42,297 nucleotides of DNA from the UHGV virus genome UHGV-1359479. One strand, 5' to 3'. The notes beneath the pieces are model-generated. The model worked only from the letters and a program-made list of their open reading frames with translations, searched no databases and was not told the DNA's origin. The translations under genes were made by a program, and so were the position numbers. This DNA comes from a virus. Below, one piece after another: positions 1 to 42,297 of this stretch. How positions within the stretch are numbered: the first letter of the stretch is position 1; the number at the start of each line of letters is the position of its first letter.

Positions 1-251
1 GGAATGCGGCGGATGTCCACACGCAGGGAAAAGGCCATATAGGCGCCTTTCTGCGGCGGCCCTGCCTGCCAGGTGGTATCCAGGTAGTCGTCAAAACTGA
101 CCCAGCCGTCGGCCTGGGAATCAGTTGTTTCGTCAATATCGGGAATGGCGCCTTTCCTGAGCAGCTGGGGAATTTCAGCCCAGAGCCCGTCCGGCACGGG
201 ATCAATGACGCGAAAGCGCGTAAAACTGCAGGAGGAGTTGAGAAATCCCAT
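1..251 (-). CDS. rdgC: RdgC-like recombination-associated protein, N-terminal part. The gene wraps around the window boundary and its C-terminal part is 41424..42297.
   Basis: The minus-strand ATG at 251..249 is followed by an open frame to position 1, reading MGFLNSSCSFTRFRVIDP...SLRVDIRRI. This resembles the RdgC N-terminus (FKN..YRL-like). Two nt are left over at the edge. Confidence 0.5.
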   Translation of the reverse strand, partial: MGFLNSSCSFTRFRVIDPVPDGLWAEIPQLLRKGAIPDIDETTDSQADGWVSFDDYLDTTWQAGPPQKGAYMAFSLRVDIRRI

Positions 252-253
252 GG

Positions 254-601
254 CTACTCCTTCCCGGTATTACTCTGGGTGCAGTACTTCGCCGCGAACG
301 TCAGAAGTTTCGCGGCCACGGCAGCGAAAGTGTCAACATCGTCCTTGGACAGGCTGGCATGGTGCTCCTTCAGGAAGTCCATAGCCTTATATATCATGTA
401 GGCCGCGAACTGATTGGAAGTGACGGTCTCCCGTTTCTCCACCAAATCCCACACGGCGCCAACGCAATTATCGAACATAAACCCTGCGCTGACATCCCTG
501 CCTGTCGTGGCGTACTGCTCCTCGTCAGCCATGACACAGAAGAAACGGCCATCCGCGCCGTTCTTGTAGGCCACAACCTTTTGATAGATGTCGTTTATCA
601 T
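254..601 (-). CDS. hypothetical protein, 115 aa, in the leftward early operon
   Basis: ORF in the same orientation as its neighbours, with an ATGA overlap onto the upstream gene. Confidence 0.5.
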   Translation of the reverse strand: MINDIYQKVVAYKNGADGRFFCVMADEEQYATTGRDVSAGFMFDNCVGAVWDLVEKRETVTSNQFAAYMIYKAMDFLKEHHASLSKDDVDTFAAVAAKLLTFAAKYCTQSNTGKE

Positions 602-912
602 CAGTTTTTCTCCCCGTCTGGTTTCGGTTCGCCGCAGAAGGCGAAAGAATTTTTCGCCGCGGCCATGGCGGTCAGCACGATGTCTTCATCTTCATCCGTG
701 AGCCGGTGTTCCTGCTGGACAAAGTAGAGCAGCGTCCAGAGTATCCAGCGCATGGCGTCTTCGGGTGTCTTCCCGTAGGCGCGCGTGAAGCGGTACGCCC
801 TGCCGATGGCCCCCTCGAGCGTGCTCAGGAGAGACGGATCCGATGGAGAGACCACGGTCTCCGTCACCCTGTCTCCGTGTGATAAAAAATCTGCGACTTC
901 ATTAAAGTTCAT
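601..912 (-). CDS. hypothetical protein. The likely start is MNFNEV at 912; the longest ORF runs to 957.
   Basis: A GGAGAAAAAT RBS sits immediately upstream of the ATG at 912 on the minus strand. Confidence 0.5.
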   Translation of the reverse strand: MNFNEVADFLSHGDRVTETVVSPSDPSLLSTLEGAIGRAYRFTRAYGKTPEDAMRWILWTLLYFVQQEHRLTDEDEDIVLTAMAAAKNSFAFCGEPKPDGEKN

Positions 913-930
913 ATTTTTCTCCAACATAGA

Positions 931-951
931 GGCGGGGCTCATCACCCCGCC
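931..951 (-). repeat. 21-bp perfect palindromic hairpin GGCGGGGCTCATCACCCCGCC, copy 1, intercistronic
   Basis: A 7-bp GC stem with a 7-nt loop. It lies 9-10 nt upstream, in the minus-strand sense, of a GGAGAAAAA-ATG RBS and start. An identical copy is at 3218-3238. Confidence 0.6.
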
Positions 952-963
952 TGTCATTCATTC

Positions 964-1971
964 TTAGTCCCACTGCGGACAGCCCTGCCTGTGGGGGCAG
1001 TTCGGGCAGTCGGCTACGTCGTCGACCATCTTGCCGGTGTCGGGGCACTTGATCTTTTCCCCCTGCACCTTGGGGGCCGGCTCTGCCTTCTGGGTGGGCT
1101 GTTCCTCTGCCTTCTCCGCGGGCTTCTCTTCAGCCGGTTCGGCCGTAGCCGGCTCTTCCTTTTCCGCGGTGGTGACTTCCGCGGGATGGGGCTGGGGCTC
1201 GTGCTCCAGCATGGCGTTGATCGCGGCCACCGTCGCGGCGGGGGCGGGCTTCTCATGCTCGACCACGGCTTCAGCGGGCGCGGTGGCTTCTTCCGCGGCG
1301 AAGGCATCGGCGACCTTCGTGACCGGGAGCCATGCGGAGAGGCGCTTTATGGCCGTCTTTATGGCCATAGCCGCGTAATGGTCACGCCACGCGGGGGAGT
1401 TGCCCCGATTGAGGGCCCGTGCCTGGTCAATCTCCATCTTGTTAACCAGGCGGACGATCGGCTCACCGGTCTTGAGCACAACGGCGGCGTAGGCGGCTAT
1501 GACGTCCTCGGGCTTACCCGTGCGGGCCTCGGGATTGAGCAGGTCTATCTTATGGCTGATACGGGGGCTGATACCGCTCTCGTACTCGAAGAGCCCCTGT
1601 TCGACCTCCTGCCTGTAGACGACATCCGCGTTGAAGGAGGCGATAGCCCCGCTCCTGTACATGAGCTGCATAAGGCCCTTGTAGCCGACCTGAAACTGGC
1701 ACTCCCTGTTGTAGGGGATGAGGTAGGCGAGGCCTTGCGGTGTGTTCGGCTCGAGATTGAGCTGCGCGCAGGTCATCATGGCCCCGAGGATAGAGGCCGG
1801 TTCGCACTGTGCGAGCTTCGGGGTCTGTCTCATGGCCGTGAGGCAGATGCGGGTGAAGCGCTCGGCCCTCTCCTGCCTCTGGGCGGGGGTGCTGCCACCG
1901 ATGGCGAGAGCGAACTGGGGCTTGGATCTCATGATGAGATCCGGAAGACTGTTATTGTTCATCGTATTCAT
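964..1971 (-). CDS. recT: RecT-family single-strand annealing recombinase. The likely start is MNTMNNN at 1971; the longest ORF runs to 2109.
   Basis: Shows RecT-like conserved blocks such as QFALAIGGSTP and GYKGLMQL. A GGAGGA RBS precedes the ATG at 1971. It has a proline/glutamate-rich acidic C-terminal tail. Confidence 0.8.
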   Translation of the reverse strand: MNTMNNNSLPDLIMRSKPQFALAIGGSTPAQRQERAERFTRICLTAMRQTPKLAQCEPASILGAMMTCAQLNLEPNTPQGLAYLIPYNRECQFQVGYKGLMQLMYRSGAIASFNADVVYRQEVEQGLFEYESGISPRISHKIDLLNPEARTGKPEDVIAAYAAVVLKTGEPIVRLVNKMEIDQARALNRGNSPAWRDHYAAMAIKTAIKRLSAWLPVTKVADAFAAEEATAPAEAVVEHEKPAPAATVAAINAMLEHEPQPHPAEVTTAEKEEPATAEPAEEKPAEKAEEQPTQKAEPAPKVQGEKIKCPDTGKMVDDVADCPNCPHRQGCPQWD

Positions 1972-1988
1972 ACGTTTTCCTCCGATTG

Positions 1989-2810
1989 CTATTTTGCGGC
2001 CTGATAGTAGGCCCACTCGGGCAGATCCACTTCGTATATGCCGGTCGTGTAGGCCGGCCACTCGTCGTCCTCCTGACAGTGTATCAGGGTGCGGCATGCT
2101 CTCATGCACTGGTCATCACCGAGGGCCAGCGCGTCGGCCGTAAAGGACAACGGCGTCACGAGGTAGGGCGCCTGCTTGGATACGAAGAAGAAGATAAAGG
2201 GCGCCTCTATCCCGCAGGCCCTTAGTCCCCGGGTGTACCATGCGGCCTGCCGGTGATACCCGAAGCTGTACGCCTTGCGCGCCAGCTCGGAGGGCTTCAC
2301 CGTGTCGGCTGTGGTCTTGAGGTCGATGGCGACCCATGAGTCGTCCGACAGCTGCGCAAGGCGGTCGACACGCGCCTTGCATGGAAGGGTCTTGTCCTCG
2401 ACGGTCTCTTCCCAGTAGATGGACACTTCGCTCTTCCCTGCAAGGGCGAGGAGCTTCGCCGTGGCCGGGCACGTCGTGAGCAGGGAGCCCGCCATAGACT
2501 GTGCCTGGCTCCAGTCTTCTCCGGAGAAGGCCGTGATGCCTTTCTCGGCAAGGGCCTTGCGCTCTTCCTTGCCCGCCTTGGTAGTGCCGGGGTACTGGCA
2601 GACTGCGTACCGCTCGGCCACCTTGTCAGGTTCCAGCACCATGGCATGCACGAGGGATCCGAGAAGGAAGGCCTTGCTCGGCGTCTCCTCCATGGTCTGA
2701 TGTGCCTTGTACAGCGCGGGACATTCCAGAAGGTAGCCGATGGAGCTGTTGTTCAGCGCCTTTTCCGCAAAGTAGTCGGCGGCCGGCTGGTCGTAGATGA
2801 TCTTGGCCAT
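1989..2810 (-). CDS. PD-(D/E)XK-family exonuclease, the partner of RecT. The likely start is MAKIIYD at 2810; the longest ORF runs to 2867.
   Basis: Lies adjacent upstream of recT on the same strand. It carries an IDLKTT (D/E)xK-type nuclease motif. Confidence 0.6.
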   Translation of the reverse strand: MAKIIYDQPAADYFAEKALNNSSIGYLLECPALYKAHQTMEETPSKAFLLGSLVHAMVLEPDKVAERYAVCQYPGTTKAGKEERKALAEKGITAFSGEDWSQAQSMAGSLLTTCPATAKLLALAGKSEVSIYWEETVEDKTLPCKARVDRLAQLSDDSWVAIDLKTTADTVKPSELARKAYSFGYHRQAAWYTRGLRACGIEAPFIFFFVSKQAPYLVTPLSFTADALALGDDQCMRACRTLIHCQEDDEWPAYTTGIYEVDLPEWAYYQAAK

Positions 2811-2820
2811 ACCCTTCCCC

Positions 2821-3201
2821 CTACACTCTGGAGAAGTCAACGCACCCGATGACATGACCATCGGCATCGCGCACCGCGGTGCCGGGGAAGATGAGATCTT
2901 CCCTCTCTGGACATACCTGAGCGAGCATTTGGGACACTATGTAGTACGTGTCCTTTTTCGGCTCCGGCAGGCCAGCGATCTCACGAGGTACCCACCGGTG
3001 GATAAAAATCCCGTCCACCATGCCGGGGGTTCTCTGTACGAAGGTCACGCGGGCCGGTTCCTTGGCGGCCGGGTACGTGATGAATGACTGAGGATACTCC
3101 CCCGTGTCCTCCTCCTCGCGGAGGTAGAGCTGACCCTCCTTCAGGTAGCAGTCCTGAGGGTTGTATATGTCTACGTCATGGGGCGTAAGATTTACGACCA
3201 T
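2821..3201 (-). CDS. hypothetical protein, 126 aa
   Basis: ORF with a strong AAGGAGAAAAAAATG RBS and start. Confidence 0.55.
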   Translation of the reverse strand: MVVNLTPHDVDIYNPQDCYLKEGQLYLREEEDTGEYPQSFITYPAAKEPARVTFVQRTPGMVDGIFIHRWVPREIAGLPEPKKDTYYIVSQMLAQVCPEREDLIFPGTAVRDADGHVIGCVDFSRV

Positions 3202-3217
3202 TTTTTTCTCCTTGATT

Positions 3218-3238
3218 GGCGGGGCTCATCACCCCGCC
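3218..3238 (-). repeat. 21-bp palindromic hairpin GGCGGGGCTCATCACCCCGCC, copy 2
   Basis: Identical to the copy at 931-951. It sits in the same position relative to the downstream RBS and start. Confidence 0.6.
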
Positions 3239-3282
3239 TTTGTCCTGTGCGGGAGGAACCGCATGACTTCCCGCCCCGTGCC

Positions 3283-3510
3283 CTAGAAGGACGGAAATCG
3301 AGCTACATTGCAGACAGAGGCGCTTATGGGCTTGCGGCTTATATTTCGGAGCTTAACCCAGTAGGGATTTTCATTTCGGTCAAAGGAAACGCCCCACGAA
3401 TCAAAGAGATTTTTGTGCCGGTGAAGGAATTTTTTAAGTTCACGGCGTGTGAATTTTAGGCATTGAAAATCTTCATAATCCGGGAGCTTATATATTCTTC
3501 TTGTTTCCAT
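3283..3510 (-). CDS. hypothetical protein, 75 aa, AT-rich
   Basis: ORF of lower GC than its surroundings. Confidence 0.4.
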   Translation of the reverse strand: METRRIYKLPDYEDFQCLKFTRRELKKFLHRHKNLFDSWGVSFDRNENPYWVKLRNISRKPISASVCNVARFPSF

Positions 3511-3757
3511 CGTTCCTCTCCTTGAAAGGGCGGCGGCCCGCCTTGGAGGTTAAAGACAGGTTTTGAGCCGCCGCCATGACGCCACACCGGCTACGCATTG
3601 CGCTATCCACTTTTGCCGGTGTTTCCGGTACGTCCGGAAATTTTTAGTGCGGGGGGCCGGGCAATCTCTTCTCTCGTGACGGCTCCGGCCCCCGCGTTCC
3701 CTTTCGCGGCTTTCTCCGACCGCGTCCCGCTTCGGCCACTCCGGAACGGGAAAGTCC

Positions 3758-3991
3758 TTAAAAATCTGTGCCGACAGTGAACATCATCCCCGACACTACG
3801 AGGATGGTGCCCACCCAAGCGGCGGCGGCGATCGTAGTGGTGATGTACTCGATGATCCGCTCGCGGCGCGTGCGGCGCGCCTGCATAGCCATCTGCCAGG
3901 CAAAGGCTCTGCGGCCTTCGCGCACCGTCCGGCTCTCAATGGAAGAGAGAAGGGCTGAGGCGTCCTGAAAACGGTCATATGCGGTGTACAT
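3758..3991 (-). CDS. small protein with a C-terminal hydrophobic segment, 77 aa
   Basis: ORF with a C-terminal TM-like stretch, TTTIAAAAWVGTILVVSGMMF. Confidence 0.4.
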   Translation of the reverse strand: MYTAYDRFQDASALLSSIESRTVREGRRAFAWQMAMQARRTRRERIIEYITTTIAAAAWVGTILVVSGMMFTVGTDF

Positions 3992-4007
3992 TTTTGTGTT
4001 CCTCGAC

Positions 4008-4295
4008 TTAGCCGACCGTGATTATGTTATTGGCTGAAAAACGGTATTCGGCAGCATGGGCCTTGTCGGTCACCACAGCATCGATGCCGTCGAAGATCGC
4101 CTGGGATACGGCATGAGAGATGGCGGCTGCACTTATTGGGATGACACTCTTCTCCGCGTCCCACATGATGTAGTCCCTGATTCTGGCGATGAAGTTGTTG
4201 AGCACCGTCTCGTCGACGATCTCATCGTTTGGGTGCTCCTTCCTGAAGGCCTTGGCGGCATCGTCGGGGAGAGCGTAGGAAAGCATATAACGCAT
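4008..4295 (-). CDS. hypothetical protein, 95 aa, the first gene downstream of the putative PL
   Basis: ORF with an AAGAGG RBS. Confidence 0.5.
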   Translation of the reverse strand: MRYMLSYALPDDAAKAFRKEHPNDEIVDETVLNNFIARIRDYIMWDAEKSVIPISAAAISHAVSQAIFDGIDAVVTDKAHAAEYRFSANNIITVG

Positions 4296-4299
4296 GGGC

Positions 4300-4388
4300 G
4301 ATTTACCTCTTATATGTTCGTTGATTTCTTTTTATTAAAATTTAAATAAATAAGCAAGGAAAAGTTGAAGTTTTGGTAATTCGGGCAC
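4300..4388 (-). promoter_or_regulatory. putative leftward early promoter and operator region (PL/OL analogue)
   Basis: AT-rich intergenic DNA. It contains the 10-mer CCTTGCTTAT (minus sense, 4359..4350), which is also present at 5716-5725 in the cI/cro intergenic region. Confidence 0.35.
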
Positions 4389-4415
4389 AAAAAAAGGCCG
4401 ACGCTAGGCCGGCCC
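4389..4415 (-). terminator. rho-independent terminator ending the cI-moron transcript
   Basis: The GC hairpin GGGCCGGCC..GGCC is followed by a U7 run on the minus strand. It lies directly after the stop of the 4441..5067 gene. Confidence 0.5.
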
Positions 4416-4440
4416 AAAGTTTTGACGAAAAGCCTAAGGC

Positions 4441-5067
4441 TTATTTTGGACGCCCATCATAAAAATCCTGCAGGGCTCCGTCCCATACGCTCGTCGCTGA
4501 TCCCTGCGTCGTTAAGCACATCATCTCCATCTGGCCAAGCATACGATTTGCGGTTTCTCTTATCGCAGGGGGAAAGACTTCATCGTTCTCGCAAAAATAA
4601 TCAGGATGGTTCTCAACGAGGTATTCAATGCGAAAACTTTCTAGTTGATCATCTGCACGAGAATCATCATGGAATATTGTCGAATCATTAATAAGGCTAT
4701 TGTGGAGTTTTTCTTCTTTATTTCTTAAATAGTTTCTTCCAAAAATGATATATTCAAAATAGCTTTTTGCGTCATTTACAAAGTAAGAATCGATATACGG
4801 CATTTTGTATTTATTTAATGTATTTATTATTTTCTTTTTATAAATTTTCCACCAATAAAAATGACGCAGTAATTCTACAATAATTGCATTAGTTATTACA
4901 TATGAAAACACTATTTCTATAGAAAACAGAAGTATATGATATGCATCATCTGTGTGCGGCAAAATTCTAAAGTAGCTAAAGCAAAAAGAGACCAATAATA
5001 TACTAAATACTGGACCTAATAATATGCTGGCCAATAATCTTAGTGACGAAAACTTAGGCATAAACAC
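4441..5067 (-). CDS. AT-rich membrane protein, 208 aa, with two N-terminal TM helices and a roughly 140-aa soluble domain. It sits in the rexAB position downstream of cI and is a candidate superinfection-exclusion or abortive-infection protein.
   Basis: Markedly lower GC than the genome. It is co-oriented with the CI repressor and immediately downstream of it, and it has its own terminator. It shows no recognisable catalytic motif. Confidence 0.6.
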   Translation of the reverse strand: MFMPKFSSLRLLASILLGPVFSILLVSFCFSYFRILPHTDDAYHILLFSIEIVFSYVITNAIIVELLRHFYWWKIYKKKIINTLNKYKMPYIDSYFVNDAKSYFEYIIFGRNYLRNKEEKLHNSLINDSTIFHDDSRADDQLESFRIEYLVENHPDYFCENDEVFPPAIRETANRMLGQMEMMCLTTQGSATSVWDGALQDFYDGRPK

Positions 5068-5082
5068 ATCCTTTGCGTAAGC

Positions 5083-5715
5083 TCACACCGTCTGCAACAC
5101 CCACACGACCTGCCCGAGAACTGTTTTCTCCTGCTCGGCTGGATTGACCCGGACGGGCTTGTATTTCGGATTATCCGAGCACAGCAGAAGGTCCCCGTCT
5201 TCAGACAGTTTCAGTCGCTTCACGACCCGGCCAAAATACGGAATGGACACCAAATAAATTCCACCCTCTGTGACATCCTCGGAGAGCGGTGCAATGCCAA
5301 CGATCGCCCCGTCCTTAATCGTCGGCTCCATCGAATTCCCCCGGACAGTCAAAGCCACCATATCATTTCTGTAAAACTGGGGAAGAATTCGGATGACGGT
5401 GTCAGCTGTACCGTACAGCTCCTGCGGAGCCCCTGCTCCAGTCTCACCCATAAGGGGAACGGCCGGCAGGGTGTCCTTTGCGCTGGAGATGTTCTTTTCT
5501 CCTCCAGGCCCATAAAAATTTTCAACGCCGAGAGCGTCGGCAATAGCACCAACATTGTCCAGGGACGGCGATTTGGTTGTTCCGTTGATTATCTGGCTGA
5601 GTGAGCTCTGACGGATGCCGGCCTGCTCGGCGAAAGCTGACTGCCACCCACGTTCCTGACTCCGCTGCTTTAGAAGTTGGAAAAATCGGTCTTTGAATTT
5701 CATTTTGGCCTCCAT
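5083..5715 (-). CDS. CI-like repressor with an N-terminal XRE HTH and a C-terminal LexA/S24 autopeptidase. The start may instead be MKFKD at 5703.
   Basis: The HTH segment is QIINGTTKSPSLDNVGAIADALG. The S24 motif is GNSMEPTI, with Lys in VKRLK. Confidence 0.8.
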   Translation of the reverse strand: MEAKMKFKDRFFQLLKQRSQERGWQSAFAEQAGIRQSSLSQIINGTTKSPSLDNVGAIADALGVENFYGPGGEKNISSAKDTLPAVPLMGETGAGAPQELYGTADTVIRILPQFYRNDMVALTVRGNSMEPTIKDGAIVGIAPLSEDVTEGGIYLVSIPYFGRVVKRLKLSEDGDLLLCSDNPKYKPVRVNPAEQEKTVLGQVVWVLQTV

Positions 5716-5802
5716 CCTTGCTTATACATATTTAGATAATCGGCGCAAATTTAATTCAAATATACCTTGCATAAATATAGGAATTTTTATATTTAAAAAT
5801 CC
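5716..5802. promoter_or_regulatory. divergent cI/cro control region, the OR/PR/PRM analogue
   Basis: An AT-rich 87-bp intergenic region lies between the divergent repressor genes. It contains CCTTGCTTAT at 5716-5725 and the inverted repeat AAATATA-N8-TATATTT. Confidence 0.5.
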
Positions 5803-6030
5803 ATGGATGAAAAAACGCTAAGAGAAGCTCTTCGGGTGATGCTCGACAGTGGAGCCACTCAGCAGGAAATCGCCGACAAGGCCGGGCTATCCCAGAACTG
5901 CATCAGCCGGTTCCTGCACGGCACTAACGACATCTCGCTCTCGAGGGGTTTGAGATTAATGAAAGTTGTCTTGGAAGAACAAACGAAAAGTGTGGAGCCT
6001 CCGCCCAAGGAGGACTGCGATGCCCAGTGA
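5803..6030 (+). CDS. Cro-like HTH regulator, 75 aa
   Basis: The HTH segment is QQEIADKAGLSQNCISRFLHG. It is divergent from the CI-like repressor. Confidence 0.7.
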   Translation: MDEKTLREALRVMLDSGATQQEIADKAGLSQNCISRFLHGTNDISLSRGLRLMKVVLEEQTKSVEPPPKEDCDAQ

Positions 6031-6143
6031 CTACTACGGCGAAGCGGAAGAGGCAGGAGAAGCGGTCCCATTTCCGTTTTTTCAAGAAACACACTGAGAA
6101 GAAGAGACCGGAGCGCAGAAGGCTCCGGGAGGAGTGAGAGGCG

Positions 6144-6350
6144 ATGACCGATGACTACGAGATAGTCGACGTCTGGGAGTGTCTTGCGCCGCTCTCCATC
6201 TACGAGCGGGGCCTTGTCGTCACGGCAATAGCTGCGGTGGTGAACGGGAAGACGATGCCCCGTCTCACTGACGGAGCTGCGGAGGCCCTCGGGAAGATGT
6301 TCCCAGATGAGGATTTCTCGCAATATGTGGATAGAGGGAGGTTGCAATGA
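6144..6350 (+). CDS. hypothetical protein, 68 aa, in the cII position
   Basis: ORF with an ATGA overlap onto the following replication gene. Confidence 0.4.
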   Translation: MTDDYEIVDVWECLAPLSIYERGLVVTAIAAVVNGKTMPRLTDGAAEALGKMFPDEDFSQYVDRGRLQ

Positions 6351-7414
6351 AGCAGTGGTTCAAGCTGACGGATTCAGCCGTCATGAGTCTCAAGTGGCAG
6401 CGCATCGCCCGGAAGCTGGGTGTGTCTCCGGCCGTCGTGAGCTTCGTCTATGTGGCGGCCATGTCGAACGCATCCCAGTGCAATGACAGGGGGAGCCTGC
6501 AGGACTTCGACCCGGAAGACGTAGACTTCTACGGAAACTTCGAGGACGGGACCACATCCCGAGTCATAGATGCGCTTACAGCTGCCGGATTCATCGAGGA
6601 TGGCCGGATTGCTGGCTGGGAGGAGAGCCAGAGCCGCCCTTCTCAGGAAGAGGCGGACAGGATTCGCCTCCAGGCAGCGGAGCGCAAACGCCGTCAGAGG
6701 GCGAAGGAGCAGCCGGCTGAACAGCCCAGAGATGGTGACGCCGATGTCTGTGATGATGAGCCATGTCACGCTGTGTCCCACGATGTCACGCCATGTCACA
6801 CAACGTCACACCATGTCACGCCATGTCACGCTGTGTCCCACGATGTCACGCATACAGATCAGATCAGATCAGATCAGAACAGAACAGAAGATCTAAAACA
6901 CACCCCCCTTACCCCCCAGGGGGAGCAGGGTGTGGGTGAGGGAACTGCCGAGGATTGCTCTGACGTTCCCATGGCCGAGAGACGCCCCGTGAATACCGGT
7001 CTTCCCTCGAGGGGAGCTAATGCTTCGTGGTGGAGGGAGTTCGCCTCACTCTGGGATATCTGGCCTAACAAGCAGGGCAAGGATGCGGCATGGGCCGTGT
7101 ATCACGATCTGCGGCGCCGAAAAATCGACATGCCTCCCTTGTACGTCTTGCGTGACAAAGCATCGGCGATGATAGCCCAGGACCGGAAGTTTCTCGCAGG
7201 TTACGTTCCGGAGCTCAAGACATGGCTCAGGGAGCACCGATGGCACGATGAACCATGCCCTCCGAGGGACGTAGCCGTTCCCGGCAGAGGCAGAACCTCC
7301 AGAGAGCAGCAGATGGCCACAGATGTGGAGAGAGCGGCCGAGGCTGCCCGGCGGTTCGAGGATTTTTTTGAGATGGCCACTGATGAACCGGCGGCTGAAG
7401 GAGTGTTTGCATGA
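6347..7414 (+). CDS. replication initiator / replisome organiser A (lambda O-like), with internal iterons
   Basis: Its N-terminal domain is homologous to the paralogue at 9269..10321. Tandem DNA repeats inside the ORF encode a PCHAVSHDVT repeat. Confidence 0.65.
   Translation: MKQWFKLTDSAVMSLKWQRIARKLGVSPAVVSFVYVAAMSNASQCNDRGSLQDFDPEDVDFYGNFEDGTTSRVIDALTAAGFIEDGRIAGWEESQSRPSQEEADRIRLQAAERKRRQRAKEQPAEQPRDGDADVCDDEPCHAVSHDVTPCHTTSHHVTPCHAVSHDVTHTDQIRSDQNRTEDLKHTPLTPQGEQGVGEGTAEDCSDVPMAERRPVNTGLPSRGANASWWREFASLWDIWPNKQGKDAAWAVYHDLRRRKIDMPPLYVLRDKASAMIAQDRKFLAGYVPELKTWLREHRWHDEPCPPRDVAVPGRGRTSREQQMATDVERAAEAARRFEDFFEMATDEPAAEGVFA
6762..6850. repeat. iteron array A, about seven copies of (C/G)ATGTCACGC-like 10-11-mers
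   Basis: Direct repeats seen in the sequence, inside the initiator gene. Confidence 0.7.
6857..6893. repeat. cluster of five GATC sites within AGATC x4 and AGAAC x2 pentamer repeats, adjacent to the iterons
   Basis: The sequence reads CAGATCAGATCAGATCAGATCAGAACAGAACAGAAGATCT. Confidence 0.7.
6898..6942. repeat. conserved C6-TTA-C6-A-G5 element downstream of iteron array A
   Basis: The sequence ACACCCCCCTTACCCCCCAGGGGGAGCAGGGTGTGGGTGAGG is nearly identical at 9806-9848, although the flanking sequence has diverged. Confidence 0.55.
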
Positions 7415-7938
7415 GTGACGAGCAAACGAGAAAGACTTACGCAATCAGGGGCATGCTGGACGCCCTTGGGCGCAACATCAGTGTGGCAGGACTGAGCCTG
7501 TGGAGCATCGTCCTGCGGGACATCCCAGCGACGGTGGTAGAGCAGGGAGTCGTGCATTATCTCTCCTCGAGCGAGTCCGAGTATGCGACGCCGTCGAAGT
7601 TTAGGCAGTTTCTGCTGCGTATGCAGGGCAGGGGCATCCCCGACACCAAGGCCGCTGCTGCCCTGGAGTGGGAAAAGCTCATCAAGGCCATCACGGACTA
7701 CGGCTCGTACAACTGCCCTGAGCTCCCCGAAGCGACGGCCCGTGTCGTTGAGTCCATGGGCGGATGGGGAGCCGTTTGCCAGTGGACGACCCCGCAGCTC
7801 GAGTTCAAGAGACGCGAGTTCGTGGAGGCGTGGAGGGCCATCAGGGACTCCGAGGCGGAAGAGACAACAGCTCTGCCTGGTTCAACCTGCAGCACCGCCA
7901 TTCCCCGCCGCGGAGGTGAAGCATGCCTGCCTCGCTGA
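7411..7938 (+). CDS. hypothetical replication-module protein, 175 aa
   Basis: Translationally coupled between the initiator and SSB. Confidence 0.45.
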   Translation: MSDEQTRKTYAIRGMLDALGRNISVAGLSLWSIVLRDIPATVVEQGVVHYLSSSESEYATPSKFRQFLLRMQGRGIPDTKAAAALEWEKLIKAITDYGSYNCPELPEATARVVESMGGWGAVCQWTTPQLEFKRREFVEAWRAIRDSEAEETTALPGSTCSTAIPRRGGEACLPR

Positions 7939-8324
7939 ATGCTGTGCATCTCATCGGCCGACTCGGGCGCGACCCCGAGGCCTTCCACATTGGCCAGGAC
8001 ACCCTTGCCCGCTTCAACATCGCGACCGACGACGGCTACAAGTCATCTGATGGGCAGAGGGTCGAGCGAGTGACCTGGCACACCGTCACAGCCCACGGGG
8101 CCACGGCTAACTTTTGCCTCAAGTACCTTCATAAGGGCGAGCTCGTGTACGTGCAGGGGGCGTACATCTCTCGGAAGTACCGGACAAAGGACGGGAGAGA
8201 TGCCGTCGCATGGGGCGTGTCAGCATCGCGCGTGCAGTTCCTCGACGGCTCCGAACGGGGAGCCCAGAATCGGAACTGTCATGACCACCAGCAGGGAGGA
8301 TACGACGATGACTGGAGGAACTAA
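7923..8324 (+). CDS. ssb: single-stranded DNA-binding protein, copy 1
   Basis: Has an OB-fold SSB pattern (LIGRLGRDPE, ERVTWH, LHKGELVYVQG) and an acidic C-terminal tail ending DDDW. Confidence 0.8.
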   Translation: MPASLNAVHLIGRLGRDPEAFHIGQDTLARFNIATDDGYKSSDGQRVERVTWHTVTAHGATANFCLKYLHKGELVYVQGAYISRKYRTKDGRDAVAWGVSASRVQFLDGSERGAQNRNCHDHQQGGYDDDWRN

Positions 8325-8406
8325 GACTCCCACTCCCACAGAGCACGAGGAGCAGGCATCTCCAGCTATGTCATTAGACGGCGCTCATGATGAGGAAACC
8401 GAATGA
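8308..8406 (+). pseudogene. truncated remnant of a VRR-NUC gene marking a recombination junction
   Basis: The peptide MTGGTKTPTPTEHEEQAS matches the N-terminus of the intact VRR-NUC protein at 11480 (TSGKAPTPTEHEEQAA) and then diverges. Confidence 0.55.
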
Positions 8407-8687
8407 AAAGACTAGCCCGATACCGACTGAAGAACCCAGACTTCTATGCCGTCCAGTACGATGGCTTAAATGGGGAAGACTTGACGGCCGATCTGGTGCT
8501 CTTGGGGAATAAGCTGTTCGGATGGTGGGAGATCGAAGGCGAGATCGGGATGGAAACGGATAAGAACGCTTTGCATCTGAAGATAGGAGACTGGCTCGTA
8601 TGGAGTCCGACGGGCGAAACCAGAGTCTACGACGACGCGAAGTTCTCCGAGATCTTCGAGAAGACAACGCCGGAGACCCACCGATGA
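8403..8687 (+). CDS. hypothetical protein, 94 aa
   Basis: ORF overlapping the downstream gene start by 4 nt (ATGA). Confidence 0.4.
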   Translation: MKRLARYRLKNPDFYAVQYDGLNGEDLTADLVLLGNKLFGWWEIEGEIGMETDKNALHLKIGDWLVWSPTGETRVYDDAKFSEIFEKTTPETHR

Positions 8688-8962
8688 CCCCGCAATTTTC
8701 CAAGCACGCCCATGCCAGGCTGCAAAGCAGGCATGTCGACCCAGTCCTTGTCGCCAAAGCGCTGACAGACGGCATCGTCGTCAGTGAAACAACCGGGGCG
8801 ATCACCTTCAAGCGCAACCGGCTTTTTGTCGTCATGTCCCGTGACATGTCTACAGTCGTCACGGTCTACAAGCAGAGGAGATGCACGGTGAAGCGAGACA
8901 GAAGAGAGCGAAAAAAACAAAATCGCAGGCTGAAAAAACTCATGGGGGGCAAGCTGGCATGA
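8684..8962 (+). CDS. DUF4258-like small protein with a strongly basic C-terminal tail (toxin-like fold)
   Basis: The N-terminal FSKHAHARLQSRHV and the ...TVVTVYK pattern are typical of DUF4258. Confidence 0.45.
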   Translation: MTPQFSKHAHARLQSRHVDPVLVAKALTDGIVVSETTGAITFKRNRLFVVMSRDMSTVVTVYKQRRCTVKRDRRERKKQNRRLKKLMGGKLA

Positions 8963-9285
8963 GTGACGAGCACGGAAGCTTCATTATGTATACCGAGTCA
9001 TGGAGTGGCATACAGCTCCTGTCAAGGGAACAGCGGGGGGGGGACCTTCTCACTGCTCTGATGGTGTTCCATGGCGCCGATGACTGCGAGATGCCGGAGA
9101 TGGATCAGGCCACGGCATGTATCTTCGAGATGGTAAAGCGGAAAAACTCTTCATCCTGTTCACGGGACGAGAGAGTCCGCGAGCAGACGCGCGAACGCGT
9201 TCGTCGGTTCAGGGCAAGGAAGAAGGCGGCCGCCGCAGGGACATCAGAGACCATGGAGGAGGCGCATCATGCCGATGGCGTATAG
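8959..9285 (+). CDS. hypothetical protein, 108 aa, containing a G9 homopolymer at 9035-9043
   Basis: ORF overlapping the upstream gene by 4 nt (ATGA). The G9 tract encodes RGG. Confidence 0.4.
   Translation: MSDEHGSFIMYTESWSGIQLLSREQRGGDLLTALMVFHGADDCEMPEMDQATACIFEMVKRKNSSSCSRDERVREQTRERVRRFRARKKAAAAGTSETMEEAHHADGV
9035..9043 (+). repeat. G9 homopolymer inside the 8959..9285 ORF
   Basis: Seen in the sequence. Confidence 0.9.
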
Positions 9286-10321
9286 CTGGTTCCGAGTCTA
9301 CACAGGGACAGTAAATGACAAAAAATGGCCACGCATTGCCCGAGATGCTGGTCAGCCTGTCGGGTGTGTCGTGTCCGTGTGGCTGGCTCTTCTGGAGAGT
9401 GCATCATCTAATATAGATCGTGGGGCAGTTGACGACTTCTGCCCTGAGGATATCGACGCCCTCTACGGGTACGATGATGGCACGACGGAGAGCATCGTAC
9501 ATGCGATGCGAGACAGGGGGCTTATCTCTCCAGAGAACCGTCTGACTGCATGGGACAAGCGTCAGAATATCCCCACGGAAGATGCCCCCGAGGACCGCAG
9601 GGCATACAAGAGGGAGTGGGCCCGCAGGAAGAGAGAGGAGAGCCGGATGGCTGATTCTCCTGCTAGTGGACAGCCTGTAGACAGCTGTAGACAGCCTGTA
9701 GACAGCTGTGGACAGCCTGTAGACAGCTGTAGACAGCCTGTAGACAGCTGTAGACACGATAAAGAGAAGATAAGAGAAGATAAGATAAGAGAAGATAATA
9801 TAAATACACCCCCCTTATCCCCCCAGGGGGAAACGGGTGTGGGTGAAGCACCTTCTCCCAAAACTTCTTCCCCAAAAGAAGAAACCCCTAAGACCGGGGA
9901 AGAACCCCAGGCCGAAGACCCGGCACAAGACGTGAAGCCGAATCTCACTCACGGCAACCCCTGCTGGAAGGAGTTCTGCTACGTCTTTTCTCTCTGGCCC
10001 GTACAACAGGGCAAGGAGAAGGCGTGGAGGGAGTACGCCTACCTCAGGGCACGTCACCTCGTCCCTGAGTCCTACGCCCTTGCGGAGATCATCGAGCGCT
10101 TCAAGGCCGAGGATCGACGATGGAAGCGCGGCTACGTGCCAATGATGGCCAACTGGCTCCACGACCGGAGATGGGACGACGTACCGGAGAAAGCGCCGGC
10201 AAAGAGCTACGCCCCGGATGAGAACGGGTCCACGCCCTACGTGGACGAGCATGACCAAGATTACACGTCTTCGGGCTTTGGTTCGATTTTTGACTCGTTG
10301 AAGGAGAAAGCAAATGCGTAA
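9269..10321 (+). CDS. replication initiator / replisome organiser B, a paralogue of 6347..7414, with its own iterons
   Basis: Homologous N- and C-terminal segments. Internal tandem repeats encode QPVDSCR repeats. Confidence 0.65.
   Translation: MPMAYSWFRVYTGTVNDKKWPRIARDAGQPVGCVVSVWLALLESASSNIDRGAVDDFCPEDIDALYGYDDGTTESIVHAMRDRGLISPENRLTAWDKRQNIPTEDAPEDRRAYKREWARRKREESRMADSPASGQPVDSCRQPVDSCGQPVDSCRQPVDSCRHDKEKIREDKIREDNINTPPLSPQGETGVGEAPSPKTSSPKEETPKTGEEPQAEDPAQDVKPNLTHGNPCWKEFCYVFSLWPVQQGKEKAWREYAYLRARHLVPESYALAEIIERFKAEDRRWKRGYVPMMANWLHDRRWDDVPEKAPAKSYAPDENGSTPYVDEHDQDYTSSGFGSIFDSLKEKANA
9668..9756. repeat. iteron array B, four copies of a roughly 21-bp CAGCCTGTAGACAGCTGTAGA unit
   Basis: Direct repeats seen in the sequence, inside the gene. 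Confidence 0.7.
9757..9805. repeat. A-rich AGATAAGAGA-type short repeats (possible DNA-unwinding element), followed by the conserved C-tract element at 9806-9848
   Basis: The sequence reads GATAAAGAGAAGATAAGAGAAGATAAGATAAGAGAAGATAATATAAAT. Confidence 0.5.
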
Positions 10322-11108
10322 AATGGAAGCCCTTTTCCGGGCAAAGGATATGCGCCCGGCTATATGCCAGAGGCACGGAGAGTACATCTCGTACCTCCTC
10401 CCCTGCCAGCACAAAGAAATCTGGAGCCGGTGCCCCGAGTGTGAGAAAGAGCTTCAGCTCGAGAAGGATCTCCACGAAGAAGCCAACGCCCGCGCCGAGA
10501 TTGCTGCATGGCGCATTGAGCAGCTCATGGGTCAGGCCTGTATCCCGCCGAGATTCGCGAACCGGAGCTTTGAGAATTTCCGCACAGACGAGGACGACCA
10601 AAAAATGGCCCTCCGCGCATGCATGAGCTACGCCGTGACCGGATGGGAAGACACGATGAAAACCGGCCGGAGCCTCTGCATCCTCGGCCGCCCCGGTACA
10701 GGGAAAACGCACCTCGCCGCCGCGATGGTGCGATCCGTCATCAGCCGGGGGTTCCCCGCCGTGTACGTCAGGGAGGCGGACATCTTCCGCCGCATCAAGG
10801 AGACGTACATGTCGCGGACTGTGAGCGAACGGCAGGCCATGGCCGATTTCGTGAAGCCGGCCCTGCTCGTGATTGACGAGGTTGGCAGGCAGTACGGCAC
10901 GCCTGCGGAGCGCTTCATGTTTTTTGACGTCATTGACAGACGCTACGAGAACATGAAGCCAACGATTCTCATCTCGAACCTGGACAAGACCCATTTCCGC
11001 GAGCTGCTTGGCCTCTCTCTCTTCTCGCGCCTCGCAGAGGGCGGAGGGCAGCTTCTCGTCCTTGCTGGCAAGGATATGAGACTGGAGGCCAGTCATGGCG
11101 TCGCTTAA
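10314..11108 (+). CDS. DnaC/IstB-like AAA+ helicase loader with an N-terminal Cys-rich zinc ribbon
   Basis: Walker A is GRPGTGKTHLAAAM and Walker B is LLVIDEVG. Confidence 0.8.
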   Translation: MRKMEALFRAKDMRPAICQRHGEYISYLLPCQHKEIWSRCPECEKELQLEKDLHEEANARAEIAAWRIEQLMGQACIPPRFANRSFENFRTDEDDQKMALRACMSYAVTGWEDTMKTGRSLCILGRPGTGKTHLAAAMVRSVISRGFPAVYVREADIFRRIKETYMSRTVSERQAMADFVKPALLVIDEVGRQYGTPAERFMFFDVIDRRYENMKPTILISNLDKTHFRELLGLSLFSRLAEGGGQLLVLAGKDMRLEASHGVA

Positions 11109-11499
11109 CAACGTCACCCTCATCGGCCTCCTCGGTCGTGACCCTGAGGAGGTGCATGCAGGACAGAGCCGCTTCGCACGCCTCTCCGTGGCCACGGATG
11201 ACGGATACCGTGACCAGAACGGCCAGAAGGTGGAGCGTACCACCTGGCACTCCGTGGCTGTGAGCGGGAAGACGGCGGATTTCGTGCTCAGGTATCTGCA
11301 CAAGGGAAGTCAGGTCCTCGTGGAGGGCCGGTATCTGTCACGTAAGTACCAGACCAAGGACGGCCGAGACGCCGTGTCCTGGTACGTGCAGGCGCAGCGG
11401 GTGCAGTCCCTCGACTCCGCCCACCACGACGGACAGCAGGGCCAGAGACAGCAGGGGCACCAGCAGGGAGGCGGTTACGATGAGTCGTGGAAGTACTAG
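11095..11499 (+). CDS. ssb: single-stranded DNA-binding protein, copy 2
   Basis: Paralogue of 7923..8324, with an acidic C-terminal tail. Confidence 0.8.
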   Translation: MASLNNVTLIGLLGRDPEEVHAGQSRFARLSVATDDGYRDQNGQKVERTTWHSVAVSGKTADFVLRYLHKGSQVLVEGRYLSRKYQTKDGRDAVSWYVQAQRVQSLDSAHHDGQQGQRQQGHQQGGGYDESWKY

Positions 11500-11878
11500 C
11501 GGGAAGGCCCCCACCCCCACCGAGCACGAGGAGCAGGCCGCTCTCATCACATGGTGGAACATGTACGCTCAGGCGCGGCATATGCCGAACTTCCTGCTTA
11601 TGGCCATCCCCAACGGCGGCCACCGCACGACAGTGACAGGCGCAAGGCTCCATGCCGAGGGTGTGAGGGCCGGTATCCCAGACCTCTTCCTCGCTGTCGC
11701 CAGTGGGGAGTGGCACGGCCTCTGGATCGAAATGAAGCGCCGGAGAGGTGGCTTCCTGTCCGACCATCAGAGAACGGCTCTTCTGGCCCTGAAGCTCGAG
11801 GGATACTCCACGGCCGTATGCTACGGCTGGGATGAGGCCAGAGAAGCCATCGTAGATTATCTGGGGGACGAGAGATGA
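11480..11878 (+). CDS. VRR-NUC domain nuclease
   Basis: Shows TEHEEQAALI...IPNGG...GIPDL...IEMK...Q, the VRR-NUC signature. Confidence 0.65.
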   Translation: MSRGSTSGKAPTPTEHEEQAALITWWNMYAQARHMPNFLLMAIPNGGHRTTVTGARLHAEGVRAGIPDLFLAVASGEWHGLWIEMKRRRGGFLSDHQRTALLALKLEGYSTAVCYGWDEAREAIVDYLGDER

Positions 11879-12144
11879 TAAGCCGATCAAAAATCTGGAC
11901 TCCGGTGGCTGATATGATGCTCGCCGCTCTCTGTCTGTCGGGGACGCCGGCCTGCGACATCGCCAGAGCGCTGAACCGCTCCGAGAAGGAGTGCCGCAGG
12001 CGGGCGAAGGAACTCGGCACGGCAATGCCGCCCAAACCCAAGCCTTACAGCCCCTCTTTTACCTCCGACGAGGAAGACACGTTTCTCCCCGGGAGGGAAG
12101 ACTTCGCCGATGACCTGACGGAGGTGCTGCATGTGGACGCCTGA
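11875..12144 (+). CDS. GcrA-like HTH domain protein, small
   Basis: Has a W...G..IA..L.RS..EC.RRA..LG motif. Confidence 0.45.
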   Translation: MISRSKIWTPVADMMLAALCLSGTPACDIARALNRSEKECRRRAKELGTAMPPKPKPYSPSFTSDEEDTFLPGREDFADDLTEVLHVDA

Positions 12145-12706
12145 CCGTGACGCCGAGCTGCGCAGGATCGGAGTGGAGACGTATATCAGCCGGCACCCCG
12201 GAGCTGACGTGCACGAGGTGCTGGACCGCTACCTGCTCCTCCTTGACCCCGAGGGACGCGCCGCCCTGCTCAGGGAGAAGAACCGGGCCATCGAGACGGG
12301 GAAGTGGACGCCGCCGCGCCGGAAAACGGGGCCCAAGCCAGCCCCTCCCTGTCCCCCGAAGCCAGGCACAGTGCCGGCTGCCATCCGTACCGACAGTCCC
12401 CAGTGGCCGGCAGATACCGTCGAGAGACTAAAGACGATGCGCGCCAGAGGACTGACGGCCGCTGAGATCGCCGTCATCCTGGGGAAAACCGAGCCGGCCG
12501 TGGCCATGAAATGCGCCAAGCTCCATATCCCTTCCGCCGCTGGCCTTACGGCACAGGCATGGACTATGGAGCAGGTCCAGAGTCTTCGCGGCATGTACGG
12601 GCGGGGCTTCACGGCCCCGCAGATAGCGAAAGCCATGGGCCGGACGGTCAAATCTGTCTACGGAATGATGTACAGGCTCGGGCTTTCCAGAGACAGGAAG
12701 AGATGA
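12131..12706 (+). CDS. GcrA-like DNA-binding regulator with repeated W..L..G.TA.EIA..LG... modules
   Basis: WTMEQVQSLRGMYGRGFTAPQIAKAMGRTVKSVYGMMYRLGL matches the GcrA N-terminal domain. Two further degenerate copies are present. Confidence 0.55.
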   Translation: MWTPDRDAELRRIGVETYISRHPGADVHEVLDRYLLLLDPEGRAALLREKNRAIETGKWTPPRRKTGPKPAPPCPPKPGTVPAAIRTDSPQWPADTVERLKTMRARGLTAAEIAVILGKTEPAVAMKCAKLHIPSAAGLTAQAWTMEQVQSLRGMYGRGFTAPQIAKAMGRTVKSVYGMMYRLGLSRDRKR

Positions 12707-12729
12707 CCATTTTTAAGGAGTGATTTGAT

Positions 12730-13053
12730 ATGAAAATCATGATTAGTCAGCCTATGGCGGGAAAAGAATACGACGAAGTTTTGCGGGAGAGAGAAAAAAC
12801 AGTCCGGAAACTGGAGGCCATGGGCCACACGGTGGCGGATACCGTCCTGATGGTTGAACCGCCGGATGAAGGCAATGTGCGCCTTTTTTATCTCTCTTAC
12901 TCTCTAAACCTGATGTCTCAGTGTGACGGGGTTCTCTTCCTTCCCGGCTGGGAGGAAGCCCGCGGGTGCCGTATCGAGCATGAAGCCGCCGTGGGCTACG
13001 ACCTGAAGGTTTTTTACTCTCTGGACGAAGTGAAGGAGGCCTCCCATGACTAG
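12730..13053 (+). CDS. DUF4406 / nucleoside 2-deoxyribosyltransferase-like protein
   Basis: Has the C-terminal GWEEARGCRIEHEAAVGYDL motif. Confidence 0.45.
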   Translation: MKIMISQPMAGKEYDEVLREREKTVRKLEAMGHTVADTVLMVEPPDEGNVRLFYLSYSLNLMSQCDGVLFLPGWEEARGCRIEHEAAVGYDLKVFYSLDEVKEASHD

Positions 13054-13393
13054 GCAGGAGTGTCTTGACGCCGCCGCTAAGGCGGTTCTTACAGACAGGG
13101 CCCGTGAGTACGGGCATCCCGAAGACAGCTTCGGTCTTATCGCGGCCCTCTGGAGCCGCTACACAGGGTGCGACATCTCCACCGCGGATGTAGCCGCCAT
13201 GATGATCCTCCTGAAGCTCGCCCGCGTGGAGGGGAACCCCAGGCATGCGGACAGCTGGGTGGATATAGCCGGGTACGCGGCATGTGGAGCTGAGTGCGCT
13301 GCCGCTATGTCCGGATGCGAGCGCGTAGGCGGTGTGGACTATGCCCCGGGGCGTATAGCCCCGAAGACGGGCCGGGAGGATAGCGATGAATAG
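13046..13393 (+). CDS. hypothetical phage protein (DUF6378-like)
   Basis: ORF with the pattern HPEDSFGLIAALWSRY...DVAAMMILLKLAR. Confidence 0.35.
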   Translation: MTRQECLDAAAKAVLTDRAREYGHPEDSFGLIAALWSRYTGCDISTADVAAMMILLKLARVEGNPRHADSWVDIAGYAACGAECAAAMSGCERVGGVDYAPGRIAPKTGREDSDE

Positions 13394-13670
13394 CATTATC
13401 ACTGTCATGAGGACGGTTACTGATCTGGGGGCTAGTGAGTGTGATCTGTTGGTGGCGCTGGCCGACCGCGTGAAGGCCGCGGAGAATAAGCATCCCGACT
13501 TCTCCGATGGGATATACCAGGGAGTAGGTGTCATCGGCGAAGAGTACGGGGAGCTTTGTCAGGCGCTGAACAAAAATCAGGGGGAGGAGCGTGTCATGGA
13601 TGAGGCGCTTGACCTGCTCTGTGTCGTCTGGCGCTTCTGCCGGGGAGACTGGAGGCAGAAGAAGTGCTGA
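13386..13670 (+). CDS. MazG-like all-alpha nucleotide pyrophosphohydrolase (small)
   Basis: Paired EE..GEL and E..DEALDLL motifs. Confidence 0.4.
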   Translation: MNSIITVMRTVTDLGASECDLLVALADRVKAAENKHPDFSDGIYQGVGVIGEEYGELCQALNKNQGEERVMDEALDLLCVVWRFCRGDWRQKKC

Positions 13671-14488
13671 CAGCTTTTATCTATCCCGGGGGAAAAGTAA
13701 AAATCTCGTCATGGGTGACTTCTTTTTTCCCCCGCCACCGGATCTACGTCGAGCCTTTCGGTGGTGCCGCTGGCGTTCTCCTGAACAAGGAACCCTCTCC
13801 GCTGGAAGTGTACAACGATTTGAACAGCGATTTAGTTACTTTTTTCAGTGTGTTACGCGATAAGGAGAAATCCGCGGAGCTTATCCGGCGGCTGAGGCTG
13901 ACGCCGTACGCCAGAGAAGAGTACTATAGCTTCTACCCCATGCCGGCGGAAGGTGATGATATAGAGAGGGCGCGGGCTCTGATCGTCAGGGCTGGTATGG
14001 GAATCGGCATGCGCATGACGGTATCAGATAGCAGACCCGGCTTTGCGGCTGATAACAAAAAAATCAGGAAAAACGCAAAAGTTTTTGTAAACCGCGTTGA
14101 AAAAATGTCCGAGATTGCGGAGCGGTTCCGCTCCGTGGTCATTGAGTGCAGAGACGCGCTGGAGCTTATCCCCCGGTATGACTCCCCCGACACGCTGTGG
14201 TATATGGATCCGCCGTATCACTGCAGGTACTCCTTCCGGTACCCAGCTACCATTGATCAGGAGGCCATGCTTGGCGTCTTTAAAAAAGTCAGTGGGTACG
14301 TCGTCCTCTCTGGGTACATGAGTGAGCTGTACGCCGACGAGCTGGCAGGCTGGCATATAGAGACGCGCACGCACCATAACTTTACGAATAAAAAAACAAA
14401 AGAATGCCTCTGGCTGTCTCCGCGCACGTGGGACGCGCTCCAGCGGGAGCGTGACCCCGGGGTGCTAAGACTGGAGGACGTGTCATGA
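13664..14488 (+). CDS. orphan N6-adenine DNA methyltransferase (D12/Dam class)
   Basis: Motif I is EPFGGAAGV and motif IV is DPPY. Confidence 0.75.
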   Translation: MLTAFIYPGGKVKISSWVTSFFPRHRIYVEPFGGAAGVLLNKEPSPLEVYNDLNSDLVTFFSVLRDKEKSAELIRRLRLTPYAREEYYSFYPMPAEGDDIERARALIVRAGMGIGMRMTVSDSRPGFAADNKKIRKNAKVFVNRVEKMSEIAERFRSVVIECRDALELIPRYDSPDTLWYMDPPYHCRYSFRYPATIDQEAMLGVFKKVSGYVVLSGYMSELYADELAGWHIETRTHHNFTNKKTKECLWLSPRTWDALQRERDPGVLRLEDVS

Positions 14489-14512
14489 GCATTTCACCCG
14501 GAAAGGCGGCCT

Positions 14513-14800
14513 TTGTTTTTTTTCTTTGCGTTATTTTTGGGCTGTTGCATAATTCTTGGCATTGGAGGTGTTAATATGCTTAGCATTATTCTTGGTTTTG
14601 TGTTTTTTTGTTTGGTTGTTTGGTGTTTTTTCGCGTTGGCTGCGTGTGGATTCCTTCAGATAATAGTGTATGCTGCCTCTTTCCTGATCGGGCTCGGGAT
14701 TCTTGCTTTTGCCAACACTGGATTACTTACGTCAATACTGGGTCTTGCCTTTATTGTGATCCCGAACTGGATTGCTAGTAATTATTTCTCCGACAACTAG
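14513..14800 (+). CDS. AT-rich small hydrophobic membrane protein (holin/antiholin-like or moron)
   Basis: Predicted to have about 3 TM segments. It lies in a low-GC island. Confidence 0.4.
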   Translation: MFFFFALFLGCCIILGIGGVNMLSIILGFVFFCLVVWCFFALAACGFLQIIVYAASFLIGLGILAFANTGLLTSILGLAFIVIPNWIASNYFSDN

Positions 14801-14808
14801 TACGCGCT

Positions 14809-15054
14809 GTGATTCTGCACTCCTGCCCATACTGCGGATGTCCCGACGTCTACCTGGCTGATACTGACGGCGGCGGGCGGACTGTCGCCTGCCCCTCATG
14901 CGGGATGTCGGGCCCTGAGAGTGTTGATGGTGATGACGAGGAGGCCGCGCGCGGCTGGGAGATACTATGCGGCCGGATGTGCCGGCATTGTAACCGGCAA
15001 CTTGTAAAAATTCTGAAGGAGCTTAAAAATGGAAAGTATCGACATACCGATTAA
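14809..15054 (+). CDS. zinc-ribbon protein, Lar-family-like (restriction alleviation)
   Basis: CPYCG...ACPSCGMSGPES...AARGWEIL resembles the Lar family. Confidence 0.4.
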   Translation: MILHSCPYCGCPDVYLADTDGGGRTVACPSCGMSGPESVDGDDEEAARGWEILCGRMCRHCNRQLVKILKELKNGKYRHTD

Positions 15055-15075
15055 AATAAATTCAGGAGGAGCGAG

Positions 15076-15654
15076 ATGAGCGAAGCCGCATACCTCAAAG
15101 CATTGAAGTTTACGTTCGCCCACGAGGGCGAGTACTCCAATGACCCGACAGACTCAGGCGGGCCCACTAAATGGGGGGTAAGCCAGCAGTCGATCAATGA
15201 CATGCTGGCCTCTGACTCCGCCTTCCTGCGGTCGATTGGCATCACCTCGTCTTCGGTAGCCGCGATGAAGCAGATTACCAGAGACCAGGCTGCAGCCATC
15301 TTTCGCCATGAGCACTGGGAGCCGCTCAGGTGCGACGCTATGCCTGACAGTATCGCCATCGCCGTTTTCGACTTTGGGATGAACGCCGGGAATCACCAGT
15401 CCATCCGCACGCTCCAGCGGGCCTTTAACCGGACCCATGTCGGAGAAGGGCTCCTTTCCGTCGATGGCTACATCGGACCGAATACGCTAAGGGCGGCCGC
15501 ACAGATGGATAACTCCAGAGACATAAGGCTCCTTCTTGATGCGAGGCAGGATTTCTATGACGGCCTCGTGGCTAAGAAACCCCGGAAGTACAGCCCCTTC
15601 ATCCGTGGCTGGACAAAGCGGGTCAATGACCTCCGGAAGTATCTGGGGGTGTGA
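15076..15654 (+). CDS. endolysin: GH108 lysozyme domain plus a peptidoglycan-binding domain
   Basis: FAHEGEYSNDPTDSGGPTKWGV is the GH108 N-terminal signature. Confidence 0.8.
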   Translation: MSEAAYLKALKFTFAHEGEYSNDPTDSGGPTKWGVSQQSINDMLASDSAFLRSIGITSSSVAAMKQITRDQAAAIFRHEHWEPLRCDAMPDSIAIAVFDFGMNAGNHQSIRTLQRAFNRTHVGEGLLSVDGYIGPNTLRAAAQMDNSRDIRLLLDARQDFYDGLVAKKPRKYSPFIRGWTKRVNDLRKYLGV

Positions 15655-15655
15655 C

Positions 15656-15976
15656 GTGCGGCTCGTGATTATCAGCTACGCCCTGCTTGTCTCAGTATGC
15701 TGCGCTCTCTGGTGGGGGCTCCATCAGACACGGCAGGAGCTCGAGGCGTGCAGGGCTGAGCTCGGAGCTGTGCAGGAGCAAAAAGAGATGCTTGCTGATG
15801 CCATGAAGGCAAGGAGAGAAGCTGATGAGCAGGCCGATAAAAGAACTTCTCAGACAGAGCAGGCTCTGGACCGTAATCGCGACTGGTCTCAGTGTCCTCT
15901 GCCTGATGACATCGTGCGCACCCTCAACGAAGCCTGTATGTCCGGCCCCGCCTCTGGAACTGCTGGCTCCCATTGA
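15656..15976 (+). CDS. i-spanin (Rz-like) with a GTG start
   Basis: N-terminal TM (VRLVIISYALLVSVCCALWW) followed by a coiled coil. Confidence 0.55.
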   Translation: MRLVIISYALLVSVCCALWWGLHQTRQELEACRAELGAVQEQKEMLADAMKARREADEQADKRTSQTEQALDRNRDWSQCPLPDDIVRTLNEACMSGPASGTAGSH

Positions 15977-16100
15977 GCTGCCCGACCGCAGCCAGGCTAA
16001 GACGCAGGGCGACCTCGTCAGGCTGCTTGTGGAAGACCAGAACGCCATCGAGCGGAAGAACGCGGACCTCGGCGTTTTAAGGGAGTACTACTCAAAGTGA
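15825..16100 (+). CDS. o-spanin (Rz1-like lipoprotein), starting inside the i-spanin gene in the +1 frame
   Basis: A signal peptide with the lipobox LMTSC, and a proline-rich body. Confidence 0.55.
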   Translation: MSRPIKELLRQSRLWTVIATGLSVLCLMTSCAPSTKPVCPAPPLELLAPIELPDRSQAKTQGDLVRLLVEDQNAIERKNADLGVLREYYSK

Positions 16101-16639
16101 TGCCGCCGTCCTCCAGCACCCTGTCCGTCGACTGGTCCTATTATGTGCAGACGCTCTCTAGCGGCGGATATATTAAGGGCCTGATTGCCTGCTGTACCTG
16201 GTTCGCATCTCTGACCGGTATAGCCATAGAGGTGTATGCTATCTGTCTCTGTCTGTGCGTTGTGGATATGGTGCTGGGTACCTACGCCGCCATCAGGCAG
16301 GGGAGGTTCTCCCTGCGTATCTTCCAGCGCGGCGTCATGAAGTTCATCGTGTATGGCGTGTACATCCTCGTCGCCGCAGCTGTGCAGATTGTGCTGTCGA
16401 GGACGATCAGCATCGAAGTCCCGATGGTCGGATGGATTATCGCGTATCTTGGTGCCAATGATGCCTTGTCAATAATGGCCAACGCAAGAAATCTTGGGTG
16501 GCCGATGCCTAAGCTATTCCAGACTATTATTGTTCGGGTAACTCATGGTGTTGAGAAGCATGCGATGAGCGCTCTTGATGTAATCGACACAAAAGATACA
16601 GACGAACACAAGGGATACTGCAATGGCAAAAAGCGCTGA
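16097..16639 (+). CDS. holin (4-TM phage holin family)
   Basis: Four hydrophobic segments. CVVDMVLGTYAAIRQGRFS resembles the holin family 4_1. Confidence 0.55.
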   Translation: MMPPSSSTLSVDWSYYVQTLSSGGYIKGLIACCTWFASLTGIAIEVYAICLCLCVVDMVLGTYAAIRQGRFSLRIFQRGVMKFIVYGVYILVAAAVQIVLSRTISIEVPMVGWIIAYLGANDALSIMANARNLGWPMPKLFQTIIVRVTHGVEKHAMSALDVIDTKDTDEHKGYCNGKKR

Positions 16640-16733
16640 CGCATGGGGGAGGGGCGGCCATATCTTTACCGCCTTTCGCTTCTAGACCGGACTTGCACTC
16701 GAAAATTCTTTTTTGGTCATTTTTAGGGGTAAT

Positions 16734-17054
16734 ATGGGCAAAAACAGCTGGATGTACGGGGCCGCATGGCAGCAGGCGAGAGCCGACTATCTGACCCGGC
16801 ACCCCTTCTGTGCTATCTGCGGTAAGCCGCTCCGTGGTGCTGACGCCATCGTCGACCATATCAGGCCCCACCATGGGGACTGGACTCTCTTCTGGGATGA
16901 GTCGAACTGGCAGGCCCTCTGTAAAAGATGCCACGACGCCCACAAGCAGAGACAGGAGCATGGAGGAATTATCGGAGGGTGTGACGCCAGCGGCATGCCC
17001 ACTGACCCGATGCATCCATGGAATGAGGAGGAGAAAAATGGGACGAAGAGGTAA
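16734..17054 (+). CDS. HNH endonuclease (terminase-associated)
   Basis: CAICG...VDHIRPHH...N.QALCKRCH is the HNH motif. Confidence 0.8.
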   Translation: MGKNSWMYGAAWQQARADYLTRHPFCAICGKPLRGADAIVDHIRPHHGDWTLFWDESNWQALCKRCHDAHKQRQEHGGIIGGCDASGMPTDPMHPWNEEEKNGTKR

Positions 17055-17505
17055 GGCTGGGGAGCTAGAAAGATGCCTCTCTGGCGGCAGAGCGGCGAAA
17101 GCTCATCCCGCCCCCAAGGTTCTTCAGAAAACAGGCCGCGCGCTATGGAAAAATATAGTGGCGGCGTACCCGGACGATTATTTCAGGGCCGGGGACTGGC
17201 CGCTCCTGCAGTCGTACTGCCAGGAATTTGAGCGCCACGAGGAGGCGCAGAAGCATCTTCTCGAGGAGGGCGCCGTTATCCCCACAGCCAGCGGCGGTAT
17301 GAGACGGTCTCCGTGGCATGACGTGCTTGTGGCGTCCATCAACGCCATGACGGCCATCGCCACGAAGCTCCGTCTGTGCGCCAATTCCCGGGTAGACAGG
17401 AAGGTCAATGGACTCGGGAACGCCAATGTCGCGAAAGAGAAGGGCCGTTCGGGGCTTATGTTTGGTGACTTCCCTGATAAGTCCGACAGGGCCAGCGTGC
17501 AGTGA
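17038..17505 (+). CDS. terminase small subunit, P27 family
   Basis: A GAGGAGGAG RBS precedes it. Its conserved segments resemble P27-family TerS. Confidence 0.6.
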   Translation: MGRRGKAGELERCLSGGRAAKAHPAPKVLQKTGRALWKNIVAAYPDDYFRAGDWPLLQSYCQEFERHEEAQKHLLEEGAVIPTASGGMRRSPWHDVLVASINAMTAIATKLRLCANSRVDRKVNGLGNANVAKEKGRSGLMFGDFPDKSDRASVQ

Positions 17506-19490
17506 TGGACAGGGCGGACAGAATAATCGCCTTCATCGAGACACTGAAAGCCCCTGACGGCATGGATGTGGGGCAGCCTATCGTCCTGCGTCCGTGGCAG
17601 AAGGATATCCTGCGTCAGGTGTATGGCCCTGTCGGTCCTGACGGGCGCCGTATATGCAGGCAGGCCATCCTTTCGGTCGGGCGGAAGAACGGGAAAGGTC
17701 TATCCTTGGATACGCCTATTCCGACACCGTCTGGATGGACGACCATGGGCGAGGTGAGCGTCGGCGACGTGCTTTATGACGAGCAGGGCAACGAATGCCA
17801 TGTGACATTCGTCAGCGAGATACACCACATCGACTGCTACAAGTTTGTCTTCTCCAATGGCGAGGAGATAGTCTGCGACGGCGACCACAGATGGGCATTC
17901 CAACAGGCCGACGGTTCCATGCCAGTCATGGTGGCGAGAGACTTGTGGCGTGGCTTTGCCTTCGGCGGCGCTCTTCCTTCGGGATTCCTCCCGAACAGGG
18001 ACGTCACGCTGTCCTGCATCTGGCAGTGCCTGTCCGTCCCAACAAAGTGCATCCAGGTGGACAGTCATAATTCGTTGTTCCTGTGCGGGAAGACAATGCT
18101 CCCGACTCATAACACCGCCCTTGTGGCCGGGCTGTGTCTTGCCCACCTCTGCGGGCCGGAAGCTATCAGAAACGGCCAGCTCTACTCAGTGGCCTTTGAC
18201 CGCGAGCAGGCCGCCATCCTGTTCAAGTATATGGCGGCCATGGTGTACGCTGATGACGAGCTCTCCGCACGCCTCAATGTTGTGGAATCGAGGAAACGTA
18301 TCCTCGACCCCATATCCGGCTCCGAGTATCAGGCCCTTTCAGCCGAGACACGAGGGAAGCACGGCAAGTCAAGCTCGTTCATTGTGTTCGATGAGCTGGC
18401 GCAGTTTGGGGCCGACCGTGAGCTCTATGATGTCATGATGACCTCGCGCGGCGCCCATGCAGAGCCCATGGTGTGGGTTATCTCTACGCAGGCGGCCTCG
18501 GATACGGCCGTACTCTCCGAGCTCATCGACTACGGGGAGAAGGTCAACCGCGGAGAGATAGATGACCCTAAGACAAGGTGTTTCTGCTTTACGGTCCCGA
18601 TGACCGATGACCCGTGGGACGAGGCCAACTGGAAGAAGTCAAACCCGGCACTGGGGGACTTCCGCTCCCTCGATGAGATGAGAGAGACGGCCGAAAGGGC
18701 GAAGCGGATCCCCTCGGCCGAGGCGGCATTCAGAAATCTTTACCTAAATCAGAGGGTGGATGGCGCGGCGCATTTCATTACGCCTGCAGTTTGGAAGCAT
18801 AACGGCGGCGAACCTGACCTATCCCTCTTCGAGGATCTTCCCGTCTATGCCGGCCTTGACCTGTCTGCCAAAAACGACCTCACGGCGCTGGTGCTGACAT
18901 GCAGGGACGGGACGGGTCCCTGGCATGTCCTCCCGTATTTCTGGACACCAAAAGAGGGGCTTGTGGACAGGGCCGAAAGGGACCGTACTCCATACGACGT
19001 GTGGGTGAAACAGGGCTACCTCTATACGACACCCGGGCGGACGGTAGACTATGGCTTTGTCGCTCAGGAGATCAAAAAGCTCATGGGCCGGATGCACATA
19101 GCCGGACTGAAGTTCGACAGGTGGAGGATTGACGACATGGTGCGGGAGCTCCGTGACGTGGGCGTCGAGGCCTATGTCGACGGCAAGGAAGAGGCGTATC
19201 CCGACGGCCTCAGGATGATCCCGCACGGGCAGGGTTTCCGTGACATGAATCCGGCCGTGGAGGCCCTCGAGGACTATCTGGCCAACGGGAAGATCCGTCA
19301 TGGCATGCATCCGGTGCTCACGATGTGCGCAAGCAATGTCCGTGTACAGCAGGACCCATCAGGGAACAGGAAGTTCGATAAGATAAAATCGACGGGACGA
19401 ATCGACGGTATTGTTGCTCTCGCTATGGCTCTCAACGGGGCAGTCGGAGGGGAGCCTGAAAGAACAGAATTTTTCGCGGAGGCATGGTAA
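17502..19490 (+). CDS. terminase large subunit, interrupted by a 139-aa mini-intein in the Walker A P-loop
   Basis: Splicing would give GRKNGK|TALVAGL. Walker B is FIVFDELAQF. The nuclease domain lies at the C-terminus. Confidence 0.85.
   Translation: MMDRADRIIAFIETLKAPDGMDVGQPIVLRPWQKDILRQVYGPVGPDGRRICRQAILSVGRKNGKGLSLDTPIPTPSGWTTMGEVSVGDVLYDEQGNECHVTFVSEIHHIDCYKFVFSNGEEIVCDGDHRWAFQQADGSMPVMVARDLWRGFAFGGALPSGFLPNRDVTLSCIWQCLSVPTKCIQVDSHNSLFLCGKTMLPTHNTALVAGLCLAHLCGPEAIRNGQLYSVAFDREQAAILFKYMAAMVYADDELSARLNVVESRKRILDPISGSEYQALSAETRGKHGKSSSFIVFDELAQFGADRELYDVMMTSRGAHAEPMVWVISTQAASDTAVLSELIDYGEKVNRGEIDDPKTRCFCFTVPMTDDPWDEANWKKSNPALGDFRSLDEMRETAERAKRIPSAEAAFRNLYLNQRVDGAAHFITPAVWKHNGGEPDLSLFEDLPVYAGLDLSAKNDLTALVLTCRDGTGPWHVLPYFWTPKEGLVDRAERDRTPYDVWVKQGYLYTTPGRTVDYGFVAQEIKKLMGRMHIAGLKFDRWRIDDMVRELRDVGVEAYVDGKEEAYPDGLRMIPHGQGFRDMNPAVEALEDYLANGKIRHGMHPVLTMCASNVRVQQDPSGNRKFDKIKSTGRIDGIVALAMALNGAVGGEPERTEFFAEAW
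17697..18113 (+). other. mini-intein (Hint domain, no homing endonuclease) inside TerL. It has an atypical Gly at position 1 and ends in HN, followed by a +1 Thr.
   Basis: Block A is GLSLDTPIPTPSGW (canonical is C/S at position 1). The C-terminal block is VDSHNSLFLCGKTMLPTHN|T. Confidence 0.65.
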
Positions 19491-19491
19491 T

Positions 19492-20727
19492 ATGTTCGAT
19501 TTTTTCAGAAAAAAGCGAAAAAAAGAAACAAAAAGCGCGTCGTATGATGATTTGGTGATGAGCTACGGTATCGCCCAGTCCCATGCGGGTATTTATGTCA
19601 CTCCGTCTACGGCACTGCAGTGTTCGACCGTCCTCGCGTGTGTCAGGACAATAGCCAACGGCATCGCTCAGGTCCCATTTCGCCTCGTACAGCAGAAAGG
19701 CGAGGTCAGGAAGCCGGCGATGGCTCACCCCCTCTATGATTTGCTCTATATGGCCCCGAATGAGTGGCAGGACGCCTTCGAGTTCTGGCACATGGTCATG
19801 ATGCACCTTACCCTGACGGGCAACGCCTATATCTGGATTAACCGCCTGCCTGACGGGCGCATCGCCGAGCTCCTGCCGTATCCTCCCGGCTCTGTCTCCA
19901 TCCAGCGTGACGGCTGGAAGGTACAGTACTCCATCACCCTGCAGGACAAGACGTACATCACCGTCCCCCAGGCGGACATGTGGCACATCAGGTGGCTCGC
20001 GTGGGACGGCGTGTGCGGACTGAATGCCGTAGCTATGGCCAGAGAGGCCGTCGGTCTCGCTCTGTCACTTGACGCCCACGGAGCAACATCATTTAAAAAC
20101 GGAAGCCGCCTCTCAGGATTTCTGTCTGTGGCCCAGCGTCTCGACGAGCAACAAAGGAAAAGTCTCCGTCAGGCATGGGAAGAGGCTTTCGGAGGTGCTG
20201 AGAACTCAGGGAAGATTGCCGTGCTCGGCGCAGACATGAAGTATCAGCAGCTCCAGGCGACAAATGATGTATCTCAGTATGATCAGACGCGAAGGTATCA
20301 GGTTGAAGAGATATGCCGCGCATTTGGAGTTGATCCTGTCATGATCGGTTATTCTGACAAGGCCGCCACATTCGCCTCAGTGGAGCAGAAGAGCATACAA
20401 CATATTGTATACTGCCTCGGGCCGTGGTATTCTTGCATAGAGAAAAGCGCGGATAGGTGGCTTCTCACAGCCAAGGAGCGCCGGATTGGATACTATTTCA
20501 AGTTCAACGTTAACGCACTGCTTCGAGGCGCAAGCGCGGACAGAGCGAGCTTCTATACTCAGCTCTACAATATCGGGGCAATCAGCCCGAACGAGATACG
20601 AGAACTCGAGGATATGAATCCATATGAAGGCGGAGATGAATACCGTGTTCCGCTCAACATGGAAGAACCGGGGAAAAATACAGAGGAAGGAGACGAAGAT
20701 GCTTCTCAGGACAAGGATAGGATGTGA
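19492..20727 (+). CDS. portal protein, HK97 family
   Basis: Size, position and portal-family blocks. Confidence 0.8.
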   Translation: MFDFFRKKRKKETKSASYDDLVMSYGIAQSHAGIYVTPSTALQCSTVLACVRTIANGIAQVPFRLVQQKGEVRKPAMAHPLYDLLYMAPNEWQDAFEFWHMVMMHLTLTGNAYIWINRLPDGRIAELLPYPPGSVSIQRDGWKVQYSITLQDKTYITVPQADMWHIRWLAWDGVCGLNAVAMAREAVGLALSLDAHGATSFKNGSRLSGFLSVAQRLDEQQRKSLRQAWEEAFGGAENSGKIAVLGADMKYQQLQATNDVSQYDQTRRYQVEEICRAFGVDPVMIGYSDKAATFASVEQKSIQHIVYCLGPWYSCIEKSADRWLLTAKERRIGYYFKFNVNALLRGASADRASFYTQLYNIGAISPNEIRELEDMNPYEGGDEYRVPLNMEEPGKNTEEGDEDASQDKDRM

Positions 20728-21397
20728 GATCAAGGCCGCCGGGGCCCCCGACGCGCCTGAGATGACCTTCTCCGGCTACGGCTCCGTTTTTGGTGTCCTC
20801 GACGCCTATGATGACATCATCGAGCCCGGGGCATTCTCTGCTACCATTTCGCAATTCAAGTCTTCGGGAGTCTGGCCGGCCATGCTAGCCCAGCATGGAG
20901 GATGGAGGGGCTCCTCGCAGGATATGACGCCTGTGGGTGTATGGACAGAGATGCGTGAAGACGACCACGGGCTCTACGTGGAGGGGAAGCTCGCTGATAC
21001 CCCGAGGGGCCGCGAGCTCTATACCCTGATGAAGATGACGCCGAGACCGGCCATCAACGGACTCTCTATAGGATACTATGTCACGGACTTCCGAGACGAG
21101 GAGATAGTCGGCGGGAGTATCCGCCACATCACCGGAATTGACCTGGTGGAGCTGTCTCTTGTGACTTTCCCGGCCAATGACGAGGCCAGGATTGAAAATG
21201 TAAAAAGCGGCCAGCGTGCCTCTATACGCGACGCCGAGAGGGCCCTGCGGGAAGCGGGTTTCTCCCGGAGCGAAGCGAAGAGCATTCTCGCCGGTGGGTA
21301 TAAGTCCCTGTCCCTGCGGGATGCCGGAGACGGAGATGCAGTGATAGCCGCTCTTCTGCGGCGTAACATTTCCGCCCTAAGGGGCGAGGAGAACTAA
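20699..21397 (+). CDS. prohead protease, HK97 family (S78)
   Basis: Position and conserved blocks. Confidence 0.75.
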   Translation: MLLRTRIGCEIKAAGAPDAPEMTFSGYGSVFGVLDAYDDIIEPGAFSATISQFKSSGVWPAMLAQHGGWRGSSQDMTPVGVWTEMREDDHGLYVEGKLADTPRGRELYTLMKMTPRPAINGLSIGYYVTDFRDEEIVGGSIRHITGIDLVELSLVTFPANDEARIENVKSGQRASIRDAERALREAGFSRSEAKSILAGGYKSLSLRDAGDGDAVIAALLRRNISALRGEEN

Positions 21398-21399
21398 AA

Positions 21400-22611
21400 A
21401 TGTCTGACGAAATCAGAGAACTTATTGAACAGCAGGGAAAAGCATTCGAGGAATTCAGGAAGTCCAACGACGAGCGCCTCGCGGCCCTCGAAAAGGGCGA
21501 GGCCCGCTCCGAGTTGGAAGAGAAGACCGACCGCATCAATGACGAACTCGGCCGTCTCTCCGCTGCCGTGGATGAGCTCGCCAAAAAGGCGAACCGCCCC
21601 GGTGCCCCCGGAGTAGAAGGAGACGAAGCCCTGCAGGCCGAGCACAAATCTGCGTGGATAAAGTGGGTCCGTAAGGGCGACGATGCCGGACTCGCTGACA
21701 TCGAGCATAAGGCGATGAATGTCGGTACTCCGGCCGATGGCGGATACGCTGTTCCCATCCAGCAGGACCGTGACATCATGCGCCTGCTGACTGACCTCTC
21801 CCCCATGCGCCAGGTGTGCAGGGTCATGACTGTCGGCACAGAGGACTACAGAAAACTCGTCAACCTCGGCGGCACCGCTTCCGGCTGGGTGGGCGAGACT
21901 GACGCCCGTCCCGCTACTGCCGGCCCGACTCTCGCTCAGCTGAAGCCTTCCTTCGGCGAGCTCTACGCCAACCCTGAAGTCACGCAGAAGGCCCTCGATG
22001 ACATCTTCTTCAATGTGGAGGGCGAGCTTTCGCAGGACATCTCCGAGTCTTTCGCCGTCCTCGAGGGGAAGGCCTTTCTGTCCGGCACCGGCACGAATCA
22101 GCCCGTTGGCCTGCTGACGGCCAAAACGTCCGCGGAGGCCGACTCCGCGAGGGCCTTCGGGACTGTGCAGCACATCGCAACCGGCGTTGCTGATAACTTC
22201 CCGGCCAAGGATCCGGCCGATATTCTTATCGACCTCATCTACTCCATGAAGGCCGGATACCGTACCGGCGCCCAGTTCATGGTGAACAGCATGACCCTCG
22301 CGGCCATGAGAAAATGGAAGGACGGGGATGGAAACTACATCTGGCAGCCGGCCATGCAGAACGGCCAGCCCGGCTCCATCTTCGGCTATGGGTATGTCAC
22401 GAACGAGGACATGCCCTCTGCCGGAGCCGATGCCATCCCCGTGGTCTTCGGAAACTTCCAGCAGGCATATGTCATCTTCGATCGCATGGGCATCAGGTCC
22501 CTGCGTGACCCCTACACGAATAAACCCTTTGTCGGCTTCTACACTACGAAGCGTGTGGGCTCGATGATCGCCAACACTCAGGCAGTCAAATTCCTTAAGT
22601 GTGCGGCCTAG
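21400..22611 (+). CDS. major capsid protein, HK97 fold
   Basis: An N-terminal coiled-coil delta domain followed by Phage_capsid-family blocks. Confidence 0.85.
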   Translation: MSDEIRELIEQQGKAFEEFRKSNDERLAALEKGEARSELEEKTDRINDELGRLSAAVDELAKKANRPGAPGVEGDEALQAEHKSAWIKWVRKGDDAGLADIEHKAMNVGTPADGGYAVPIQQDRDIMRLLTDLSPMRQVCRVMTVGTEDYRKLVNLGGTASGWVGETDARPATAGPTLAQLKPSFGELYANPEVTQKALDDIFFNVEGELSQDISESFAVLEGKAFLSGTGTNQPVGLLTAKTSAEADSARAFGTVQHIATGVADNFPAKDPADILIDLIYSMKAGYRTGAQFMVNSMTLAAMRKWKDGDGNYIWQPAMQNGQPGSIFGYGYVTNEDMPSAGADAIPVVFGNFQQAYVIFDRMGIRSLRDPYTNKPFVGFYTTKRVGSMIANTQAVKFLKCAA

Positions 22612-22787
22612 CCTATGCCGGTCAGACTGACAAGAACGTGGCGGTACTGGCATCGCGGGTGTATCCCCGTGGACTATGAGGCCGGTACCGTCATCGAGGA
22701 AGAAGAAGTGGCTAAGGTGGCCCTGCAGTGCGGGGCCGCCGTCCCCATCACGGCCACGAAAGAGAAGAAGCCCGTGGAGAAGAAGCG

Positions 22788-23351
22788 GTGACACTGACAT
22801 ACTCCCCTCTCACTGCGGCTGGCCCGCTGGTCGAGCTGGCAGACATGAAGCTCTACCTCCGTGTCGACTCGGATGCGGAGGATACTCTGATCCAGAGTCT
22901 GATCCTTTCTGCCGGCACGGAGGCTGAGCATATCACGCACCGTGTCCTCGCCAGACGGGACTACCTCGTCACGTGCGAGGGGGGTATCACGGAGCCGGTG
23001 ACACTGCCGCTGGTTCCCTGCTCGTCGGTCAGTATCCTGACTGACGCCGCGGGGACATCGGAGGTGGATGCGTCTCTGTACTCCATCGGGCACACTTCCA
23101 GCCGGCCGGCGGGAGACGCGGATATCGTCACCGTAGTCCCCGGTGACGGGTTCCCCGCCGGTACGATCTGGATCAGGGCGGCGTGCGGCTACACCGATGT
23201 GCCCGAGCCTGTCAGGCAGTGGGTCAGGGTACGCGTGGCCACGCTCTATGAGCAGCGCGAGAACTTCACGATAGGGTCGAACTTCCAGGAGTTCTCGCAC
23301 AACTTCGCCGACAGTCTGCTGGACGACTACGTCATCCACGGGGGGTTCTAA
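22788..23351 (+). CDS. head-tail connector (gp6-like) with a GTG start
   Basis: LADMKLYLRVDSDAEDTLIQSLILSA is the connector family motif. Confidence 0.6.
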   Translation: MTLTYSPLTAAGPLVELADMKLYLRVDSDAEDTLIQSLILSAGTEAEHITHRVLARRDYLVTCEGGITEPVTLPLVPCSSVSILTDAAGTSEVDASLYSIGHTSSRPAGDADIVTVVPGDGFPAGTIWIRAACGYTDVPEPVRQWVRVRVATLYEQRENFTIGSNFQEFSHNFADSLLDDYVIHGGF

Positions 23352-23692
23352 TGCGGATAGGAACGCTCCGCCACCGGGTGACGTTACAGGAATACGTAAA
23401 GGGGAAGGACGCCTACGGCGGCATGACCCAGGAGTGGGTAGAGCGTGGCACCGTATGGACATCCTTCGAGGCCATGAGCGGCGCGGAGTTTTTCGCCTCG
23501 CAGCAGGCTCAGTCGCAGGTCACGCAGCGGGTCCGCATCCGCTACCGCTCCGGGCTGAAAAGCCTGTCATGGCGCCTCTGCACTCAGGACGGGCGGATAT
23601 ACAACATCATATCAATCCTTCCAGACAACACACGTCAGACTATGGTGCTGATGTGTCAGGAGGCCTCGTATGAGCAGACGGTCCAGCGGTGA
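23351..23692 (+). CDS. head closure / head-tail joining protein
   Basis: Small size, position and the pattern VWTSFEAMSGAEF...RIRYR. Confidence 0.6.
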   Translation: MRIGTLRHRVTLQEYVKGKDAYGGMTQEWVERGTVWTSFEAMSGAEFFASQQAQSQVTQRVRIRYRSGLKSLSWRLCTQDGRIYNIISILPDNTRQTMVLMCQEASYEQTVQR

Positions 23693-24065
23693 GCACGCAT
23701 GGGTAGAAATGTCCGACGCCGACATTCAGGCCATGGTCAGGAGCGTACAGCCTGACGTGGACAGGATCCTCGAGGCTGTAGCGGGTCAGGTCGCCTCGGC
23801 GGCCGCGGCCAGCACGGCCTTCAGGGACGGAAGCCAGAAGACACGGCATCAGGCGCTTCGCCGGAGCATCCGTGTCAAAAAGTCCCGGTACGAGCTGGGG
23901 GGATACATCGTCCAGGCTACGGCGCCGCACGCGCACCTCGTGGAGTTCGGCCACGCCATGGTCACGCATGACGGCAGGGTGGTCGGTCATGTGCCGGCGC
24001 ACTCCTTCCTCAGGCGGGCCAAACGGAGCGTCATTGCGAGGCTCGGGAGGGTGAAGCTGTCATGA
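23670..24065 (+). CDS. HK97 gp10-family tail-component protein
   Basis: PHAHLVEFGH motif. Confidence 0.55.
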   Translation: MSRRSSGEHAWVEMSDADIQAMVRSVQPDVDRILEAVAGQVASAAAASTAFRDGSQKTRHQALRRSIRVKKSRYELGGYIVQATAPHAHLVEFGHAMVTHDGRVVGHVPAHSFLRRAKRSVIARLGRVKLS

Positions 24066-24451
24066 GCCTGACCGGAGCTGACTTCGAGGCCGTCTTCCTC
24101 TCGGCCCTTCAGAACAACGACGCCCTGAAGGCTCTAGTGGGAGACAGGGTCTTCGCCCTGATCATCCCCGATGGTACGTATCTCCCGTGCGTGACCTTCC
24201 AGCGCATCAGCGGCACGCCCGCCAACACCTTGGGGGGACGCTCCGGCCTCGAGGAGATCGAGATGCAGGTCGACGTCTGGGCGCGTACCTACGCAGAAGC
24301 CAAGGCCGTGACGAAGGCCGTCAGGGACGCTGTTCCCGCGAGAGGTGCCGTTTTCGGGGCTCATCTCATTCAGGACAGCGACACGTATGAATCTGAAACA
24401 AATTACTACCGCATCACTATGGAATATACCTGTTGGATGCTGGAGGAATAA
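24062..24451 (+). CDS. tail completion protein (DUF3168-like)
   Basis: Position, size and the pattern LVGDRVFALIIPDGTYLPCVTF. Confidence 0.5.
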   Translation: MSLTGADFEAVFLSALQNNDALKALVGDRVFALIIPDGTYLPCVTFQRISGTPANTLGGRSGLEEIEMQVDVWARTYAEAKAVTKAVRDAVPARGAVFGAHLIQDSDTYESETNYYRITMEYTCWMLEE

Positions 24452-24453
24452 AA

Positions 24454-25419
24454 ATGGCAATCGAAAAGATAGCCCGAGGATACAAAACAGAGTGCCTGAT
24501 GGACTTCGAGGAATCCTTTGGCCAGGCGCCTGAAACGCATGGTGGTGTTATCCTTCCCATCAACAGCTTCAAACTGACGGTGAACAGGGCCAAGAACAGC
24601 GCCAAGACGCTGATCGGACGCCGTGACCCAGTGGAGCCTTTTGACGGCAACGTAGAGACATCCGGTGACATCAAGGTACCCGTAGACGCCAGAGCCTTTG
24701 GGTGGTGGCTCCGCAACCTCTTCGGGAGGCCCGTGACGAGCGGTGACGCGGCCCCGTATACGCATGTCTACCAGCCGAAAGACGAGTCTCCCTCAACCGT
24801 TCTGCAGTGTTCTTACGGCACGGACCCTGAGACTTTTGGACTTTATTCCGGATGCAAGGTAAGCCAGCTGAAGATTACCGCCGGCGGTGACGATGAACTG
24901 ACCGCAACCATCACCATGGCTGGGCAGATAGGGACTTTCTCGGAGACGAACTACAATGACAAGGCCGCTCCCGTAACGTTAAAGCGTTTCTCGAACTTTC
25001 AGGCAGCATTAAAGCGTGACGGCAAGGAGTTTGCTGTTTGCACGGCATTCAGCTTTACCTTCGACAACGGACTCGACACGGATACCCGCACTCTCGGCAG
25101 TCAGGGCAAGCTCTACGACATCCCCGAAGGCATCATGAGCGTGACGGGCTCTGTGACCTGTCTCTTCACGTCGCTGGCCATGCTGGAAGAGGCCCAGACA
25201 TCCAAGGAGATGGCGCTGGAGCTGACATTCGCTATCGACGACAACACCTCGCTGTCCTTCCTGCTCCCTGAGGTCCAGATCCAGTACCAGGGCCCGACCG
25301 TGGAGGGGCCGACAGGCATTAAAGTCGAGTACCCCTTCGTCGCCTACTATAATGACTCGACCGAGAACACCGTCTGTAAGGTCACACTCAAGAACGACGT
25401 CGCCTCTTACGCTGACTAG
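24454..25419 (+). CDS. major tail (tube) protein
   Basis: Position upstream of the G/GT chaperones. 321 aa. Confidence 0.6.
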   Translation: MAIEKIARGYKTECLMDFEESFGQAPETHGGVILPINSFKLTVNRAKNSAKTLIGRRDPVEPFDGNVETSGDIKVPVDARAFGWWLRNLFGRPVTSGDAAPYTHVYQPKDESPSTVLQCSYGTDPETFGLYSGCKVSQLKITAGGDDELTATITMAGQIGTFSETNYNDKAAPVTLKRFSNFQAALKRDGKEFAVCTAFSFTFDNGLDTDTRTLGSQGKLYDIPEGIMSVTGSVTCLFTSLAMLEEAQTSKEMALELTFAIDDNTSLSFLLPEVQIQYQGPTVEGPTGIKVEYPFVAYYNDSTENTVCKVTLKNDVASYAD

Positions 25420-25429
25420 GAGAACAACA

Positions 25430-25669
25430 ATGAGAGAAGTAAAACTTTCGACCGGAAAAACCGTCGTCGTCCGCCCCCTGACGGGCAAAGATGTCCGCGA
25501 GCTCGACGCTATGCCGAAGGCTACTGACTGGAGCCTCCTCTGGGAGACCCTCCGCAGGGCTGGTTTTTCTCAGGAACAGCTCGATGAGCTCCCCTTCCCC
25601 GACGTCCTCGCCATCAACCGGGGTGTGTCAGCCGAGACCTACGGGCTCAAGGAAGAAGAAAAAAACTAG
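25430..25669 (+). CDS. tail assembly chaperone, G-like
   Basis: Lies between the major tail and tape-measure genes and ends just after the slippery heptamer. Confidence 0.7.
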   Translation: MREVKLSTGKTVVVRPLTGKDVRELDAMPKATDWSLLWETLRRAGFSQEQLDELPFPDVLAINRGVSAETYGLKEEEKN

Positions 25670-26016
25670 CATCCCTCTGGGAGTGGCTTACCGGTGATGG
25701 CGCGGAATTCTGCGACACGTGCCGGAAGGCCGCCCGCCAGAGGGGAAGCGAGTGCCACTGCGCTGACTGCGATGGCCGCCCGCCGGAGCTCCTCCCGGGC
25801 AATGAGGAGGCATGGGAGCTGCTCATGGCGGGGGCTACGCAGATACGTACAGGCTTCGGGGGGACGATCGGATTTGACTACATGGCTCTAAAAACTCTTG
25901 CCGATGACTTCGGGTTCGAGACGAGCCCGGCATTCTGGAGGAAGGTCAGGGCCGTAGAGAACGTCATCAGGAAGAATGAGGCCAGAGCCGCATCCAGGCG
26001 GAAGACTACCTCTTAA
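25430..26016 (+). CDS. tail assembly chaperone GT-like fusion, produced by a -1 programmed ribosomal frameshift at A_AAA_AAC (25660-25666)
   Basis: The -1 frame is open from the heptamer to 26016. Confidence 0.6.
25660..25666 (+). promoter_or_regulatory. -1 PRF slippery heptamer A_AAA_AAC
   Basis: X_XXY_YYZ in the zero frame, 1-3 nt before the G stop codon. Confidence 0.6.
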
Positions 26017-26251
26017 TCACCTTCTGCTCCTCGAAGTTCACGAGGTAGTCGACCGTTCCGGTCCCCCCGCGGTACTCGATGCACCGGACCTCATAGTAGT
26101 CGGGAACCTCCAGCTTATGTACGCTGACGACCTTTGCACAGAGGTTTCCGGTCAGATTAATGAACAAGCGAAGAGCTTTGTCTGCGTCGTCCTCAGCAAA
26201 GGCCATAGATGGCAATGCCAGGAGGATGAGAGAGATGATGATTTTTTTCAT
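26006..26251 (-). CDS. small secreted protein (signal peptide MKKIIISLILLALPSMAFA), encoded antisense within the tail operon; a moron
   Basis: Lower GC than its surroundings. It has an N-terminal signal peptide and is the only reverse-strand gene in the late region. Confidence 0.55.
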   Translation of the reverse strand: MKKIIISLILLALPSMAFAEDDADKALRLFINLTGNLCAKVVSVHKLEVPDYYEVRCIEYRGGTGTVDYLVNFEEQKVIKR

Positions 26252-26278
26252 AGGCTACTCCTTAAAAGCTGAGGTGAA

Positions 26279-29044
26279 GTGATGGCAGGGGCCATATATG
26301 TAGCGGTACGTGGTGATTACACGCAGTTCCAGAAAGACCTTGCCCGTGTGCGCGGCATCGCCAGAGAGAACGGCCTTGCCATCTCTAATGCTCTCAATAA
26401 CGCCATTACGCCGAATCAGGCAATCAGCGGGCTGGCGAAGCTCTCTTCTGCTATCAAGCGGGTCCGGACACAGTCCACAGGCTCTTGTAAACCTGCCATC
26501 AGCGGACTCGAAGAGCTGGCCCAGAAGGCCGGAACAAGCGCCACCCAGATGGAGAAGCTCTCGCAGGCGATGCTCAGGACGGCCCAGCAGAACCAGCTGG
26601 CGAAGGCCTACGCCGACATCCAGAAGCAGACCGGTTACAGCAACCTACAGATGGCGAAGTTCAAGGCTAGCCTTGGAGACGTGTCCGGAGCCATGAAGTC
26701 TATGGGCGCGGCGTTCGGCGCGGCGAAGCTCGCTATCGGCGGGGCGGCGGCCGGCCTCATCGCATTCCAGAAGGCGGCAATCGAGTCGCAGATGGAGCTG
26801 GAGAAGCTCCAGACGTCCTACCAGACTATTTTCGGAGAGGGCGGAGGGGCCCAGCTCGATTTCGTGAAGAACGAGCTGAACAGCGTCGGTCAGCAGTTCC
26901 GCTCCGGCGCCGAGGCGGCCAAGACATTTTTCGCCGCGGGCATGAACTCGAGCCTCGCCCCTCAGCTGAACTTCATTTTTAAGGCCTTCACCGATGCCGG
27001 CGCGGCCATGCAGCTGTCCGGCGATGAGATGAGCCGTGTGTTTCTGGCTCTTGGCCAGATGATGTCCAAGGGGAAAGTCCAGGCGGAAGATCTACGTGGA
27101 CAGCTGGGTGAAGCTCTCCCCGGCGCGTTCCAGATGGCGGCTGACGCGATGGGGATGACCACCGCCCAGCTCGATAAGTTCATGGCTGACGGGAATCTGA
27201 CAGCCGAAGAAGTTATCCCCAAGATGGCTGTTGCCATCAAAGAGCAATACTCTGAATCGGCCAAACAGGCCGCAGATACGACCCAGGGCAAACTCAACCA
27301 GATGCTCAATGCCTGGGAAGAGTACAAGGCCAGACTGGCGGCGTCAGGACCGGCAAGGCATATCATCCAGTTCATCACGGAATACCTTACCTCGAGGAAT
27401 GACGAGGCCGCGGCGGCGGAGAAAGAGTCTTCCCAGAATGCCCGCCTCGCGTCTCAGGGCGCGAAGAAGCACCCCATCCTTGATGAGAACGGTGTCCTTG
27501 TGGGATACGGGTACACGCAGCAGCAGCGCGCGGGACTCGACCAGCAGGACGCGGCCGCCAAGGCCAAAAAAGACGCTGAAGCCGCTGAAAAGCGGCGTAA
27601 AAAGCAGGAAGCGGACAAGCGCAGCGAGGAGCTTGCCAATATCCGCAAAGCCTCTCAGGACGTTTTTGCGGGGACGGACGCCGGACGCAGAGCGAAGCTG
27701 CGGGGGCAGATCGACGCCCTGCGCAGGTCGGACGCGCTCCTCTCTACCGCCGTGAAGAATGGGGAACTCACCCAGGCTGACGCCGATGCCTACAGGCAGT
27801 CCGCGCATATCGGGGAGTCTGTCGCGTCACTTCAGGATCAGATTGCCAAGATAGGCGCATCTGGAGGAAAGGGTTCCGGCCACAAAAAGTCGCCCGCTGA
27901 GACGTTCGCAGAGAACAGCCAGCGCTACTCCGTCAACCTCGAGAAGATGCGCAACGAGGTGGAGGCGCTCCGGCAGGCATCTGACCCCACGCTGACCACA
28001 TATGACCGTATGGTCGCGAAGATCAACGCGGAGAAAGAGGCTGCGATAAAAAACGCGGACGTCAAGGCTCAGGAGACCATCCGCCGCAAGGAGGCGACGG
28101 CCGCACAAGCCGAAGAGATGGTCTCACTCGAGAAGGAGCAGGCCACGCTCAAGGCCCAGTCCGACCTCGACCAGCTAAACAACCAGCACCTCAAGGAAAG
28201 GGCAGACTGGTACCGGGAGTACGCCGAGGAGTCTGGCGACTACGCCATGAGCCTCCAGCTCCAGAACGAGCTCATCGATAAGCAGGCCAAGGAGTGGGCC
28301 TCTCTGGGGATACCCATGCAGGACGTCCAGAACCGCGTGGCCCTCCTGAAGGCGCAGCTTGACCAGAGCCCCCGCATGGCGCTGGCGCAGGCTCTCCGGC
28401 AGTACGGCGAAGAAGCCAAAGACTGGACAAAGTCCATGTCTGACGCCGTCTCGCAGGTTTTCGGGGGAATGGAAGACGCTCTGGCCAACTTCGTAACAAC
28501 GGGGAAACTGAGCTTCACCGATTTTGCGAACAGCGTCATAGCCGACCTTGCCAGAATCGCCATCAGGGCGAGCATCACCGGTCCGCTCTCCAGCATGCTG
28601 GGCGGGTTCTTCGGCGCCCCGACGGCTACGGCCAGCGCGAACGGCAATGTCTTCACCGGCATCGGCGACTACTCCGGCCGGATAGTCACGAGGCCGACGC
28701 TTTTCTCTTACAGCTCACACCTTAAGGCCTTCGCGAAGGGCGGCGTTATGGGCGAGGCAGGTCCTGAAGCGGTCATGCCCCTCAGGCGCATGAGCAATGG
28801 CCGGCTCGGGGTCGAGTCGTCCGGAAGCGGCGTAAACGTCCCTATTAATATAGAGGTCGTAAACGAGACAGGCCAGAGCACAAAGGCGGAAGCCCGCCAG
28901 CAGAGAAACAACGACGGCGGCATGGACGTCACGGTCTACATCCGTCAGGTTGTGGCGCAGGACATCACGCGCGGCAACGGCGGCATGGTCGCTCAGGCTA
29001 TACAGGGCGTGTACGGCGTGAAGCGCCAGCAGAGAGGAGCGTAG
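26279..29044 (+). CDS. tail tape measure protein
   Basis: 921 aa, alpha-helical and repetitive, in the canonical position. Confidence 0.85.
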   Translation: MMAGAIYVAVRGDYTQFQKDLARVRGIARENGLAISNALNNAITPNQAISGLAKLSSAIKRVRTQSTGSCKPAISGLEELAQKAGTSATQMEKLSQAMLRTAQQNQLAKAYADIQKQTGYSNLQMAKFKASLGDVSGAMKSMGAAFGAAKLAIGGAAAGLIAFQKAAIESQMELEKLQTSYQTIFGEGGGAQLDFVKNELNSVGQQFRSGAEAAKTFFAAGMNSSLAPQLNFIFKAFTDAGAAMQLSGDEMSRVFLALGQMMSKGKVQAEDLRGQLGEALPGAFQMAADAMGMTTAQLDKFMADGNLTAEEVIPKMAVAIKEQYSESAKQAADTTQGKLNQMLNAWEEYKARLAASGPARHIIQFITEYLTSRNDEAAAAEKESSQNARLASQGAKKHPILDENGVLVGYGYTQQQRAGLDQQDAAAKAKKDAEAAEKRRKKQEADKRSEELANIRKASQDVFAGTDAGRRAKLRGQIDALRRSDALLSTAVKNGELTQADADAYRQSAHIGESVASLQDQIAKIGASGGKGSGHKKSPAETFAENSQRYSVNLEKMRNEVEALRQASDPTLTTYDRMVAKINAEKEAAIKNADVKAQETIRRKEATAAQAEEMVSLEKEQATLKAQSDLDQLNNQHLKERADWYREYAEESGDYAMSLQLQNELIDKQAKEWASLGIPMQDVQNRVALLKAQLDQSPRMALAQALRQYGEEAKDWTKSMSDAVSQVFGGMEDALANFVTTGKLSFTDFANSVIADLARIAIRASITGPLSSMLGGFFGAPTATASANGNVFTGIGDYSGRIVTRPTLFSYSSHLKAFAKGGVMGEAGPEAVMPLRRMSNGRLGVESSGSGVNVPINIEVVNETGQSTKAEARQQRNNDGGMDVTVYIRQVVAQDITRGNGGMVAQAIQGVYGVKRQQRGA

Positions 29045-29047
29045 GAT

Positions 29048-29482
29048 ATGGCATTATCTCAGGTGATGTGGCCCACAGATCTCCCGCAGGACCCGCTCAT
29101 CGACGGGTACCAAAGGACCATGGGCAGAGATGTCATTACATCGGAGTTCGATGTCGGGCCGAAGCGCCAGAGAAAGCGCTCATCCTCGGCTATGACGCAG
29201 ATCCAGTGCTCCTATTTTCTCCGCAGGAGCCAGCGCCGCTCTTTCGAAGAGTTTGCGAAGCTTGTGGAGGGGCGCTCCTTCTGGTGGCCTGATCCTGAGG
29301 ACAGCTTCAGGTACAAGTATTGCCGCTTCGCCGAGGCCCCGGTCGTGAAGCCGAGGGACGGTATCCACTACCAGATCGATCTCAGGCTTGAGATGTGGCC
29401 GTACATTGAGAAGGGGACGGATGGGACATCAGGGGCGTCAGGATCCTCGGGTACATCCGGCAGTGGGACGACGGGGAGCTAG
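29048..29482 (+). CDS. minor tail protein, lambda gpM-like
   Basis: Similarity pattern to gpM (GY..R......F.....FEEF......SFWW). Confidence 0.5.
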   Translation: MALSQVMWPTDLPQDPLIDGYQRTMGRDVITSEFDVGPKRQRKRSSSAMTQIQCSYFLRRSQRRSFEEFAKLVEGRSFWWPDPEDSFRYKYCRFAEAPVVKPRDGIHYQIDLRLEMWPYIEKGTDGTSGASGSSGTSGSGTTGS

Positions 29483-29485
29483 CAC

Positions 29486-30013
29486 ATGGCCAACATTATC
29501 ACCTCAGAAGAATATAAGAAGTGGGTGAAGGAGTACGACTCCGATGACCCGCTGGTGGTGCTCATGACCATCACGCACCCGACGCTGTCAGAGCCGGTGC
29601 GCATCTCGAGTGACGCCACGACATTCATCCAGCTCGACAGCGAGACGCAGGAGCCCATCTATGGGACTGTGTCCAGGAACAACACCTACTACGCTCTCCC
29701 GTTCCGCTTTATCCTGCCGGATCAGCCCGAGACAACAGACTCTTCCGTGAAGGCTACGCTGGCCATCGACAACGTCAACCGGGAGTACACGGCTCTCATC
29801 CGCAACATCGACGTCAGCCCGACGCTCACCATAGAACTGTGCTTCGCCTCGGCTCCGGACACCATCATCGAGACTCTGCCGGTCATGATGATAGAGGACA
29901 TCGAGTACGATGTGCGCACCATCAACCTGCAGCTTACCATCGACGACCCGCGCGTCCAAACCTTTCCCGCACTGCAGTTTTACCCCTCGCGGTTCCCGGG
30001 GCTGTTCTCATGA
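29486..30013 (+). CDS. distal tail protein (gpL-position)
   Basis: Position only. Confidence 0.4.
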   Translation: MANIITSEEYKKWVKEYDSDDPLVVLMTITHPTLSEPVRISSDATTFIQLDSETQEPIYGTVSRNNTYYALPFRFILPDQPETTDSSVKATLAIDNVNREYTALIRNIDVSPTLTIELCFASAPDTIIETLPVMMIEDIEYDVRTINLQLTIDDPRVQTFPALQFYPSRFPGLFS

Positions 30014-30423
30014 TGTGGTGGGAGGAGTATATCGGCATCCCCTTCAGGGCGATGGGCAGGGATGAGTCCGGCGTGGACTGCGTCGGCCTCGGCATCCTGA
30101 TGATGAAGCGGGAGAAGGGTGTCACTGTGGATGACACACCCCTCACGTACACGGCCGCAGAGATGCGGCATTTCCGCTCTCTCCACCGGATAGACGCCCT
30201 CATCCAGTCGGGACTCAGCAAATGGCACGATATCGGGAATGATAGACCTCATCCCCTCGACCTCGCGCTTTACACGGTTCACGGTATCGAGTGCCACGCC
30301 GCCATGGTGATAGATCCGGAGCACGTCCTGCATGTGGAGGAGCGTCACTGCGTCCATGCCGCTCCGCTGCATATTCCCGGCTATGTCCTCACGAGGATTT
30401 TACGACATGAAAGTCAGCTGTAA
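30010..30423 (+). CDS. NlpC/P60-family tail assembly protein, lambda gpK-like
   Basis: The catalytic Cys context is YIGIPFRAMGRDESGVDCVGL, with a downstream His. Confidence 0.7.
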   Translation: MMWWEEYIGIPFRAMGRDESGVDCVGLGILMMKREKGVTVDDTPLTYTAAEMRHFRSLHRIDALIQSGLSKWHDIGNDRPHPLDLALYTVHGIECHAAMVIDPEHVLHVEERHCVHAAPLHIPGYVLTRILRHESQL

Positions 30424-33400
30424 CCTGCCGGCCATTCCGGACAAAAAAGTTTTCCCCTTGAAGCCTGTGGCGGTCCGTGTCCGGCCGTCCCTCATGCGCA
30501 TGGATGTCTTCACCGCAAAAGTCATGCCCGGCATGAATGTGCTGGAAGGTCTCCGCCTGGCGTGCCGTCAGACAGGGACGCCCATCGGCATTGTCCGTAT
30601 GGCCAGAGTGTTTATCAACGGGACGCCTGTCCCCAGGAAGGATTGGAGCAGGACATATCTCCGACAGGGGGATTATGTCTCCGTGGCTGCACCCCTTGCC
30701 GGCGGCGGTGGAGGAGGCGGGGGAAAGAACCCCATGCGCATGATCCTCTCCATCGCTGTCATCGCCGTGGCCGCGGCCGCTACATGGTGGGTCGGCGGCG
30801 CAGGCGGATGGAGCTTCGGCATCCTCCCGACTCTGCATCTCGGGGCCGTGGCGGGAGCTGTAGCCGGCGGCCTCGTCCTGATGGGCGGCATGCTCCTCGT
30901 GAACGCGCTGTGCCCGGTCAGCACGCCGAAGCTCTCCGGCGCGAAAGACAGTGAGGCCGCCCAGAAGATATGGTCCATCGACGGAGCGCAAAATAAAACG
31001 GACCCCTACGGGCCCGTACCTACGGTGCTTGGCCGTGTGCGCTTCGCCCCGAGATTCGCATCCCAGAGCTACAGCGTCCTTTCTGGCAATGACCAGTACG
31101 TGCGCTATCTCTTCGTCGCCTCGACCGGCGACTGCACCGTCTCCAACCCCCGCCTCGGGGATACAAATCTCTGGAACTATCAGGGCGCCGAGTGGCGGGT
31201 TCACCGCAACTGGTCTGGCGGCGAGGCTCTGACCTGGTTCGGCTCGGCCGCGACGAGCGAGAGTTTTAGCCTGGCGATGAAAAACTCGGTCGGCTGGCAG
31301 ACAAGGACGACCGCCAGAGACTGCACGCACGCGCAGCTCATCCTCATCTTCGATAATGGCCTGAAGCATATCGACAGTGAAGGAAACGGCTCTGCCGTAT
31401 CCGTGGATGTGGAGTGCAGGTACAGGGCTGTCGGCTCCTCGGACTGGACGACATCTGGCTATCACTACGAGGGATGCACCATTAACCCGATGCGGCGCTC
31501 CATCGACCTGTGGCTTCCCGCCGGCCAGTACGAGATAGGACTCCGCAGGGTGACTCCGGACTCCGACTCCGAGAGCACCAGGGAGACGACGAGAGACACC
31601 TTCACCTGGTCGGCTCTCCAGAGCTTCAGGGCCAAGCCGGCCGTCGTCGGCGACTCCAGACATCCTATGACCCTCATTGAGCTTTCCCTGAAGGCGACGG
31701 AACAGCTGAACGGCAACATCGATGAATTCAACGTCGAATGCTGCAGTCTCGCCCCTGTCCCGAACGGCGATACCTGGAACTGGGTAGAGACGGCGAACCC
31801 TGCGTCGCTCTTCATGCGTGTGATGACTGGCACAGACATCTCGAAGCCGTGTGCCTGGGACAGCCTCGACCTCTCGGCCTGTAAAAATTTCTATGCCTGG
31901 TGTAAAAAAATGGGCTGGAAGTACAACGCACTCCTGACTTCCAAGACGAACGCCGGAGAAGTTGTGCACAACATCCTATCCTCCGGCCGCGGGTCCTACG
32001 CTCTTCTCAACGGCCATGGCGTCATCTACGATGACCCCGATGCTCCCGTTGTGGATATGCTCACGCAGCGAAATTCGTGGAATTTCCAGTCAAAGAAGTC
32101 ACTCGTCTTCGAGAAAGTGCACGGCCTGCGCATGCGCTTTCTGAACGAACAAAAGGATTATCAGGAAGATGAGCGCGTGGTCTACGATGACGGATATAAT
32201 GAGGGCAACGCCACAAATGTCATCGAATTCGAGCAGGATGGCGTGACCAACCCGGACCTTATCTGGAAGCATGGCCGTCTCAGACTCGCCGAGATGCGCC
32301 TGCGCCCCGAGACCTACACTGTGACAGTGGAAGCGGAGTCCATTACGCTGCGCAGAGGAGATAAAGTTCGCGTCCTCCATGACGCCACCTTCTGGGGCAT
32401 CACTTCCGGCGCCATTACGAAGGTCAACCTCAACGGCGACAAACTCATCGAGAGCATCGAGCTGGACGACTGGTGCCCCATGGATGCCGACAAAGCCTAT
32501 GGTGTCCGCGTCACAAACTACAAAGCGACGGATGCCTACTACAGCGTCCTGACTATCCCGAACACAGAGTCACGTGTCCTGACATTCTCCACACCGCAGT
32601 CTCCCGACACAACCGGCATCTCTGTCGGTGACATCGTAGGCTTCGGAGTTACATCGTCCGTCGGTGCCGAGTGTATCGTCCTCTCTGTCACTCCGTCCGA
32701 GAATTTCTGCGCCACCATCACATTGTGTGACGCGGCGACAAATATATATCAGGCCATCTCCGGCGCCATCCCGGCCTGGAACAGTCAGATTACAGCGGCA
32801 ACCAGGTATCAGGTGGGTAGGCCAAATCCGCCTTCAATCCTCGGCATCGTGTCTGATGAGATGGTGCTGCGGCGTAACGCCGACGGCTCACTTTCTCCCC
32901 AGATGTCAGTTACTTTCCTGCTCCCTGACCAGCCGAACGGGGTGCATGCCGCAAGCGTCCTTATGTCCGTCCGTAAAGCTGACAGTGAGGACCAGTGGGA
33001 TACCTACATGTCCAACTCCATCTTTGGCGATACATGCAGCATCCTTGACCCGAGTGTGGAAGAAGGCGTGTACTACGATGTGAAGGGCCAGATTACTACC
33101 ACGTCCGGCCTCATCTCTGACTTCTCCACGACCGTCCGGCACAAGGTCATAGGCAAGACTAATCCGCCTCCGGACGTCACGGGATTTACCGCAACGCTGG
33201 AGGCTCCGGCAGGTATCCGCCTCAACTGGGATGAGATTACCGTTCTTGACTTAGACCATTACACGATCACAGGCCTCAATGGCGGCGATACGATAGCAAC
33301 GACAATGATATGTCCGGCACCGAACACGGTTGGTACTGTTGTTTATACGGCGGTTGCTGTGGATACCGGAGGCAGAAAGAGCAAGACACCGGCCAAAGCG

Positions 33401-35302
33401 TCTGTACAGATTTATCCTCCGGCAGCGCCTGACCTTGAAGGCTCTATCATCGACAACCTGCTGCATGTAGTGTGGCAGGACTGCTCCACGTCATGGCCGG
33501 TGCGAAGGTACTTTGTCCACGATATCAGCAAGGACACTACGGACGAGGTTCTTACTACACGATGGCCCATGCCGACACGCGTGCCAGGAACATATGAATT
33601 TGCTGTATATGCAGAAGATATTTTCAGAAATAAGGGCGAAGTGACGACAGAAAGCATTGTTGTTCCCGACATTGGAACACCTGTGCCCAAAGTGGAAGTT
33701 GACGGCACGCAGTGCGTCATCGTCTGGGAGCAGGTCACAAGTCCTTTCGAGCTTTCCTACTACGAGATAAAAGACGCAGACGGCAGAACACTGGATAAGA
33801 TAAAGTCCAACTCCTACCGTTTTACGGCTCCGGCCAGTGGCGTCCTTGGCTACAGAGTGAGGGCAGTAGACATCGCCGGGAACATGTCGCCATGGGGTGA
33901 GGTGTCCTTTGACCTTACAGGGCCGGCTTCTCCCCAGCCCGTCATAACCGTAGTTGAGGACAGAGTGGAGGTATCCTGGGCCGTGCCGCTGTCTATGCTG
34001 CCTATCACCGGGTATGAGATTATCCGCCAGTGGGATGAAGCGCGCGAGGACGGCACTGTAGAGACGAAAGAGTATGATTACGGCATGATCCTTGGTACCA
34101 AGGTGACGGAGACCAAGATGATAACCGGAACACATACTTTCCTTGTCCGTGCCGTAGACTCTTCGGGAAACAAAAGCGAGTGGGGGACGGCTGATATCCT
34201 TGTCCGCGCTCCGGGTAAGGTCACTTTCTCCGGATGCTATCCGCTCGACAACAACGCGATGGTGTACTGGACAGAAGGAAAGCAGGGCACTTTCCCCGTG
34301 GAGCGATACCTTTTCGGCTACGTGGACGAGGACGGGTACGATATACAGCTTGGCTACACGTCCGCGCTTTTCACAACCATTGTGGAGACCAAAGGCGGCG
34401 ATTATACCTATTGGGTTGTGCCGGTTGATACCGCAGGGAACAGAGGCGACAGGGAAATAGTCACGTTGTCTATCACCCAGCCTCCGGAGTTCCGGCTGTT
34501 CTATGATGTGGACTCCACTTTCTCCGGAACCAAAGAAAACATGCTTTTGGACGGGAAAGGCGCCATGGTTGGCCCGTACACGGATCAGACGTGGAATGAA
34601 AATTGCGCTATCGTAGCCAGCCGTCTTGGCGTGGATGCGGATGCGATTACGTGGCAGCTTAAGACAGACAATAACTTCAACGGGTGGCTCTCTCCGGAGA
34701 TGCTTCCCGGTACGGACGGCGGCTACACTGATACTACGGGAACATACACCAGTGCGGTTGGCACCTACACGGAAATTTTTGACGTTGGGACGGATATCCC
34801 GTCCTGCCGCGTGGTCGTAACACCGACTATAGAAGTCATTGACGGCGATCCGGTAGCTTCGTGTAGGATTGAGACGTCCCTTGACGGCACGGAGTACACG
34901 ATGGCTGCGGAGGACGGCTATGTGGGTATCACGGATAGGTTCCGTTATGTCCGCGTGACGCTTAAGTGGTCTGGCGGCGGCGTGGCGGTGAAGAACCTGC
35001 ACCTCCAGTGCGCCATAAAGAAGCGCCAGGACTTTGGCAGCGTGTACGTCAGGGCTGACGACAACGGCGAGGGCTGGGAAGATGACCCCATGCAGATGGG
35101 CAAGCAGGTCAACTTCAATGTAGATTTCATTGATGTTGAAGAGCCTATCCATGTATTCATCTCTGATAACGCAACGGGAAAGACGCCAGTTGTGATATTC
35201 AAAGGCGAAAACAAGGCTCCTACGTATTTCAGAGTTGTTGTATTTGACGTCAACGGGAAGCGTACTGACGGCCTTGTACAGTGGCGTGCGCAGGGAGTAT
35301 AA
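30407..35302 (+). CDS. fused gpI-like (N-terminal ~210 aa, Gly-rich and hydrophobic) and gpJ-like central tail fibre / host-specificity protein
   Basis: The I-like C-terminal hydrophobic stretch follows a G8 peptide linker. The J-like N-terminus is LSGAKDSEAAQKIWSIDGAQ. Fibronectin-III-like repeats follow. Confidence 0.7.
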   Translation: MKVSCNLPAIPDKKVFPLKPVAVRVRPSLMRMDVFTAKVMPGMNVLEGLRLACRQTGTPIGIVRMARVFINGTPVPRKDWSRTYLRQGDYVSVAAPLAGGGGGGGGKNPMRMILSIAVIAVAAAATWWVGGAGGWSFGILPTLHLGAVAGAVAGGLVLMGGMLLVNALCPVSTPKLSGAKDSEAAQKIWSIDGAQNKTDPYGPVPTVLGRVRFAPRFASQSYSVLSGNDQYVRYLFVASTGDCTVSNPRLGDTNLWNYQGAEWRVHRNWSGGEALTWFGSAATSESFSLAMKNSVGWQTRTTARDCTHAQLILIFDNGLKHIDSEGNGSAVSVDVECRYRAVGSSDWTTSGYHYEGCTINPMRRSIDLWLPAGQYEIGLRRVTPDSDSESTRETTRDTFTWSALQSFRAKPAVVGDSRHPMTLIELSLKATEQLNGNIDEFNVECCSLAPVPNGDTWNWVETANPASLFMRVMTGTDISKPCAWDSLDLSACKNFYAWCKKMGWKYNALLTSKTNAGEVVHNILSSGRGSYALLNGHGVIYDDPDAPVVDMLTQRNSWNFQSKKSLVFEKVHGLRMRFLNEQKDYQEDERVVYDDGYNEGNATNVIEFEQDGVTNPDLIWKHGRLRLAEMRLRPETYTVTVEAESITLRRGDKVRVLHDATFWGITSGAITKVNLNGDKLIESIELDDWCPMDADKAYGVRVTNYKATDAYYSVLTIPNTESRVLTFSTPQSPDTTGISVGDIVGFGVTSSVGAECIVLSVTPSENFCATITLCDAATNIYQAISGAIPAWNSQITAATRYQVGRPNPPSILGIVSDEMVLRRNADGSLSPQMSVTFLLPDQPNGVHAASVLMSVRKADSEDQWDTYMSNSIFGDTCSILDPSVEEGVYYDVKGQITTTSGLISDFSTTVRHKVIGKTNPPPDVTGFTATLEAPAGIRLNWDEITVLDLDHYTITGLNGGDTIATTMICPAPNTVGTVVYTAVAVDTGGRKSKTPAKASVQIYPPAAPDLEGSIIDNLLHVVWQDCSTSWPVRRYFVHDISKDTTDEVLTTRWPMPTRVPGTYEFAVYAEDIFRNKGEVTTESIVVPDIGTPVPKVEVDGTQCVIVWEQVTSPFELSYYEIKDADGRTLDKIKSNSYRFTAPASGVLGYRVRAVDIAGNMSPWGEVSFDLTGPASPQPVITVVEDRVEVSWAVPLSMLPITGYEIIRQWDEAREDGTVETKEYDYGMILGTKVTETKMITGTHTFLVRAVDSSGNKSEWGTADILVRAPGKVTFSGCYPLDNNAMVYWTEGKQGTFPVERYLFGYVDEDGYDIQLGYTSALFTTIVETKGGDYTYWVVPVDTAGNRGDREIVTLSITQPPEFRLFYDVDSTFSGTKENMLLDGKGAMVGPYTDQTWNENCAIVASRLGVDADAITWQLKTDNNFNGWLSPEMLPGTDGGYTDTTGTYTSAVGTYTEIFDVGTDIPSCRVVVTPTIEVIDGDPVASCRIETSLDGTEYTMAAEDGYVGITDRFRYVRVTLKWSGGGVAVKNLHLQCAIKKRQDFGSVYVRADDNGEGWEDDPMQMGKQVNFNVDFIDVEEPIHVFISDNATGKTPVVIFKGENKAPTYFRVVVFDVNGKRTDGLVQWRAQGV

Positions 35303-35308
35303 ACTGCC

Positions 35309-35878
35309 ATGGCAGATAAAAAATGCGATATTGTAATATCCACGTCCGGAAAGTGGCGTGAAGATCAGGTTAATACAGAGGCCTTGCGCTGGAACTGGAG
35401 CAAACAGACCTTCGAGCGGTGGAACGGCTCGGAATGGGAATTGCTTGCGCCGACTTTTCAGAAAGGAGAACTGACAGAAAGTCCTCCGGAAGGGGATGTA
35501 TCATATAAAATAGCAACAACGGCGTGGATTGCCGATTACGTGAAAGCCGCCATACAGGCTTTTGTGGACACATCCGGTCTTATCCCATGGATGACTCTTG
35601 ATGAAGACCAGGCCGTCTACGCTGAAAAAGTCTTCTCCACGGGCATTGTGCTTCCGCTTCCTGACGACGATGACAACACAGACGCCATGGCGTCTACGCA
35701 GTGGGTACAGGCGCGCAAGGCCGAAATGGACACAGCAGACAGAAATGCGGATGCGAAAATTGCGGATATTACGTCAAGACAGACGGCACTTGATAATAAT
35801 GACAAAGCAATACAGGATGACATCAACACGGCTTATATTGTCATTCTGGCCGAATATCAGAAGGCCGGAGGAGAATAG
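35309..35878 (+). CDS. tail-fibre-locus protein, 189 aa
   Basis: C-terminal IQDDINTAYIVILAEYQKAGG is paralogous to the 35885..36196 gene. Confidence 0.5.
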   Translation: MADKKCDIVISTSGKWREDQVNTEALRWNWSKQTFERWNGSEWELLAPTFQKGELTESPPEGDVSYKIATTAWIADYVKAAIQAFVDTSGLIPWMTLDEDQAVYAEKVFSTGIVLPLPDDDDNTDAMASTQWVQARKAEMDTADRNADAKIADITSRQTALDNNDKAIQDDINTAYIVILAEYQKAGGE

Positions 35879-35884
35879 CAACCA

Positions 35885-36196
35885 ATGGCAGATATCACTA
35901 CATACGTGACGCTGAACACGCCGCAGGAAATAACGGGGAAGAAGACTTTTACAAAGCCTGTCACTATTCCCGCGCCGGCGGATGACGACAACTCCACGGC
36001 TCCGGCTACCACGGCTTTTTGTCAGAAACTTCTATCGCCGCTTAAAGACAAGGATAGCGCGATATCTAATCAGTTAGCCACACTGGAAGAGAACACGCAA
36101 AGTCTGGAGGCGGCTGATACTTCTTTGCAGGATGATATCAACGCCGCCTATGACGCCTTGGCGGCAGAGTACGTGAAGAACGGAGGTACCCTGTAA
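35885..36196 (+). CDS. tail-fibre N-terminal-like protein, 103 aa
   Basis: EITGKKTFTKPVTIPA motif. Paralogous C-terminus. Confidence 0.5.
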   Translation: MADITTYVTLNTPQEITGKKTFTKPVTIPAPADDDNSTAPATTAFCQKLLSPLKDKDSAISNQLATLEENTQSLEAADTSLQDDINAAYDALAAEYVKNGGTL

Positions 36197-36644
36197 TGGC
36201 TACGACTAATCACGATTTGCTTGAAACGATCCAGATGGCGATAAAATTGAGCAAGCTTGAACAGCATCCTGTGGGCAGCCTCTGGGCTACCATGAGTGAC
36301 GATAACCCCGCCGATATTTTCGGGGGGGGTGGAAGAAGTTAGGTGAGTGCAGGGTGTTACAGTGCGCCGATGACGACCATCCGGCGGGGACTACAGAAGA
36401 AGCGGGACTGCCGGATATACAGGGCTACCTCGGCGACAGCTACGGAGAGTCCGGCCTTTTCTGGAAAGTGGACGGCGCTTTTACCGCGAGGAAGACCGGA
36501 ACCCGCTTCCCAAGGTTAAGCGACAGCAACACGAGTTATACAGAAATAGATTTTAAAGCTTCTTCTTATAATCCAATTTACGGCAATTCAAATACCGTTC
36601 AGATGAAATCAATCTATTGTAACATATGGCAAAGGATTAAATAA
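36196..36644 (+). CDS. phase-variable gene copy 1. A 48-aa N-terminal ORF (36196-36342) ends just after a G8 tract (36322-36329). The downstream frame is open over 36306-36644. A one-G insertion would fuse them into a ~149-aa protein.
   Basis: Frames were checked by hand. The N-terminus MATTNHDL and the C-terminus ...TVQMKSIYCNIWQRIK are paralogous to copy 2. Confidence 0.55.
36322..36329 (+). repeat. G8 homopolymer, a slippage switch
   Basis: Seen in the sequence. Confidence 0.9.
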
Positions 36645-37115
36645 TGGCAACTACGAATCATGATTTACAGGAAACGATTGAATTGGCAGTAAAACTTGCC
36701 GTTCAGCAGGCAAAACTTGATATGTGTCCCATTGGTAAAATTTGGCCCACCTTCGGTGATGAAAACCCTGCTGATGTAGTGGGGGGGGGTATGGGAGAAA
36801 CTGAAGACGTATCATCTGCAGTGCTCTGACGATAAGCACACTGCTGGTGATATTATAGAGGCTGGACTGCCTAACATAAAAAGTGAGGGAGGCCCCCACG
36901 TGTACCAATACACACCTGGTGGCGGTTCGGCTAGTCTTAATTCAGGATGCCTTACATGGAGCAGCAACGGCGGCGGCGTCAACACTGACAACTATTCAAA
37001 CACGGGTTCGGGTAAGTTTTATATAGACGCATCAAAATCAAACGCAATTTATGGCAAATCAGATACAGTACAGCCATATAGTATTGTGCTGAATGTATGG
37101 AGAAGAATTGAATGA
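36644..37115 (+). CDS. phase-variable gene copy 2. A 61-aa N-terminal ORF (36644-36829) contains a G9 tract (36781-36789). The downstream frame is open over 36780-37115. A one-G deletion would fuse them into a ~157-aa protein.
   Basis: Frames were checked by hand. It is paralogous to copy 1 (WxKL...LQCxDDxHxAG...EAGLPxI ... VWRRIE). Confidence 0.55.
36781..36789 (+). repeat. G9 homopolymer, a slippage switch
   Basis: Seen in the sequence. Confidence 0.9.
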
Positions 37116-37570
37116 AAGATATAACTGATACAATTAATCTACTTATAAAGCATATTGCGAACATCGACTCTAAAACCGTACACCTTGACGGTGCAGAGAC
37201 TGTAACAGGCGACAAGGCCTTCACGGGTGGCGTTACTGTGGGCGGGTATGAGCCGGAATGCGTAGTGGATAAAGGCGAGGGCTACATACGGTATAGTAGT
37301 GGGTTGCAAATGTGTTTTGGCGATGTAGCAGCGATAAAAGCGGCAAATGTTAACAACGCAAATGTTACAATTGCATACGCAAAACCTTTTACCCGCGTTG
37401 CATCTGTGCAGTTAACAAGCAAACAATTCAATTATTACAGTAGTTTTGCACATAGAGTTGAGACAGATACAAACAATATTAATTGTGATTGGTGGACAGA
37501 TAACTCCAACATTATGGCGGTAGCTATAACCTGCTACGGGTTTTATCTGGCTATCGGTTTTTGGAAATAA
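37112..37570 (+). CDS. AT-rich tail-fibre-locus protein, 152 aa
   Basis: The LDGAETVTGDKAFTGGVTV motif is shared with other fibre-locus proteins. Confidence 0.5.
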   Translation: MKDITDTINLLIKHIANIDSKTVHLDGAETVTGDKAFTGGVTVGGYEPECVVDKGEGYIRYSSGLQMCFGDVAAIKAANVNNANVTIAYAKPFTRVASVQLTSKQFNYYSSFAHRVETDTNNINCDWWTDNSNIMAVAITCYGFYLAIGFWK

Positions 37571-37583
37571 AGAGGTATCAGTC

Positions 37584-39395
37584 ATGGCGGCGGATTTCGC
37601 GAAACCGAATCTTGGTAACAAAATAAAAACAGACGTCCCGGGTATTTTTGATATTCTCCAGACACTTGCCACAGGCGCGCTGTCCGGGACGATAAACACC
37701 CCAACCGGTGCGCTTAATTTTTATGTAGACGGCAACAATAACTTAAAAATCCAGAGACTGGACGCTAGCGGGGCGTGGGTAGATATACCCCAGCTCAAAA
37801 ATGATGCAGATACGGTAGACGGATACCACGCTTCCACCAGCACCACCAAGAGCACAATCCCCGTCAGGGACAGCAACGGCAATCTTCCAGGCTCCATCAC
37901 GGGTAACGCGCCCACGGCCACCAAGGCGCAGCAGCTTACGGATGTAAACCCCGTAGCCATGGGCGGAACGGGAGCGTCCACGGCCGCTGACGCACGAACG
38001 AACCTTGGCGTGCCGCCTATCAGCCACGCGTCCGTAGCCACCACCTATGGCGTCTCCACAGATAAGGCCTATGGCCACGCGAAGGCTACGGGCACGACGC
38101 CCAAAAAAGACAGTCTGGCAGGAACAGTGGGGAACGAGACGTCCACCTTCGCCCGAGGGGATCATCAGCATCCCCGTGCAGTCTTCTTCGGGACATGCAC
38201 GACGGCACTCGATACGCCCGCCAAGGTAGTATCCATCCCCGACTTCATTCCGTCTGAAGGGGCCTTCGCCCTCATCAGGTACATCCCCGAGGCCACCCGC
38301 ACGGTGACGACCAAGGCGGAAGACGGCACAGAGACGACTTCCACTCTGACGCTGAAGGCGACATCAGACCCGCTCACGCTCTCGGTGAATGCCGGGACAG
38401 CGCTCCCCATCCGGACATCCGGAGGGCAGGTCATCGGCACGGAGCTTATCTCCGGAGGCACGTATCTTTTTGTGTACGCGGGGGACGCGTACCTCTACGC
38501 AGGAGGAACCAAGCTCGCGAATGAACCGGCTGGGGCAGTTCTCTCCGATCTGACGAAGGGGACTGCTCCGGATACGCTACGGGCGCCATCCATCGCCGTG
38601 TACGACAAGACCGGAGCGGAGATCGGAACGCTGACCCTCAAAGTCGGCACAGATAACTCCACATCCCTGTCCCTAAACGTCCACCCCGGCACCGAGGCCG
38701 GCTCCCCCACACAGACTGGCACGATCGAGGTCGGCTACGACGCCTCCGGTTCAGTGTACACAGCGGCCCCGACCCCTGCCACGCAAGACAAATCTACGAA
38801 GATCGCCACCACCGAGTATGTCAATGACAACGCCTGCATGCTATACGGCGATCAGACCATCGCCGGAGCCAAAACTTACGCGTCCCCGCTGACCTGCACG
38901 GATCTCATCTCGGGAAAAAGACTCACCCTTAACAACGGCGTAAACAGCAACCTGGATTTCTGCGCTAACAACGTGACTTCCGGCGGCGCTTATCTTGCAG
39001 GCAGTTCCATGGCCAGTAATACATGGAAACAGATTGCCCTGCTGGAGGATGCTGAGTCCGTGGCCACATCGAAAGCCGCGGCATGGTCGCGCGACAGACA
39101 GATGGCTCCGGACGGAACCAAGTGGGGCTTCGATTCGGATACGACCTACACGGCGCCGAATAACGGATTTATCAGGATCGAGGACGTGAATCGGCATAAT
39201 ACCGTGAACACCTATGTGCTGAACATCAATGGCGGCGTAGCGATGCGCGTTACAGCGTCAGGGTATGGATCGGGCGGCCAGCATGGCGGGATCGACGTGT
39301 GCTACCCCATACGTGGCGGATGGACGTACAGCGTATGGCGCGAAGCTGGTGACAGCTGGCCTAACTGTATGGAGTTTATTCGATGCTACTTCTAG
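37584..39395 (+). CDS. tail fibre protein, 603 aa
   Basis: Thr/Gly/Ala-rich beta-structure repeats in the fibre locus, upstream of the assembly chaperone. Confidence 0.7.
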   Translation: MAADFAKPNLGNKIKTDVPGIFDILQTLATGALSGTINTPTGALNFYVDGNNNLKIQRLDASGAWVDIPQLKNDADTVDGYHASTSTTKSTIPVRDSNGNLPGSITGNAPTATKAQQLTDVNPVAMGGTGASTAADARTNLGVPPISHASVATTYGVSTDKAYGHAKATGTTPKKDSLAGTVGNETSTFARGDHQHPRAVFFGTCTTALDTPAKVVSIPDFIPSEGAFALIRYIPEATRTVTTKAEDGTETTSTLTLKATSDPLTLSVNAGTALPIRTSGGQVIGTELISGGTYLFVYAGDAYLYAGGTKLANEPAGAVLSDLTKGTAPDTLRAPSIAVYDKTGAEIGTLTLKVGTDNSTSLSLNVHPGTEAGSPTQTGTIEVGYDASGSVYTAAPTPATQDKSTKIATTEYVNDNACMLYGDQTIAGAKTYASPLTCTDLISGKRLTLNNGVNSNLDFCANNVTSGGAYLAGSSMASNTWKQIALLEDAESVATSKAAAWSRDRQMAPDGTKWGFDSDTTYTAPNNGFIRIEDVNRHNTVNTYVLNINGGVAMRVTASGYGSGGQHGGIDVCYPIRGGWTYSVWREAGDSWPNCMEFIRCYF

Positions 39396-39859
39396 CTGCC
39401 GGCTGTCCGGCCACCGGGAAAAGCCACTACGCACGCATACTCCTTTCTGGGATCAGGGTTATCGAGTTCGACGAGTGGGCATGCATGTGGTACGGCGTTC
39501 CATTCGTTGATGCTATGGACAAGTATTCTGCTGAATATCCTAAAAGTCAGCATGAATATTTCAATGAGATAGGTATCCAATACCTACAATATGGAGATAT
39601 TGTTGTGTGTGATACATTCACATACAGGAAAGACAGGTTAGATTTTTTGGAATACATGAATGCAAAATTCAATATTCCAAAGAATAAAATATGTATTAAA
39701 TATCTAGTTTCGGCATATCCTTTGATAAAAAAGCGCAATCAGGAACGTAAAACTGTCCTTCCAGAGAATGTTCTTCTCACAATGTACTACAATCAGCAGT
39801 ACCCCGTCGCCGATGAAGGCTTCGGTAAAGTGGAGATAGTATCAAATGAGTATCAATAA
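39383..39859 (+). CDS. T4 Pnk-like polynucleotide 5'-kinase domain protein (P-loop only, no phosphatase domain); AT-rich moron
   Basis: Walker A is GCPATGKSH, against T4 Pnk GCPGSGKST. IVVCDTFTYRKDRLDF matches VIISDTNLNPERRLAW, and LPENVLLTMY matches VPIDVLRSMY. Confidence 0.55.
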   Translation: MLLLAAGCPATGKSHYARILLSGIRVIEFDEWACMWYGVPFVDAMDKYSAEYPKSQHEYFNEIGIQYLQYGDIVVCDTFTYRKDRLDFLEYMNAKFNIPKNKICIKYLVSAYPLIKKRNQERKTVLPENVLLTMYYNQQYPVADEGFGKVEIVSNEYQ

Positions 39860-40325
39860 CATTCAGGATATGGAATCCGCGGCGGAGTCTTATCCGGCCG
39901 CGATGTTCGCTCATGACACGGTCTACCTGAAGATCATGAGTGACGGCACTGTCCGGGCTCTCGCCGATAAAGCCACGGTGAATGCTCCTGTAGAGTACGG
40001 CGGGGGCGGCGGCTCATACGATATGGAAATATCTACAGAAACATGGAAGGAAAGCGAATATACCGCCCGCGTCCGCAACGGGAAAATCGTCCTCGGGAAG
40101 ACTCAGGATGAGAAGCAGTCAGAGTGGGAAGCGGCCATCAGGGCGGAGCGGGATCGCCGTCTCCGCCTGTGCGACAAGATGTCCCCCATGCGCTGGAACG
40201 TCCTTACAGAGGAAGAGCGCGCTACGTGGGCGGCGTATCGTCAGGCGCTTCTCGATATCCCCGAGCAGGACGGGTTCCCGTGGGGCGGGGTGGTGGATAG
40301 CGCGCCATGGCCGGAGATCCCGTAA
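39846..40325 (+). CDS. tail fibre assembly chaperone (Caudo_TAP-like)
   Basis: The C-terminal pattern is RATWAAYRQALLDIPEQDGFPWGGVVDSAPWPEIP. Confidence 0.6.
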   Translation: MSINNIQDMESAAESYPAAMFAHDTVYLKIMSDGTVRALADKATVNAPVEYGGGGGSYDMEISTETWKESEYTARVRNGKIVLGKTQDEKQSEWEAAIRAERDRRLRLCDKMSPMRWNVLTEEERATWAAYRQALLDIPEQDGFPWGGVVDSAPWPEIP

Positions 40326-40333
40326 AACATAAA

Positions 40334-40364
40334 AGCCCTTTGGGGTATCCCAATGGGCTTTTTT
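40334..40364 (+). terminator. rho-independent terminator of the rightward late transcript
   Basis: The hairpin GCCCTTTGGGG..CCCAATGGGC is followed by T6. Confidence 0.6.
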
Positions 40365-40403
40365 ATAAAAAATTCCCCGGCAGAAGTGCGTGACCTCTGC
40401 CGG
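40365..40403 (-). terminator. rho-independent terminator of the leftward transcript, convergent with the plus-strand terminator
   Basis: A hairpin with an 8-bp stem, CCGGCAGA/TCTGCCGG (40377-40403), is followed on the minus strand by a U-rich run. Confidence 0.5.
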
Positions 40404-40470
40404 GCTGTGCGGCGGTCTCTCCGGTCTGCACCTGACGCTTGGTGCATCGTGGTGCAAAATTTTGTTTAAG

Positions 40471-40680
40471 TTACTGAATTAATTTAAAAGTCCATGCTCC
40501 ACTGCGGATGAGGGCCGCCGCACTCTCAGCAGATATCGTTTTTCTGCGGACAGGTCTACGGGTGGCAGTCACCTCGAGGATGTCGTCCTGCCTGGCTTCG
40601 AGGCGTTCAATGGCCTTCTTGTGCTCGATAATCTCCAACCGGATTTTCCGCAGCTCGGTAATTTCACTCACTCCGTCCAT
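40471..40680 (-). CDS. hypothetical small protein, ~69 aa, with an internal start of a longer ORF
   Basis: The start is coupled to the upstream gene stop. Confidence 0.35.
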   Translation of the reverse strand: MDGVSEITELRKIRLEIIEHKKAIERLEARQDDILEVTATRRPVRRKTISAESAAALIRSGAWTFKLIQ

Positions 40681-41174
40681 ATGCCCTCCAGTTTCGGATT
40701 CTTCCTTGGCGAGGCGTGGCAGTGCCAGATGCGGGCGGCTTCTTCGGCCTCTGCCTGATGGGTCAGGTAGAGACGGTCCGAGGTGAGGCCGATGATATGC
40801 TTCACCTTCAGCCAGAGCTCCGGCCTCTTCTTCCATGACCCTCCGTAGTAGAGGGCATCGGCGTAGGCCTCATCCCCAAGGAACCACATCACGCACCACG
40901 CGGAGTAGGCCTCGACCCGCGTCTGGCTGTGCGCGGCGTCATAAGCATCTATGGCGTCGGCGGCCGCCTCACACGCGGCCTTCATGTCACGGCGCTCTCC
41001 AGCGGTGAAGGCTCCGACCTCCAGAAGTCCCTGTATCTCCATGAGGGCCTTCTGCACCTCGATGAGGCGGGCCGGCTTCTTCTTCCAGTCTGGATACTTC
41101 TCGAGGGCGACAAGCGGGAAAGACACGCCTATGCAGCAGTCGCGGTGAGCGATGGAGTTACCTGGGCATCTCAT
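40668..41174 (-). CDS. hypothetical protein, 168 aa
   Basis: ORF in the leftward operon. Confidence 0.45.
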   Translation of the reverse strand: MRCPGNSIAHRDCCIGVSFPLVALEKYPDWKKKPARLIEVQKALMEIQGLLEVGAFTAGERRDMKAACEAAADAIDAYDAAHSQTRVEAYSAWCVMWFLGDEAYADALYYGGSWKKRPELWLKVKHIIGLTSDRLYLTHQAEAEEAARIWHCHASPRKNPKLEGIWTE

Positions 41175-41427
41175 CGCGTCCTCCCTGCATCTTCATGGCC
41201 TCAGCTACGAGGGCTGATATGGCCGTCTCCATAGCCTTCCTTGTATCCATCCCCCCTTCGAGGATGGCCATCAGGGCGTGAGTGAAGTTCTGTGCTATCA
41301 GTCTGTAGTCCATCCCTTCCGGTATGTAAGTGAAGACTCTTCCCTCATCCATGGCTATGACAGCCCTCTGCCTTTTCTTGTCGTTGATGTAGGGCCATAC
41401 GGCCCGCGCCAGCTCCTTCGCTGTCAT
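41158..41427 (-). CDS. hypothetical protein, ~89 aa, with an ATGA overlap onto the RdgC-like stop
   Basis: ORF. Confidence 0.4.
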   Translation of the reverse strand: MTAKELARAVWPYINDKKRQRAVIAMDEGRVFTYIPEGMDYRLIAQNFTHALMAILEGGMDTRKAMETAISALVAEAMKMQGGRDEMPR

Positions 41428-42297
41428 GCCAGCACCTCCCCCATCCACTTCATCATCTCACCCGTCGTCTTCTTCCACTTGTCCTCGTCGAGCCGGAGGC
41501 CGAGGAACTGACGGTAGAGGCTGTCCAGGAGGGTAACGGCGGTTTCGATGAGAAAGGCCTTTTCCAGGAAGAGCGCATCCGGATCATCATCACGGTCGGG
41601 TTTGTCAATCTTGGGTGTCTTCAGGCTGTTGAGGGAAAAGTCAGCGGCCTTCACGGAAACATCGAACCCGAAGTCGTCCTTTGTGAGATGGATGAGGGCG
41701 CTGGTGACCTTCTTGCCGCGGCGGAGTCCGAGGCGGGCCTCCAGCAGAGAATCGCCCGGGACCCACGTCGCCATGGACGTGGTTTCCCGATCGGTCCCGC
41801 AAAAGCCGGTCACGGTCACGCGCTTTTCCATGGAAACCTGAAAGGGCTGGGCGTTGCCAGCGCGGAAAAATGTCGAGACGACATCTGACCTGAACCAGAG
41901 CCAGGTGAGGAAGTCTCGTCCCAGGCTTCCGTCGAAGGACTCATCCACTTCGTCGGCGTCGTGGATAGCCTCTTCGGACTCTTTCCCGAGCATGGACAGT
42001 GCCAGATACCTCGGGATTTGCTGCTCAATGTGCAGCTTGAAGGTGGCGAGAAAGCGCTGGACAAAGAGCTCGAGCATTTTTGTCTGCGTGGAGGCGAACC
42101 AGATTTCGTTGTTCTCGGTGTTCCAGATGACGTTGAACTCTCCGGGCACGGGCAGAAAGCGCCTGCGCAGGGAAAGCTGCACCTGTTCCTTCAGTTCTTT
42201 GCGGCGTTCGCGGGAAATGAATTTCTTCCCGTTCTTCTCGTTTTCCGCCTTTTCCCGCTTCAGCGCGAGATCGAGGTACTTGCGGACAACGCCCGCG
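41424..42297 (-). CDS. rdgC: RdgC-like recombination-associated protein, C-terminal part. It is open to the window edge, with no stop upstream of the listed Met.
   Basis: The C-terminal segment DALFLEKAFLIETAVTLLDSLYRQFLGL resembles the RdgC C-terminus. The frame continues to 42297 and joins 251..1. Confidence 0.5.
   Translation of the reverse strand, partial: AGVVRKYLDLALKREKAENEKNGKKFISRERRKELKEQVQLSLRRRFLPVPGEFNVIWNTENNEIWFASTQTKMLELFVQRFLATFKLHIEQQIPRYLALSMLGKESEEAIHDADEVDESFDGSLGRDFLTWLWFRSDVVSTFFRAGNAQPFQVSMEKRVTVTGFCGTDRETTSMATWVPGDSLLEARLGLRRGKKVTSALIHLTKDDFGFDVSVKAADFSLNSLKTPKIDKPDRDDDPDALFLEKAFLIETAVTLLDSLYRQFLGLRLDEDKWKKTTGEMMKWMGEVLA

Follow-up and report, generated by a model that had tools for sequence, protein, structure and literature searches.

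Deletion mutants of phage lambda that lack int and att functions, among them the b2-type, the int-att deletions and the int-deleted lambda pbio-type phages, form plaques and give abortive lysogeny unless a helper prophage is present. Phage-plasmids of the P1, N15 and SSU5 types carry partition systems and/or a protelomerase together with plasmid replicons, and in some cluster A mycobacteriophages parABS replaces the integrase. In viromics surveys, a genome that encodes a repressor but lacks an integrase is often called a phage-plasmid, a pseudolysogen or an unusual temperate phage. We have analyzed one such genome, UHGV-1359479, a stretch of 42,297 bp that is referred to in its entirety as the window. 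It is a complete, circularly closing genome, and it probably represents an ordinary integrating lineage, an HK97/lambda-like temperate siphovirus of gut Desulfovibrio, in the form of a naturally occurring integrase/attP deletion variant. Like the lambda int/att deletions, this temperate-type phage appears to have lost its integrase and a functional attP with immunity, replication, lysis and morphogenesis intact, and one deletion endpoint lies at the attachment site in both. It differs from the lambda mutants in being a natural gut-metagenome variant rather than a product of laboratory selection, in its Desulfovibrio host and in being known from sequence alone; moreover, a 5-bp repeat flanks its deletion, which has brought in no host DNA. 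With the phage-plasmids and the parABS-bearing cluster A phages it shares temperate-type regulation without an integrase, but it has no partition system, protelomerase or plasmid replicon, and nothing replaces the lost integrase. The INPHARED phage collection contains no nucleotide match to the window and no match to its RdgC-like protein.

The ends of the window fall within a single gene. Read on the minus strand, the ATG at 251 leads to position 1 through MGFLNSS...VDIRRI with cc left over; reading inward from 42297 on the same strand, a single c is followed by AGVVRKYL. When joined, the ends meet without gap or overlap and the gene is reconstituted as an uninterrupted 374-aa ORF (251 to 1, then 42297 to 41424) with a proline at the joint. 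Its 5' part (1..251, minus strand), which holds the end-to-start joint, comprises codons 1-83 and two bases of Pro84, and its 3' part (41424..42297, minus strand) contributes the third base of Pro84 and codons 85-374. Three contigs of the same clone span the end-to-start junction: L092 over 20,210 bp with 1 mismatch, and L093 and L106 over 13,406 bp and 12,480 bp, both at 100% identity. Contigs of two relatives (L001 and L004) also cross it without a gap, at 87% identity. The three clone records measure 42,416 bp (a 'k119_' contig), 42,361 bp and 42,352 bp, that is, 42,297 plus 119, 64 and 55 bp; each is opened at a different point and all give the same 42,297-bp unit. Judging from their lengths, the 42,416- and 42,352-bp records would be circular contigs with k-mer terminal overlaps. 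The records are 99.99-100% identical and may represent one biological sample assembled three times. Exact-protein look-ups with three window genes beside the deletion joint described below matched 42.3-42.4-kb contigs only, and never a larger host contig carrying the clone or a fusion to another prophage. The preliminary description had proposed a complete circular genome with an RdgC-like gene split in frame by the window ends, and these observations agree with it.

The split gene is RdgC-like, with a predicted RdgC fold. More than 80 full-length homologues of the joined protein (372-376 aa, 80-94% identity, 100% coverage) occur in other assemblies. The window protein itself reaches 19.7 bits against Pfam RdgC (PF04381), below the threshold of 25, over aa 69-167, a stretch that spans the joint; all 18 of 18 aligned homologues match RdgC and no other family (E<=0.01, best E 3.7e-8), and homologues at ~50% identity have a precomputed PF04381 assignment. 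A structural model of the homologue P0001 (94% identical to the window protein; pLDDT 70) was matched by Foldseek to 2OWL and 2OWY, the E. coli and P. aeruginosa RdgC structures, with E values of 2e-9 to 7e-8, probability 1.00, 360 aligned columns and target-normalised TM-scores of 0.53-0.63, the next match having an E value of only 3e-3. The likeness to bacterial RdgC thus consists of a predicted fold over ~360 aligned columns and of family matches to PF04381 only; identity is ~14%, the window protein is longer (374 aa against ~300 aa) and it scores below the Pfam gathering score. Unlike bacterial RdgC, it is encoded in a phage early operon beside RecT and an exonuclease (964..2810, minus strand). 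These two genes, whose limits are the gene calls on L092, lie at 1989-2810 for the PD-(D/E)XK exonuclease (DUF3799, E 4e-25) and 964-1971 for RecT (Pfam RecT, E 6e-42).

Downstream of the RdgC-like gene, the leftward (early) operon continues with three small genes on the minus strand. An 89-aa gene (41158..41427) is conserved and syntenic in all relatives, as is a 168-aa gene (40668..41174; 82-90% identical in relatives), which matches no family in Pfam, PHROGs or NCBIfam. The third, a 69-aa gene (40471..40680) that overlaps the integrase start in relatives, possibly encodes an excisionase-type or regulatory protein. The operon ends at a terminator with a 12-pair stem followed by a T run (40376..40404, minus strand). 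Facing it is a weak terminator-like hairpin at the end of the rightward (late) operon (40340..40353, plus strand), which confirms the convergent terminators reported previously. The last late-operon gene, which adjoins the former attP, encodes a tail-fibre assembly chaperone (39846..40325, plus strand; Pfam Phage_tail_APC, E 3e-16). The immunity region likewise has the layout first described, an S24 CI with a divergent Cro: the CI-type repressor (5083..5715, minus strand) has HTH and S24 peptidase domains (Pfam E 2e-20 and 3e-16), and the divergent Cro-like HTH protein (5803..6030, plus strand) was recognized by a second HTH_3 stretch and weak HTH-family matches at residues 238-287 of pseudo-protein 4, which fall inside this product. 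Family searches placed the packaging and head module at 16713..22611 (plus strand), with an HNH endonuclease, TerS, TerL, portal, S78 protease and HK97-type major capsid protein. The TerL carries an intein-like insertion. This order, with HNH by TerS/TerL followed by portal, S78 prohead protease and HK97-fold capsid, is that of HK97-like cos siphoviruses, and the window also has the lambda-like tape measure and GpJ-like tip. An HNH gene beside the terminase is linked to cos packaging, and by analogy the HNH-TerS-TerL arrangement suggests cos virion DNA ends.

No integrase, serine recombinase, transposase, ParAB or protelomerase was detectable in any frame of the window. Pfam searches of all 67 called genes and of 127 uncalled frames (>=95 aa), as well as PHROGs and NCBIfam searches of the window's unassigned genes, produced no recombinase, and the family's own integrase HMM gave a best E value of 0.92 against 840 six-frame segments (positive control 2e-208). 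The window is 96.3% coding and its largest gap is 247 bp. ParA, ParB, ParM, TubZ, telomere-resolvase and plasmid-type Rep families were absent from called genes and alternative frames alike; an IstB-like protein scored best as a DnaC-type loader. A Mu-like phage would have a DDE transposase and variable host DNA at its ends; no transposase family was found in the window, and the genome ends close on themselves. These family searches, which covered integrase, ParA/ParB and protelomerase, confirm the earlier statement that tyrosine and serine recombinases and ParAB are missing; an excisionase-type recombinase is lacking as well, again as first stated.

The relatives place this absence in context. 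The 22 related loci that share the gene order from RecT to the RdgC-like, 89-aa, 168-aa and 69-aa genes (L001-L008, L096-L105, L108 and L110-L112) all continue into a tyrosine integrase, located exactly where the window has a 145-bp spacer. At least four integrase types and at least five chromosomal sites are represented, most with host genes directly beyond, and most of the relatives are integrated prophages in Desulfovibrio chromosomes. These sister prophages are 79-94% identical to the window over the RecT to RdgC-like to 168-aa to 69-aa genes and share its P'-arm motifs and its CI/Cro layout. They have a tyrosine integrase of 326-346 aa, a complete attP or attL/attR and one replication module, whereas the window combines both replication modules with half an attP and lacks an integrase.

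That half attP could be identified through the attachment site of the window type, which was recovered as an empty attB, as attL, as attR with a 336-aa integrase, and as a secondary site. Five metagenome contigs, whose overlap with the window is limited to ~117 bp, contain an exact copy of a window-specific 37-mer; four of the five are host/prophage attL junctions at one Desulfovibrio gene (M23-like), and the fifth is a second site. The empty attB is present in two Desulfovibrio MAGs, and at attR the cognate 336-aa integrase is followed by the 69-aa and 168-aa genes. A 7-bp core, GTGCATG, is common to attB, attL and attR and reads GTACATG at the secondary site; at the core position the window has CGCAGTG. 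Of the P arm, core and P' arm that make up a complete attP, the window keeps the P' arm only (40402..40496, minus strand). This residual arm is ~96% identical overall to attL of the prophages in the Desulfovibrio M23-like gene, and the ~100 nt right of the deletion joint are identical to attL. It contains TGCACC-n4-TGCACC-n8-GGTGCAG (40426..40460, minus strand), whose TGCACC/GGTGCAG elements are probably arm-type integrase-binding sites. TGCACC-N8-GGTGCAG is unique in the window (0.02 expected by chance), and in relatives the same motifs lie beside the integrase and in P' arms.

The joint of the deletion is a single leftover copy of the 5-bp repeat TGGAG at 40497..40501 (minus strand), located by alignment and by reconstruction from L110, L111, L112 and L010. 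The ancestor was reconstructed from relatives with 79-84% identity in the flanking genes. Measured against it, the window is short of exactly 1,067 bp that lay between two TGGAG copies, and in each of L110, L111 and L112 the missing segment is 1,067 bp long and TGGAG-bounded. It comprises the integrase ribosome-binding-site spacer, the 336-aa integrase gene, the 40-nt P arm and five of the seven core bases, and its loss accounts for the missing integrase and attachment core; still present are the terminators and the P' arm, in which the probable integrase-binding sites lie. Left of the joint, the window does not differ from the DNA that precedes the integrase in L006 and L111, as far as the integrase ribosome-binding site. 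Homology to relatives stops at window positions 40505-40497 and resumes in the P' arm, where L004 9223-9309 corresponds to window 40446-40360. The 69-aa ORF stays open over the joint, its last nine codons (GAWTFKLIQ) coming from former attP P'-arm DNA, and an exact look-up found this 69-aa protein in the window clone only. The right-hand TGGAG copy straddles the core/P'-arm boundary; that a deletion endpoint coincides with the crossover core could be due to chance, the odds being a few percent or so if ~200 bp of DNA are dispensable. In the ancestral lineage, the tyrosine integrase would have ended the leftward early operon directly after the 69-aa gene, with attP beyond it, and one deletion between the two TGGAG pentamers would have removed the integrase, the P arm and most of the core. 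Either illegitimate recombination between the short repeats or an event that the integrase provoked at the core may have produced this deletion, and the data fit both.

These flanking sequences bear on two other explanations of the missing gene. A primitive state, in which the lineage never had an integrase and its relatives gained theirs later, has nothing to recommend it beyond the absence of the gene, and its probability is negligible: ~100 nt of the window match the P' arm of an active attachment site without a difference, its match to the L006/L111 integrase-upstream sequence runs to the ribosome-binding site, and all four integrase types are found at one position, after the 69-aa gene. 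That the integrase-free circle is an assembler mis-join is also highly improbable. The clone records may share one sample, and they are contigs rather than reads, but three assemblies (the 'k119_' contig, a JGI contig and a scaffold) agree on the joint and on the 42,297-bp unit, the two parental sequences have no more than 5 bp in common at the joint, much less than the k-mer of any assembler, and the 69-aa ORF is open across it. No int4-bearing genome otherwise identical to the window was found, and at the contig level of the evidence a minority integrase-bearing genotype may be present in the source sample.

The window has two replication modules on the plus strand. Module 1 (6347..8324) consists of an initiator (6347-7414), a DUF6475 protein and an SSB, and module 2 (9269..11878) of an initiator (9269-10321), a DnaC-like loader, a second SSB and a VRR-NUC protein. 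Both initiators have internal iterons, at 6760-6851 with (CAGAT)x7 at 6855-6888 in the first and at 9669-9756 with (AAGAT)x8 at 9762-9803 in the second. A pair of complete initiator-plus-iteron modules that each include an SSB, the absence of an integrase and the occurrence of the clone only as a separate ~42.3-kb contig are what would be expected of a phage-plasmid, an extrachromosomal prophage whose two ori-initiator modules serve lytic and plasmid replication, respectively. We nevertheless regard this as improbable. Both initiators match phage replication-initiation PHROGs, and ParAB, ParM, TubZ, protelomerase and plasmid-type Rep went undetected in every frame. The relatives have one module each, either alternative, and those with either module alone are integrated, integrase-bearing prophages; the second module of the window is therefore better explained as a mosaic extra than as part of a phage-plasmid design. 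Finally, since the window keeps an attP remnant, its integrase-free state reflects a recent deletion, not design. The two modules noted in the preliminary description, as something that a phage-plasmid would fit, are present, but the phage-plasmid option offered there is not supported.

An integrase deletion variant might still become a lysogen by borrowed functions: host XerC/D acting at a dif-like site, an integrase that a resident relative provides in trans, or homologous recombination with a related prophage already resident, by the phage's own RecT/exonuclease or host RecA. Several observations are consistent with such a route. The phage has an intact CI with 96% identity to the CI of L002, an integrase-bearing prophage, which implies that homoimmune residents exist; the RecT/exonuclease pair is present; long stretches at 80-90% identity are common to the relatives; and JGI metagenome 3300045988 contains both the clone (L093) and the integrase-bearing relative L007. 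However, the clone was never seen in a host contig or fused to a prophage, and an integrase acting in trans would be without a proper substrate because the window has lost the P arm and, with CGCAGTG in place of GTGCATG, has no intact core. No E. coli-type dif was found in the window at <=3 mismatches, which is a weak test in that the dif of Desulfovibrio may differ from the E. coli query. On balance we think lysogeny by borrowed functions unlikely, if less so than the phage-plasmid. The use of host recombinases suggested initially is not supported either: the lineage had an integrase of its own, lost by a clean 1,067-bp deletion that left the matching P' arm. The third suggestion, a non-integrating pseudolysogen, is compatible with a deletion mutant, but as a derived defect and not as a designed strategy.

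As an integrase/attP deletion variant, the clone should still be capable of infection, replication, the establishment of CI immunity and particle assembly, as the modules for these functions look intact. It is predicted to be incapable of insertion by site-specific recombination, and its gene content therefore suggests that it should spread mainly lytically, with abortive or unstable lysogeny, and that a related prophage resident in the host could rescue it by homologous recombination. A more speculative notion, to which we give little credence, is that the tandem ori-initiator pair, an unusual feature, offsets the lost integration, one serving lytic replication and the other low-copy episomal replication under CI repression. 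If so, the tandem-module clone would be a phage midway between an integrating prophage and a phage-plasmid without partition, or a carrier-state element.

To specialists this outcome will seem tidy rather than surprising. It indicates that the status of repressor-positive, integrase-negative genomes can be settled from sequence, in that relatives and the recovered attB, attL and attR point here to a recent deletion. The analysis also maps in full the attachment system of an uncultured gut Desulfovibrio phage family, with its 7-bp core GTGCATG and a primary and a secondary site, and it adds a variant from nature to set beside the classical lambda int/att deletion mutants. A phage of this family that is predicted to be unable to form stable lysogens alone could matter for the use of phages against sulfate-reducing gut bacteria.

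The window (42,297 bp, 56.9% G+C) begins and ends within a gene for an RdgC-like protein. On the minus strand the frame opened by the ATG at 251 runs down to position 1 with two bases (cc) left over, and the same strand read in from 42297 starts with one base (c) and then encodes AGVVRKYL... The preliminary description had proposed that a single gene is split in frame here and that the window is a complete circular genome, and both proposals stand. When the ends are joined, the leftover bases give a proline and an unbroken ORF of 374 amino acids (251 to 1 and 42297 to 41424, minus strand). This is not a chance open frame, because other assemblies contain over 80 full-length homologues (372-376 aa) with 80-94% identity and 100% coverage. 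The related integrase-bearing locus L001 aligns gap-free through the joint over 2,058 bp (86.9%), and a gap-free alignment places position 6309/6310 of a second such locus, L004, at window 1/42297. Exact-protein look-ups of three window genes recovered three more records of the same clone, each opened at a different point: ENA ERZ27229688 k119_352610 (42,416 bp, or 42,297 + 119), JGI 3300045988 Ga0495776_067569 (42,361 bp, or 42,297 + 64) and ENA ERZ28568400 BRIT16-1_SAMN02333979 scaffold_798 (42,352 bp, or 42,297 + 55). Aligned to the circularised window, the three records continue through the joint for 20,210 bp (1 mismatch), 13,406 bp (100%) and 12,480 bp (100%). We infer that the 42,416- and 42,352-bp records are circular contigs with terminal overlaps of k = 119 and k = 55; all three may derive from one sample. 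The window contains no terminal direct repeat, and in the look-ups the clone was seen solely as a contig of ~42.3 kb, never within a larger host contig. Circularity is confirmed at the assembly level. Among 50,697 deposited phage genomes, neither megablast with 24 kb of the window nor tblastn with the RdgC-like protein gave a match, and this collection holds none of the integrase-bearing Desulfovibrio prophage relatives. A paper on Desulfovibrio piger prophages mentions neither RdgC nor HK97 and describes no phage like this one.

The joined protein had also been assigned to the RdgC family over its whole length. The Pfam RdgC match is weak (E 5.6e-4, 19.7 bits, below the cut-off of 25) and consists of one stretch, amino acids 69-167, that crosses the joint residue; PHROGs returned 'exonuclease recombination-associated' (E 3e-5). 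RdgC is the sole match of all 18 aligned family members (best E value 3.7e-8), and a profile of the family had no match among PDB sequences. The structure was modelled on P0001, a homologue 94% identical to the joined window protein, in place of the latter. The AlphaFold model (pLDDT 70, pTM 0.70) matches RdgC of E. coli (2OWL) and P. aeruginosa (2OWY) over ~360 aligned columns with E values of 2e-9 to 7e-8 and probability 1.00, the next-best fold match having E 3e-3. At the level of predicted fold, the assignment of the window protein to RdgC along its whole length therefore holds.

Annotation with Pfam, PHROGs and NCBIfam gives a standard lambdoid layout, in which called genes occupy 96.3% of the genome and the widest gap is 247 bp. 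The S24-type CI repressor and divergent Cro reported earlier are present. CI (HTH and S24 domains; 5083-5715, minus strand) opens a leftward operon that continues with a low-GC membrane-protein gene, small ORFs, a PD-(D/E)XK exonuclease, RecT, two small genes, the RdgC-like gene and genes of 89, 168 and 69 aa, and closes at a strong terminator (40404-40376, minus strand). Cro (5803-6030, plus strand) opens the rightward operon, in which two replication modules, a GcrA-like protein, a Dam methylase and Lar are followed by a lysis cassette (GH108 endolysin, LysC/Rz1, holin), packaging and head genes (HNH, TerS, TerL, portal, S78 protease, HK97-type capsid), tail genes (connectors, tail tube, tape measure, a GpJ-like protein of 1,656 aa) and the fibres with their chaperone, whose last base is 40325.

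Several genes within this layout deserve mention. The predicted membrane protein encoded on the minus strand just after CI (208 aa, 4441-5067) has no family match; its gene has a G+C content of ~34% vs 57% for the genome, relatives carry a gene of ~202-206 aa at the same position, and it is a candidate moron or superinfection-exclusion gene. Two other low-GC genes are a hydrophobic ORF of 95 aa after the Dam methylase gene (14513-14800, plus strand) and, wedged in between the genes for the tail fibre and its chaperone, a 158-aa gene for an AAA_33/PSTK-like P-loop kinase-like protein (39383-39859, plus strand). The GcrA-like cell-cycle regulator domain protein (12131-12706) shares an early-gene block with the D12-class adenine methyltransferase (13664-14488); GcrA is mainly known from alphaproteobacteria. 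Simple gene calls are unreliable in the tail-chaperone (G/GT-like) region at 25352-26272, where a DUF1799 match in an uncalled frame suggests the usual frameshifted chaperone pair. TerL contains an insertion of 139 aa (amino acids 66-204, window 17697-18113) that splits Walker A (GRKNGK, insert, T). The insert begins GLSLDT, includes DHRW and LFLCG, and has THN as its last residues before the T; it has no Pfam match even at E<=10, and presumably resembles a class-3 mini-intein. With the insert in place, the TerL_ATPase match covers profile positions 47-175 (E 1.3e-15); removed in silico, it leaves a contiguous match to positions 1-175 (E 9e-21).

The two replication modules noted in the preliminary description were both found to be complete and lie in tandem, each with its own SSB and an initiator of ~350 aa that matches phage replication-initiation PHROGs. 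Inside each initiator gene is an origin-like array of iterons followed by an AT-rich pentamer array. Module 1 (6347-8324) has nine 10-bp iterons at 6760-6851 and then (CAGAT)x7, and also encodes a DUF6475 protein; module 2 (9269-11878) has eight iterons of ~10.5 bp at 9669-9756 and then (AAGAT)x8, and also encodes a DnaC-like loader and VRR-NUC. Relatives carry one module each, module 2 in L001, L008 and L096-L105 and module 1 in L002, which makes the window, with both, a mosaic. Such a combination is unusual, but by itself is no sign of plasmid maintenance, and the window has no partition function. That a double origin lets an integrase-less phage persist as an episome seems to us very improbable.

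The reported lack of recombinase and ParAB genes was borne out by HMM searches. Integrase, resolvase, transposase, ParA/B and telomere-resolvase families had no match at E <= 0.01 among the 67 called products, nor in the 127 uncalled frames of at least 95 aa, where the sole match was to the tail-chaperone family DUF1799. An HMM built from six integrases of the window's own phage family, run against 840 six-frame segments of the circularised window, gave a best E value of 0.92, with 2e-208 for the control L004. Within the limits of homology detection, the window has no recombinase, nor so much as an integrase pseudogene fragment. The window contains no tRNA gene, and no dif site at <=3 mismatches to an E. 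coli-type query.

In the relatives, the corresponding position is occupied. We compared 22 informative loci that encode close RdgC-like homologues (L001-L008, L096-L105, L108 and L110-L112), with the gene order RecT, two small genes, RdgC-like, and genes of 75-89, 168-174 and 69-84 aa. In all 22 this conserved block runs on into a Phage_integrase gene of 326-346 aa, of which there are at least four types, 57-68% identical to each other. Most of the loci are integrated, with host genes directly past the integrase, at several chromosomal sites: a TcpQ/secretin/T2SS operon, the glucokinase side, beside a 505-aa gene, an SLT/autotransporter region and an M23-like gene. L004, L006 and L008 represent the excised (attP) state. 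The attR sites of the int1 integrase type (L001, L096, L102, L104, L105; at least three chromosomal sites) have a common core-like sequence, ACTGTCCC(N)GGA(A/C)AGGA, which in the attP form sits within the perfect palindrome CTGTCCCGGGACAG. At the integrase position the window has only a spacer of 145 bp (40326-40470).

Homology to the relatives ends at window 40505-40497 and restarts in the spacer, where L004 9223-9309 corresponds to window 40446-40360 (86%). A window-specific 37-mer at this break is absent from IMG/VR and occurs exactly in five metagenome contigs (L009-L013), each of which shares only ~117 bp with the window. In L009, L010, L011 and L013 the shared element has ordinary Desulfovibrio genes on one side and a prophage end on the other; in L012 it adjoins a truncated coupling-protein-like gene. 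When genomes were scanned with the oxidoreductase that neighbours the site in the host, the host proved to be uncultured Desulfovibrio species of the gut and rumen, and two MAGs (L014, L015) have the site empty. This attB contains CCCACGTGCATGAAAAGG and lies in a gene for a secreted M23-peptidase-like protein of ~300 aa, which is broken near codon 146. With the N-terminal fragment of this protein as the query, the other junction turned up in L110, L111 and L112; there, a 336-aa tyrosine integrase (int4) comes after the host fragment, and the 69-aa and 168-aa family genes come next. The three sites read ...GCGGCCCAC GTGCATG AAAAGGCGG... (attB), ...GCGGCCCAC GTGCATG GAGCATGGACTTTT... (attL) and ...AACGGGCTCC GTGCATG AAAAGGCGG... 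(attR). Lined up, they therefore define a common core of 7 bp, GTGCATG, as is usual for a tyrosine integrase. That the shared element has a sharp left edge might have pointed to a transposon end, but this was rejected in view of a simple 7-bp common core beside a tyrosine integrase. The secondary attL of L012 reads ...CCTCTC GTACATG GAGCATGGAC...; for lambda, off-site integration is well documented (PMC5605937). The host B' flank had no match in the IMG/VR scan, and the one IMG/VR contig with a 19-mer match (L091), an unrelated AT-rich phage, was dropped as a chance match.

The motif GGTGCA(G) recurs at or just past the 3' end of every integrase type, with inverted copies in the P' arms, and TGCACC-N8-GGTGCAG is found in the window at 40426-40446 only (0.02 expected by chance); these motifs probably serve as arm-type binding sites for the integrase. 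At least three different prophage ends at one host site (L009, L010, L011, L013) have an identical P' arm of ~100 nt, followed on the right by tail-fibre and chaperone genes unrelated to the window's in L010, by a low-GC 332-aa gene in L009 and L013 and by other sequence in L011; the int4/att module has therefore been exchanged among otherwise different phages. Neighbours of the M23-like target gene in L110-L112 include ArdC-N/MPTase-PolyVal, NlpC/P60 and DsbA genes, and in L111 also a 374-aa integrase. Given these neighbours, and since the secondary site of L012 falls within the coupling-protein-like gene, the attachment sites may be in a conjugative element rather than the core chromosome.

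Comparison with these loci accounts for the missing segment. To the left, the window has the same sequence as both L006 and L111 as far as ...CATCCGCAGTGGAG, beyond which L006 and L111 read GACTGC-ATG, the integrase start, and the window reads CATGGACTTTT..., the attL sequence directly after GTGCATGGAG. The reconstructed ancestor reads ...CAGTGGAG, then a segment made up of GACTGC, int4 (1,011 bp), a 40-nt P arm and GTGCATGGAG, and then CATGGAC...; this segment has the same length, 1,067 bp, in L110, L111 and L112. One copy of TGGAG is left in the window (40501-40497, minus strand), where the joint reads CATCCGCAGTGGAGCATGGAC. With the deletion went the integrase, the P arm and five of the core's seven bases; at the core position the window has CGCAGTG, which matches GTGCATG at two of seven positions. 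The ancestor would have measured ~43.4 kb, and some contigs with RdgC-like homologues are 42.7-43.5 kb long. Because a 5-bp overlap cannot mislead an assembler at k >= 55 and three assemblies agree, the joint is biological, not an assembler product.

Aberrant excision of the lambda bio/gal type was ruled out, since the window has no host sequence left of the core. A recombination event joining two similar strings, TGCATGAGCAT at the integrase start and TGCATGGAGCAT at the core, was rejected as well; its predicted product differs from the window. Two mechanisms fit: illegitimate recombination or replication slippage at the short repeat, or an event set off when the integrase cuts at the border of the overlap region. 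The right endpoint coincides with the core/P' boundary, which by chance would happen in roughly a few percent of cases and modestly favours the integrase-provoked event, but the left site matches the core poorly, which argues against a clean secondary-site exchange. Integrase-dependent deletions starting at att have been described in classical work on lambda. Selection of the deletion because it relieved an oversized genome, following gain of the second replication module, would be mere speculation.

Modules for infection, immunity, replication, lysis and particle assembly are all present with open reading frames, and what is missing is the site-specific integration module. Judged by the defining tests, the phage does not qualify as a phage-plasmid, as a transposable phage or as an integrating phage, but does qualify as a complete HK97/lambda-like genome. 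The facts of the preliminary description were thus right; of its explanations, the phage-plasmid is not supported, and an ordinary deletion takes its place. In function the phage comes closest to a lambda int/att deletion mutant, and in phylogeny to the integrase-bearing Desulfovibrio prophages. By analogy with the former, we infer that the phage would grow lytically, establish CI repression and form abortive or unstable lysogens. Rescue by homologous recombination into a resident relative is plausible, and three observations bear on it. Homoimmune lysogens exist, since prophage L002, which carries an integrase, has a CI 96% identical to the window's; RecT and an exonuclease are encoded in the window; and JGI sample 3300045988 contains the clone (L093) together with a relative that has an integrase (L007). 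For an integrase provided in trans the window would offer no proper substrate, because it lacks the core and P arm. The window is a natural integrase/attP deletion variant of an uncultured Desulfovibrio siphovirus lineage, a clean worked example with an ordinary explanation.

Follow-up and report, generated by a model that had tools for sequence, protein, structure and literature searches.

Genes linked to prophage repressors are a proven source of anti-phage functions, among them Rex, Nun, Stk, SieA, BstA and the actinophage systems. To our knowledge, almost no such genes have come from strictly anaerobic gut bacteria such as Desulfovibrio. A 2025 study of prophage induction in D. piger found no sensitive hosts for the released phages and named superinfection exclusion as one possible cause (PMC12724379). 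Lambda rexAB and genes 43/44 of the Gordonia phage CarolAnn are abortive-infection (Abi) defence genes that are co-transcribed with the repressor (PMC6426606). RexB and gp43 have four transmembrane (TM) helices and work with a separate DUF4747 sensor, RexA being cytoplasmic. [quoted passage not shown] The S. aureus protein PdpSau carries an N-terminal TM segment and alters membrane potential and permeability on infection (PMC10127798). For PdpSau, as for lactococcal AbiP, one gene suffices for defence. T4 Imm and HK97 gp15 are small inner-membrane proteins that block phage genome entry. The mycobacteriophage Charlie membrane protein is likewise a DNA-entry blocker (PMC6426606). These last three are mostly membrane-embedded. 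More broadly, the moron concept of Hendrix and Juhala describes extra genes that are present or absent between colinear phage relatives.

The window, by which we mean the whole stretch of DNA that was analysed, is a closed circular phage genome of 42,297 bp. Joining its ends restores an intact 374-aa ORF that is colinear with a relative, and its length is that of public contigs with the same genes (42,416 bp) minus a 119-bp assembly overlap. The gene under study, gene X, lies in the immunity region, which we read as follows.

3758 to 3991, minus strand: ORF77, part of the early-left operon, encoding a small membrane protein with a C-terminal anchor and conserved in all relatives including L011
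4008 to 4295, minus strand: ORF95, the first gene past the terminator and promoter, without a family match and missing along with gene X in L011
4329 to 4360, minus strand: candidate early-left (PL-like) promoter containing TCCTTGCTTAT, with a -35 element TTGCTT (4357-4352), a 17-nt spacer and TAAAAA (4334-4329)
4389 to 4415, minus strand: intrinsic terminator, a GGGCCGGCC-loop-GGCCT stem plus T7, which would close the cI-X transcript
4441 to 5061, minus strand: gene X, a 206-aa orphan membrane protein (start ATG 5061-5059, stop TAA 4443-4441), from the ORF, dN/dS and GC content
5065 to 5067, minus strand: the GTG that the original prediction took as the start, two codons upstream of the ATG and probably unused
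5069 to 5074, minus strand: Shine-Dalgarno (SD) sequence AAAGGA of gene X, with a 7-nt spacer to ATG 5061, within the 21-nt cI-X gap
5083 to 5715, minus strand: CI-type repressor with HTH_3 and Peptidase_S24 domains (E 6e-21), matching PHROG 4 'transcriptional repressor'
5716 to 5802, no strand assigned: divergent cI/cro regulatory region containing TCCTTGCTTAT (5715-5725) and CCTTGCATA (5769-5777)
5803 to 6030, plus strand: Cro-like HTH protein, divergent from cI, from profile matches

The cI stop codon (TGA) lies 21 nt upstream of the gene X ATG on the same strand, and a scan of this gap found neither promoter-like nor terminator-like sites. Gene X is therefore read here as probably co-transcribed with cI. 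The terminator stem-loop (4415-4395, 8 bp with 6 GC pairs) and its T7 tract (4395-4389) begin 25 nt past the gene X stop, with a folding energy of -15.4 kcal/mol (z = -1.7), and the hairpin is conserved in all relatives, both those with other gene X alleles and L011, which has no gene X. Rfam returned only a sub-threshold suhB/mmgR match at the terminator, at 25 bits against a gathering score of 41. Beyond the terminator lies an AT-rich spacer that holds the candidate promoter, and from there the early-left genes run in the order ORF95, ORF77, a 126-aa ORF, a PDDEXK exonuclease and RecT.

The original prediction of a rexAB-like position, with a hairpin-U7 terminator, thus describes the locus well. 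As in lambda cI-rexA-rexB and CarolAnn 45-44-43, gene X is promoter-distal to the repressor, on the same strand, and terminated before the start of a leftward early operon. The PL-like promoter said to lie just beyond is plausible but less secure. The 11-mer TCCTTGCTTAT is common to this region and the cI-cro intergenic region, and the position of the -35-like element is conserved in relatives (TTGACA in L022), whereas a sigma-70 consensus scan did not report the site. Other phage promoters that it should have picked up were missed as well, which makes the sensitivity of the scan for this host doubtful.

The 208-aa ORF of the original prediction is a real frame with a different probable start. 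The longest frame runs from the GTG (4441..5067, minus strand), which probably does not serve as a start because it stands only 1 nt after the SD sequence. The spacing of the SD and the gene calls on >20 public contigs, which give 206 aa from an ATG, make ATG 5061 the likely start. A start further in, at the invariant Met87, would give a soluble product like those of sieB/esc; it has no SD in any allele and is not supported.

Selection on the frame can be read from its alleles. Against alleles 86-87% identical, dN/dS is 0.19-0.21, with similar values in the TM, middle and C-terminal parts, which indicates purifying selection. Alleles as little as 34% identical retain length, topology and a common motif set, with indels in multiples of three (alignment A4). 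Gene X is, by these measures, a genuine protein-coding gene. Its dS to the nearest alleles is 0.30-0.35, compared with 0.25-0.36 for the flanking cI C-domain and 0.35-0.54 for ORF95; therefore gene X appears to have diverged together with the backbone.

Protein X is a predicted inner-membrane protein that would have hardly any residues facing the periplasm, and its parts map to the window as follows.

4969 to 5037, minus strand: TM helix 1, aa ~9-31 (19-aa Kyte-Doolittle windows reach 2.4; the AF2 model has a helix at 7-30)
4867 to 4935, minus strand: TM helix 2, aa ~43-65, separated from helix 1 by a predicted periplasmic loop of 11 aa (aa 32-42), from hydropathy and charges
4444 to 4866, minus strand: predicted cytoplasmic domain, aa 66-206, which opens with a basic juxtamembrane helix and continues as an acidic helical bundle

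The charges run from +2 at the N-terminus through a roughly neutral 11-aa loop to +7 just after TM helix 2, and therefore point to an N-in/C-in topology with a cytoplasmic tail of ~140 aa. Within the tail, aa 66-86 hold 7 K/R and aa 87-206 have a pI of 4.5. Conserved motifs are MPY(I/V)xSY, D(I/A)KSYxEYI, DYF, RMLGxxE (RxLGxxE across types) and WDxALxxFY. An AF2 model built from a 7-sequence alignment (pLDDT 67, pTM 0.56; moderate confidence) is all-helical, with TM helix 2 extending into a long juxtamembrane helix and then a four-to-five-helix bundle; aa 126-140 form a disordered, indel-prone linker. Reading protein X as a lipoprotein is not supported, as it has no canonical lipobox and its Cys is not conserved.

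Profile searches covered Pfam-A, PHROGs v4, NCBIfam 20 and PADLOC-DB 2.0. The window protein matched nothing in Pfam, PHROGs, NCBIfam, PADLOC or PDB sequences, with no Pfam or PADLOC match at E<=1, and fold searches with the predicted structure returned nothing above generic helices. The two N-terminal TM helices and the ~140-aa cytoplasmic domain without a recognisable motif, as originally described, are thus borne out by hydropathy, charges and profile searches. The structure prediction and remote-homology search proposed alongside that description, now run without a match, neither support nor refute a role in defence. The best matches of any family member were to PADLOC PDLC00705 (E 0.062) and PHROG 23792 (E 0.32). 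The former is a CBASS 2TM effector, matched by 1 of 7 members at 11 bits, which is chance level after multiple testing. A CD-NTase cyclase was sought beside gene X in ~40 loci and found in none, the neighbours being cI and ORF95 or HicAB. Overall, protein X has no significant sequence or fold similarity to known Sie, Abi or other defence proteins.

How, then, does protein X compare with the described systems? Like the RexAB and CarolAnn systems, gene X encodes a membrane protein that is probably expressed in lysogens; unlike them, it is a single gene whose product combines 2 TM helices with a 140-aa soluble domain, and no sequence similarity between RexB or gp43 and protein X was found. The likeness to P22 SieA is of another kind. 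Both are small, single-gene inner-membrane proteins (predicted, for protein X) of temperate phages of Gram-negative hosts, and both come among related phages as divergent types that agree in TM layout and retain a conserved stretch on the cytoplasmic side. SieA differs in having 3-4 TM helices in 162-164 aa with little soluble mass, and its gene lies in immI, not behind the repressor. The SieA motif FxRYPxEAxxFNK (PMC10883804) is absent from the 206-aa protein X, which has no SieA sequence or profile match. With PdpSau and AbiP, protein X shares prophage coding, an N-terminal membrane anchor and a cytoplasmic C-terminal domain. However, those proteins have one TM helix and a positively charged, OB-fold-like nucleic-acid-binding domain, whereas protein X has two TM helices, an acidic all-helical model (aa 87-206 at pI 4.5) and no PADLOC match. 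T4 Imm, HK97 gp15 and the Charlie protein lack a large conserved cytoplasmic domain and occupy different genomic positions, and Pfam and PHROG searches found no homology of protein X to any of them.

The relatives of gene X were sought by word-indexed searches over 5.8 billion proteins, using the protein and two profiles, and by exhaustive phmmer over 1.84 billion representatives. The whole family found consists of seven 90%-identity clusters of intact proteins and two clusters of fragments (P0004 and P0005). GTDB species genomes held no relatives of gene X, and there cI had only an unrelated S24 match; INPHARED phages gave neither a DNA nor a protein match. In IMG/VR and JGI metagenomes, gene X occurred in the same phage lineage only, and the family was not seen outside that lineage, for example in host chromosomes. 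All intact copies occupy one slot, with a CI-type repressor immediately ahead of them and the same terminator behind.

Several apparent exceptions were set aside. P0004 and P0005, which might have placed gene X in a bacterial chromosome, are explained by an assembly chimera and a frameshift: L017/L025 is a low-coverage chimeric assembly that joins gene X to accD at an A-run, and the L018 copy carries a +1 frameshift in an A8 run. What looked like a different 120-aa cargo in L027 is gene X with a 1-nt deletion in an A7 run; truncated 120-aa forms of gene X occur on at least four contigs.

Intact copies fall into three types, that of the window, the P0003/P0008 type and the P0009 type, which are mutually 34-45% identical. 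Across these phages, identity is 78-98% for the cI C-domain and 71-88% for ORF77 (flanks overall 70-98%); for the exonuclease and RecT it is 92-96% in most relatives, dropping to 27-68% only in L023, L024 and L028. The TM hairpin is the most divergent part of protein X, at 20-27% identity, and the soluble domain the most conserved. P0009 is a natural chimera, with a TM region 90% identical to P0008 and a middle region nearest the window type (58%). The P0009-type gene is found with two different cI DNA-binding domains, so gene X type is not locked to immunity type. Conversely, an identical window protein X occurs in phages with different packaging, lysis and recombination modules; the cI-X block therefore seems to move as a unit.

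The slot behind cI is a cargo site. In L011, whose cI is 74% identical and whose exonuclease and RecT are 92-93% identical to those of the window, only a 31-aa ORF lies between cI and the same terminator, and in L014-16 and L018 HicAB directly follows gene X. Gene X itself is accessory, absent in L011 and frameshifted in L027 and L018.

The host is most likely a gut Desulfovibrio, a sulfate-reducing bacterium. Among the products encoded in the window are a holin, a GH108 endolysin and an i-spanin/o-spanin pair whose genes overlap; the spanin pair and endolysin point to a diderm host. No recognisable integrase was found in the window phage. The related prophage L022 has a tyrosine integrase at its end and adjoins DNA of 64-66% GC that encodes pilin-like proteins; on uninterrupted host contigs, the pilin-like protein of this flank has an autotransporter, a flavodiiron protein and type IV pilus genes as neighbours. 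Of the three protein clusters from those contigs that bear a name, two carry the label Desulfovibrio sp., and relatives of the window phage are prophages in Desulfovibrio-like DNA. D. piger chromosomes have 62.6-63.1% GC (PMC12724379).

So, what might protein X do? Superinfection exclusion or abortive infection appears the most plausible role, a defence function that we infer from position, topology and evolutionary behaviour. Within it we favour, tentatively and at less than even confidence, an inner-membrane block of superinfecting phage that acts on genome entry, because the evolutionary behaviour of the gene is most like that of P22 SieA. Gene X would be translated from its own ribosome-binding site on an mRNA started at the repressor-maintenance promoter. 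That transcript would cover cI and gene X and end at the hairpin-T7 terminator just before the early-left promoter, a layout by which gene X would be expressed in lysogens and silenced on induction. Its product would sit in the inner membrane as a two-helix hairpin with both ends cytoplasmic and ~11 residues in the periplasm, and an acidic helical domain of ~120 residues would hang below the basic juxtamembrane helix. There it would interfere with the channel for incoming phage DNA, as do P22 SieA, T4 Imm and HK97 gp15. The variable, recombining TM hairpin would make contact with the invader, and the conserved cytoplasmic domain would serve a common anchoring or oligomerising function.

Such a block is in keeping with the one slot that gene X occupies in every relative carrying it, a slot that also hosts HicAB in some. 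It also accords with types that are 34-45% identical amid conserved flanks and with divergence and swapping of the TM hairpin, which are typical of exclusion genes. However, homology and fold likeness to known Sie and Abi proteins are lacking, and position is a prior, not a test. The cytoplasmic two thirds are the best-conserved part and the periplasmic loop is tiny, which fits a cytoplasmic sensor or binder at least as well, and low identity in the TM helices would also follow from relaxed constraint on hydrophobic segments. Gene X is moreover dispensable and repeatedly frameshifted, the window phage has no recognisable integrase, and the AF2 confidence is moderate.

Alternatively, gene X may have nothing to do with defence and may act in lysogenic conversion or the management of lysogeny, either altering host physiology (envelope stress, transport or signalling) or tethering or sequestering a host or phage factor at the membrane and so tuning repressor stability or induction. 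We consider this a live alternative, though less likely than not. Prophage expression as read from the layout, topology, accessory status and purifying selection are equally compatible with it, the acidic cytoplasmic domain could bind a basic regulator, and no library gave a defence-family signal. Many morons in repressor-proximal slots are not defence genes, for which lambda bor and lom, which lie elsewhere in the genome, are cited. Mosaic types of 34-45% identity amid flanks of 70-98% are, however, more typical of conflict genes, HicAB toxin-antitoxin cargo adjoins gene X in some relatives, and the family was not found outside the phage lineage, for example in host chromosomes. Two narrower roles within the immunity region were also considered. 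An antidote role against the conserved early membrane protein ORF77 is ruled out by L011, which has ORF77 but no gene X. ORF95 was considered as a co-evolving partner or self-immunity factor, since it is absent with gene X in L011, but the types of the two genes shuffle independently.

That independence also bears on the reading of protein X as a one-protein sensor-effector of abortive infection. Here the cytoplasmic domain would sense a product of an invading phage, or a consequence of its presence, and the TM hairpin would oligomerise or open, collapsing the membrane potential so that the cell dies before progeny are made. RexB with RexA, PifA, AbiP and S. aureus PdpSau are the named models. 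The operon position is that of the Abi systems lambda rexAB and CarolAnn 43/44, and the cytoplasmic domain is large, conserved and acidic and holds many aromatic and charged residues that are invariant, as would suit the binding of a ligand or a protein; the tiny periplasmic loop fits too. Single membrane-anchored Abi proteins do exist in prophages (PdpSau, PMC10127798), and one allele weakly matches the PADLOC CBASS '2TM' profile over most of its length (E 0.062). Even so, we regard this as rather unlikely, though it is the main mechanistic rival of an entry block. No Abi or effector match is significant, the 2TM match being that of 1 of 7 members at chance level, and there is no co-varying partner, as the ORF95 types show. 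One would expect a sensor of phage triggers to evolve faster than the rest of the protein, whereas the soluble domain is its most conserved part, and no self-immunity element is evident.

A chance or decaying frame in an AT-rich spacer of which only the DNA counts, for instance by insulating the early-left promoter from the maintenance transcript, might account for the extreme AT content retained in all alleles, the frameshifted copies in circulation and the relative without gene X, but is very unlikely because of a dN/dS of ~0.2 in all three regions and motifs kept between alleles only 34% identical, to which add 206 open codons where ~7% of random codons at 34% GC would be stops (P ~1e-7 by our estimate), indels in multiples of three, one topology in all types and a properly spaced SD.

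Returning to the favoured block of genome entry, its broadest form would make these proteins a new, lineage-restricted, single-protein inner-membrane anti-phage family of gut Desulfovibrio phages, unrelated to described Sie and Abi proteins, with specificity residing in an exchangeable two-helix module joined to a conserved acidic cytoplasmic module. We hold this doubtful as a whole. If gene X does defend, it offers a compact single-gene inner-membrane system with a natural allelic series and chimeras for mapping specificity. If it does not, it still ranks among the most compositionally aberrant yet selectively maintained genes of these phages and may exemplify a gene that originated within a single lineage. 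Gene X is a well-defined candidate, not a discovery: an orphan family whose niche is well known. Specialists would not be surprised by a membrane moron behind cI; what stands out is the lack of relatives, the allelic and mosaic structure, the persistently extreme composition and the understudied host.

The composition is indeed far from that of the genome, as the original prediction stated. Gene X has 34.1% GC (GC3 32%) compared with 56.9% for the genome and a GC3 of 61% for cI, and it is the lowest-GC 621-nt window of the genome (z = -4.4). All types are AT-rich (29-38% GC). The last ~45 codons have a phage-like GC content of 50-57%, and the same gradient along the gene recurs in all types. 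That the GC-normal 3' end survives from an older gene of the backbone, to which an AT-rich insert became fused, is probably wrong. Comparison of the L011 slot with the 3' end of gene X gave no credible similarity, only a 13-nt inverted match to the KMPY codons.

Deviant GC had been taken as the mark of a horizontally acquired moron, a label that suits gene X in part. Gene X resembles a moron in its absence from colinear L011, its deviant GC, its own conserved terminator and its probable prophage expression. It may depart from one in its promoter, as none of its own was recognised and the 21-nt gap leaves no space for one, so that it seems to ride the cI transcript. It also differs in not being a recent import, having co-diverged with the backbone and having no known donor pool. 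On these data it is an old resident of the phage lineage, because its dS equals that of its flanks and its divergent alleles all lie in the same slot and are equally AT-rich. The 5.8 billion proteins searched contained no donor.

The AT-richness may either be maintained or reflect a local origin of the AT-rich two thirds, both of which are speculation. The persistence of 34% GC in a phage-host system of ~57-63% GC, together with the absence of relatives among 5.8 billion proteins, would suggest, speculatively, that AT-rich regulatory DNA beside the repressor gave rise de novo to the N-terminal two thirds, and not transfer. As a separate observation, codons for F, I, L, K, N and Y abound in the AT-rich part of gene X, and these readily give TM helices.

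The region downstream of cI is a cargo hotspot. In phages with the P0009 type of X, one of three types of this AT-rich orphan gene for a two-transmembrane protein, a HicA/HicB toxin-antitoxin pair lies directly 3′ of X (L014-L016 ~1720-2550; L018:2655-3477) and occupies the place that ORF95, the first early-left gene beyond the terminator, holds in the window. L018 additionally carries a SecB-like gene. In a relative without X, the space between cI and the terminator holds a 31-aa ORF (L011:6665-6760); the strand opposite this ORF matches the X codons for the conserved KMPY motif exactly over 13 nt, either as a remnant or by chance.

Some copies of X are knocked out by single-base indels in homopolymer runs, from A7 to A6 in L027:10645-11265 and from A8 to A9 in L018:1921-2540. 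Truncated products of 120 aa are found on several contigs from different samples. Possible explanations are decay, an assembly polymorphism, or on/off switching based on slippage. In the window, X contains no such homopolymer run. The frameshifted copies are called from Met87 (codon 87, window 4801-4803), where the soluble domain begins; together with Pro88, this residue is invariant across all alleles. Is Met87 an internal start, comparable to that of sieB/esc? A Shine-Dalgarno sequence before Met87 is absent in every allele, and an internal start therefore lacks support, although it may still occur. One further ORF overlaps the gene:

4422-4691, + strand: 89-aa ORF with a TTG start, antisense to X at its 3′ end, where GC is normal

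We found no support for this ORF as a real gene and take it as spurious. A low-coverage metagenome contig (L017 / L025:1-600) joins codons 1-113 of a P0009-type X to the zinc-ribbon N-terminus of accD. The accD part derives from an AT-rich bacterium and the junction is an A-rich run; the contig is almost certainly an assembly chimera rather than a chromosomal homologue.

The motif CCTTGC(T/A)TA occurs twice between the divergent cI and cro genes (window 5715-5725 and 5769-5777, both + strand) and once beyond the terminator, as a perfect 11-mer (4360-4350, - strand). All copies point with early transcription, and the motif is a candidate for a shared -35/operator element. Upstream of the cro ATG at 5803, no obvious Shine-Dalgarno sequence was seen. 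Rfam returned a sub-threshold match to the suhB/mmgR sRNA (window 4380-4447, - strand; E 0.02 and 25.4 bits, where the gathering score is 41). It spans the X stop codon and the terminator, and most likely results from the hairpin and U-tract.

Joining the window ends (41424-42297 and 1-252) restores an intact 374-aa ORF, colinear with L022:14765-15889 in a related prophage; an RdgC-like match, seen in a relative, is weak. Public contigs of 42,416 bp, less a 119-nt k-mer overlap, give 42,297. The window is a closed, circular genome. Across its whole length, including 40325-42297, no gene was recognised as an integrase or another recombinase. In four relatives (L022, L027, L028 and L036) the early-left operon ends with a tyrosine integrase; in the window this operon continues directly into tail genes.

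In L022:16806-20513 the prophage ends in its tyrosine integrase and adjoins host DNA of 64-66% GC. On uninterrupted host contigs (L031-L033), the genes neighbouring this DNA are those of a type IVb pilus locus (PilS, T2SSE/F, SLT), of a pertactin autotransporter and of a flavodiiron protein. Protein clusters from these contigs carry the name Desulfovibrio sp. and, in one case, Acidaminococcus massiliensis, the latter being probably mislabelled or transferred. The window encodes the following lysis cassette (15076-16639):

15076-15654: endolysin, GH108 and PG_binding_3
~15650-15976: i-spanin, with a transmembrane segment and coiled coil
15825-16100: o-spanin, a lipoprotein whose mature part is proline-rich, overlapping the i-spanin gene out of frame
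16097-16639: holin, Phage_holin_4_1

A cassette of this make-up implies that the host is diderm.

Within the rightward early/replication gene block, one ORF lies on the opposite strand:

12752-13534, - strand: 260-aa ORF

It has no Pfam match and is possibly another accessory gene. The genome's other two low-GC islands, 37013-37633 (40%) and 39444-40064 (43%), occur among unannotated late genes adjoining a tail assembly chaperone. They probably represent tail-fibre or receptor-binding modules that have been exchanged.

Follow-up and report, generated by a model that had tools for sequence, protein, structure and literature searches.

Tandem heterologous replication modules in the early operon of a temperate-type gut siphovirus

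The window, a stretch of 42,297 nt, is a complete, circular genome that belongs to a gut siphovirus of temperate type (the 42,416 nt of the assembly equal 42,297 + 119, which fits a circular overlap at k = 119), and it carries a tandem pair of heterologous lambda-O/P-style replication modules inside the early rightward operon (Table 1). In module A (6347-8357), an initiator with an intragenic origin is followed by a DUF6475 protein and then an SSB. Module B (9269-11878) has a paralogous initiator, after which come the DnaC-like loader, a second SSB and a VRR-NUC that is intact. This arrangement was created by one illegitimate crossover between two related phages, and the overall explanation that accounts best for the data, and that we consider probable, is that this single event yielded a two-module phage in which each module has its own iterons and loader. 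In all likelihood it is an intermediate of recent recombination that is tolerated and perhaps gives redundancy, and not a dedicated lytic/plasmid pair. Such a two-cassette genome represents a rare intermediate of phage mosaic evolution.

Table 1. Features of the two-module region and of the lysogeny-type genes in the window.
Feature	Position	Strand	Remarks
cI-like repressor	5083-5715	-	Divergent from replication operon; HTH_3 and Peptidase_S24 (Pfam)
cro-like HTH gene	5803-6030	+	Heads rightward operon; weak HTH-family NCBIfam matches; 100% identical to L012 copy
orf68	6144-6350	+	4-nt overlap with RepA start (ATGA); conserved beside A-type initiators in L005, L012
RepA, module A initiator	6347-7414	+	355 aa; origin A intragenic; PHROG 9474, 3729, 270 'replication initiation protein'
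Origin A iterons	6764-6851	+	9 x 10-nt units, consensus TGTCACGC
Origin A A-rich tract	6852-6899	+	(CAGAT)n; presumed unwinding element; 65% A+T vs genome 43%
Origin A invariant GC-rich core	6900-6938	+	ACACCCCCCTTACCCCCCAGGGGG...GGGTGTGGGTG; unchanged in 10 initiator variants, synonymous sites included
DUF6475 protein	7411-7938	+	175 aa; candidate non-ATPase helicase loader of module A
SSB-A	7923-8324	+	Pfam SSB, E = 1e-22
Chimeric stub	8308-8406	+	32 aa; VRR-NUC codons 1-17 fused in frame to last 15 codons of donor cro-like gene
Recombination junction	8349-8357	.	9-nt microhomology GGAGCAGGC, common to both parental types; three-way comparison window/L042/L019
orf94	8403-8687	+	First complete gene of incoming segment; 93% and 89% identical to L018 and L019
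orf92	8684-8962	+	Weak DUF4258 match; conserved upstream of B-type and DUF6291-type initiators
DUF6291 fragment	8959-9285	+	N-terminal remnant of third initiator type; Pfam DUF6291
RepB, module B initiator	9269-10321	+	350 aa; origin B intragenic; alignment and PHROG matches
Origin B iterons	9666-9758	+	9 units, 10/11-nt spacing, consensus GTAGACAGC
Origin B A-rich tract	9759-9805	+	(AAGAT)n; 79% A+T
Origin B invariant GC-rich core	9806-9845	+	One extra T vs origin A
DnaC/IstB-like AAA+ helicase loader, module B	10314-11108	+	264 aa; Pfam IstB_IS21, E = 1.4e-21; PHROG 50 'DnaC-like helicase loader', E = 1e-63; NCBIfam DnaC-related models
SSB-B	11095-11499	+	Pfam SSB, E = 2e-24
Intact VRR-NUC nuclease	11480-11878	+	132 aa; Pfam VRR_NUC, E = 5.7e-8; PHROG 824; PHROG 5702 'Holliday junction resolvase'
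Site of missing integrase	40326-40680	-	xis-like 69-aa gene (40471-40680) kept; no integrase between it and tail genes

The initial annotation had proposed two modules with paralogous initiators and distinct iterons, and both the alignments and the repeat counts agree with this proposal; both initiators are intact. Pairwise alignment of the modules reveals homology between the initiators and not in the SSB folds alone: RepA and RepB are 32% identical (E = 6e-49), with 36% identity in the N domain and 41% in the C domain. The middle parts, which are encoded by the repeat arrays, are unrelated, in agreement with the common terminal domains and differing iteron-encoded linkers described initially. 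At the DNA level, homology between the modules extends over 7950-8357 and 11119-11538 (65.6%) and ends at 8357. The N domain of RepB shares 36% identity with E. coli phage proteins annotated 'replication protein O'; no Phage_rep_O or replisome-organiser domain was detected in a Pfam search of the gene products.

Both origins have a common layout, in which the iterons are followed by the A-rich tract and the invariant core. The units of origin A are in exact 10-nt phase; eight match TGTCMCRC and the ninth is CGTCACAC. Genome-wide, this motif has 11 matches (6.0 expected), eight of them clustered at origin A. Origin B consists of eight exact GTRGACAGC units and one variant, and its motif has nine matches against 0.59 expected, a count reached in 0/100 shuffles. 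Neither are A repeats present in origin B nor B repeats in origin A. Synonymous sites within the core are frozen, with one codon each for P, P, Q and G in 10/10 sequences; outside the core, at least two codons are used at 33 of the 39 invariant residues. Compared with shuffled sequence, the GC-rich core has no advantage in fold energy.

Single-module relatives were found for both modules, at 82-100% identity. The A type is the sole module in L005, L006, L042, L043 and L045-L048 (initiator-DUF6475-SSB-intact VRR-NUC, without DnaC), and the B type in L007-L013, L016 and L017, of which L016 is an integrated, integrase-carrying prophage. RepA shares 85% identity with the only initiator present in L005, L042 and L043, SSB-A has 100% amino acid identity with the SSB of L042, L043 and L044, and over 6253-8357 the DNA of module A matches L042 at 91% identity. 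Similarly, RepB shares 83-84% identity with the only initiator present in L007, L008, L009 and L016, and the DNA of module B matches L008 and L009 at 90-92.5%. The exact parents were not found among the relatives compared, the best being 89-100% relatives of each half. A single module is present in every relative with a captured replication region, and all IMG/VR contigs carrying the origin core have one conserved core per contig (21/21), in line with the earlier view that two modules are unusual. That view had also described the modules as duplicated and diverged. Tandem duplication of one ancestral module in place would fit the same order of initiator, loader, SSB and VRR-NUC and the paralogy of the modules; however, identity between the modules is 32% for the initiators and 63% for the SSBs versus 82-100% to single-copy modules elsewhere, the loaders belong to unrelated protein families, and at the junction VRR-NUC runs into a cro-like gene instead of a second copy of the same sequence. 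Since the modules are far closer to the sole modules of other phages than to each other, they were joined by recombination; duplication in place is refuted by the single-module relatives and was rejected as extremely improbable.

The precise recombination junction suspected inside VRR-NUC could be resolved to 9 nt: X-like sequence (L042) follows the window through 8357, Y-like sequence (L019) follows it from 8349, and all A-side alignments end at 8357. The VRR-NUC stub that had been described is present, but has 32 aa instead of 33. Likewise, the incoming segment does not start at 9269, the boundary initially given for module B, but at 8358, and also brings orf94, orf92 and the DUF6291 fragment; orf94 lies directly after cro in the donor-like contigs L018 and L019. 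A join made during assembly of two co-occurring phages might be suspected, as L005, L006 and L026 originate from the window's own sample (3300045988), which holds several relatives. However, a de Bruijn join at k = 119 would require 118 nt of overlap and the two sides share 9 nt here, and the sequence assembled independently from another sample, ERZ28568400, is 100% identical over 11,761 nt across both modules, which leaves such an artifact with hardly any probability.

In the crossover, phage X had the order cI-cro-orf68-RepA-DUF6475-SSB-VRR-NUC, and phage Y the order cI-cro-orf94-orf92-DUF6291 fragment-RepB-DnaC-SSB-VRR-NUC. The strands were joined at the microhomology between codon 17 of the X VRR-NUC gene and the 3' end of the Y cro-like gene, and because of this position the whole of module A was retained upstream of the entire early operon of Y. 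According to the Hendrix/Juhala model of lambdoid mosaic evolution, novel joints arise at short microhomologies between related phages and whole functional modules are exchanged, while out-of-register joins are predicted to yield duplications and gene fragments. The present phage fits this picture, but differs in that the untrimmed product survives with both modules intact, and in that relatives of both parental forms are at hand and the joint is known to the base. To our knowledge, the intermediates of illegitimate recombination are usually inferred rather than seen.

Module A encodes a candidate loader in the DUF6475 protein. With its confident structure model (pLDDT 88.9), Foldseek ranked lambda P in complex with DnaB at the top (prob 0.89, TM 0.49/0.45, weak E = 0.34, no sequence homology), as it did with an earlier, shallow model. 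These weak structural scores, together with the gene context, suggest that the protein resembles lambda P and G39P of SPP1, both of which are phage helicase loaders; if true, a loader would be present in both modules. In the sequences compared, the DUF6475/DnaC type tracks the type of the initiator C domain: A-type C domains (87-100% identity) are accompanied by DUF6475 in 3/3 cases, and B-type C domains (86-100% identity) by DnaC in 7/7. This includes the hybrids L012, which combines an A-type N domain and A iterons with a B-type C domain and DnaC, and L006, in which a B-like N domain occurs with an A-type C domain and DUF6475. In L010, a divergent A-like N domain (59%) is found together with B-type iterons, and N-domain type is therefore an imperfect predictor of iteron type.

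Most likely, a single transcript would express both modules after derepression. Each initiator would bind about nine helically phased iterons within its own gene and open the adjacent A-rich tract beside the invariant GC-rich core, and its C-terminal domain would recruit its own loader, which delivers the host DnaB helicase: RepA would pair with the DUF6475 protein as a lambda-P/G39P-like non-ATPase loader, and RepB with the DnaC-like AAA+ loader. The outcome would be two independent, non-cross-reacting origins and two helicase-loading routes, and either module should suffice, because relatives replicate with one type or the other alone. The layout is similar to lambda O/P in several respects: iterons inside the initiator gene (in lambda, ori-lambda lies in gene O) precede an A/T-rich tract and then a GC-rich inverted repeat, the gene immediately downstream of the initiator encodes the loader, the initiator C-terminal domain is matched to the loader, and expression proceeds from a cro-led operon under a cI-type repressor. 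However, the lambda origin has four 19-bp iterons, compared to about nine 10-11-nt iterons per origin here, and the present phage has two tandem modules with unlike iterons and unlike loader families. The Bacillus phage SPP1 likewise has two origins in one phage genome, with oriL inside the initiator gene, and its G39P is a small non-ATPase helicase loader (PMC6316719). The likeness to this system (G38P/G39P, oriL/oriR) thus comprises two origins per genome, an intragenic origin and a candidate small non-ATPase loader. In SPP1, however, one initiator binds the same repeats at both origins, ~13 kb apart, whereas this phage has two initiators, each accompanied by a loader and SSB of its own, and their iterons are unrelated and separated by 2.9 kb; moreover, SPP1 supplies its own helicase, while no helicase gene was detected in the phage genome.

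It had also been suggested that one origin serves lytic replication and the other maintains the prophage as a plasmid, offsetting the missing integrase. The lack of an integrase is confirmed: no integrase family was found among the ORFs checked, and six relatives encode an integrase at the position where this genome has none, although the cI-like repressor and the xis-like gene are kept. The contig also assembles circular, which is equally expected from concatemers or cos ends. P1 (oriR/RepA and oriL/RepL) provides a precedent with two initiators, two origins and no integrase, and crAssphage, with two repL, has been proposed as another. The two P1 replicons differ in kind and are regulated independently, and a partition system is present in P1. 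In this phage, both modules are of the lambda-O type, and each type is the sole module of relatives, the B type even in the integrated, integrase-carrying L016. The modules share a single, translationally coupled operon behind cro (from orf68 through orf191, every gene overlaps its neighbor by 4-20 nt), which is presumably silenced by the repressor in a lysogen; the + strand between them yielded no promoter-like site, and no ParA/ParB or other partition family was found among the ORFs checked. With one cro-led operon for both modules and no partition gene found, a lytic/plasmid division of labor is unsupported and appears unlikely, and there is no evidence yet for a special role of the second origin.

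A neutral leftover is a more serious, if still doubtful, alternative to the reading of two working modules: one module would be used, most likely B, which came with the downstream genes, or else A, and the other would be a passenger yet to be lost. The arrangement is unique among the related loci examined, and at 42.3 kb the genome is larger than the IMG/VR contigs with related initiators (38.2-40.5 kb). Against this stands the integrity of both modules: initiators, candidate or predicted loaders, SSBs and iteron arrays are all intact, with ribosome-binding sites and coupled starts throughout. The in-frame fusion at the junction retains the ATGA stop/start overlap with orf94 and thereby keeps coupling via the stub, and the clone has spread to at least two samples. 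However, known copies of the two-module sequence differ by 0-1 nt, so that an unused module has had no time to decay; the integrity of the ORFs is therefore no proof of selective maintenance, and nothing shows selection for keeping both. The incoming segment itself carries an older scar: full-length DUF6291 initiators are present in P0103, L049 and L050, and within the DUF6291 fragment, at 9127/9128, homology to L050 stops at 9127 and resumes at 9801.

The description of two replication modules in the initial annotation is confirmed here and can be sharpened. Two replication gene sets lie within a single rightward operon (6144-12706) of ATG-started genes that overlap their neighbours by 4-20 nt, and gene families were assigned from Pfam, PHROGs and NCBIfam (see table). 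The initiators RepA (module A) and RepB (module B) share 32% identity (E = 6e-49), i.e., 36% in the N domain and 41% in the C domain, with unrelated, repeat-encoded central parts, and the two SSBs are 63% identical. The 264-aa protein of module B matches Pfam IstB_IS21 (E = 1.4e-21), PHROG 50 (E = 1e-63) and, short of the equivalog cut-off, the NCBIfam DnaC model (E = 7e-32); it is thus predicted to carry the IstB/DnaC AAA+ domain that characterizes DnaC/IstB helicase loaders.

Features of the two replication modules and of the segment between them
Feature	Coordinates	Strand	Details
RepA, module A initiator	6347-7414	+	355 aa; PHROG
Origin A repeats	6764-6851		9 units TGTCACGC, exact 10-nt phase
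Origin A A-rich tract			(CAGAT)n, 65% A+T
GC-rich core, origin A	6900-6938
DUF6475 protein, module A	7411-7938	+	Pfam
SSB-A, module A	7923-8324	+	Pfam SSB
32-aa stub, module A	8308-8406	+	VRR-NUC residues 1-17 only, catalytic domain missing
orf94, between modules	8403-8687	+
orf92, between modules	8684-8962	+
DUF6291 ORF, between modules	8959-9285	+	108 aa; Pfam
RepB, module B initiator	9269-10321	+	350 aa; PHROG
Origin B repeats	9666-9758		9 units GTAGACAGC, alternating 10/11 nt
Origin B A-rich tract			(AAGAT)n, 79% A+T
GC-rich core, origin B	9806-9845
IstB/DnaC-like AAA+ protein, module B	10314-11108	+	264 aa; Pfam, PHROG, NCBIfam
SSB-B, module B	11095-11499	+	Pfam SSB
Intact VRR-NUC, module B	11480-11878	+	Pfam VRR_NUC match at residues 58-116

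Each initiator gene contains, in the same order, about nine helically phased direct repeats, an A-rich pentamer tract and a GC-rich core. The A/T-rich tracts, which presumably serve for unwinding, adjoin the iterons in both origins and stand out from a genome with 43% A+T. The B repeat occurs nine times against 0.59 expected occurrences; the iterons of A and B are unrelated, and neither repeat occurs in the origin of the other module. This intragenic iteron layout is also present in eight relatives. The core, ACACCCCCCTTA(T)CCCCCCAGGGGG..GGGTGTGGGTG, which carries ACACCCCCCTTACCCCCCAGGGGG / CACCCCCCTTACCCCCCAGGGGG, is invariant across ten variants of the initiator, whose identity elsewhere is 32-89%. 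Its residues P, P, Q and G are each encoded by a single codon in all ten sequences, while 33 of the 39 invariant residues outside the core use at least two codons; these frozen synonymous sites argue for a constraint on the DNA itself. The idea of an unusually stable hairpin was rejected, as the predicted fold energy of the core does not improve on that of shuffled sequences. The core pattern was also encountered in a GC-rich contig (L029 and L034, around position 4595), where it lies in the longest surrounding open frame (463 codons); the C-terminal part of this frame is DnaC-like (30% identity), and the context is unlike that of all other core loci.

Single-module relatives of both kinds were drawn from IMG/VR and metagenome contigs. 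In eight of them (L005, L006, L042, L043, L045-L048), the gene order is of the A type, cI-cro-(orf68)-initiator-DUF6475-SSB-intact VRR-NUC, and a DnaC-like gene is absent. L042 is 91% identical to window positions 6253-8357 at the DNA level, and its SSB protein is 100% identical. The B-type order, cI-cro-orf92-DUF6291 fragment-RepB-DnaC-SSB-VRR-NUC, is found in L007, L008, L009, L016 and L017 (83-98% protein identity), with variants in L010-L013. A second module is absent from every related locus examined, and the 21 contigs detected in IMG/VR by their origin core have one copy of it each; a blastn comparison of the region with 50,697 GenBank phages gave no match. Judged by these genomes, either module type would suffice as the sole replication module of a phage. 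Single-copy modules of other phages resemble each module far more closely than its partner in the window does. This rules out duplication in place, although the initial annotation spoke of duplicated, diverged modules: the modules were joined by recombination.

The joint itself can be placed to the base. Alignments of the A-type relatives to the window all end at 8357. On the other side, orf94 has counterparts in two metagenome contigs, L018 and L019 (93 and 89% identity), and none were found in IMG/VR; in both contigs, its immediate upstream neighbour is a cro-like HTH gene of 89 aa facing a repressor of the cI type. In a three-way comparison, the window follows the A-type parental form, phage X (represented by L042, L006 and L005), up to ...GAGCACGAGGAGCAGGC, and the B-type donor, phage Y (represented by L019), starting at GGAGCAGGCATCTCCAGCTATGTCA..., so that the two overlap in a 9-nt microhomology, GGAGCAGGC, at 8349-8357. 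The stub is therefore chimeric, with VRR-NUC codons 1-17 joined in frame to the final 15 codons of the donor's cro-like gene. It terminates in the donor's ATGA overlap with orf94, by which translational coupling across the joint would be preserved. The entire structure, with its gain of about 3.2 kb (8358-11538) relative to X, is explained by one illegitimate, out-of-register crossover that joined phage X inside VRR-NUC to phage Y where cro ends. With this, we consider the origin of the dual-module structure settled with high confidence.

A chimeric assembly was considered and rejected. An overlap of 9 nt cannot create a de Bruijn join at k = 119, and a second sample (SAMN02333979) independently yielded an assembly, ERZ28568400, with 100% identity across 11,761 nt spanning both modules. 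The assembled sequence of 42,416 nt equals 42,297 nt plus a 119-nt k-mer overlap, which is characteristic of circular assembly at k = 119, and the window is a complete circular genome; the ENA copy differs by 1 nt. Near-identical copies thus exist in at least two samples, which also means that there was no time for decay and that the intact genes say little about selection. Sample 3300045988 also contains the single-module relatives L005, L006 and L026, so parental types can co-occur.

The two modules differ in the gene behind the initiator, and the type of the initiator C domain predicts this gene in 10 out of 10 initiators: A-type C domains (87-100% identity) are followed by DUF6475 (window RepA, L005, L006), and B-type C domains (86-100% identity) by DnaC in seven cases. 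The pairing holds in two hybrids: in L012, a B-type C domain and DnaC go with A iterons and an N domain of the A type, whereas L006 combines a B-like N domain and iterons of its own with an A-type C domain and DUF6475. The N-domain type in turn goes along with the iterons, with TGTCACGC accompanying A-type N domains in 3/3 and GTAGACAGC accompanying B-type N domains in 4/4 cases. An exception is L010 (7822-8811): its N domain shares only 59% identity with the A type, while its basic linker and its iterons are of the B type, and iteron specificity may hence not be confined to the first 100 residues.

The DUF6475 family comprises about 500 clusters at 50% identity and has no annotated function. 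Sequence searches revealed no homology to known loaders, with matches only to DUF6475 itself and to the function-less PHROGs 10105/9804, and none in the PDB; searching the PDB with the initiator sequences likewise gave nothing meaningful. DUF6475 occupies the loader position and is the sole candidate loader in the captured stretch of L005, L006, L042, L043 and L046-L048. A structure model based on seven near-identical sequences was poor (pLDDT 62), and one based on 46 diverse members was confident (pLDDT 88.9) and all-helical. The best structural matches, albeit weak, are lambda P and SPP1 G39P, both helicase loaders of phages: a Foldseek search of the PDB places the lambda P chains of the DnaB-P complex 9oa1 first, if weakly (prob 0.89, TM 0.49/0.45, E = 0.34), and lambda P was also the top match of the poorer model. 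Taking the weak fold scores, the position and the covariation with the C domain together, a non-ATPase helicase loader is the best reading of DUF6475. Module A would then possess initiator, loader and SSB, like module B, and the DUF6475 family gains a functional hypothesis as helicase loaders matched to the initiator C domain.

The segment upstream of RepB records an earlier exchange. Many homologues of the C-terminal half of RepB (e.g., P0087, P0091, P0103) carry a DUF6291 N-terminal domain instead, and in L049 and L050 a 304-aa protein of this type is the sole initiator; it contains the same core and about four repeats of its own AAAACCTCAAGG type, and is partnered by DnaC. Similarity between the window and L050 extends over 8671-9127 (93%) and resumes at 9801 (89%). 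The interval 9128-9800, which encodes the N domain and linker of RepB and contains the iterons and the A-rich tract, stands in place of 229 nt of L050. The 108-aa DUF6291 ORF is accordingly what is left of the N-terminal part of a third initiator type, with the older joint at 9127/9128, and since L007-L009 and L016 share this remnant, it predates the A/B join. The right-hand boundary of the older swap is the origin core. The same core occurs, with different iterons and flanks of much lower GC, in initiators of other families (L020, L027, L028, L031, L033, L038), whose similarity to RepA and RepB is below detection (E = 0.002 at best, confined to a short segment). Together with the swap boundary, this makes the core the exchange point between the N-terminal/iteron and C-terminal halves of initiators, and the invariant GC-rich element would double as a marker of such swaps between families.

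In the lambda origin, iterons, an A/T-rich tract and a GC-rich inverted repeat lie within the initiator gene, a layout that both window origins match. As in lambda-O-type or replisome-organiser systems, the direct repeats reside inside the initiator ORF, and in both modules a predicted loader gene, matched to the C domain, lies directly downstream, paralleling the match between the C-terminal part of lambda O and P. The initiators have no Pfam or NCBIfam match at E <= 0.01, including Phage_rep_O and Phage_rep_org_N, and match only PHROGs 9474, 3729 and 270 ("replication initiation protein"; E = 7e-14 to 1e-15); by tblastn, they are 31-46% identical to N-terminal parts of annotated O or replisome-organiser proteins. 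By analogy, both modules probably function like lambda O/P, although curated O or replisome-organiser domains are not matched. SPP1 has two origins, which are served by a single initiator and one repeat type (PMC6316719), unlike the unrelated A and B iterons of the window. In P1, replicons of different kinds lie apart from each other and go with a plasmid lifestyle, a combination also proposed for crAssphage (PMC10983915). Literature searches uncovered no phage described as carrying tandem heterologous O-type modules, which, given incomplete literature coverage, is weak evidence of novelty.

The initial annotation had further noted the lack of an integrase and proposed that one origin serves lytic replication and the other plasmid-like maintenance. 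The first point is right. Six relatives (L011, L016, L017, L022, L039, L040) share the order RecT-374 aa-89 aa-168 aa-xis-like-integrase, and the window retains it as far as the 69-aa xis-like gene (40471-40680). Between this gene and the tail-gene end at 40325 lie only 145 nt (40326-40470), with no integrase; in L016, the stretch used for comparison is 956-2144. Neither integrase nor partition families were detected among the ORFs checked (the structural region was scanned in part), and integrase loss is specific to this dual-module genome. However, a missing integrase alone does not make a plasmid prophage. Both modules sit behind cro in one overlapping operon, a scan of the + strand (a weak test) yielded no promoter-like site between them, no partition system or separately regulated replicon of a phage-plasmid (P1/N15-like) was found, and L016, a prophage that integrates, relies on the B type. 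A lytic/plasmid division of labour is thus unsupported and very improbable. That both origins are active is plausible, with the balance tilting slightly in favour.

It might be speculated that integrase loss offset the 3.2-kb gain in a capsid-limited genome; the IMG/VR contigs with related initiators measure 38.2-40.5 kb, and an HNH-TerS-TerL arrangement suggests cos packaging. In a host search of GTDB, an initiator-alignment scan and an origin-core pattern scan were both empty, and the identity of TerL to its counterparts in phages of Burkholderia, Ralstonia and enterobacteria does not exceed 47%. Mosaicism is viewed as rare, sloppy recombination followed by selection, of which untrimmed intermediates are seldom seen. 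The present genome is such an intermediate, in which a base-resolved joint, close kin of both parental forms and two complete replication systems come together in one product. It offers a natural test case for whether two lambda-type origins with different specificities and loaders can coexist and both fire in one phage. The structure could also be an adaptation and no accident: with two origins that do not cross-react and two helicase-loading routes (lambda-P/G39P-like and DnaC-like), an integrase-less temperate phage might replicate where a host, a resident prophage or a defence blocks one route, or might persist as an episome. If so, it would be a natural dual-replicon phage, but we regard this as unlikely. 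Elsewhere in the window, a low-GC island (4001-5067; 41% GC versus 57% in the genome) contains a 208-aa minus-strand ORF that adjoins the repressor, has a hydrophobic N-terminus and no family match, and looks like a recently acquired moron, e.g., an exclusion or defence gene.

Follow-up and report, generated by a model that had tools for sequence, protein, structure and literature searches.

[quoted passage not shown]

The gene for the terminase large subunit (TerL) of a Desulfovibrio-associated HK97-like siphophage very likely carries a class 3 mini-intein in its P-loop, one that would splice by the class 3 route. The insert was found in the 42,297-nt stretch of DNA that was analysed as a whole (UHGV virus genome UHGV-1359479, hereafter the window). 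It is 417 nt long, encodes a 139-aa Hint-only domain and separates the Walker A Lys from the Walker A Thr (Table 1). A preceding sequence-only reading had noticed both the Hint-only insert right after the Walker A Lys and its unusual first residue, Gly (Gly1) instead of Cys or Ser. The coordinates and the 99%-identical intein-free alleles described below agree with the former observation, and the GGT codon (17697-17699), which directly follows the AAA of the GRKNGK segment, confirms the latter. Gly1 is to be expected in a class 3 intein and marks no defect or error; among the class 3 inteins already known, this one is an ordinary case.

Table 1. Positions of the TerL precursor gene, its exteins and the intein blocks in the window
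Feature	Position	Strand	Basis or remark
TerL precursor gene	17505..19490	+	661 aa plus stop; Pfam TerL_ATPase and TerL_nuclease; public gene call with identical protein
N-extein (64 aa); its last residues are the Walker A segment GRKNGK (17679-17696)	17505..17696	+	Alignment to intein-free TerLs
Probable class 3 mini-intein, 139 aa, without homing endonuclease	17697..18113	+	PDB homology, fold, intein-free alleles
Block A, GLSLDTPIPTPSGW, non-nucleophilic Gly1	17697..17738	+	Read from sequence
Cys47, equivalent of Cys48 in M. smegmatis DnaBi1	17835..17837	+	Alignment
Block B, D61-G-D-H64 (17877-17888)-R-W66	17877..17894	+	DxxH variant; His B:10, Trp B:12
Block B-F linker, ~39 aa, where relatives have a LAGLIDADG homing endonuclease	17895..18011	+	Comparison with L013
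Cys118 (TGC), block F:4, predicted initiating nucleophile	18048..18050	+	Alignment to characterised inteins
Block G end: Thr137 (G:5, Thr of the Trp-Cys-Thr triplet), His138, Asn139	18105..18113	+	Read from sequence
C-extein: rest of ATPase domain and nuclease domain	18114..19487	+	Phage TerL matches begin at precursor residue 204/205

The boundaries of the intein are fixed by four intein-free TerL alleles (L006, L010, L011 and L033) with 99% amino acid identity. Against the insert they show a gap of exactly 417 nt, and they read GGGAAA/ACCGCC at the nucleotide junction (/ marks insertion and splice junctions) and GRKNGKTALVAGL at the protein junction. Neither edge can slide, because the terminal bases of the insert (G and C) differ from the flanking ones (A and A). 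Alternative boundaries that would give Cys or Ser at position 1, which the earlier reading had named as a way back to a canonical nucleophile, were rejected since the gap cannot be moved by even one base. Conceptual excision yields GRKNGK/TALVAGL, the junction RKNGK/TALVAGL that had been proposed from the sequence and that is found in the intein-free alleles; the insertion is precise and in frame, and its removal restores TerL. When numbered from the ATG at 17505 (public gene call, 661 aa), the intein comprises residues 65-203 and the +1 residue is Thr204. An antisense ORF of 148 aa (17700-18146, minus strand) was considered as a possible homing endonuclease on the opposite strand, such as has been reported for actinophage inteins (2025 preprint). 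It was rejected, being without a Pfam or PHROG match, and is probably a GC-rich chance ORF.

The insert contains the full class 3 set of residues, namely His64 (B:10), Trp66 (B:12), Cys118 (F:4), Thr137-His138-Asn139 (block G) and Thr+1, together with the non-nucleophilic residue 1 of this class. The H64-R-W66 segment aligns to H65 and W67 of Mycobacterium smegmatis (Msm) DnaBi1, with Trp B:12 two residues past His B:10. Block F reads TKCIQVD; in the alignment its Cys118 falls on Cys124 of MchDnaB1 (6rix) and on the catalytic residue of Msm DnaBi1 (6bs8), likewise Cys118. At the C-terminus, T137-H138-N139/T provides Thr G:5, the His-Asn pair and Thr at +1, where class 3 inteins have Ser or Thr and rarely Cys. 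Of these features, the sequence-only reading had correctly recognized the HN followed by the +1 Thr; Trp66, Cys118 and the diagnostic value of the Thr in THN had been overlooked. It had also read block B correctly as DGDH and considered it odd, but DxxH is the class 3 norm (PMC12245125; PMC6195587). Msm DnaBi1 also has a His in block F that the TerL intein does not share, and the inteins of ECD7, the Vibrio phage and L008 lack it as well.

In a phmmer comparison with PDB intein chains, the best matches were 6bs8 (E-value 1.5e-22) and 6rix (7.9e-21), and the W, C and THN residues coincide in the alignment. Homology extends to the MP-Be intein from the TerL gene of mycobacteriophage Bethlehem, the class 3 prototype (phmmer E-value 8e-14). 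The AF2 model of the intein had a pLDDT of 87.9, with lower values in the linker (~66 for model residues 91-110). In a Foldseek search, the seven best PDB matches of this model were all class 3 DnaB intein chains (TM 0.88-0.90, rmsd 2.2-2.7 Å), and the 43 PDB matches at E<=1e-3 were headed by inteins and other Hint-fold domains. Both phmmer and the model assign the insert to the Hint/intein fold, and all four blocks (A, B, F and G) are present. Neither Pfam nor NCBIfam profiles matched the 139-aa insert even at E<=1, so the classification rests on PDB and pairwise homology, fold and motif positions. Other assignments were rejected. A class 1 intein needs Cys, Ser or Thr at position 1, and Gly1 was confirmed in independent assemblies; a bacterial intein-like (BIL) domain, a type that lacks a +1 nucleophile and does not come cleanly out of a conserved host protein, was ruled out by Thr+1, the exact Walker A placement and the intein-free allele, and a class 2 (KlbA-type) intein by Gly1, Thr+1, His G:6 and Cys F:4.

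Precedents for Gly1, which the earlier reading had suggested looking for in intein databases, were found among relatives. An exhaustive representative search of a 1.84-billion-protein library gave 7080 matches, and the counts in this paragraph refer to the 150 best-scoring of these proteins, which contain 191 intein N-modules. A word-indexed protein search found 5 fragments only. Residue 1 was Ala in 91 of the N-modules, Gly in 72 (38%), Pro in 11 and Cys or Ser in 3, and it was non-nucleophilic in 188 of the 191. His B:10 was present in 190/190 relatives, Trp B:12 in 188/190 and the block B Asp of DxxH in 168/190. The counts for the C-terminal part were Cys F:4 in 167/167 and Asn in 167/167, Thr G:5 in 166/167, the block G His in 163/167, and Thr or Ser at +1 in 162/167. 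Gly1 was preceded by Lys in 71 of 72 cases; this combination may mark a sub-clade hopping between the GK/T site of TerL and the DxK/T site of Cas4, and Cas4 inteins of cultured phages provide further Gly1 precedents.

The host gene is a Terminase_1/HK97-type TerL with an N-terminal P-loop ATPase domain and a C-terminal RNase H-like nuclease domain (Pfam PF03354, 1.3e-15, and PF20441, 6.9e-28). Its ATG overlaps the stop codon of TerS (TGATG). The identity to the TerL proteins of Burkholderia phage vB_SBP33 and phage HK75 is 45-47% over the C-extein and 47-48% overall, the alignment to intein-free TerLs reaches the invariant R-K-N-G-K, and the TerL invariants are retained throughout both domains. 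The window contains a complete HK97-type module (lysis, HNH, TerS, TerL, portal, protease, capsid, tape-measure and tail-J), and in other respects the phage appears intact. Neither an integrase nor an attachment site was identified in the window, so the element may be incomplete, and no tRNA or long terminal direct repeat defining prophage ends was found.

Further alleles were found at the same site. The same mini-intein allele is present in a second TerL background that is 4.5% diverged (L008), while L013, whose TerL is 83% identical, carries a 355-aa intein with LAGLIDADG_3 and Hom_end domains. Between our exteins and the intein-free allele, 69 codon differences are synonymous and 6 are non-synonymous, and the dN/dS of the splicing blocks in comparison to L013 is 0.21; judged from these substitutions, the exteins and the splicing blocks are under purifying selection. 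With an intein-free allele, the mini-intein in two TerL backgrounds and the full-length LAGLIDADG allele, the locus is well suited to studying how inteins are gained and their endonucleases lost, as a clean natural set among gut Desulfovibrio phages that are close relatives.

Class 3 splicing begins with an attack of the block F Cys on the scissile bond at the N-terminus (PMC2807308; PMC4031507). The branched thioester intermediate at block F has been demonstrated for homologues, and reporter assays have shown efficient splicing of class 3 TerL inteins from mycobacteriophages (PMC5050341). By analogy with the characterised homologues, from which we infer both the chemistry and the splicing of the TerL intein, the following route is predicted. 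With its Walker A motif interrupted (GRKNGK/T), the TerL precursor would not be able to bind ATP properly. Cys118, aided by His64 and Trp66, would attack the Lys(-1)-Gly1 peptide bond and take over the N-extein as a thioester (the block F branched intermediate), which would then be moved by transesterification to Thr+1 (the block G branched intermediate). Cyclisation of Asn139, with His138 aiding and Thr137 positioning the THN turn, would release the intein, and an O-N acyl shift would produce GRKNGKTALVAGL and an active TerL. Thr+1 (ACC, 18114-18116) would double as the Walker A Thr and the second nucleophile, and Gly1 would be a mere spectator at the scissile bond. The earlier statement that Gly1 is incapable of the N-S acyl shift remains valid, but the problem it implied disappears, as this residue is not needed for class 3 initiation; the non-canonical route offered there as one option would correspond to the well-described class 3 mechanism, as suggested by the full residue set. 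At least one class 3 scaffold is sensitive to Gly at position 1: in AceL NrdHF, a distant class 3 split intein, the A1G mutation abolished trans-splicing (PMC7891396). In the literature searched, the coverage of which was partial, no experimentally tested natural Gly1 class 3 intein was found.

We consider it very improbable that the insert is a decaying, splicing-dead intein that leaves TerL non-functional in a defective or helper-dependent prophage, another option of the sequence-only reading. All seven catalytic positions are intact, and both the splicing-block dN/dS and the ratio of synonymous to non-synonymous extein differences argue against decay, as does the presence of the same allele in the diverged TerL background of L008. 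The A1G mutation that kills one class 3 split intein could be taken to support a dead element. Among the complete Gly1 relatives in the best 150 of 7080 proteins, Cys F:4 is present in 66/66 and the intact Trp-Cys-Thr triplet in 65/66. A mini-intein without a homing endonuclease, in a window where no integrase or attachment site was identified, would also fit this explanation, whereas the completeness of the module from lysis to tail-J speaks against a defective element.

Still less probable is a class 2-like route, in which Thr+1 itself would attack the Lys-Gly1 amide, the block F thioester would be bypassed and Cys118 would be purely structural. The hydroxyl of Thr is a poor nucleophile for direct attack on an amide, and the F:4 Cys is absolutely required in the homologues, as demonstrated by the C320A/S variants of MP-Be (PMC2807308) and by C118A of the Msm intein (PMC6195587). 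The N-terminal nucleophile is absent here, as it is in class 2 (KlbA) inteins (PMC4031507), but that class is made up of KlbA orthologues, in which Ala1 is combined with Cys+1, Ser G:6 and Asp F:4, none of which is found in the TerL intein (PMC4031507). As for a sequencing or assembly error, GGT is one transversion from TGT, which as the true codon would give Cys1 and a class 1 intein. This explanation is already effectively refuted: the exact 661-aa precursor occurs on 4 contigs, L008, L013 and P0001-P0005, which come from different samples, also have GGT/Gly1, Gly1 is as frequent among the related N-modules of the best 150 proteins as described above, and the Trp-Cys-Thr triplet independently predicts a non-nucleophilic residue 1 (PMC2807308).

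Apart from Cys118 and Cys47, the intein has five further cysteines. The Cys47 position is Cys in 156/196 relatives, and its counterpart in Msm DnaBi1, Cys48, is essential and pairs with the catalytic Cys in a disulfide that blocks splicing (PMC6195587). By analogy, a Cys47-Cys118 disulfide might hold TerL as an inactive precursor with a split P-loop and thereby act as a redox gate on DNA packaging, a role that we regard as unlikely. If the gate existed, oxygen or ROS could reversibly keep TerL in this state and delay packaging until conditions became reducing again, in a phage whose host is a strictly anaerobic sulfate reducer.

The finding leaves the current understanding of protein splicing unchanged and is mainly a correction: where Cys or Ser is missing at position 1, the Trp-Cys-Thr triplet should be checked before the gene or the base call is doubted. 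Since Pfam and NCBIfam miss the intein, annotation pipelines will show the terminase as too long and its ATPase domain as interrupted. The share of Gly1 in the 150 best-scoring proteins also exceeds its reflection in the experimental literature consulted, which covers Ala1 and Pro1 members.

Among known systems, Msm DnaBi1 (6BS8) and M. chimaera DnaB1 (6RIX/6RIY) resemble the TerL intein in being Hint-only (139-145 aa) and in their insertion point, which comes after the Walker A Lys in a P-loop ATPase. They also have its DxxH-x-W block B, Cys F:4, THN followed by Ser or Thr at +1 and the conserved Cys47/48 (E-value 1e-22, ~41% identity, model TM ~0.9). Both reside in a host replicative helicase and have Ala1 and Ser+1, in contrast to the phage terminase, Gly1 and Thr+1 described here, and the block F His of DnaBi1 has no equivalent there in the TerL intein. 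The class 3 prototype, the 'MP-Be DnaB' intein of mycobacteriophage Bethlehem (TerL1-c; Kelley et al. 2016), has a phage TerL_1-family host, the Trp-Cys-Thr triplet, Thr+1 and a non-nucleophilic residue 1, and its mechanism was dissected experimentally (PMC2807308). It differs in having Pro1 and 341 aa with a LAGLIDADG endonuclease, and its TerL site is not the P-loop (VSQDQ/P...THN/TKNTF). The identical Walker A site (GK/intein/T or S), a 'classic' P-loop insertion in the term of Kelley et al., is occupied in several cultured phages by terminase inteins with the class 3 blocks KCIxVD and PTHN, namely those of the mycobacteriophage cluster E TerL1-a type (such as Pharsalus), E. coli phage ECD7 gp17, Klebsiella phage RaK2, Vibrio phage 489E54-1 and Clavibacter phage CN1A. 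Residue 1 is Ala in ECD7 gp17, 489E54-1 and Pharsalus and Asp in CN1A, and these inteins are mostly full-length with an endonuclease, unlike the Gly1 mini-intein of our Desulfovibrio-associated gut phage. Natural Gly1 with an intact Trp-Cys-Thr triplet is found in the Cas4/RecB exonuclease inteins of the cultured, plaque-forming actinophages Traft412 (gp72) and Frankenweenie (gp79), which have the same K/GLxLDTP...THN/T junction chemistry. These are full-length inteins in a different host protein and site, after the catalytic Lys of the PD-(D/E)XK motif, and a 2025 preprint reports that the class 3 inteins of TerL and Cas4 descend from a common ancestor.

The insert in the TerL gene lies between the Lys codon that ends the GRKNGK segment and a Thr codon, and comprises 417 nt (139 aa), starting with GGT (Gly; GLSLDTPIPTPSGW), carrying the internal motif CDGDHRW and ending in PTHN. 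The length, the GGT start, block B and the HN end given by the sequence-only reading were all correct on re-reading. The two ends of the TerL protein matched Pfam TerL_ATPase and TerL_nuclease, the TerL_ATPase match being broken into two, and no intein or Hint family of Pfam-A or NCBIfam was detected for 17697-18113, even at E<=1; the intein would thus escape routine annotation. The antisense ORF over the intein had no match in Pfam or PHROG and probably reflects chance in GC-rich DNA.

Features of the window and of the related TerL locus L008 (an IMG/VR contig)
Feature	Coordinates	Strand	Remark
TerL ORF	17502/17505-19490	+	661-aa product
GRKNGK segment of TerL	17679-17696	+	last codon AAA (Lys)
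Intein Cys47 codon	17835-17837	+	counterpart of M. smegmatis DnaBi1 Cys48
Thr codon ACC	18114-18116	+	directly after insert
Antisense ORF	17700-18146	-	148 aa; spans intein almost exactly
L008 mini-intein	L008:3193-3609		counterpart of window 17697-18113
Iteron-like array, 10-nt period	6760-6851		CCATGTCACGC-like, about 9 units
Iteron-like array, 21-nt period	9666-9770		GTAGACAGC(C)T units
ORF beside CI-like repressor	4441-5067	-	no family match; low-GC patch
ORF after tail J gene	37584-39395	+	no family match; low-GC patch

The boundaries of the insert were defined with intein-free alleles (^ marks the junction). In tblastn searches of phage genomes, intein-free TerLs (Burkholderia phage vB_SBP33, HK75, mEp390 and others; 45-47% identity) had matches to the window protein that began only at residue 204/205, and on the N-terminal side they aligned to RKNGK. 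Decisive were the TerL alleles from scans of GTDB genomes and IMG/VR, which lack 139 aa and are otherwise 99% identical in protein (L006, carried by the MAG UMGS847 of an uncultured Desulfovibrio sp.; L010, L011 and L033), and a further one with 94% identity (L012), all with the junction SVGRKNGK^TALVAGLCLAHL. The DNA gap in the intein-free alleles is exactly 417 nt (...GGGAAA^ACCGCC...), and its boundaries cannot slide, because the terminal bases of the insert differ from the flanking bases. An alternative boundary giving Cys or Ser at position 1 was thereby ruled out.

Class 3 inteins, in which Cys F:4 is the initiating nucleophile, are defined by the triplet Trp B:12, Cys F:4 and Thr G:5 (WCT), a non-nucleophilic residue 1 and Ser/Thr at +1 (PMC2807308; PMC5050341; numbering as in PMC5222942). 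A phmmer comparison of the 139 aa with all PDB chains placed three class 3 DnaB inteins on top: 6bs8 from M. smegmatis (E 1.5e-22), and 6rix and 6riy from M. chimaera. His64-Arg-Trp66 of the window aligned on the block B His/Trp of these inteins, Cys118 (TKCIQVD) on the catalytic block F Cys of 6bs8/6rix (Cys118 / Cys124), and Thr137-His138-Asn139 on their THN. Modelled by AlphaFold2 together with five flanking residues on each side (pLDDT 87.9, pTM 0.83), the intein had class 3 DnaB intein chains as its seven best Foldseek PDB matches (TM 0.88-0.90, rmsd 2.2-2.7 Å), and class 1 inteins ranked far lower. By every computationally testable criterion the insert is a class 3 intein, and its 'classic' Lys^Thr P-loop location is already described for phage terminases (PMC5050341).

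To place Gly1 in its family, we searched 1.84 billion representative proteins exhaustively with phmmer, which gave 7080 hits at E<=1e-3, and counted motifs in the best 150 proteins, where 191 N-modules of inteins were located, 167 of the inteins being complete. In these best 150 proteins residue 1 was Ala in 91 N-modules, Gly in 72, Pro in 11, Leu in 6 and Cys or Ser in 3, which makes Gly the second commonest first residue. Asp occupied B:7 in 168/190, so that the DGDH block B, previously singled out as an oddity, is the family norm; DxxH has been reported for class 3 inteins (PMC12245125; PMC6195587). B:10 was His in 190/190, B:12 Trp in 188/190, F:4 Cys in 167/167, G:5 Thr in 166/167 and the terminal residue Asn in 167/167; the +1 residue was Thr in 109 complete inteins, Ser in 53 and Cys in 4. 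The F:4 Cys was kept in 66/66 complete Gly1 inteins. Terminase members reading RKNGK^G...HN^T/S include P0020, P0029, P0030, P0034, P0036 and P0068. Gly1 was found in terminase P-loops (RKNGK^G) and in Cas4/RecB nuclease motifs (DYK^G ... HN^TGK), a split that fits the shared ancestry of TerL and Cas4 class 3 inteins described in a 2025 preprint. Among the related proteins P0006-P0153, the residue before Gly1 was Lys in 71/72, and many top matches carried two class 3 inteins within one protein.

The mechanism proposed for the window intein is taken over from characterised homologues (PMC2807308; PMC4031507; PMC5222942). Cys F:4 would attack the N-terminal scissile amide to give a block F branched thioester, the N-extein would pass to the +1 Thr or Ser to give a block G branched intermediate, the terminal Asn would cyclise, and an O-N shift would restore the peptide bond; the predicted product, GRKNGKTALVAGL, has an intact Walker A motif. 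Mutation of the F:4 Cys in homologues abolished all reactions (MP-Be C320A/S, PMC2807308; Msm C118A, PMC6195587). The precursor, with its P-loop split, would presumably be inactive as an ATPase, by analogy with the P-loop inteins discussed in PMC6195587. The DnaBi1 counterpart of Cys47 is essential, pairs with the catalytic Cys in a disulfide and was called non-conserved in 2018 (PMC6195587); the position is Cys in 156/196 relatives and invariant among 20 aligned mini-inteins. That the conserved Cys47/Cys118 pair forms a redox-gated packaging switch in a phage of an anaerobe is a speculation that we regard as improbable.

Three explanations had been offered for Gly1: a non-canonical splicing route, an inactive TerL in a defective phage, or a sequencing error. 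The WCT triplet and the class 3 homology point to the first as the right one, which corresponds to textbook intein biology, splicing of the window intein being expected by analogy. The class 3 inteins with published experiments that we found start with Pro or Ala, and A1G abolishes trans-splicing of AceL NrdHF, a distant class 3 split intein (PMC7891396), so that compatibility with Gly1 is scaffold-dependent; from its prevalence, conservation and selection, we infer that it is compatible with splicing in this sub-family. A sequencing error is contradicted by the exact 661-aa protein on four contigs of 20-50 kb in a public collection, and by Gly1 in L008, in the locus L013 (TerL 83% identical) and in the proteins P0002-P0004 (intein N-part 68-80% identical); L013 and P0002-P0004, which are diverged and come from other samples, share the reading RKNGK^GL(A/S)LDTP.

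A defective phage is likewise at odds with the data. All catalytic positions of the intein are intact, and its splicing blocks, compared with the full-length intein of L013 over 105 codons, gave dN 0.166, dS 0.775 and dN/dS 0.21. In the exteins, 69 synonymous and 6 non-synonymous codons distinguish the window from intein-free L006, and 56 and 10, respectively, from intein-containing L008, an excess indicating strong purifying selection on TerL within the lineage. The HK97-type late region is complete (endolysin, LysC, holin, HNH, TerS, TerL, portal, S78 protease, major capsid, tape measure and tail J protein), and the early region includes RecT, a PD-(D/E)XK nuclease, a CI-like S24 repressor, a DnaC-like ATPase and a Dam-like methylase. 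Neither element ends nor an integrase were identified in the window, and nothing suggests a defective element.

Elsewhere in the window, the iteron-like arrays fall within two unannotated ORFs (6347-7414 and 9269-10321) for which Pfam gave no match. Each array is followed by an element of about 95 nt, consisting of a GATC/A-rich run and a C6/G5 palindrome and 71% similar between copies (6852-6946 vs 9759-9853); segments further downstream are also duplicated (8286-8362 vs 11458-11543). Judged from sequence, these loci look like a pair of paralogous modules in the style of lambda O, where the initiator gene contains the origin; a DnaC/IstB-like ATPase follows the second. GC content falls to 0.41 at 4001-5000 and to 0.47-0.50 at 35000-38000, against about 0.58 overall, and the ORFs in these patches may be morons or host-range cargo.

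An intein is present in only 3/33 related TerL loci (L008, L013 and L014). That of L013 has 355 aa, Gly1, WCT and LAGLIDADG_3 and Hom_end domains, the last two at the position that a linker of about 39 aa fills in the window intein; together with the low occupancy, this identifies the window element as derived from a homing intein by loss of the endonuclease, and its site as polymorphic. The L008 mini-intein differs from that of the window at 4 of 417 nt (1.0%) and the exteins at 71/1566 nt (4.5%), a pattern that points to a recent lateral move, or to recombination, of the now endonuclease-less intein. A separate TerL fragment (P0001, on an ENA contig of 2605 nt) shares 98% identity with the window up to intein residue ~92 (GFAFGGA) and continues with unrelated sequence, DAQRSLLEDEGIEFDDDGKINLDIYGWIG; either another insertion where the linker/endonuclease lies or a chimeric assembly could account for this.

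The prototype class 3 intein, 'MP-Be DnaB' of mycobacteriophage Bethlehem, is homologous to the window intein (phmmer E 8e-14). Its host in the Bethlehem record is the large gene that immediately precedes the portal gene, with the junctions VSQDQ^P1-LALNTEVPTPSGWTT...THN^TKNTF (Pro1), treated as TerL1-c by Kelley et al. (PMC5050341). GenBank annotates this gene (AY500153.1, 7260-9971) only as hypothetical gp11, and several RefSeq copies of intein-containing cluster E mycobacteriophage terminases are labelled 'exonuclease'. In cultured phages, class 3 inteins likewise occupy the P-loop site used in the window; their first residue is Ala in E. coli phage ECD7 gp17, Vibrio phage 489E54-1 and mycobacteriophage Pharsalus, and Asp in Clavibacter phage CN1A. 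Two cultured phages, mycobacteriophage Traft412 and Streptomyces phage Frankenweenie, have Gly1 class 3 inteins in their Cas4 exonucleases.

Follow-up and report, generated by a model that had tools for sequence, protein, structure and literature searches.

Two adjacent tail-fibre tip genes in the window (the whole 42,297-nt stretch of viral DNA analysed here) are each broken by a run of G's, and we propose that the two runs act as heritable ON/OFF switches. Slipped-strand switching of accessory receptor-binding tips is the best explanation we have and probably the right one. The observations match, at the level of sequence, the definition of a contingency locus: a homopolymer that selection keeps in ON and OFF alleles alike, polymorphic in length at a single site, with both flanks conserved and the frame intact wherever the run is broken up. 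It is this match that favours slipped-strand switching. The initial annotation had read the runs as a switch in two functional paralogues, and this core reading is supported by relatives, in which the tracts range from G7 to G11 and occur in both frame states.

The window matches a human-gut metagenome scaffold in ENA at 100% identity (ERZ28568400, BRIT16-1_SAMN02333979 scaffold_798); the scaffold comes from an Illumina-era, short-read assembly. It encodes a CI-like S24 repressor, RecT, an exonuclease, TerL, an HK97-type capsid protein, a lambda-type tape measure and a 1656-aa gpJ-like protein; tRNA genes are absent. Judged by this gene content, the phage is a temperate lambda-like siphovirus. 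Its tail genes are 82-86% identical to those of L017, a contig binned with an uncultured Desulfovibrio MAG, and the host is probably Desulfovibrio, an assignment drawn from that single metagenome bin. The segment holding the stem and tip genes (the stem + tip cassette, 35295-37584) is replaced by other sequence in L017. The genes of the fibre locus follow one another in this order:

35309-35878, plus strand: 189-aa fibre stem/adaptor, directly after the gpJ-like gene, with a weak PHROG tail-fibre match and a C-terminal coiled-coil motif (..DDINTAY..AEYQKAGG)
35885-36196, plus strand: 103-aa stem/adaptor paralogue, ending ..LQDDINAAYDALAAEYVKNGGTL, its stop codon overlapping the start of the first tip gene (TAATG)
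36196-36644, plus strand: tip gene copy 1, Gp10_C-like, OFF in the window, 149 aa once restored
36322-36329, plus strand: G8 tract of copy 1, encoding a GG(G) loop ahead of an invariant Trp; in frame if G9
36644-37115, plus strand: tip gene copy 2, Gp10_C-like, OFF in the window, 156 aa once restored
36781-36789, plus strand: G9 tract of copy 2, in the context GT-G9-TA-TGG; in frame if G8, giving GGVW
37112-37570, plus strand: third small tip gene, 152 aa, intact in the window, PHROG tail fibre C-terminus
37584-39395, plus strand: 603-aa tail fibre, a conserved backbone gene with 86% nucleotide identity to L017
39383-39859, plus strand: 158-aa P-loop kinase-like protein (AAA_33), between the fibre and chaperone genes
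39846-40325, plus strand: tail-fibre assembly chaperone (Pfam PF16778, E 6.5e-17; PHROG tail fibre assembly families)

Parts of this arrangement recur elsewhere. A syntenic gene of 186-191 aa follows gpJ in L012, L017, L262 and L265, and the order fibre, kinase-like protein, chaperone is found in L012, L262 and L265. The 103-aa protein stands, identical, upstream of copy 1 in the independent samples L258-L260, and in L243, on an unrelated backbone, the gene ahead of the tip genes encodes a 137-aa protein that shares its C-terminal motif. A stem protein (the 103-aa or the 189-aa one) carries the coiled coil ..AAYDALAAEYVKNGG.

Re-reading the sequence together with a homopolymer scan confirmed both tracts at the positions given above; each gene contains a simple repeat inside its coding sequence, at the GG[G/V]W loop. 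As read, copy 1 runs from the ATG at 36196 to a stop at 36342 and gives 48 aa ending ..NPADIFGGGGRS; copy 2 runs from the ATG at 36644 to a stop at 36829 and gives 61 aa. The remainder of each gene lies in another frame, as had been claimed, and is open up to 36644 in copy 1 and up to 37115 in copy 2. Copy 1 thus consists of an N part (36196-36321), the tract and a C part in the -1 frame (36330-36641), all on the plus strand; in copy 2, on the same strand, the N part spans 36644-36778 and the C part 36792-37112 in the +1 frame. One added G in copy 1 restores the predicted 149 aa, and copy 2 with one G fewer yields 156 aa instead of the roughly 157 first estimated. The alignment of the restored proteins covers their full length, tract included, at 44% identity (E 4e-37), and the two are paralogues, as proposed. 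Start and stop codons overlap at the junctions along the cassette (TAATG and ATGA, with the stop of copy 1 overlapping the start of copy 2 at 36644 as TAATG), and the cassette is indeed AT-rich, at a G+C content of 0.47-0.50 against 0.54-0.62 in the flanks. We also considered an internal restart for the C-terminal fragment of copy 1, at a GTG at 36354 with an AGGTGA-like sequence upstream, and set it aside: the putative ribosome-binding sequence is not kept among aligned relatives.

Both restored proteins resemble fibre head domains of the Gp10_C type, which agrees with the annotation of the pair as fibre proteins at a tail-fibre locus. Membership of Pfam PF21939 (Gp10_C) is set by a curated gathering score of 27 bits. 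Restored copy 1 scores 32.9 bits (E 1.5e-7); restored copy 2, at 24.1 bits, falls short of the cut-off but covers profile positions 6-139 of 139; in both cases the match spans the tract. Many homologues have a precomputed match to the same family. PF21939 is the T4 gp10/gp11/gp12-type head domain, found at the C-terminus of the T4 baseplate protein gp10. A fold search placed gp10 and gp11 (PDB 2fkk and 1el6) as the top structural neighbours, all matches being weak. The motifs PxG..NP..GG.W and ..TVQP...W.RI are shared with the T4 domain. In T4 gp10 the domain is the C-terminus of a 600-aa baseplate protein, whereas here it stands alone behind a short helix in a protein of 150 aa with a hypervariable insert, and the likeness is weak in both sequence and structure scores.

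Alignments of homologues divide the protein into a conserved N-terminal helix with the first strands (..H.L.E.I..A.K.....P.G......D.(N/D)P....GG(G/V)W...), a second conserved stretch (LQC(S/A)DD.H.AG...EAGLP.I.G.), about 50 hypervariable residues that are completely different between alleles, and a conserved C-terminus (..AS.SN.IYG.S.TVQ......W.R(I/V)). The hypervariable segment has been swapped between scaffolds, the middle of L011 copy 1 matching the middle of L012 copy 2. Intact homologues of copy 1 (P0039 and P0040) are 83-86% identical, and for copy 2 there is an intact homologue, P0001, with 76% identity along 100% of the query. We infer that the restored proteins are small trimeric fibre tips whose central segment touches the receptor. 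Their place among the tail-fibre genes, their homology to head domains and their hypervariable centre suggest that they bind receptors and alter host range.

To place the tracts among relatives, we searched a protein database together with genome, viral and metagenome contigs, which yielded 270 loci; a close clade was defined by an N-terminal part at least 80% identical. A first scan of viral contigs with a single protein had returned only distant homologues and no G runs, and alignment-based scans then found the clade. Within it, nearly every allele has a poly-G where GG(G/V)W is encoded, and the length of the run varies: independent samples carry G7 to G11 at the same loop codons, some in frame and others out of frame. 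Distant homologues (30-58% identical) spell FGGTW with GGC, GGT and ACA codons and lack any such run. The alleles of the two copies are distributed as follows:

Copy 1, G8: the window, L258 and L259; OFF
Copy 1, G8TA: L011 and L015; OFF
Copy 1, G9TA: L012-L014 and L265-L267; OFF
Copy 1, G10TA: L262-L264; ON
Copy 1, G11A: L261; ON
Copy 2, G8TA: L011 and L012-L014; ON
Copy 2, G9: L261; ON
Copy 2, G10: L015; ON
Copy 2, G9TA: the window; OFF
Copy 2, G10AA: L262; OFF
Copy 2, G7: L179; OFF
Copy 2, G8: L243; OFF

After removal of duplicates 34 distinct alleles were counted. Those with at least seven G's comprise 16 ON and 11 OFF alleles, and all six with an interrupted tract of at most six G's (for example GGGGGGAGG, GGGGGTGGG and GGAGGAGAG) are ON; the OFF fractions, 11/27 against 0/6, are based on small numbers. 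The 45 nt 5' of the copy 1 tract are identical in L012, L262 and L265. Counting against the switch, tract lengths are identical across the three samples of one lineage (L012-L014) and across the three of another (L265-L267), a consensus that is thus stable at this scale. Full-length copy-1-type proteins have the loops GGW, GGGW, GGGGW, GGGVW or GGRW; the loop thus tolerates two to four residues, and this tolerance accounts for there being more than one ON length. The window and L243 have both copies OFF, and the idea that the tandem pair is never ON in both copies is ruled out by L261, which is ON/ON.

These alleles bear directly on whether the frame is corrected in the DNA or during expression. 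Stuttering by RNA polymerase, or a ribosomal shift of +1 or -1, would give a fixed minority of full-length product, and an OFF gene would then be one expressed at a low level. This would account for the state of the copy-1-type genes, which are mostly out of frame (seven of nine DNA alleles, and about 16 C-terminal fragments beginning right after the tract against about ten full-length entries in the protein database) yet strongly conserved, and a homopolymer does permit perfect re-pairing in either direction. Programmed sites keep one frame relation, however, whereas the linker length at this same site is 0, 1 or 2 modulo 3, and many relatives need no shift. In-frame alleles moreover have equally long tracts (G9-G11), in which slippage would only cut the yield. 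Bacterial RNA polymerase also slips far better on A or T runs than on G runs. The programmed transcriptional slippage or frameshift site that the initial annotation had offered as an option therefore fits poorly as the sole mechanism; in its fixed form it is, judged by these frame relations, excluded in that role, because the shift needed is +1, -1 or zero depending on the relative. We consider correction during expression improbable as the main explanation. Slippage by RNA polymerase or the ribosome may nevertheless coexist with slippage in the DNA and add expression at a low level where the gene is OFF, which could be why OFF alleles are in excess in copy 1.

If the genes were decaying, the sequence downstream of the break should show relaxed constraint. 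Copy 1 is OFF in all five lineages first compared, and in each of them the downstream frame is open for 104-116 codons. Across the conserved downstream codons dS ranges from 0.4 to more than 1.5 and dN from 0.01 to 0.15, for a dN/dS of 0.01-0.14; between L258 and L012, the 30 codons right after the tract differ by 15 synonymous and 0 non-synonymous changes. Such values indicate that the downstream frame is translated often enough to be selected. The earlier argument that conservation of both halves speaks for function and against decay is thereby strengthened, since strong purifying selection acts on this frame even where the gene is OFF.

Purifying selection also weighs against the view that the G runs are a neutral hotspot, an accident of a Gly-Gly-Gly motif in dispensable, vanishing genes in which frameshifts are frequent and mildly deleterious and switching has no adaptive value. 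Tract lengths do drift, both copies are OFF in two of the loci, and the genes are accessory, L017 and similar relatives carrying a single copy. Against this stand downstream frames kept open for at least 100 codons at saturated synonymous divergence, and the spelling of the loop itself: the all-GGG form persists while synonymous sites on either side are scrambled. Across 13 further genes of the window GGG makes up 21% of glycine codons, none of 52 Gly-Gly pairs is spelled GGG-GGG, and the gpJ-like protein has a run of eight glycines written in a mixture of codons. Glycine codons do not ordinarily produce such G runs. Every interrupted tract is in frame, and OFF alleles have gained new central segments that are common to ON alleles. 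We rate a neutral hotspot marginally lower than slippage during expression, and thus also as improbable.

One-base errors in G runs and other homopolymers are a familiar artefact, and the names of some related contigs point to a low coverage of 2-5x, but sequencing or assembly error in genes that are truly in frame is very unlikely: the window's other long genes are intact, and its assembly is therefore not generally frameshift-prone; the same G8 OFF allele recurs in two more, independent samples at only 89% nucleotide identity to the window; and OFF states turn up at tip sites, and almost nowhere else, in short-read assemblies that come from many studies and were built with different assemblers.

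Long G runs are concentrated in the tip genes well beyond the two copies. Scanning all 42,297 bases of the window for G or C runs of at least seven returned the G8, the G9 and only one other, a G9 at 9035-9043. A survey of 24 clade loci chosen as representative (328 kb) counted 35 G or C runs of at least eight, 33 of them within small tip genes: 25 at the GG(G/V)W site and eight in other tip genes of the arrays. One of the two runs outside was the window's G9 at 9035. Three other tip families thus carry tracts of their own, ON or OFF. The homologue of the 152-aa tip gene has its own G9 tract in L262 and L265 and is split there. A second Gp10_C paralogue, with G8 or G9 at GGG(Q/K)P, is OFF in L096, L099 and L169 and ON in L176, and in L179 and L243 a 129-aa tip contains a G9 that leaves it in frame. 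The cassettes lie behind a gpJ-type tail tip (the window and L012), behind a 1063-aa protein (L243) or beside proteins with an Mtd_N domain (L015 and L261); the cassette therefore moves between phage backbones, at least three different ones.

The G9 at 9035-9043 had been listed as a third G9 tract. Its location in the ORF at 8959-9285 is correct, and we rejected it as a switch: it is in frame (..EQRGGDLL..), and the same site reads G6 in a 98%-identical relative and GGAGGG in another, both in frame. It is a three-base expansion.

We return to slipped-strand switching as the preferred reading, for which the following course is proposed. The two genes would encode accessory tail-fibre tips of about 150 aa, each an N-terminal helix followed by a gp10/gp11/gp12-type head domain whose central 50 or so hypervariable residues presumably touch the receptor. 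In one clade of human-gut phages the conserved loop F/V-G-G-(G/V)-W is written wholly in G's, creating a homopolymer of G7-G11 that would gain or lose bases by slipped-strand mispairing during DNA replication. Each gene would then flip, heritably and reversibly, between an in-frame state, in which the tip is made, and an out-of-frame state that yields a stub of 48-61 aa. In the window both genes would be OFF (the G8 needing to be G9 and the G9 needing to be G8), and the virion would rely on the 152-aa tip and the 603-aa fibre. Switching is presumably frequent within populations and would take place in the DNA rather than the RNA.

The arrangement has counterparts in several known systems. Homopolymer phase variation of surface genes is known from the bacterial contingency loci of Neisseria, Haemophilus, Campylobacter and Helicobacter. 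Tail-fibre tips are switched by DNA inversion in Mu (G segment) and P1 (C segment), and are diversified by a diversity-generating retroelement in the Mtd protein of Bordetella phage BPP-1. The predicted outcome here is the same, alternative receptor-binding tips from one locus, and Mtd_N proteins are themselves neighbours of two of the cassettes; here, however, the means is a homopolymer frameshift, with no invertase, inverted repeats, reverse transcriptase or template repeat involved. To our knowledge, lytic phages of Campylobacter are the only ones shown to phase-vary their receptor-binding proteins through poly-G tracts. In these Fletchervirus phages, the genes for receptor-binding proteins contain hypermutable G7-G11 tracts (Sorensen et al. 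2021, Cell Rep 35:109214; as cited in PMC12823448, bioRxiv 10.1101/2025.10.21.683753). As described there, the tracts sit inside tail or receptor-binding frames in several genes per phage, as they do here, and changes in length flip the genes ON or OFF and produce mixed populations. Fletchervirus phages are, in the same account, lytic myoviruses of Campylobacter, whereas the phage studied here is by its gene content a temperate lambda-like siphovirus of the human gut, probably of Desulfovibrio. The genes differ as well: ours encode Gp10_C-like mini tips of about 150 aa, known from consensus assemblies, with the tract in one conserved loop of tandem paralogues, and the cassette, which forms multi-gene arrays, is common to unrelated phage backbones. 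Neither tblastn nor DNA comparison against 50,697 phage records revealed homology to Campylobacter phage receptor-binding proteins. By analogy, the mechanism would be that of Fletchervirus, though protein family, phage type, host and habitat all differ.

Contingency loci have also been proposed for T2 and T4, where the runs considered are of at least six bases and fall in many classes of gene, in a preprint that generalises the concept to phages (Gomez et al. 2025, bioRxiv 10.1101/2025.10.21.683753). Those loci and the bacterial ones have in common with ours a repeat in the coding region, a reversible frameshift, ON and OFF alleles among relatives and a conserved protein. According to the passages of the same preprint on coliphages, simple repeats are under-represented in coliphage tail fibres, whereas the long G runs of our loci lie almost exclusively in tip genes. 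The fibre region had no DNA match among the 50,697 phage records, and tblastn with restored copy 2 against these records found no cultured phage, only two uncultured faecal contigs at 33-34% identity. Literature searches on Desulfovibrio prophages turned up no account of the locus, and a paper on the prophages of Desulfovibrio piger is silent on such tracts.

We tentatively extend slipped-strand switching to the arrays as a whole, a proposal that could well hold and to which we give less credence than to switching at the two genes. Temperate gut phages, probably of Desulfovibrio, may carry mobile arrays of mini tip genes, each gated by its own poly-G in a length-tolerant loop. Lysogens would release virions with combinatorial (2^n) sets of tips, recombination would shuffle the centres, and the whole would be the phage counterpart of opa-like multi-gene contingency systems.

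Taken together, the strategy demonstrated in lytic Campylobacter phages would here be in use in uncultured temperate gut phages, in several tip-gene families and on at least three backbones, and would be recognisable from sequence alone. Frameshifted tail genes in gut virome assemblies should consequently not be dismissed as errors or pseudogenes, and host-range prediction for such phages must allow for switchable tips. With its tract positions, its ON lengths and its natural locked alleles known, the locus offers a concrete, testable system.

Poly-G tracts also occur in small tip genes other than the main tandem pair, as seen in the related loci on other contigs (L-numbers). Homologues of the window's 152-aa tip gene (37112-37570) in L262 and L265 carry a G9 of their own (..NFTGTLQ-G9-YTVDAVV..) and are broken into 47-aa and 86-aa pieces; the gene is intact in the window, and the corresponding spot in the window, L011 and L012 has mixed codons and no G9. 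A second Gp10_C-type paralogue, directly downstream of the tip gene, has a G8 or G9 at the conserved motif GGG(Q/K)P(F/H).IMPP, which is distinct from the tract site of the main tip genes. Another small tip protein of 129 aa (MALPW.LKNYLRIGGGRLTG..) is encoded with an in-frame G9 close to its N-terminus in two different phages.

Poly-G tracts in other small tip genes
L262 5514-5522: G9, 152-aa tip gene homologue
L265 5679-5687: G9, 152-aa tip gene homologue
L096 8803-8810: second Gp10_C-type paralogue, out of frame
L099 8835-8842: second Gp10_C-type paralogue, out of frame
L169 7311-7319: second Gp10_C-type paralogue, out of frame
L176 1535-1543: second Gp10_C-type paralogue, in frame
L179 9259-9267: G9, 129-aa tip gene, in frame
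L243 9239-9247: G9, 129-aa tip gene, in frame

Shorter G runs were found elsewhere in the fibre loci. The 103-aa stem gene ends in ..AAC GGGGGG ACG CTC TAA TGG.. in three loci, where, by reading of the sequence, one additional G would join the stem to tip gene 1 in frame across the overlapping TAATG. The window reads GGAGGT at the equivalent site. A small gene located between the Sequestin-like and Gp53-like_C ORFs contains a further G run of variable length, gttgacT-G6/7-atggtac.

Shorter G runs in the fibre loci
L012 7498-7503: G6, 103-aa stem gene end
L262 3987-3992: G6, 103-aa stem gene end
L265 3826-3831: G6, 103-aa stem gene end
L261 5631-5636: gttgacT-G6-atggtac
L015 9193-9198: gttgacT-G6-atggtac
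L265 5221-5227: gttgacT-G7-atggtac
L267 1709-1715: gttgacT-G7-atggtac

The gpJ-like protein (window 30332-35302) contains a run of eight glycines at about residues 124-131. Since these are spelled with mixed codons (GGC GGC GGT GGA GGA GGC GGG GGA), the genome avoids a homopolymer at this site. The initial annotation had placed a third G9 tract within the 8959-9285 ORF; we locate it at 9035-9043, with the reading frame intact (..SREQRGGDLL..). The 98%-identical relative L268 has G6 at this site and L269 has GGAGGG, so the window tract is a +3 expansion that keeps the frame; none of the alleles seen was OFF (out of frame). From its sequence, the ORF product could be a replication-organiser-like protein. 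The translation of ORF 9269-10321, probably a replication-region gene, shows four tandem copies of the peptide QPVDSC(R/G) followed by two of KIRED (window about 9650-9760); the former peptide repeat implies a 21-nt tandem repeat in the DNA.

A P-loop kinase-like gene (window 39383-39859; AAA_33; PHROG polynucleotide kinase/ATPase) sits between the 603-aa fibre and fibre chaperone genes, an odd location for such an enzyme, and is kept in relatives.

The tip genes of five contigs have an in-frame TAG at conserved positions. These are either nonsense alleles or the mark of phages with a reassigned TAG codon.

In-frame TAG codons in tip genes
L144 about 8145: relatives have Q (WQKL)
L184 about 1140: invariant W expected
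L195 about 960: invariant W expected
L200 about 890: invariant W expected
L192 about 4690: invariant W expected

In both alignments of the tip proteins (A1, A2), the central roughly 50 residues are hypervariable (window 36420-36560 and 36870-37030), and these centres are swapped between copy-1 and copy-2 scaffolds. The copy 1 centre of L011 matches the copy 2 centre of L012, and copy 1 of L258 matches the database homologue P0030 in the hypervariable centre. This pattern suggests that recombination shuffles the specificity segments.

The stem-plus-tip cassette is horizontally mobile and is found, with its tracts, on unrelated phage backbones.

Stem-plus-tip cassette on unrelated backbones
L243 7582-9600: follows a 1063-aa protein
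L015 7000-9700: adjoins Mtd_N-domain, Sequestin-like and Gp53-like_C genes
L261 3565-6083: adjoins Mtd_N-domain, Sequestin-like and Gp53-like_C genes

G8-G9 runs also lie inside or adjoining Gp10_C-like genes in the fibre loci of MAG contigs assigned to other bacterial groups (Erysipelotrichaceae, Veillonellaceae and Gastranaerophilales), and likewise in the fibre locus of one Desulfovibrionaceae contig that is only a distant match.

Fibre-locus G runs in these contigs
L021 1503-1511
L021 2418-2426
L022 779-786
L046 7728-7735
L052 4395-4403

Gating of tips by poly-G may extend to more gut phages.
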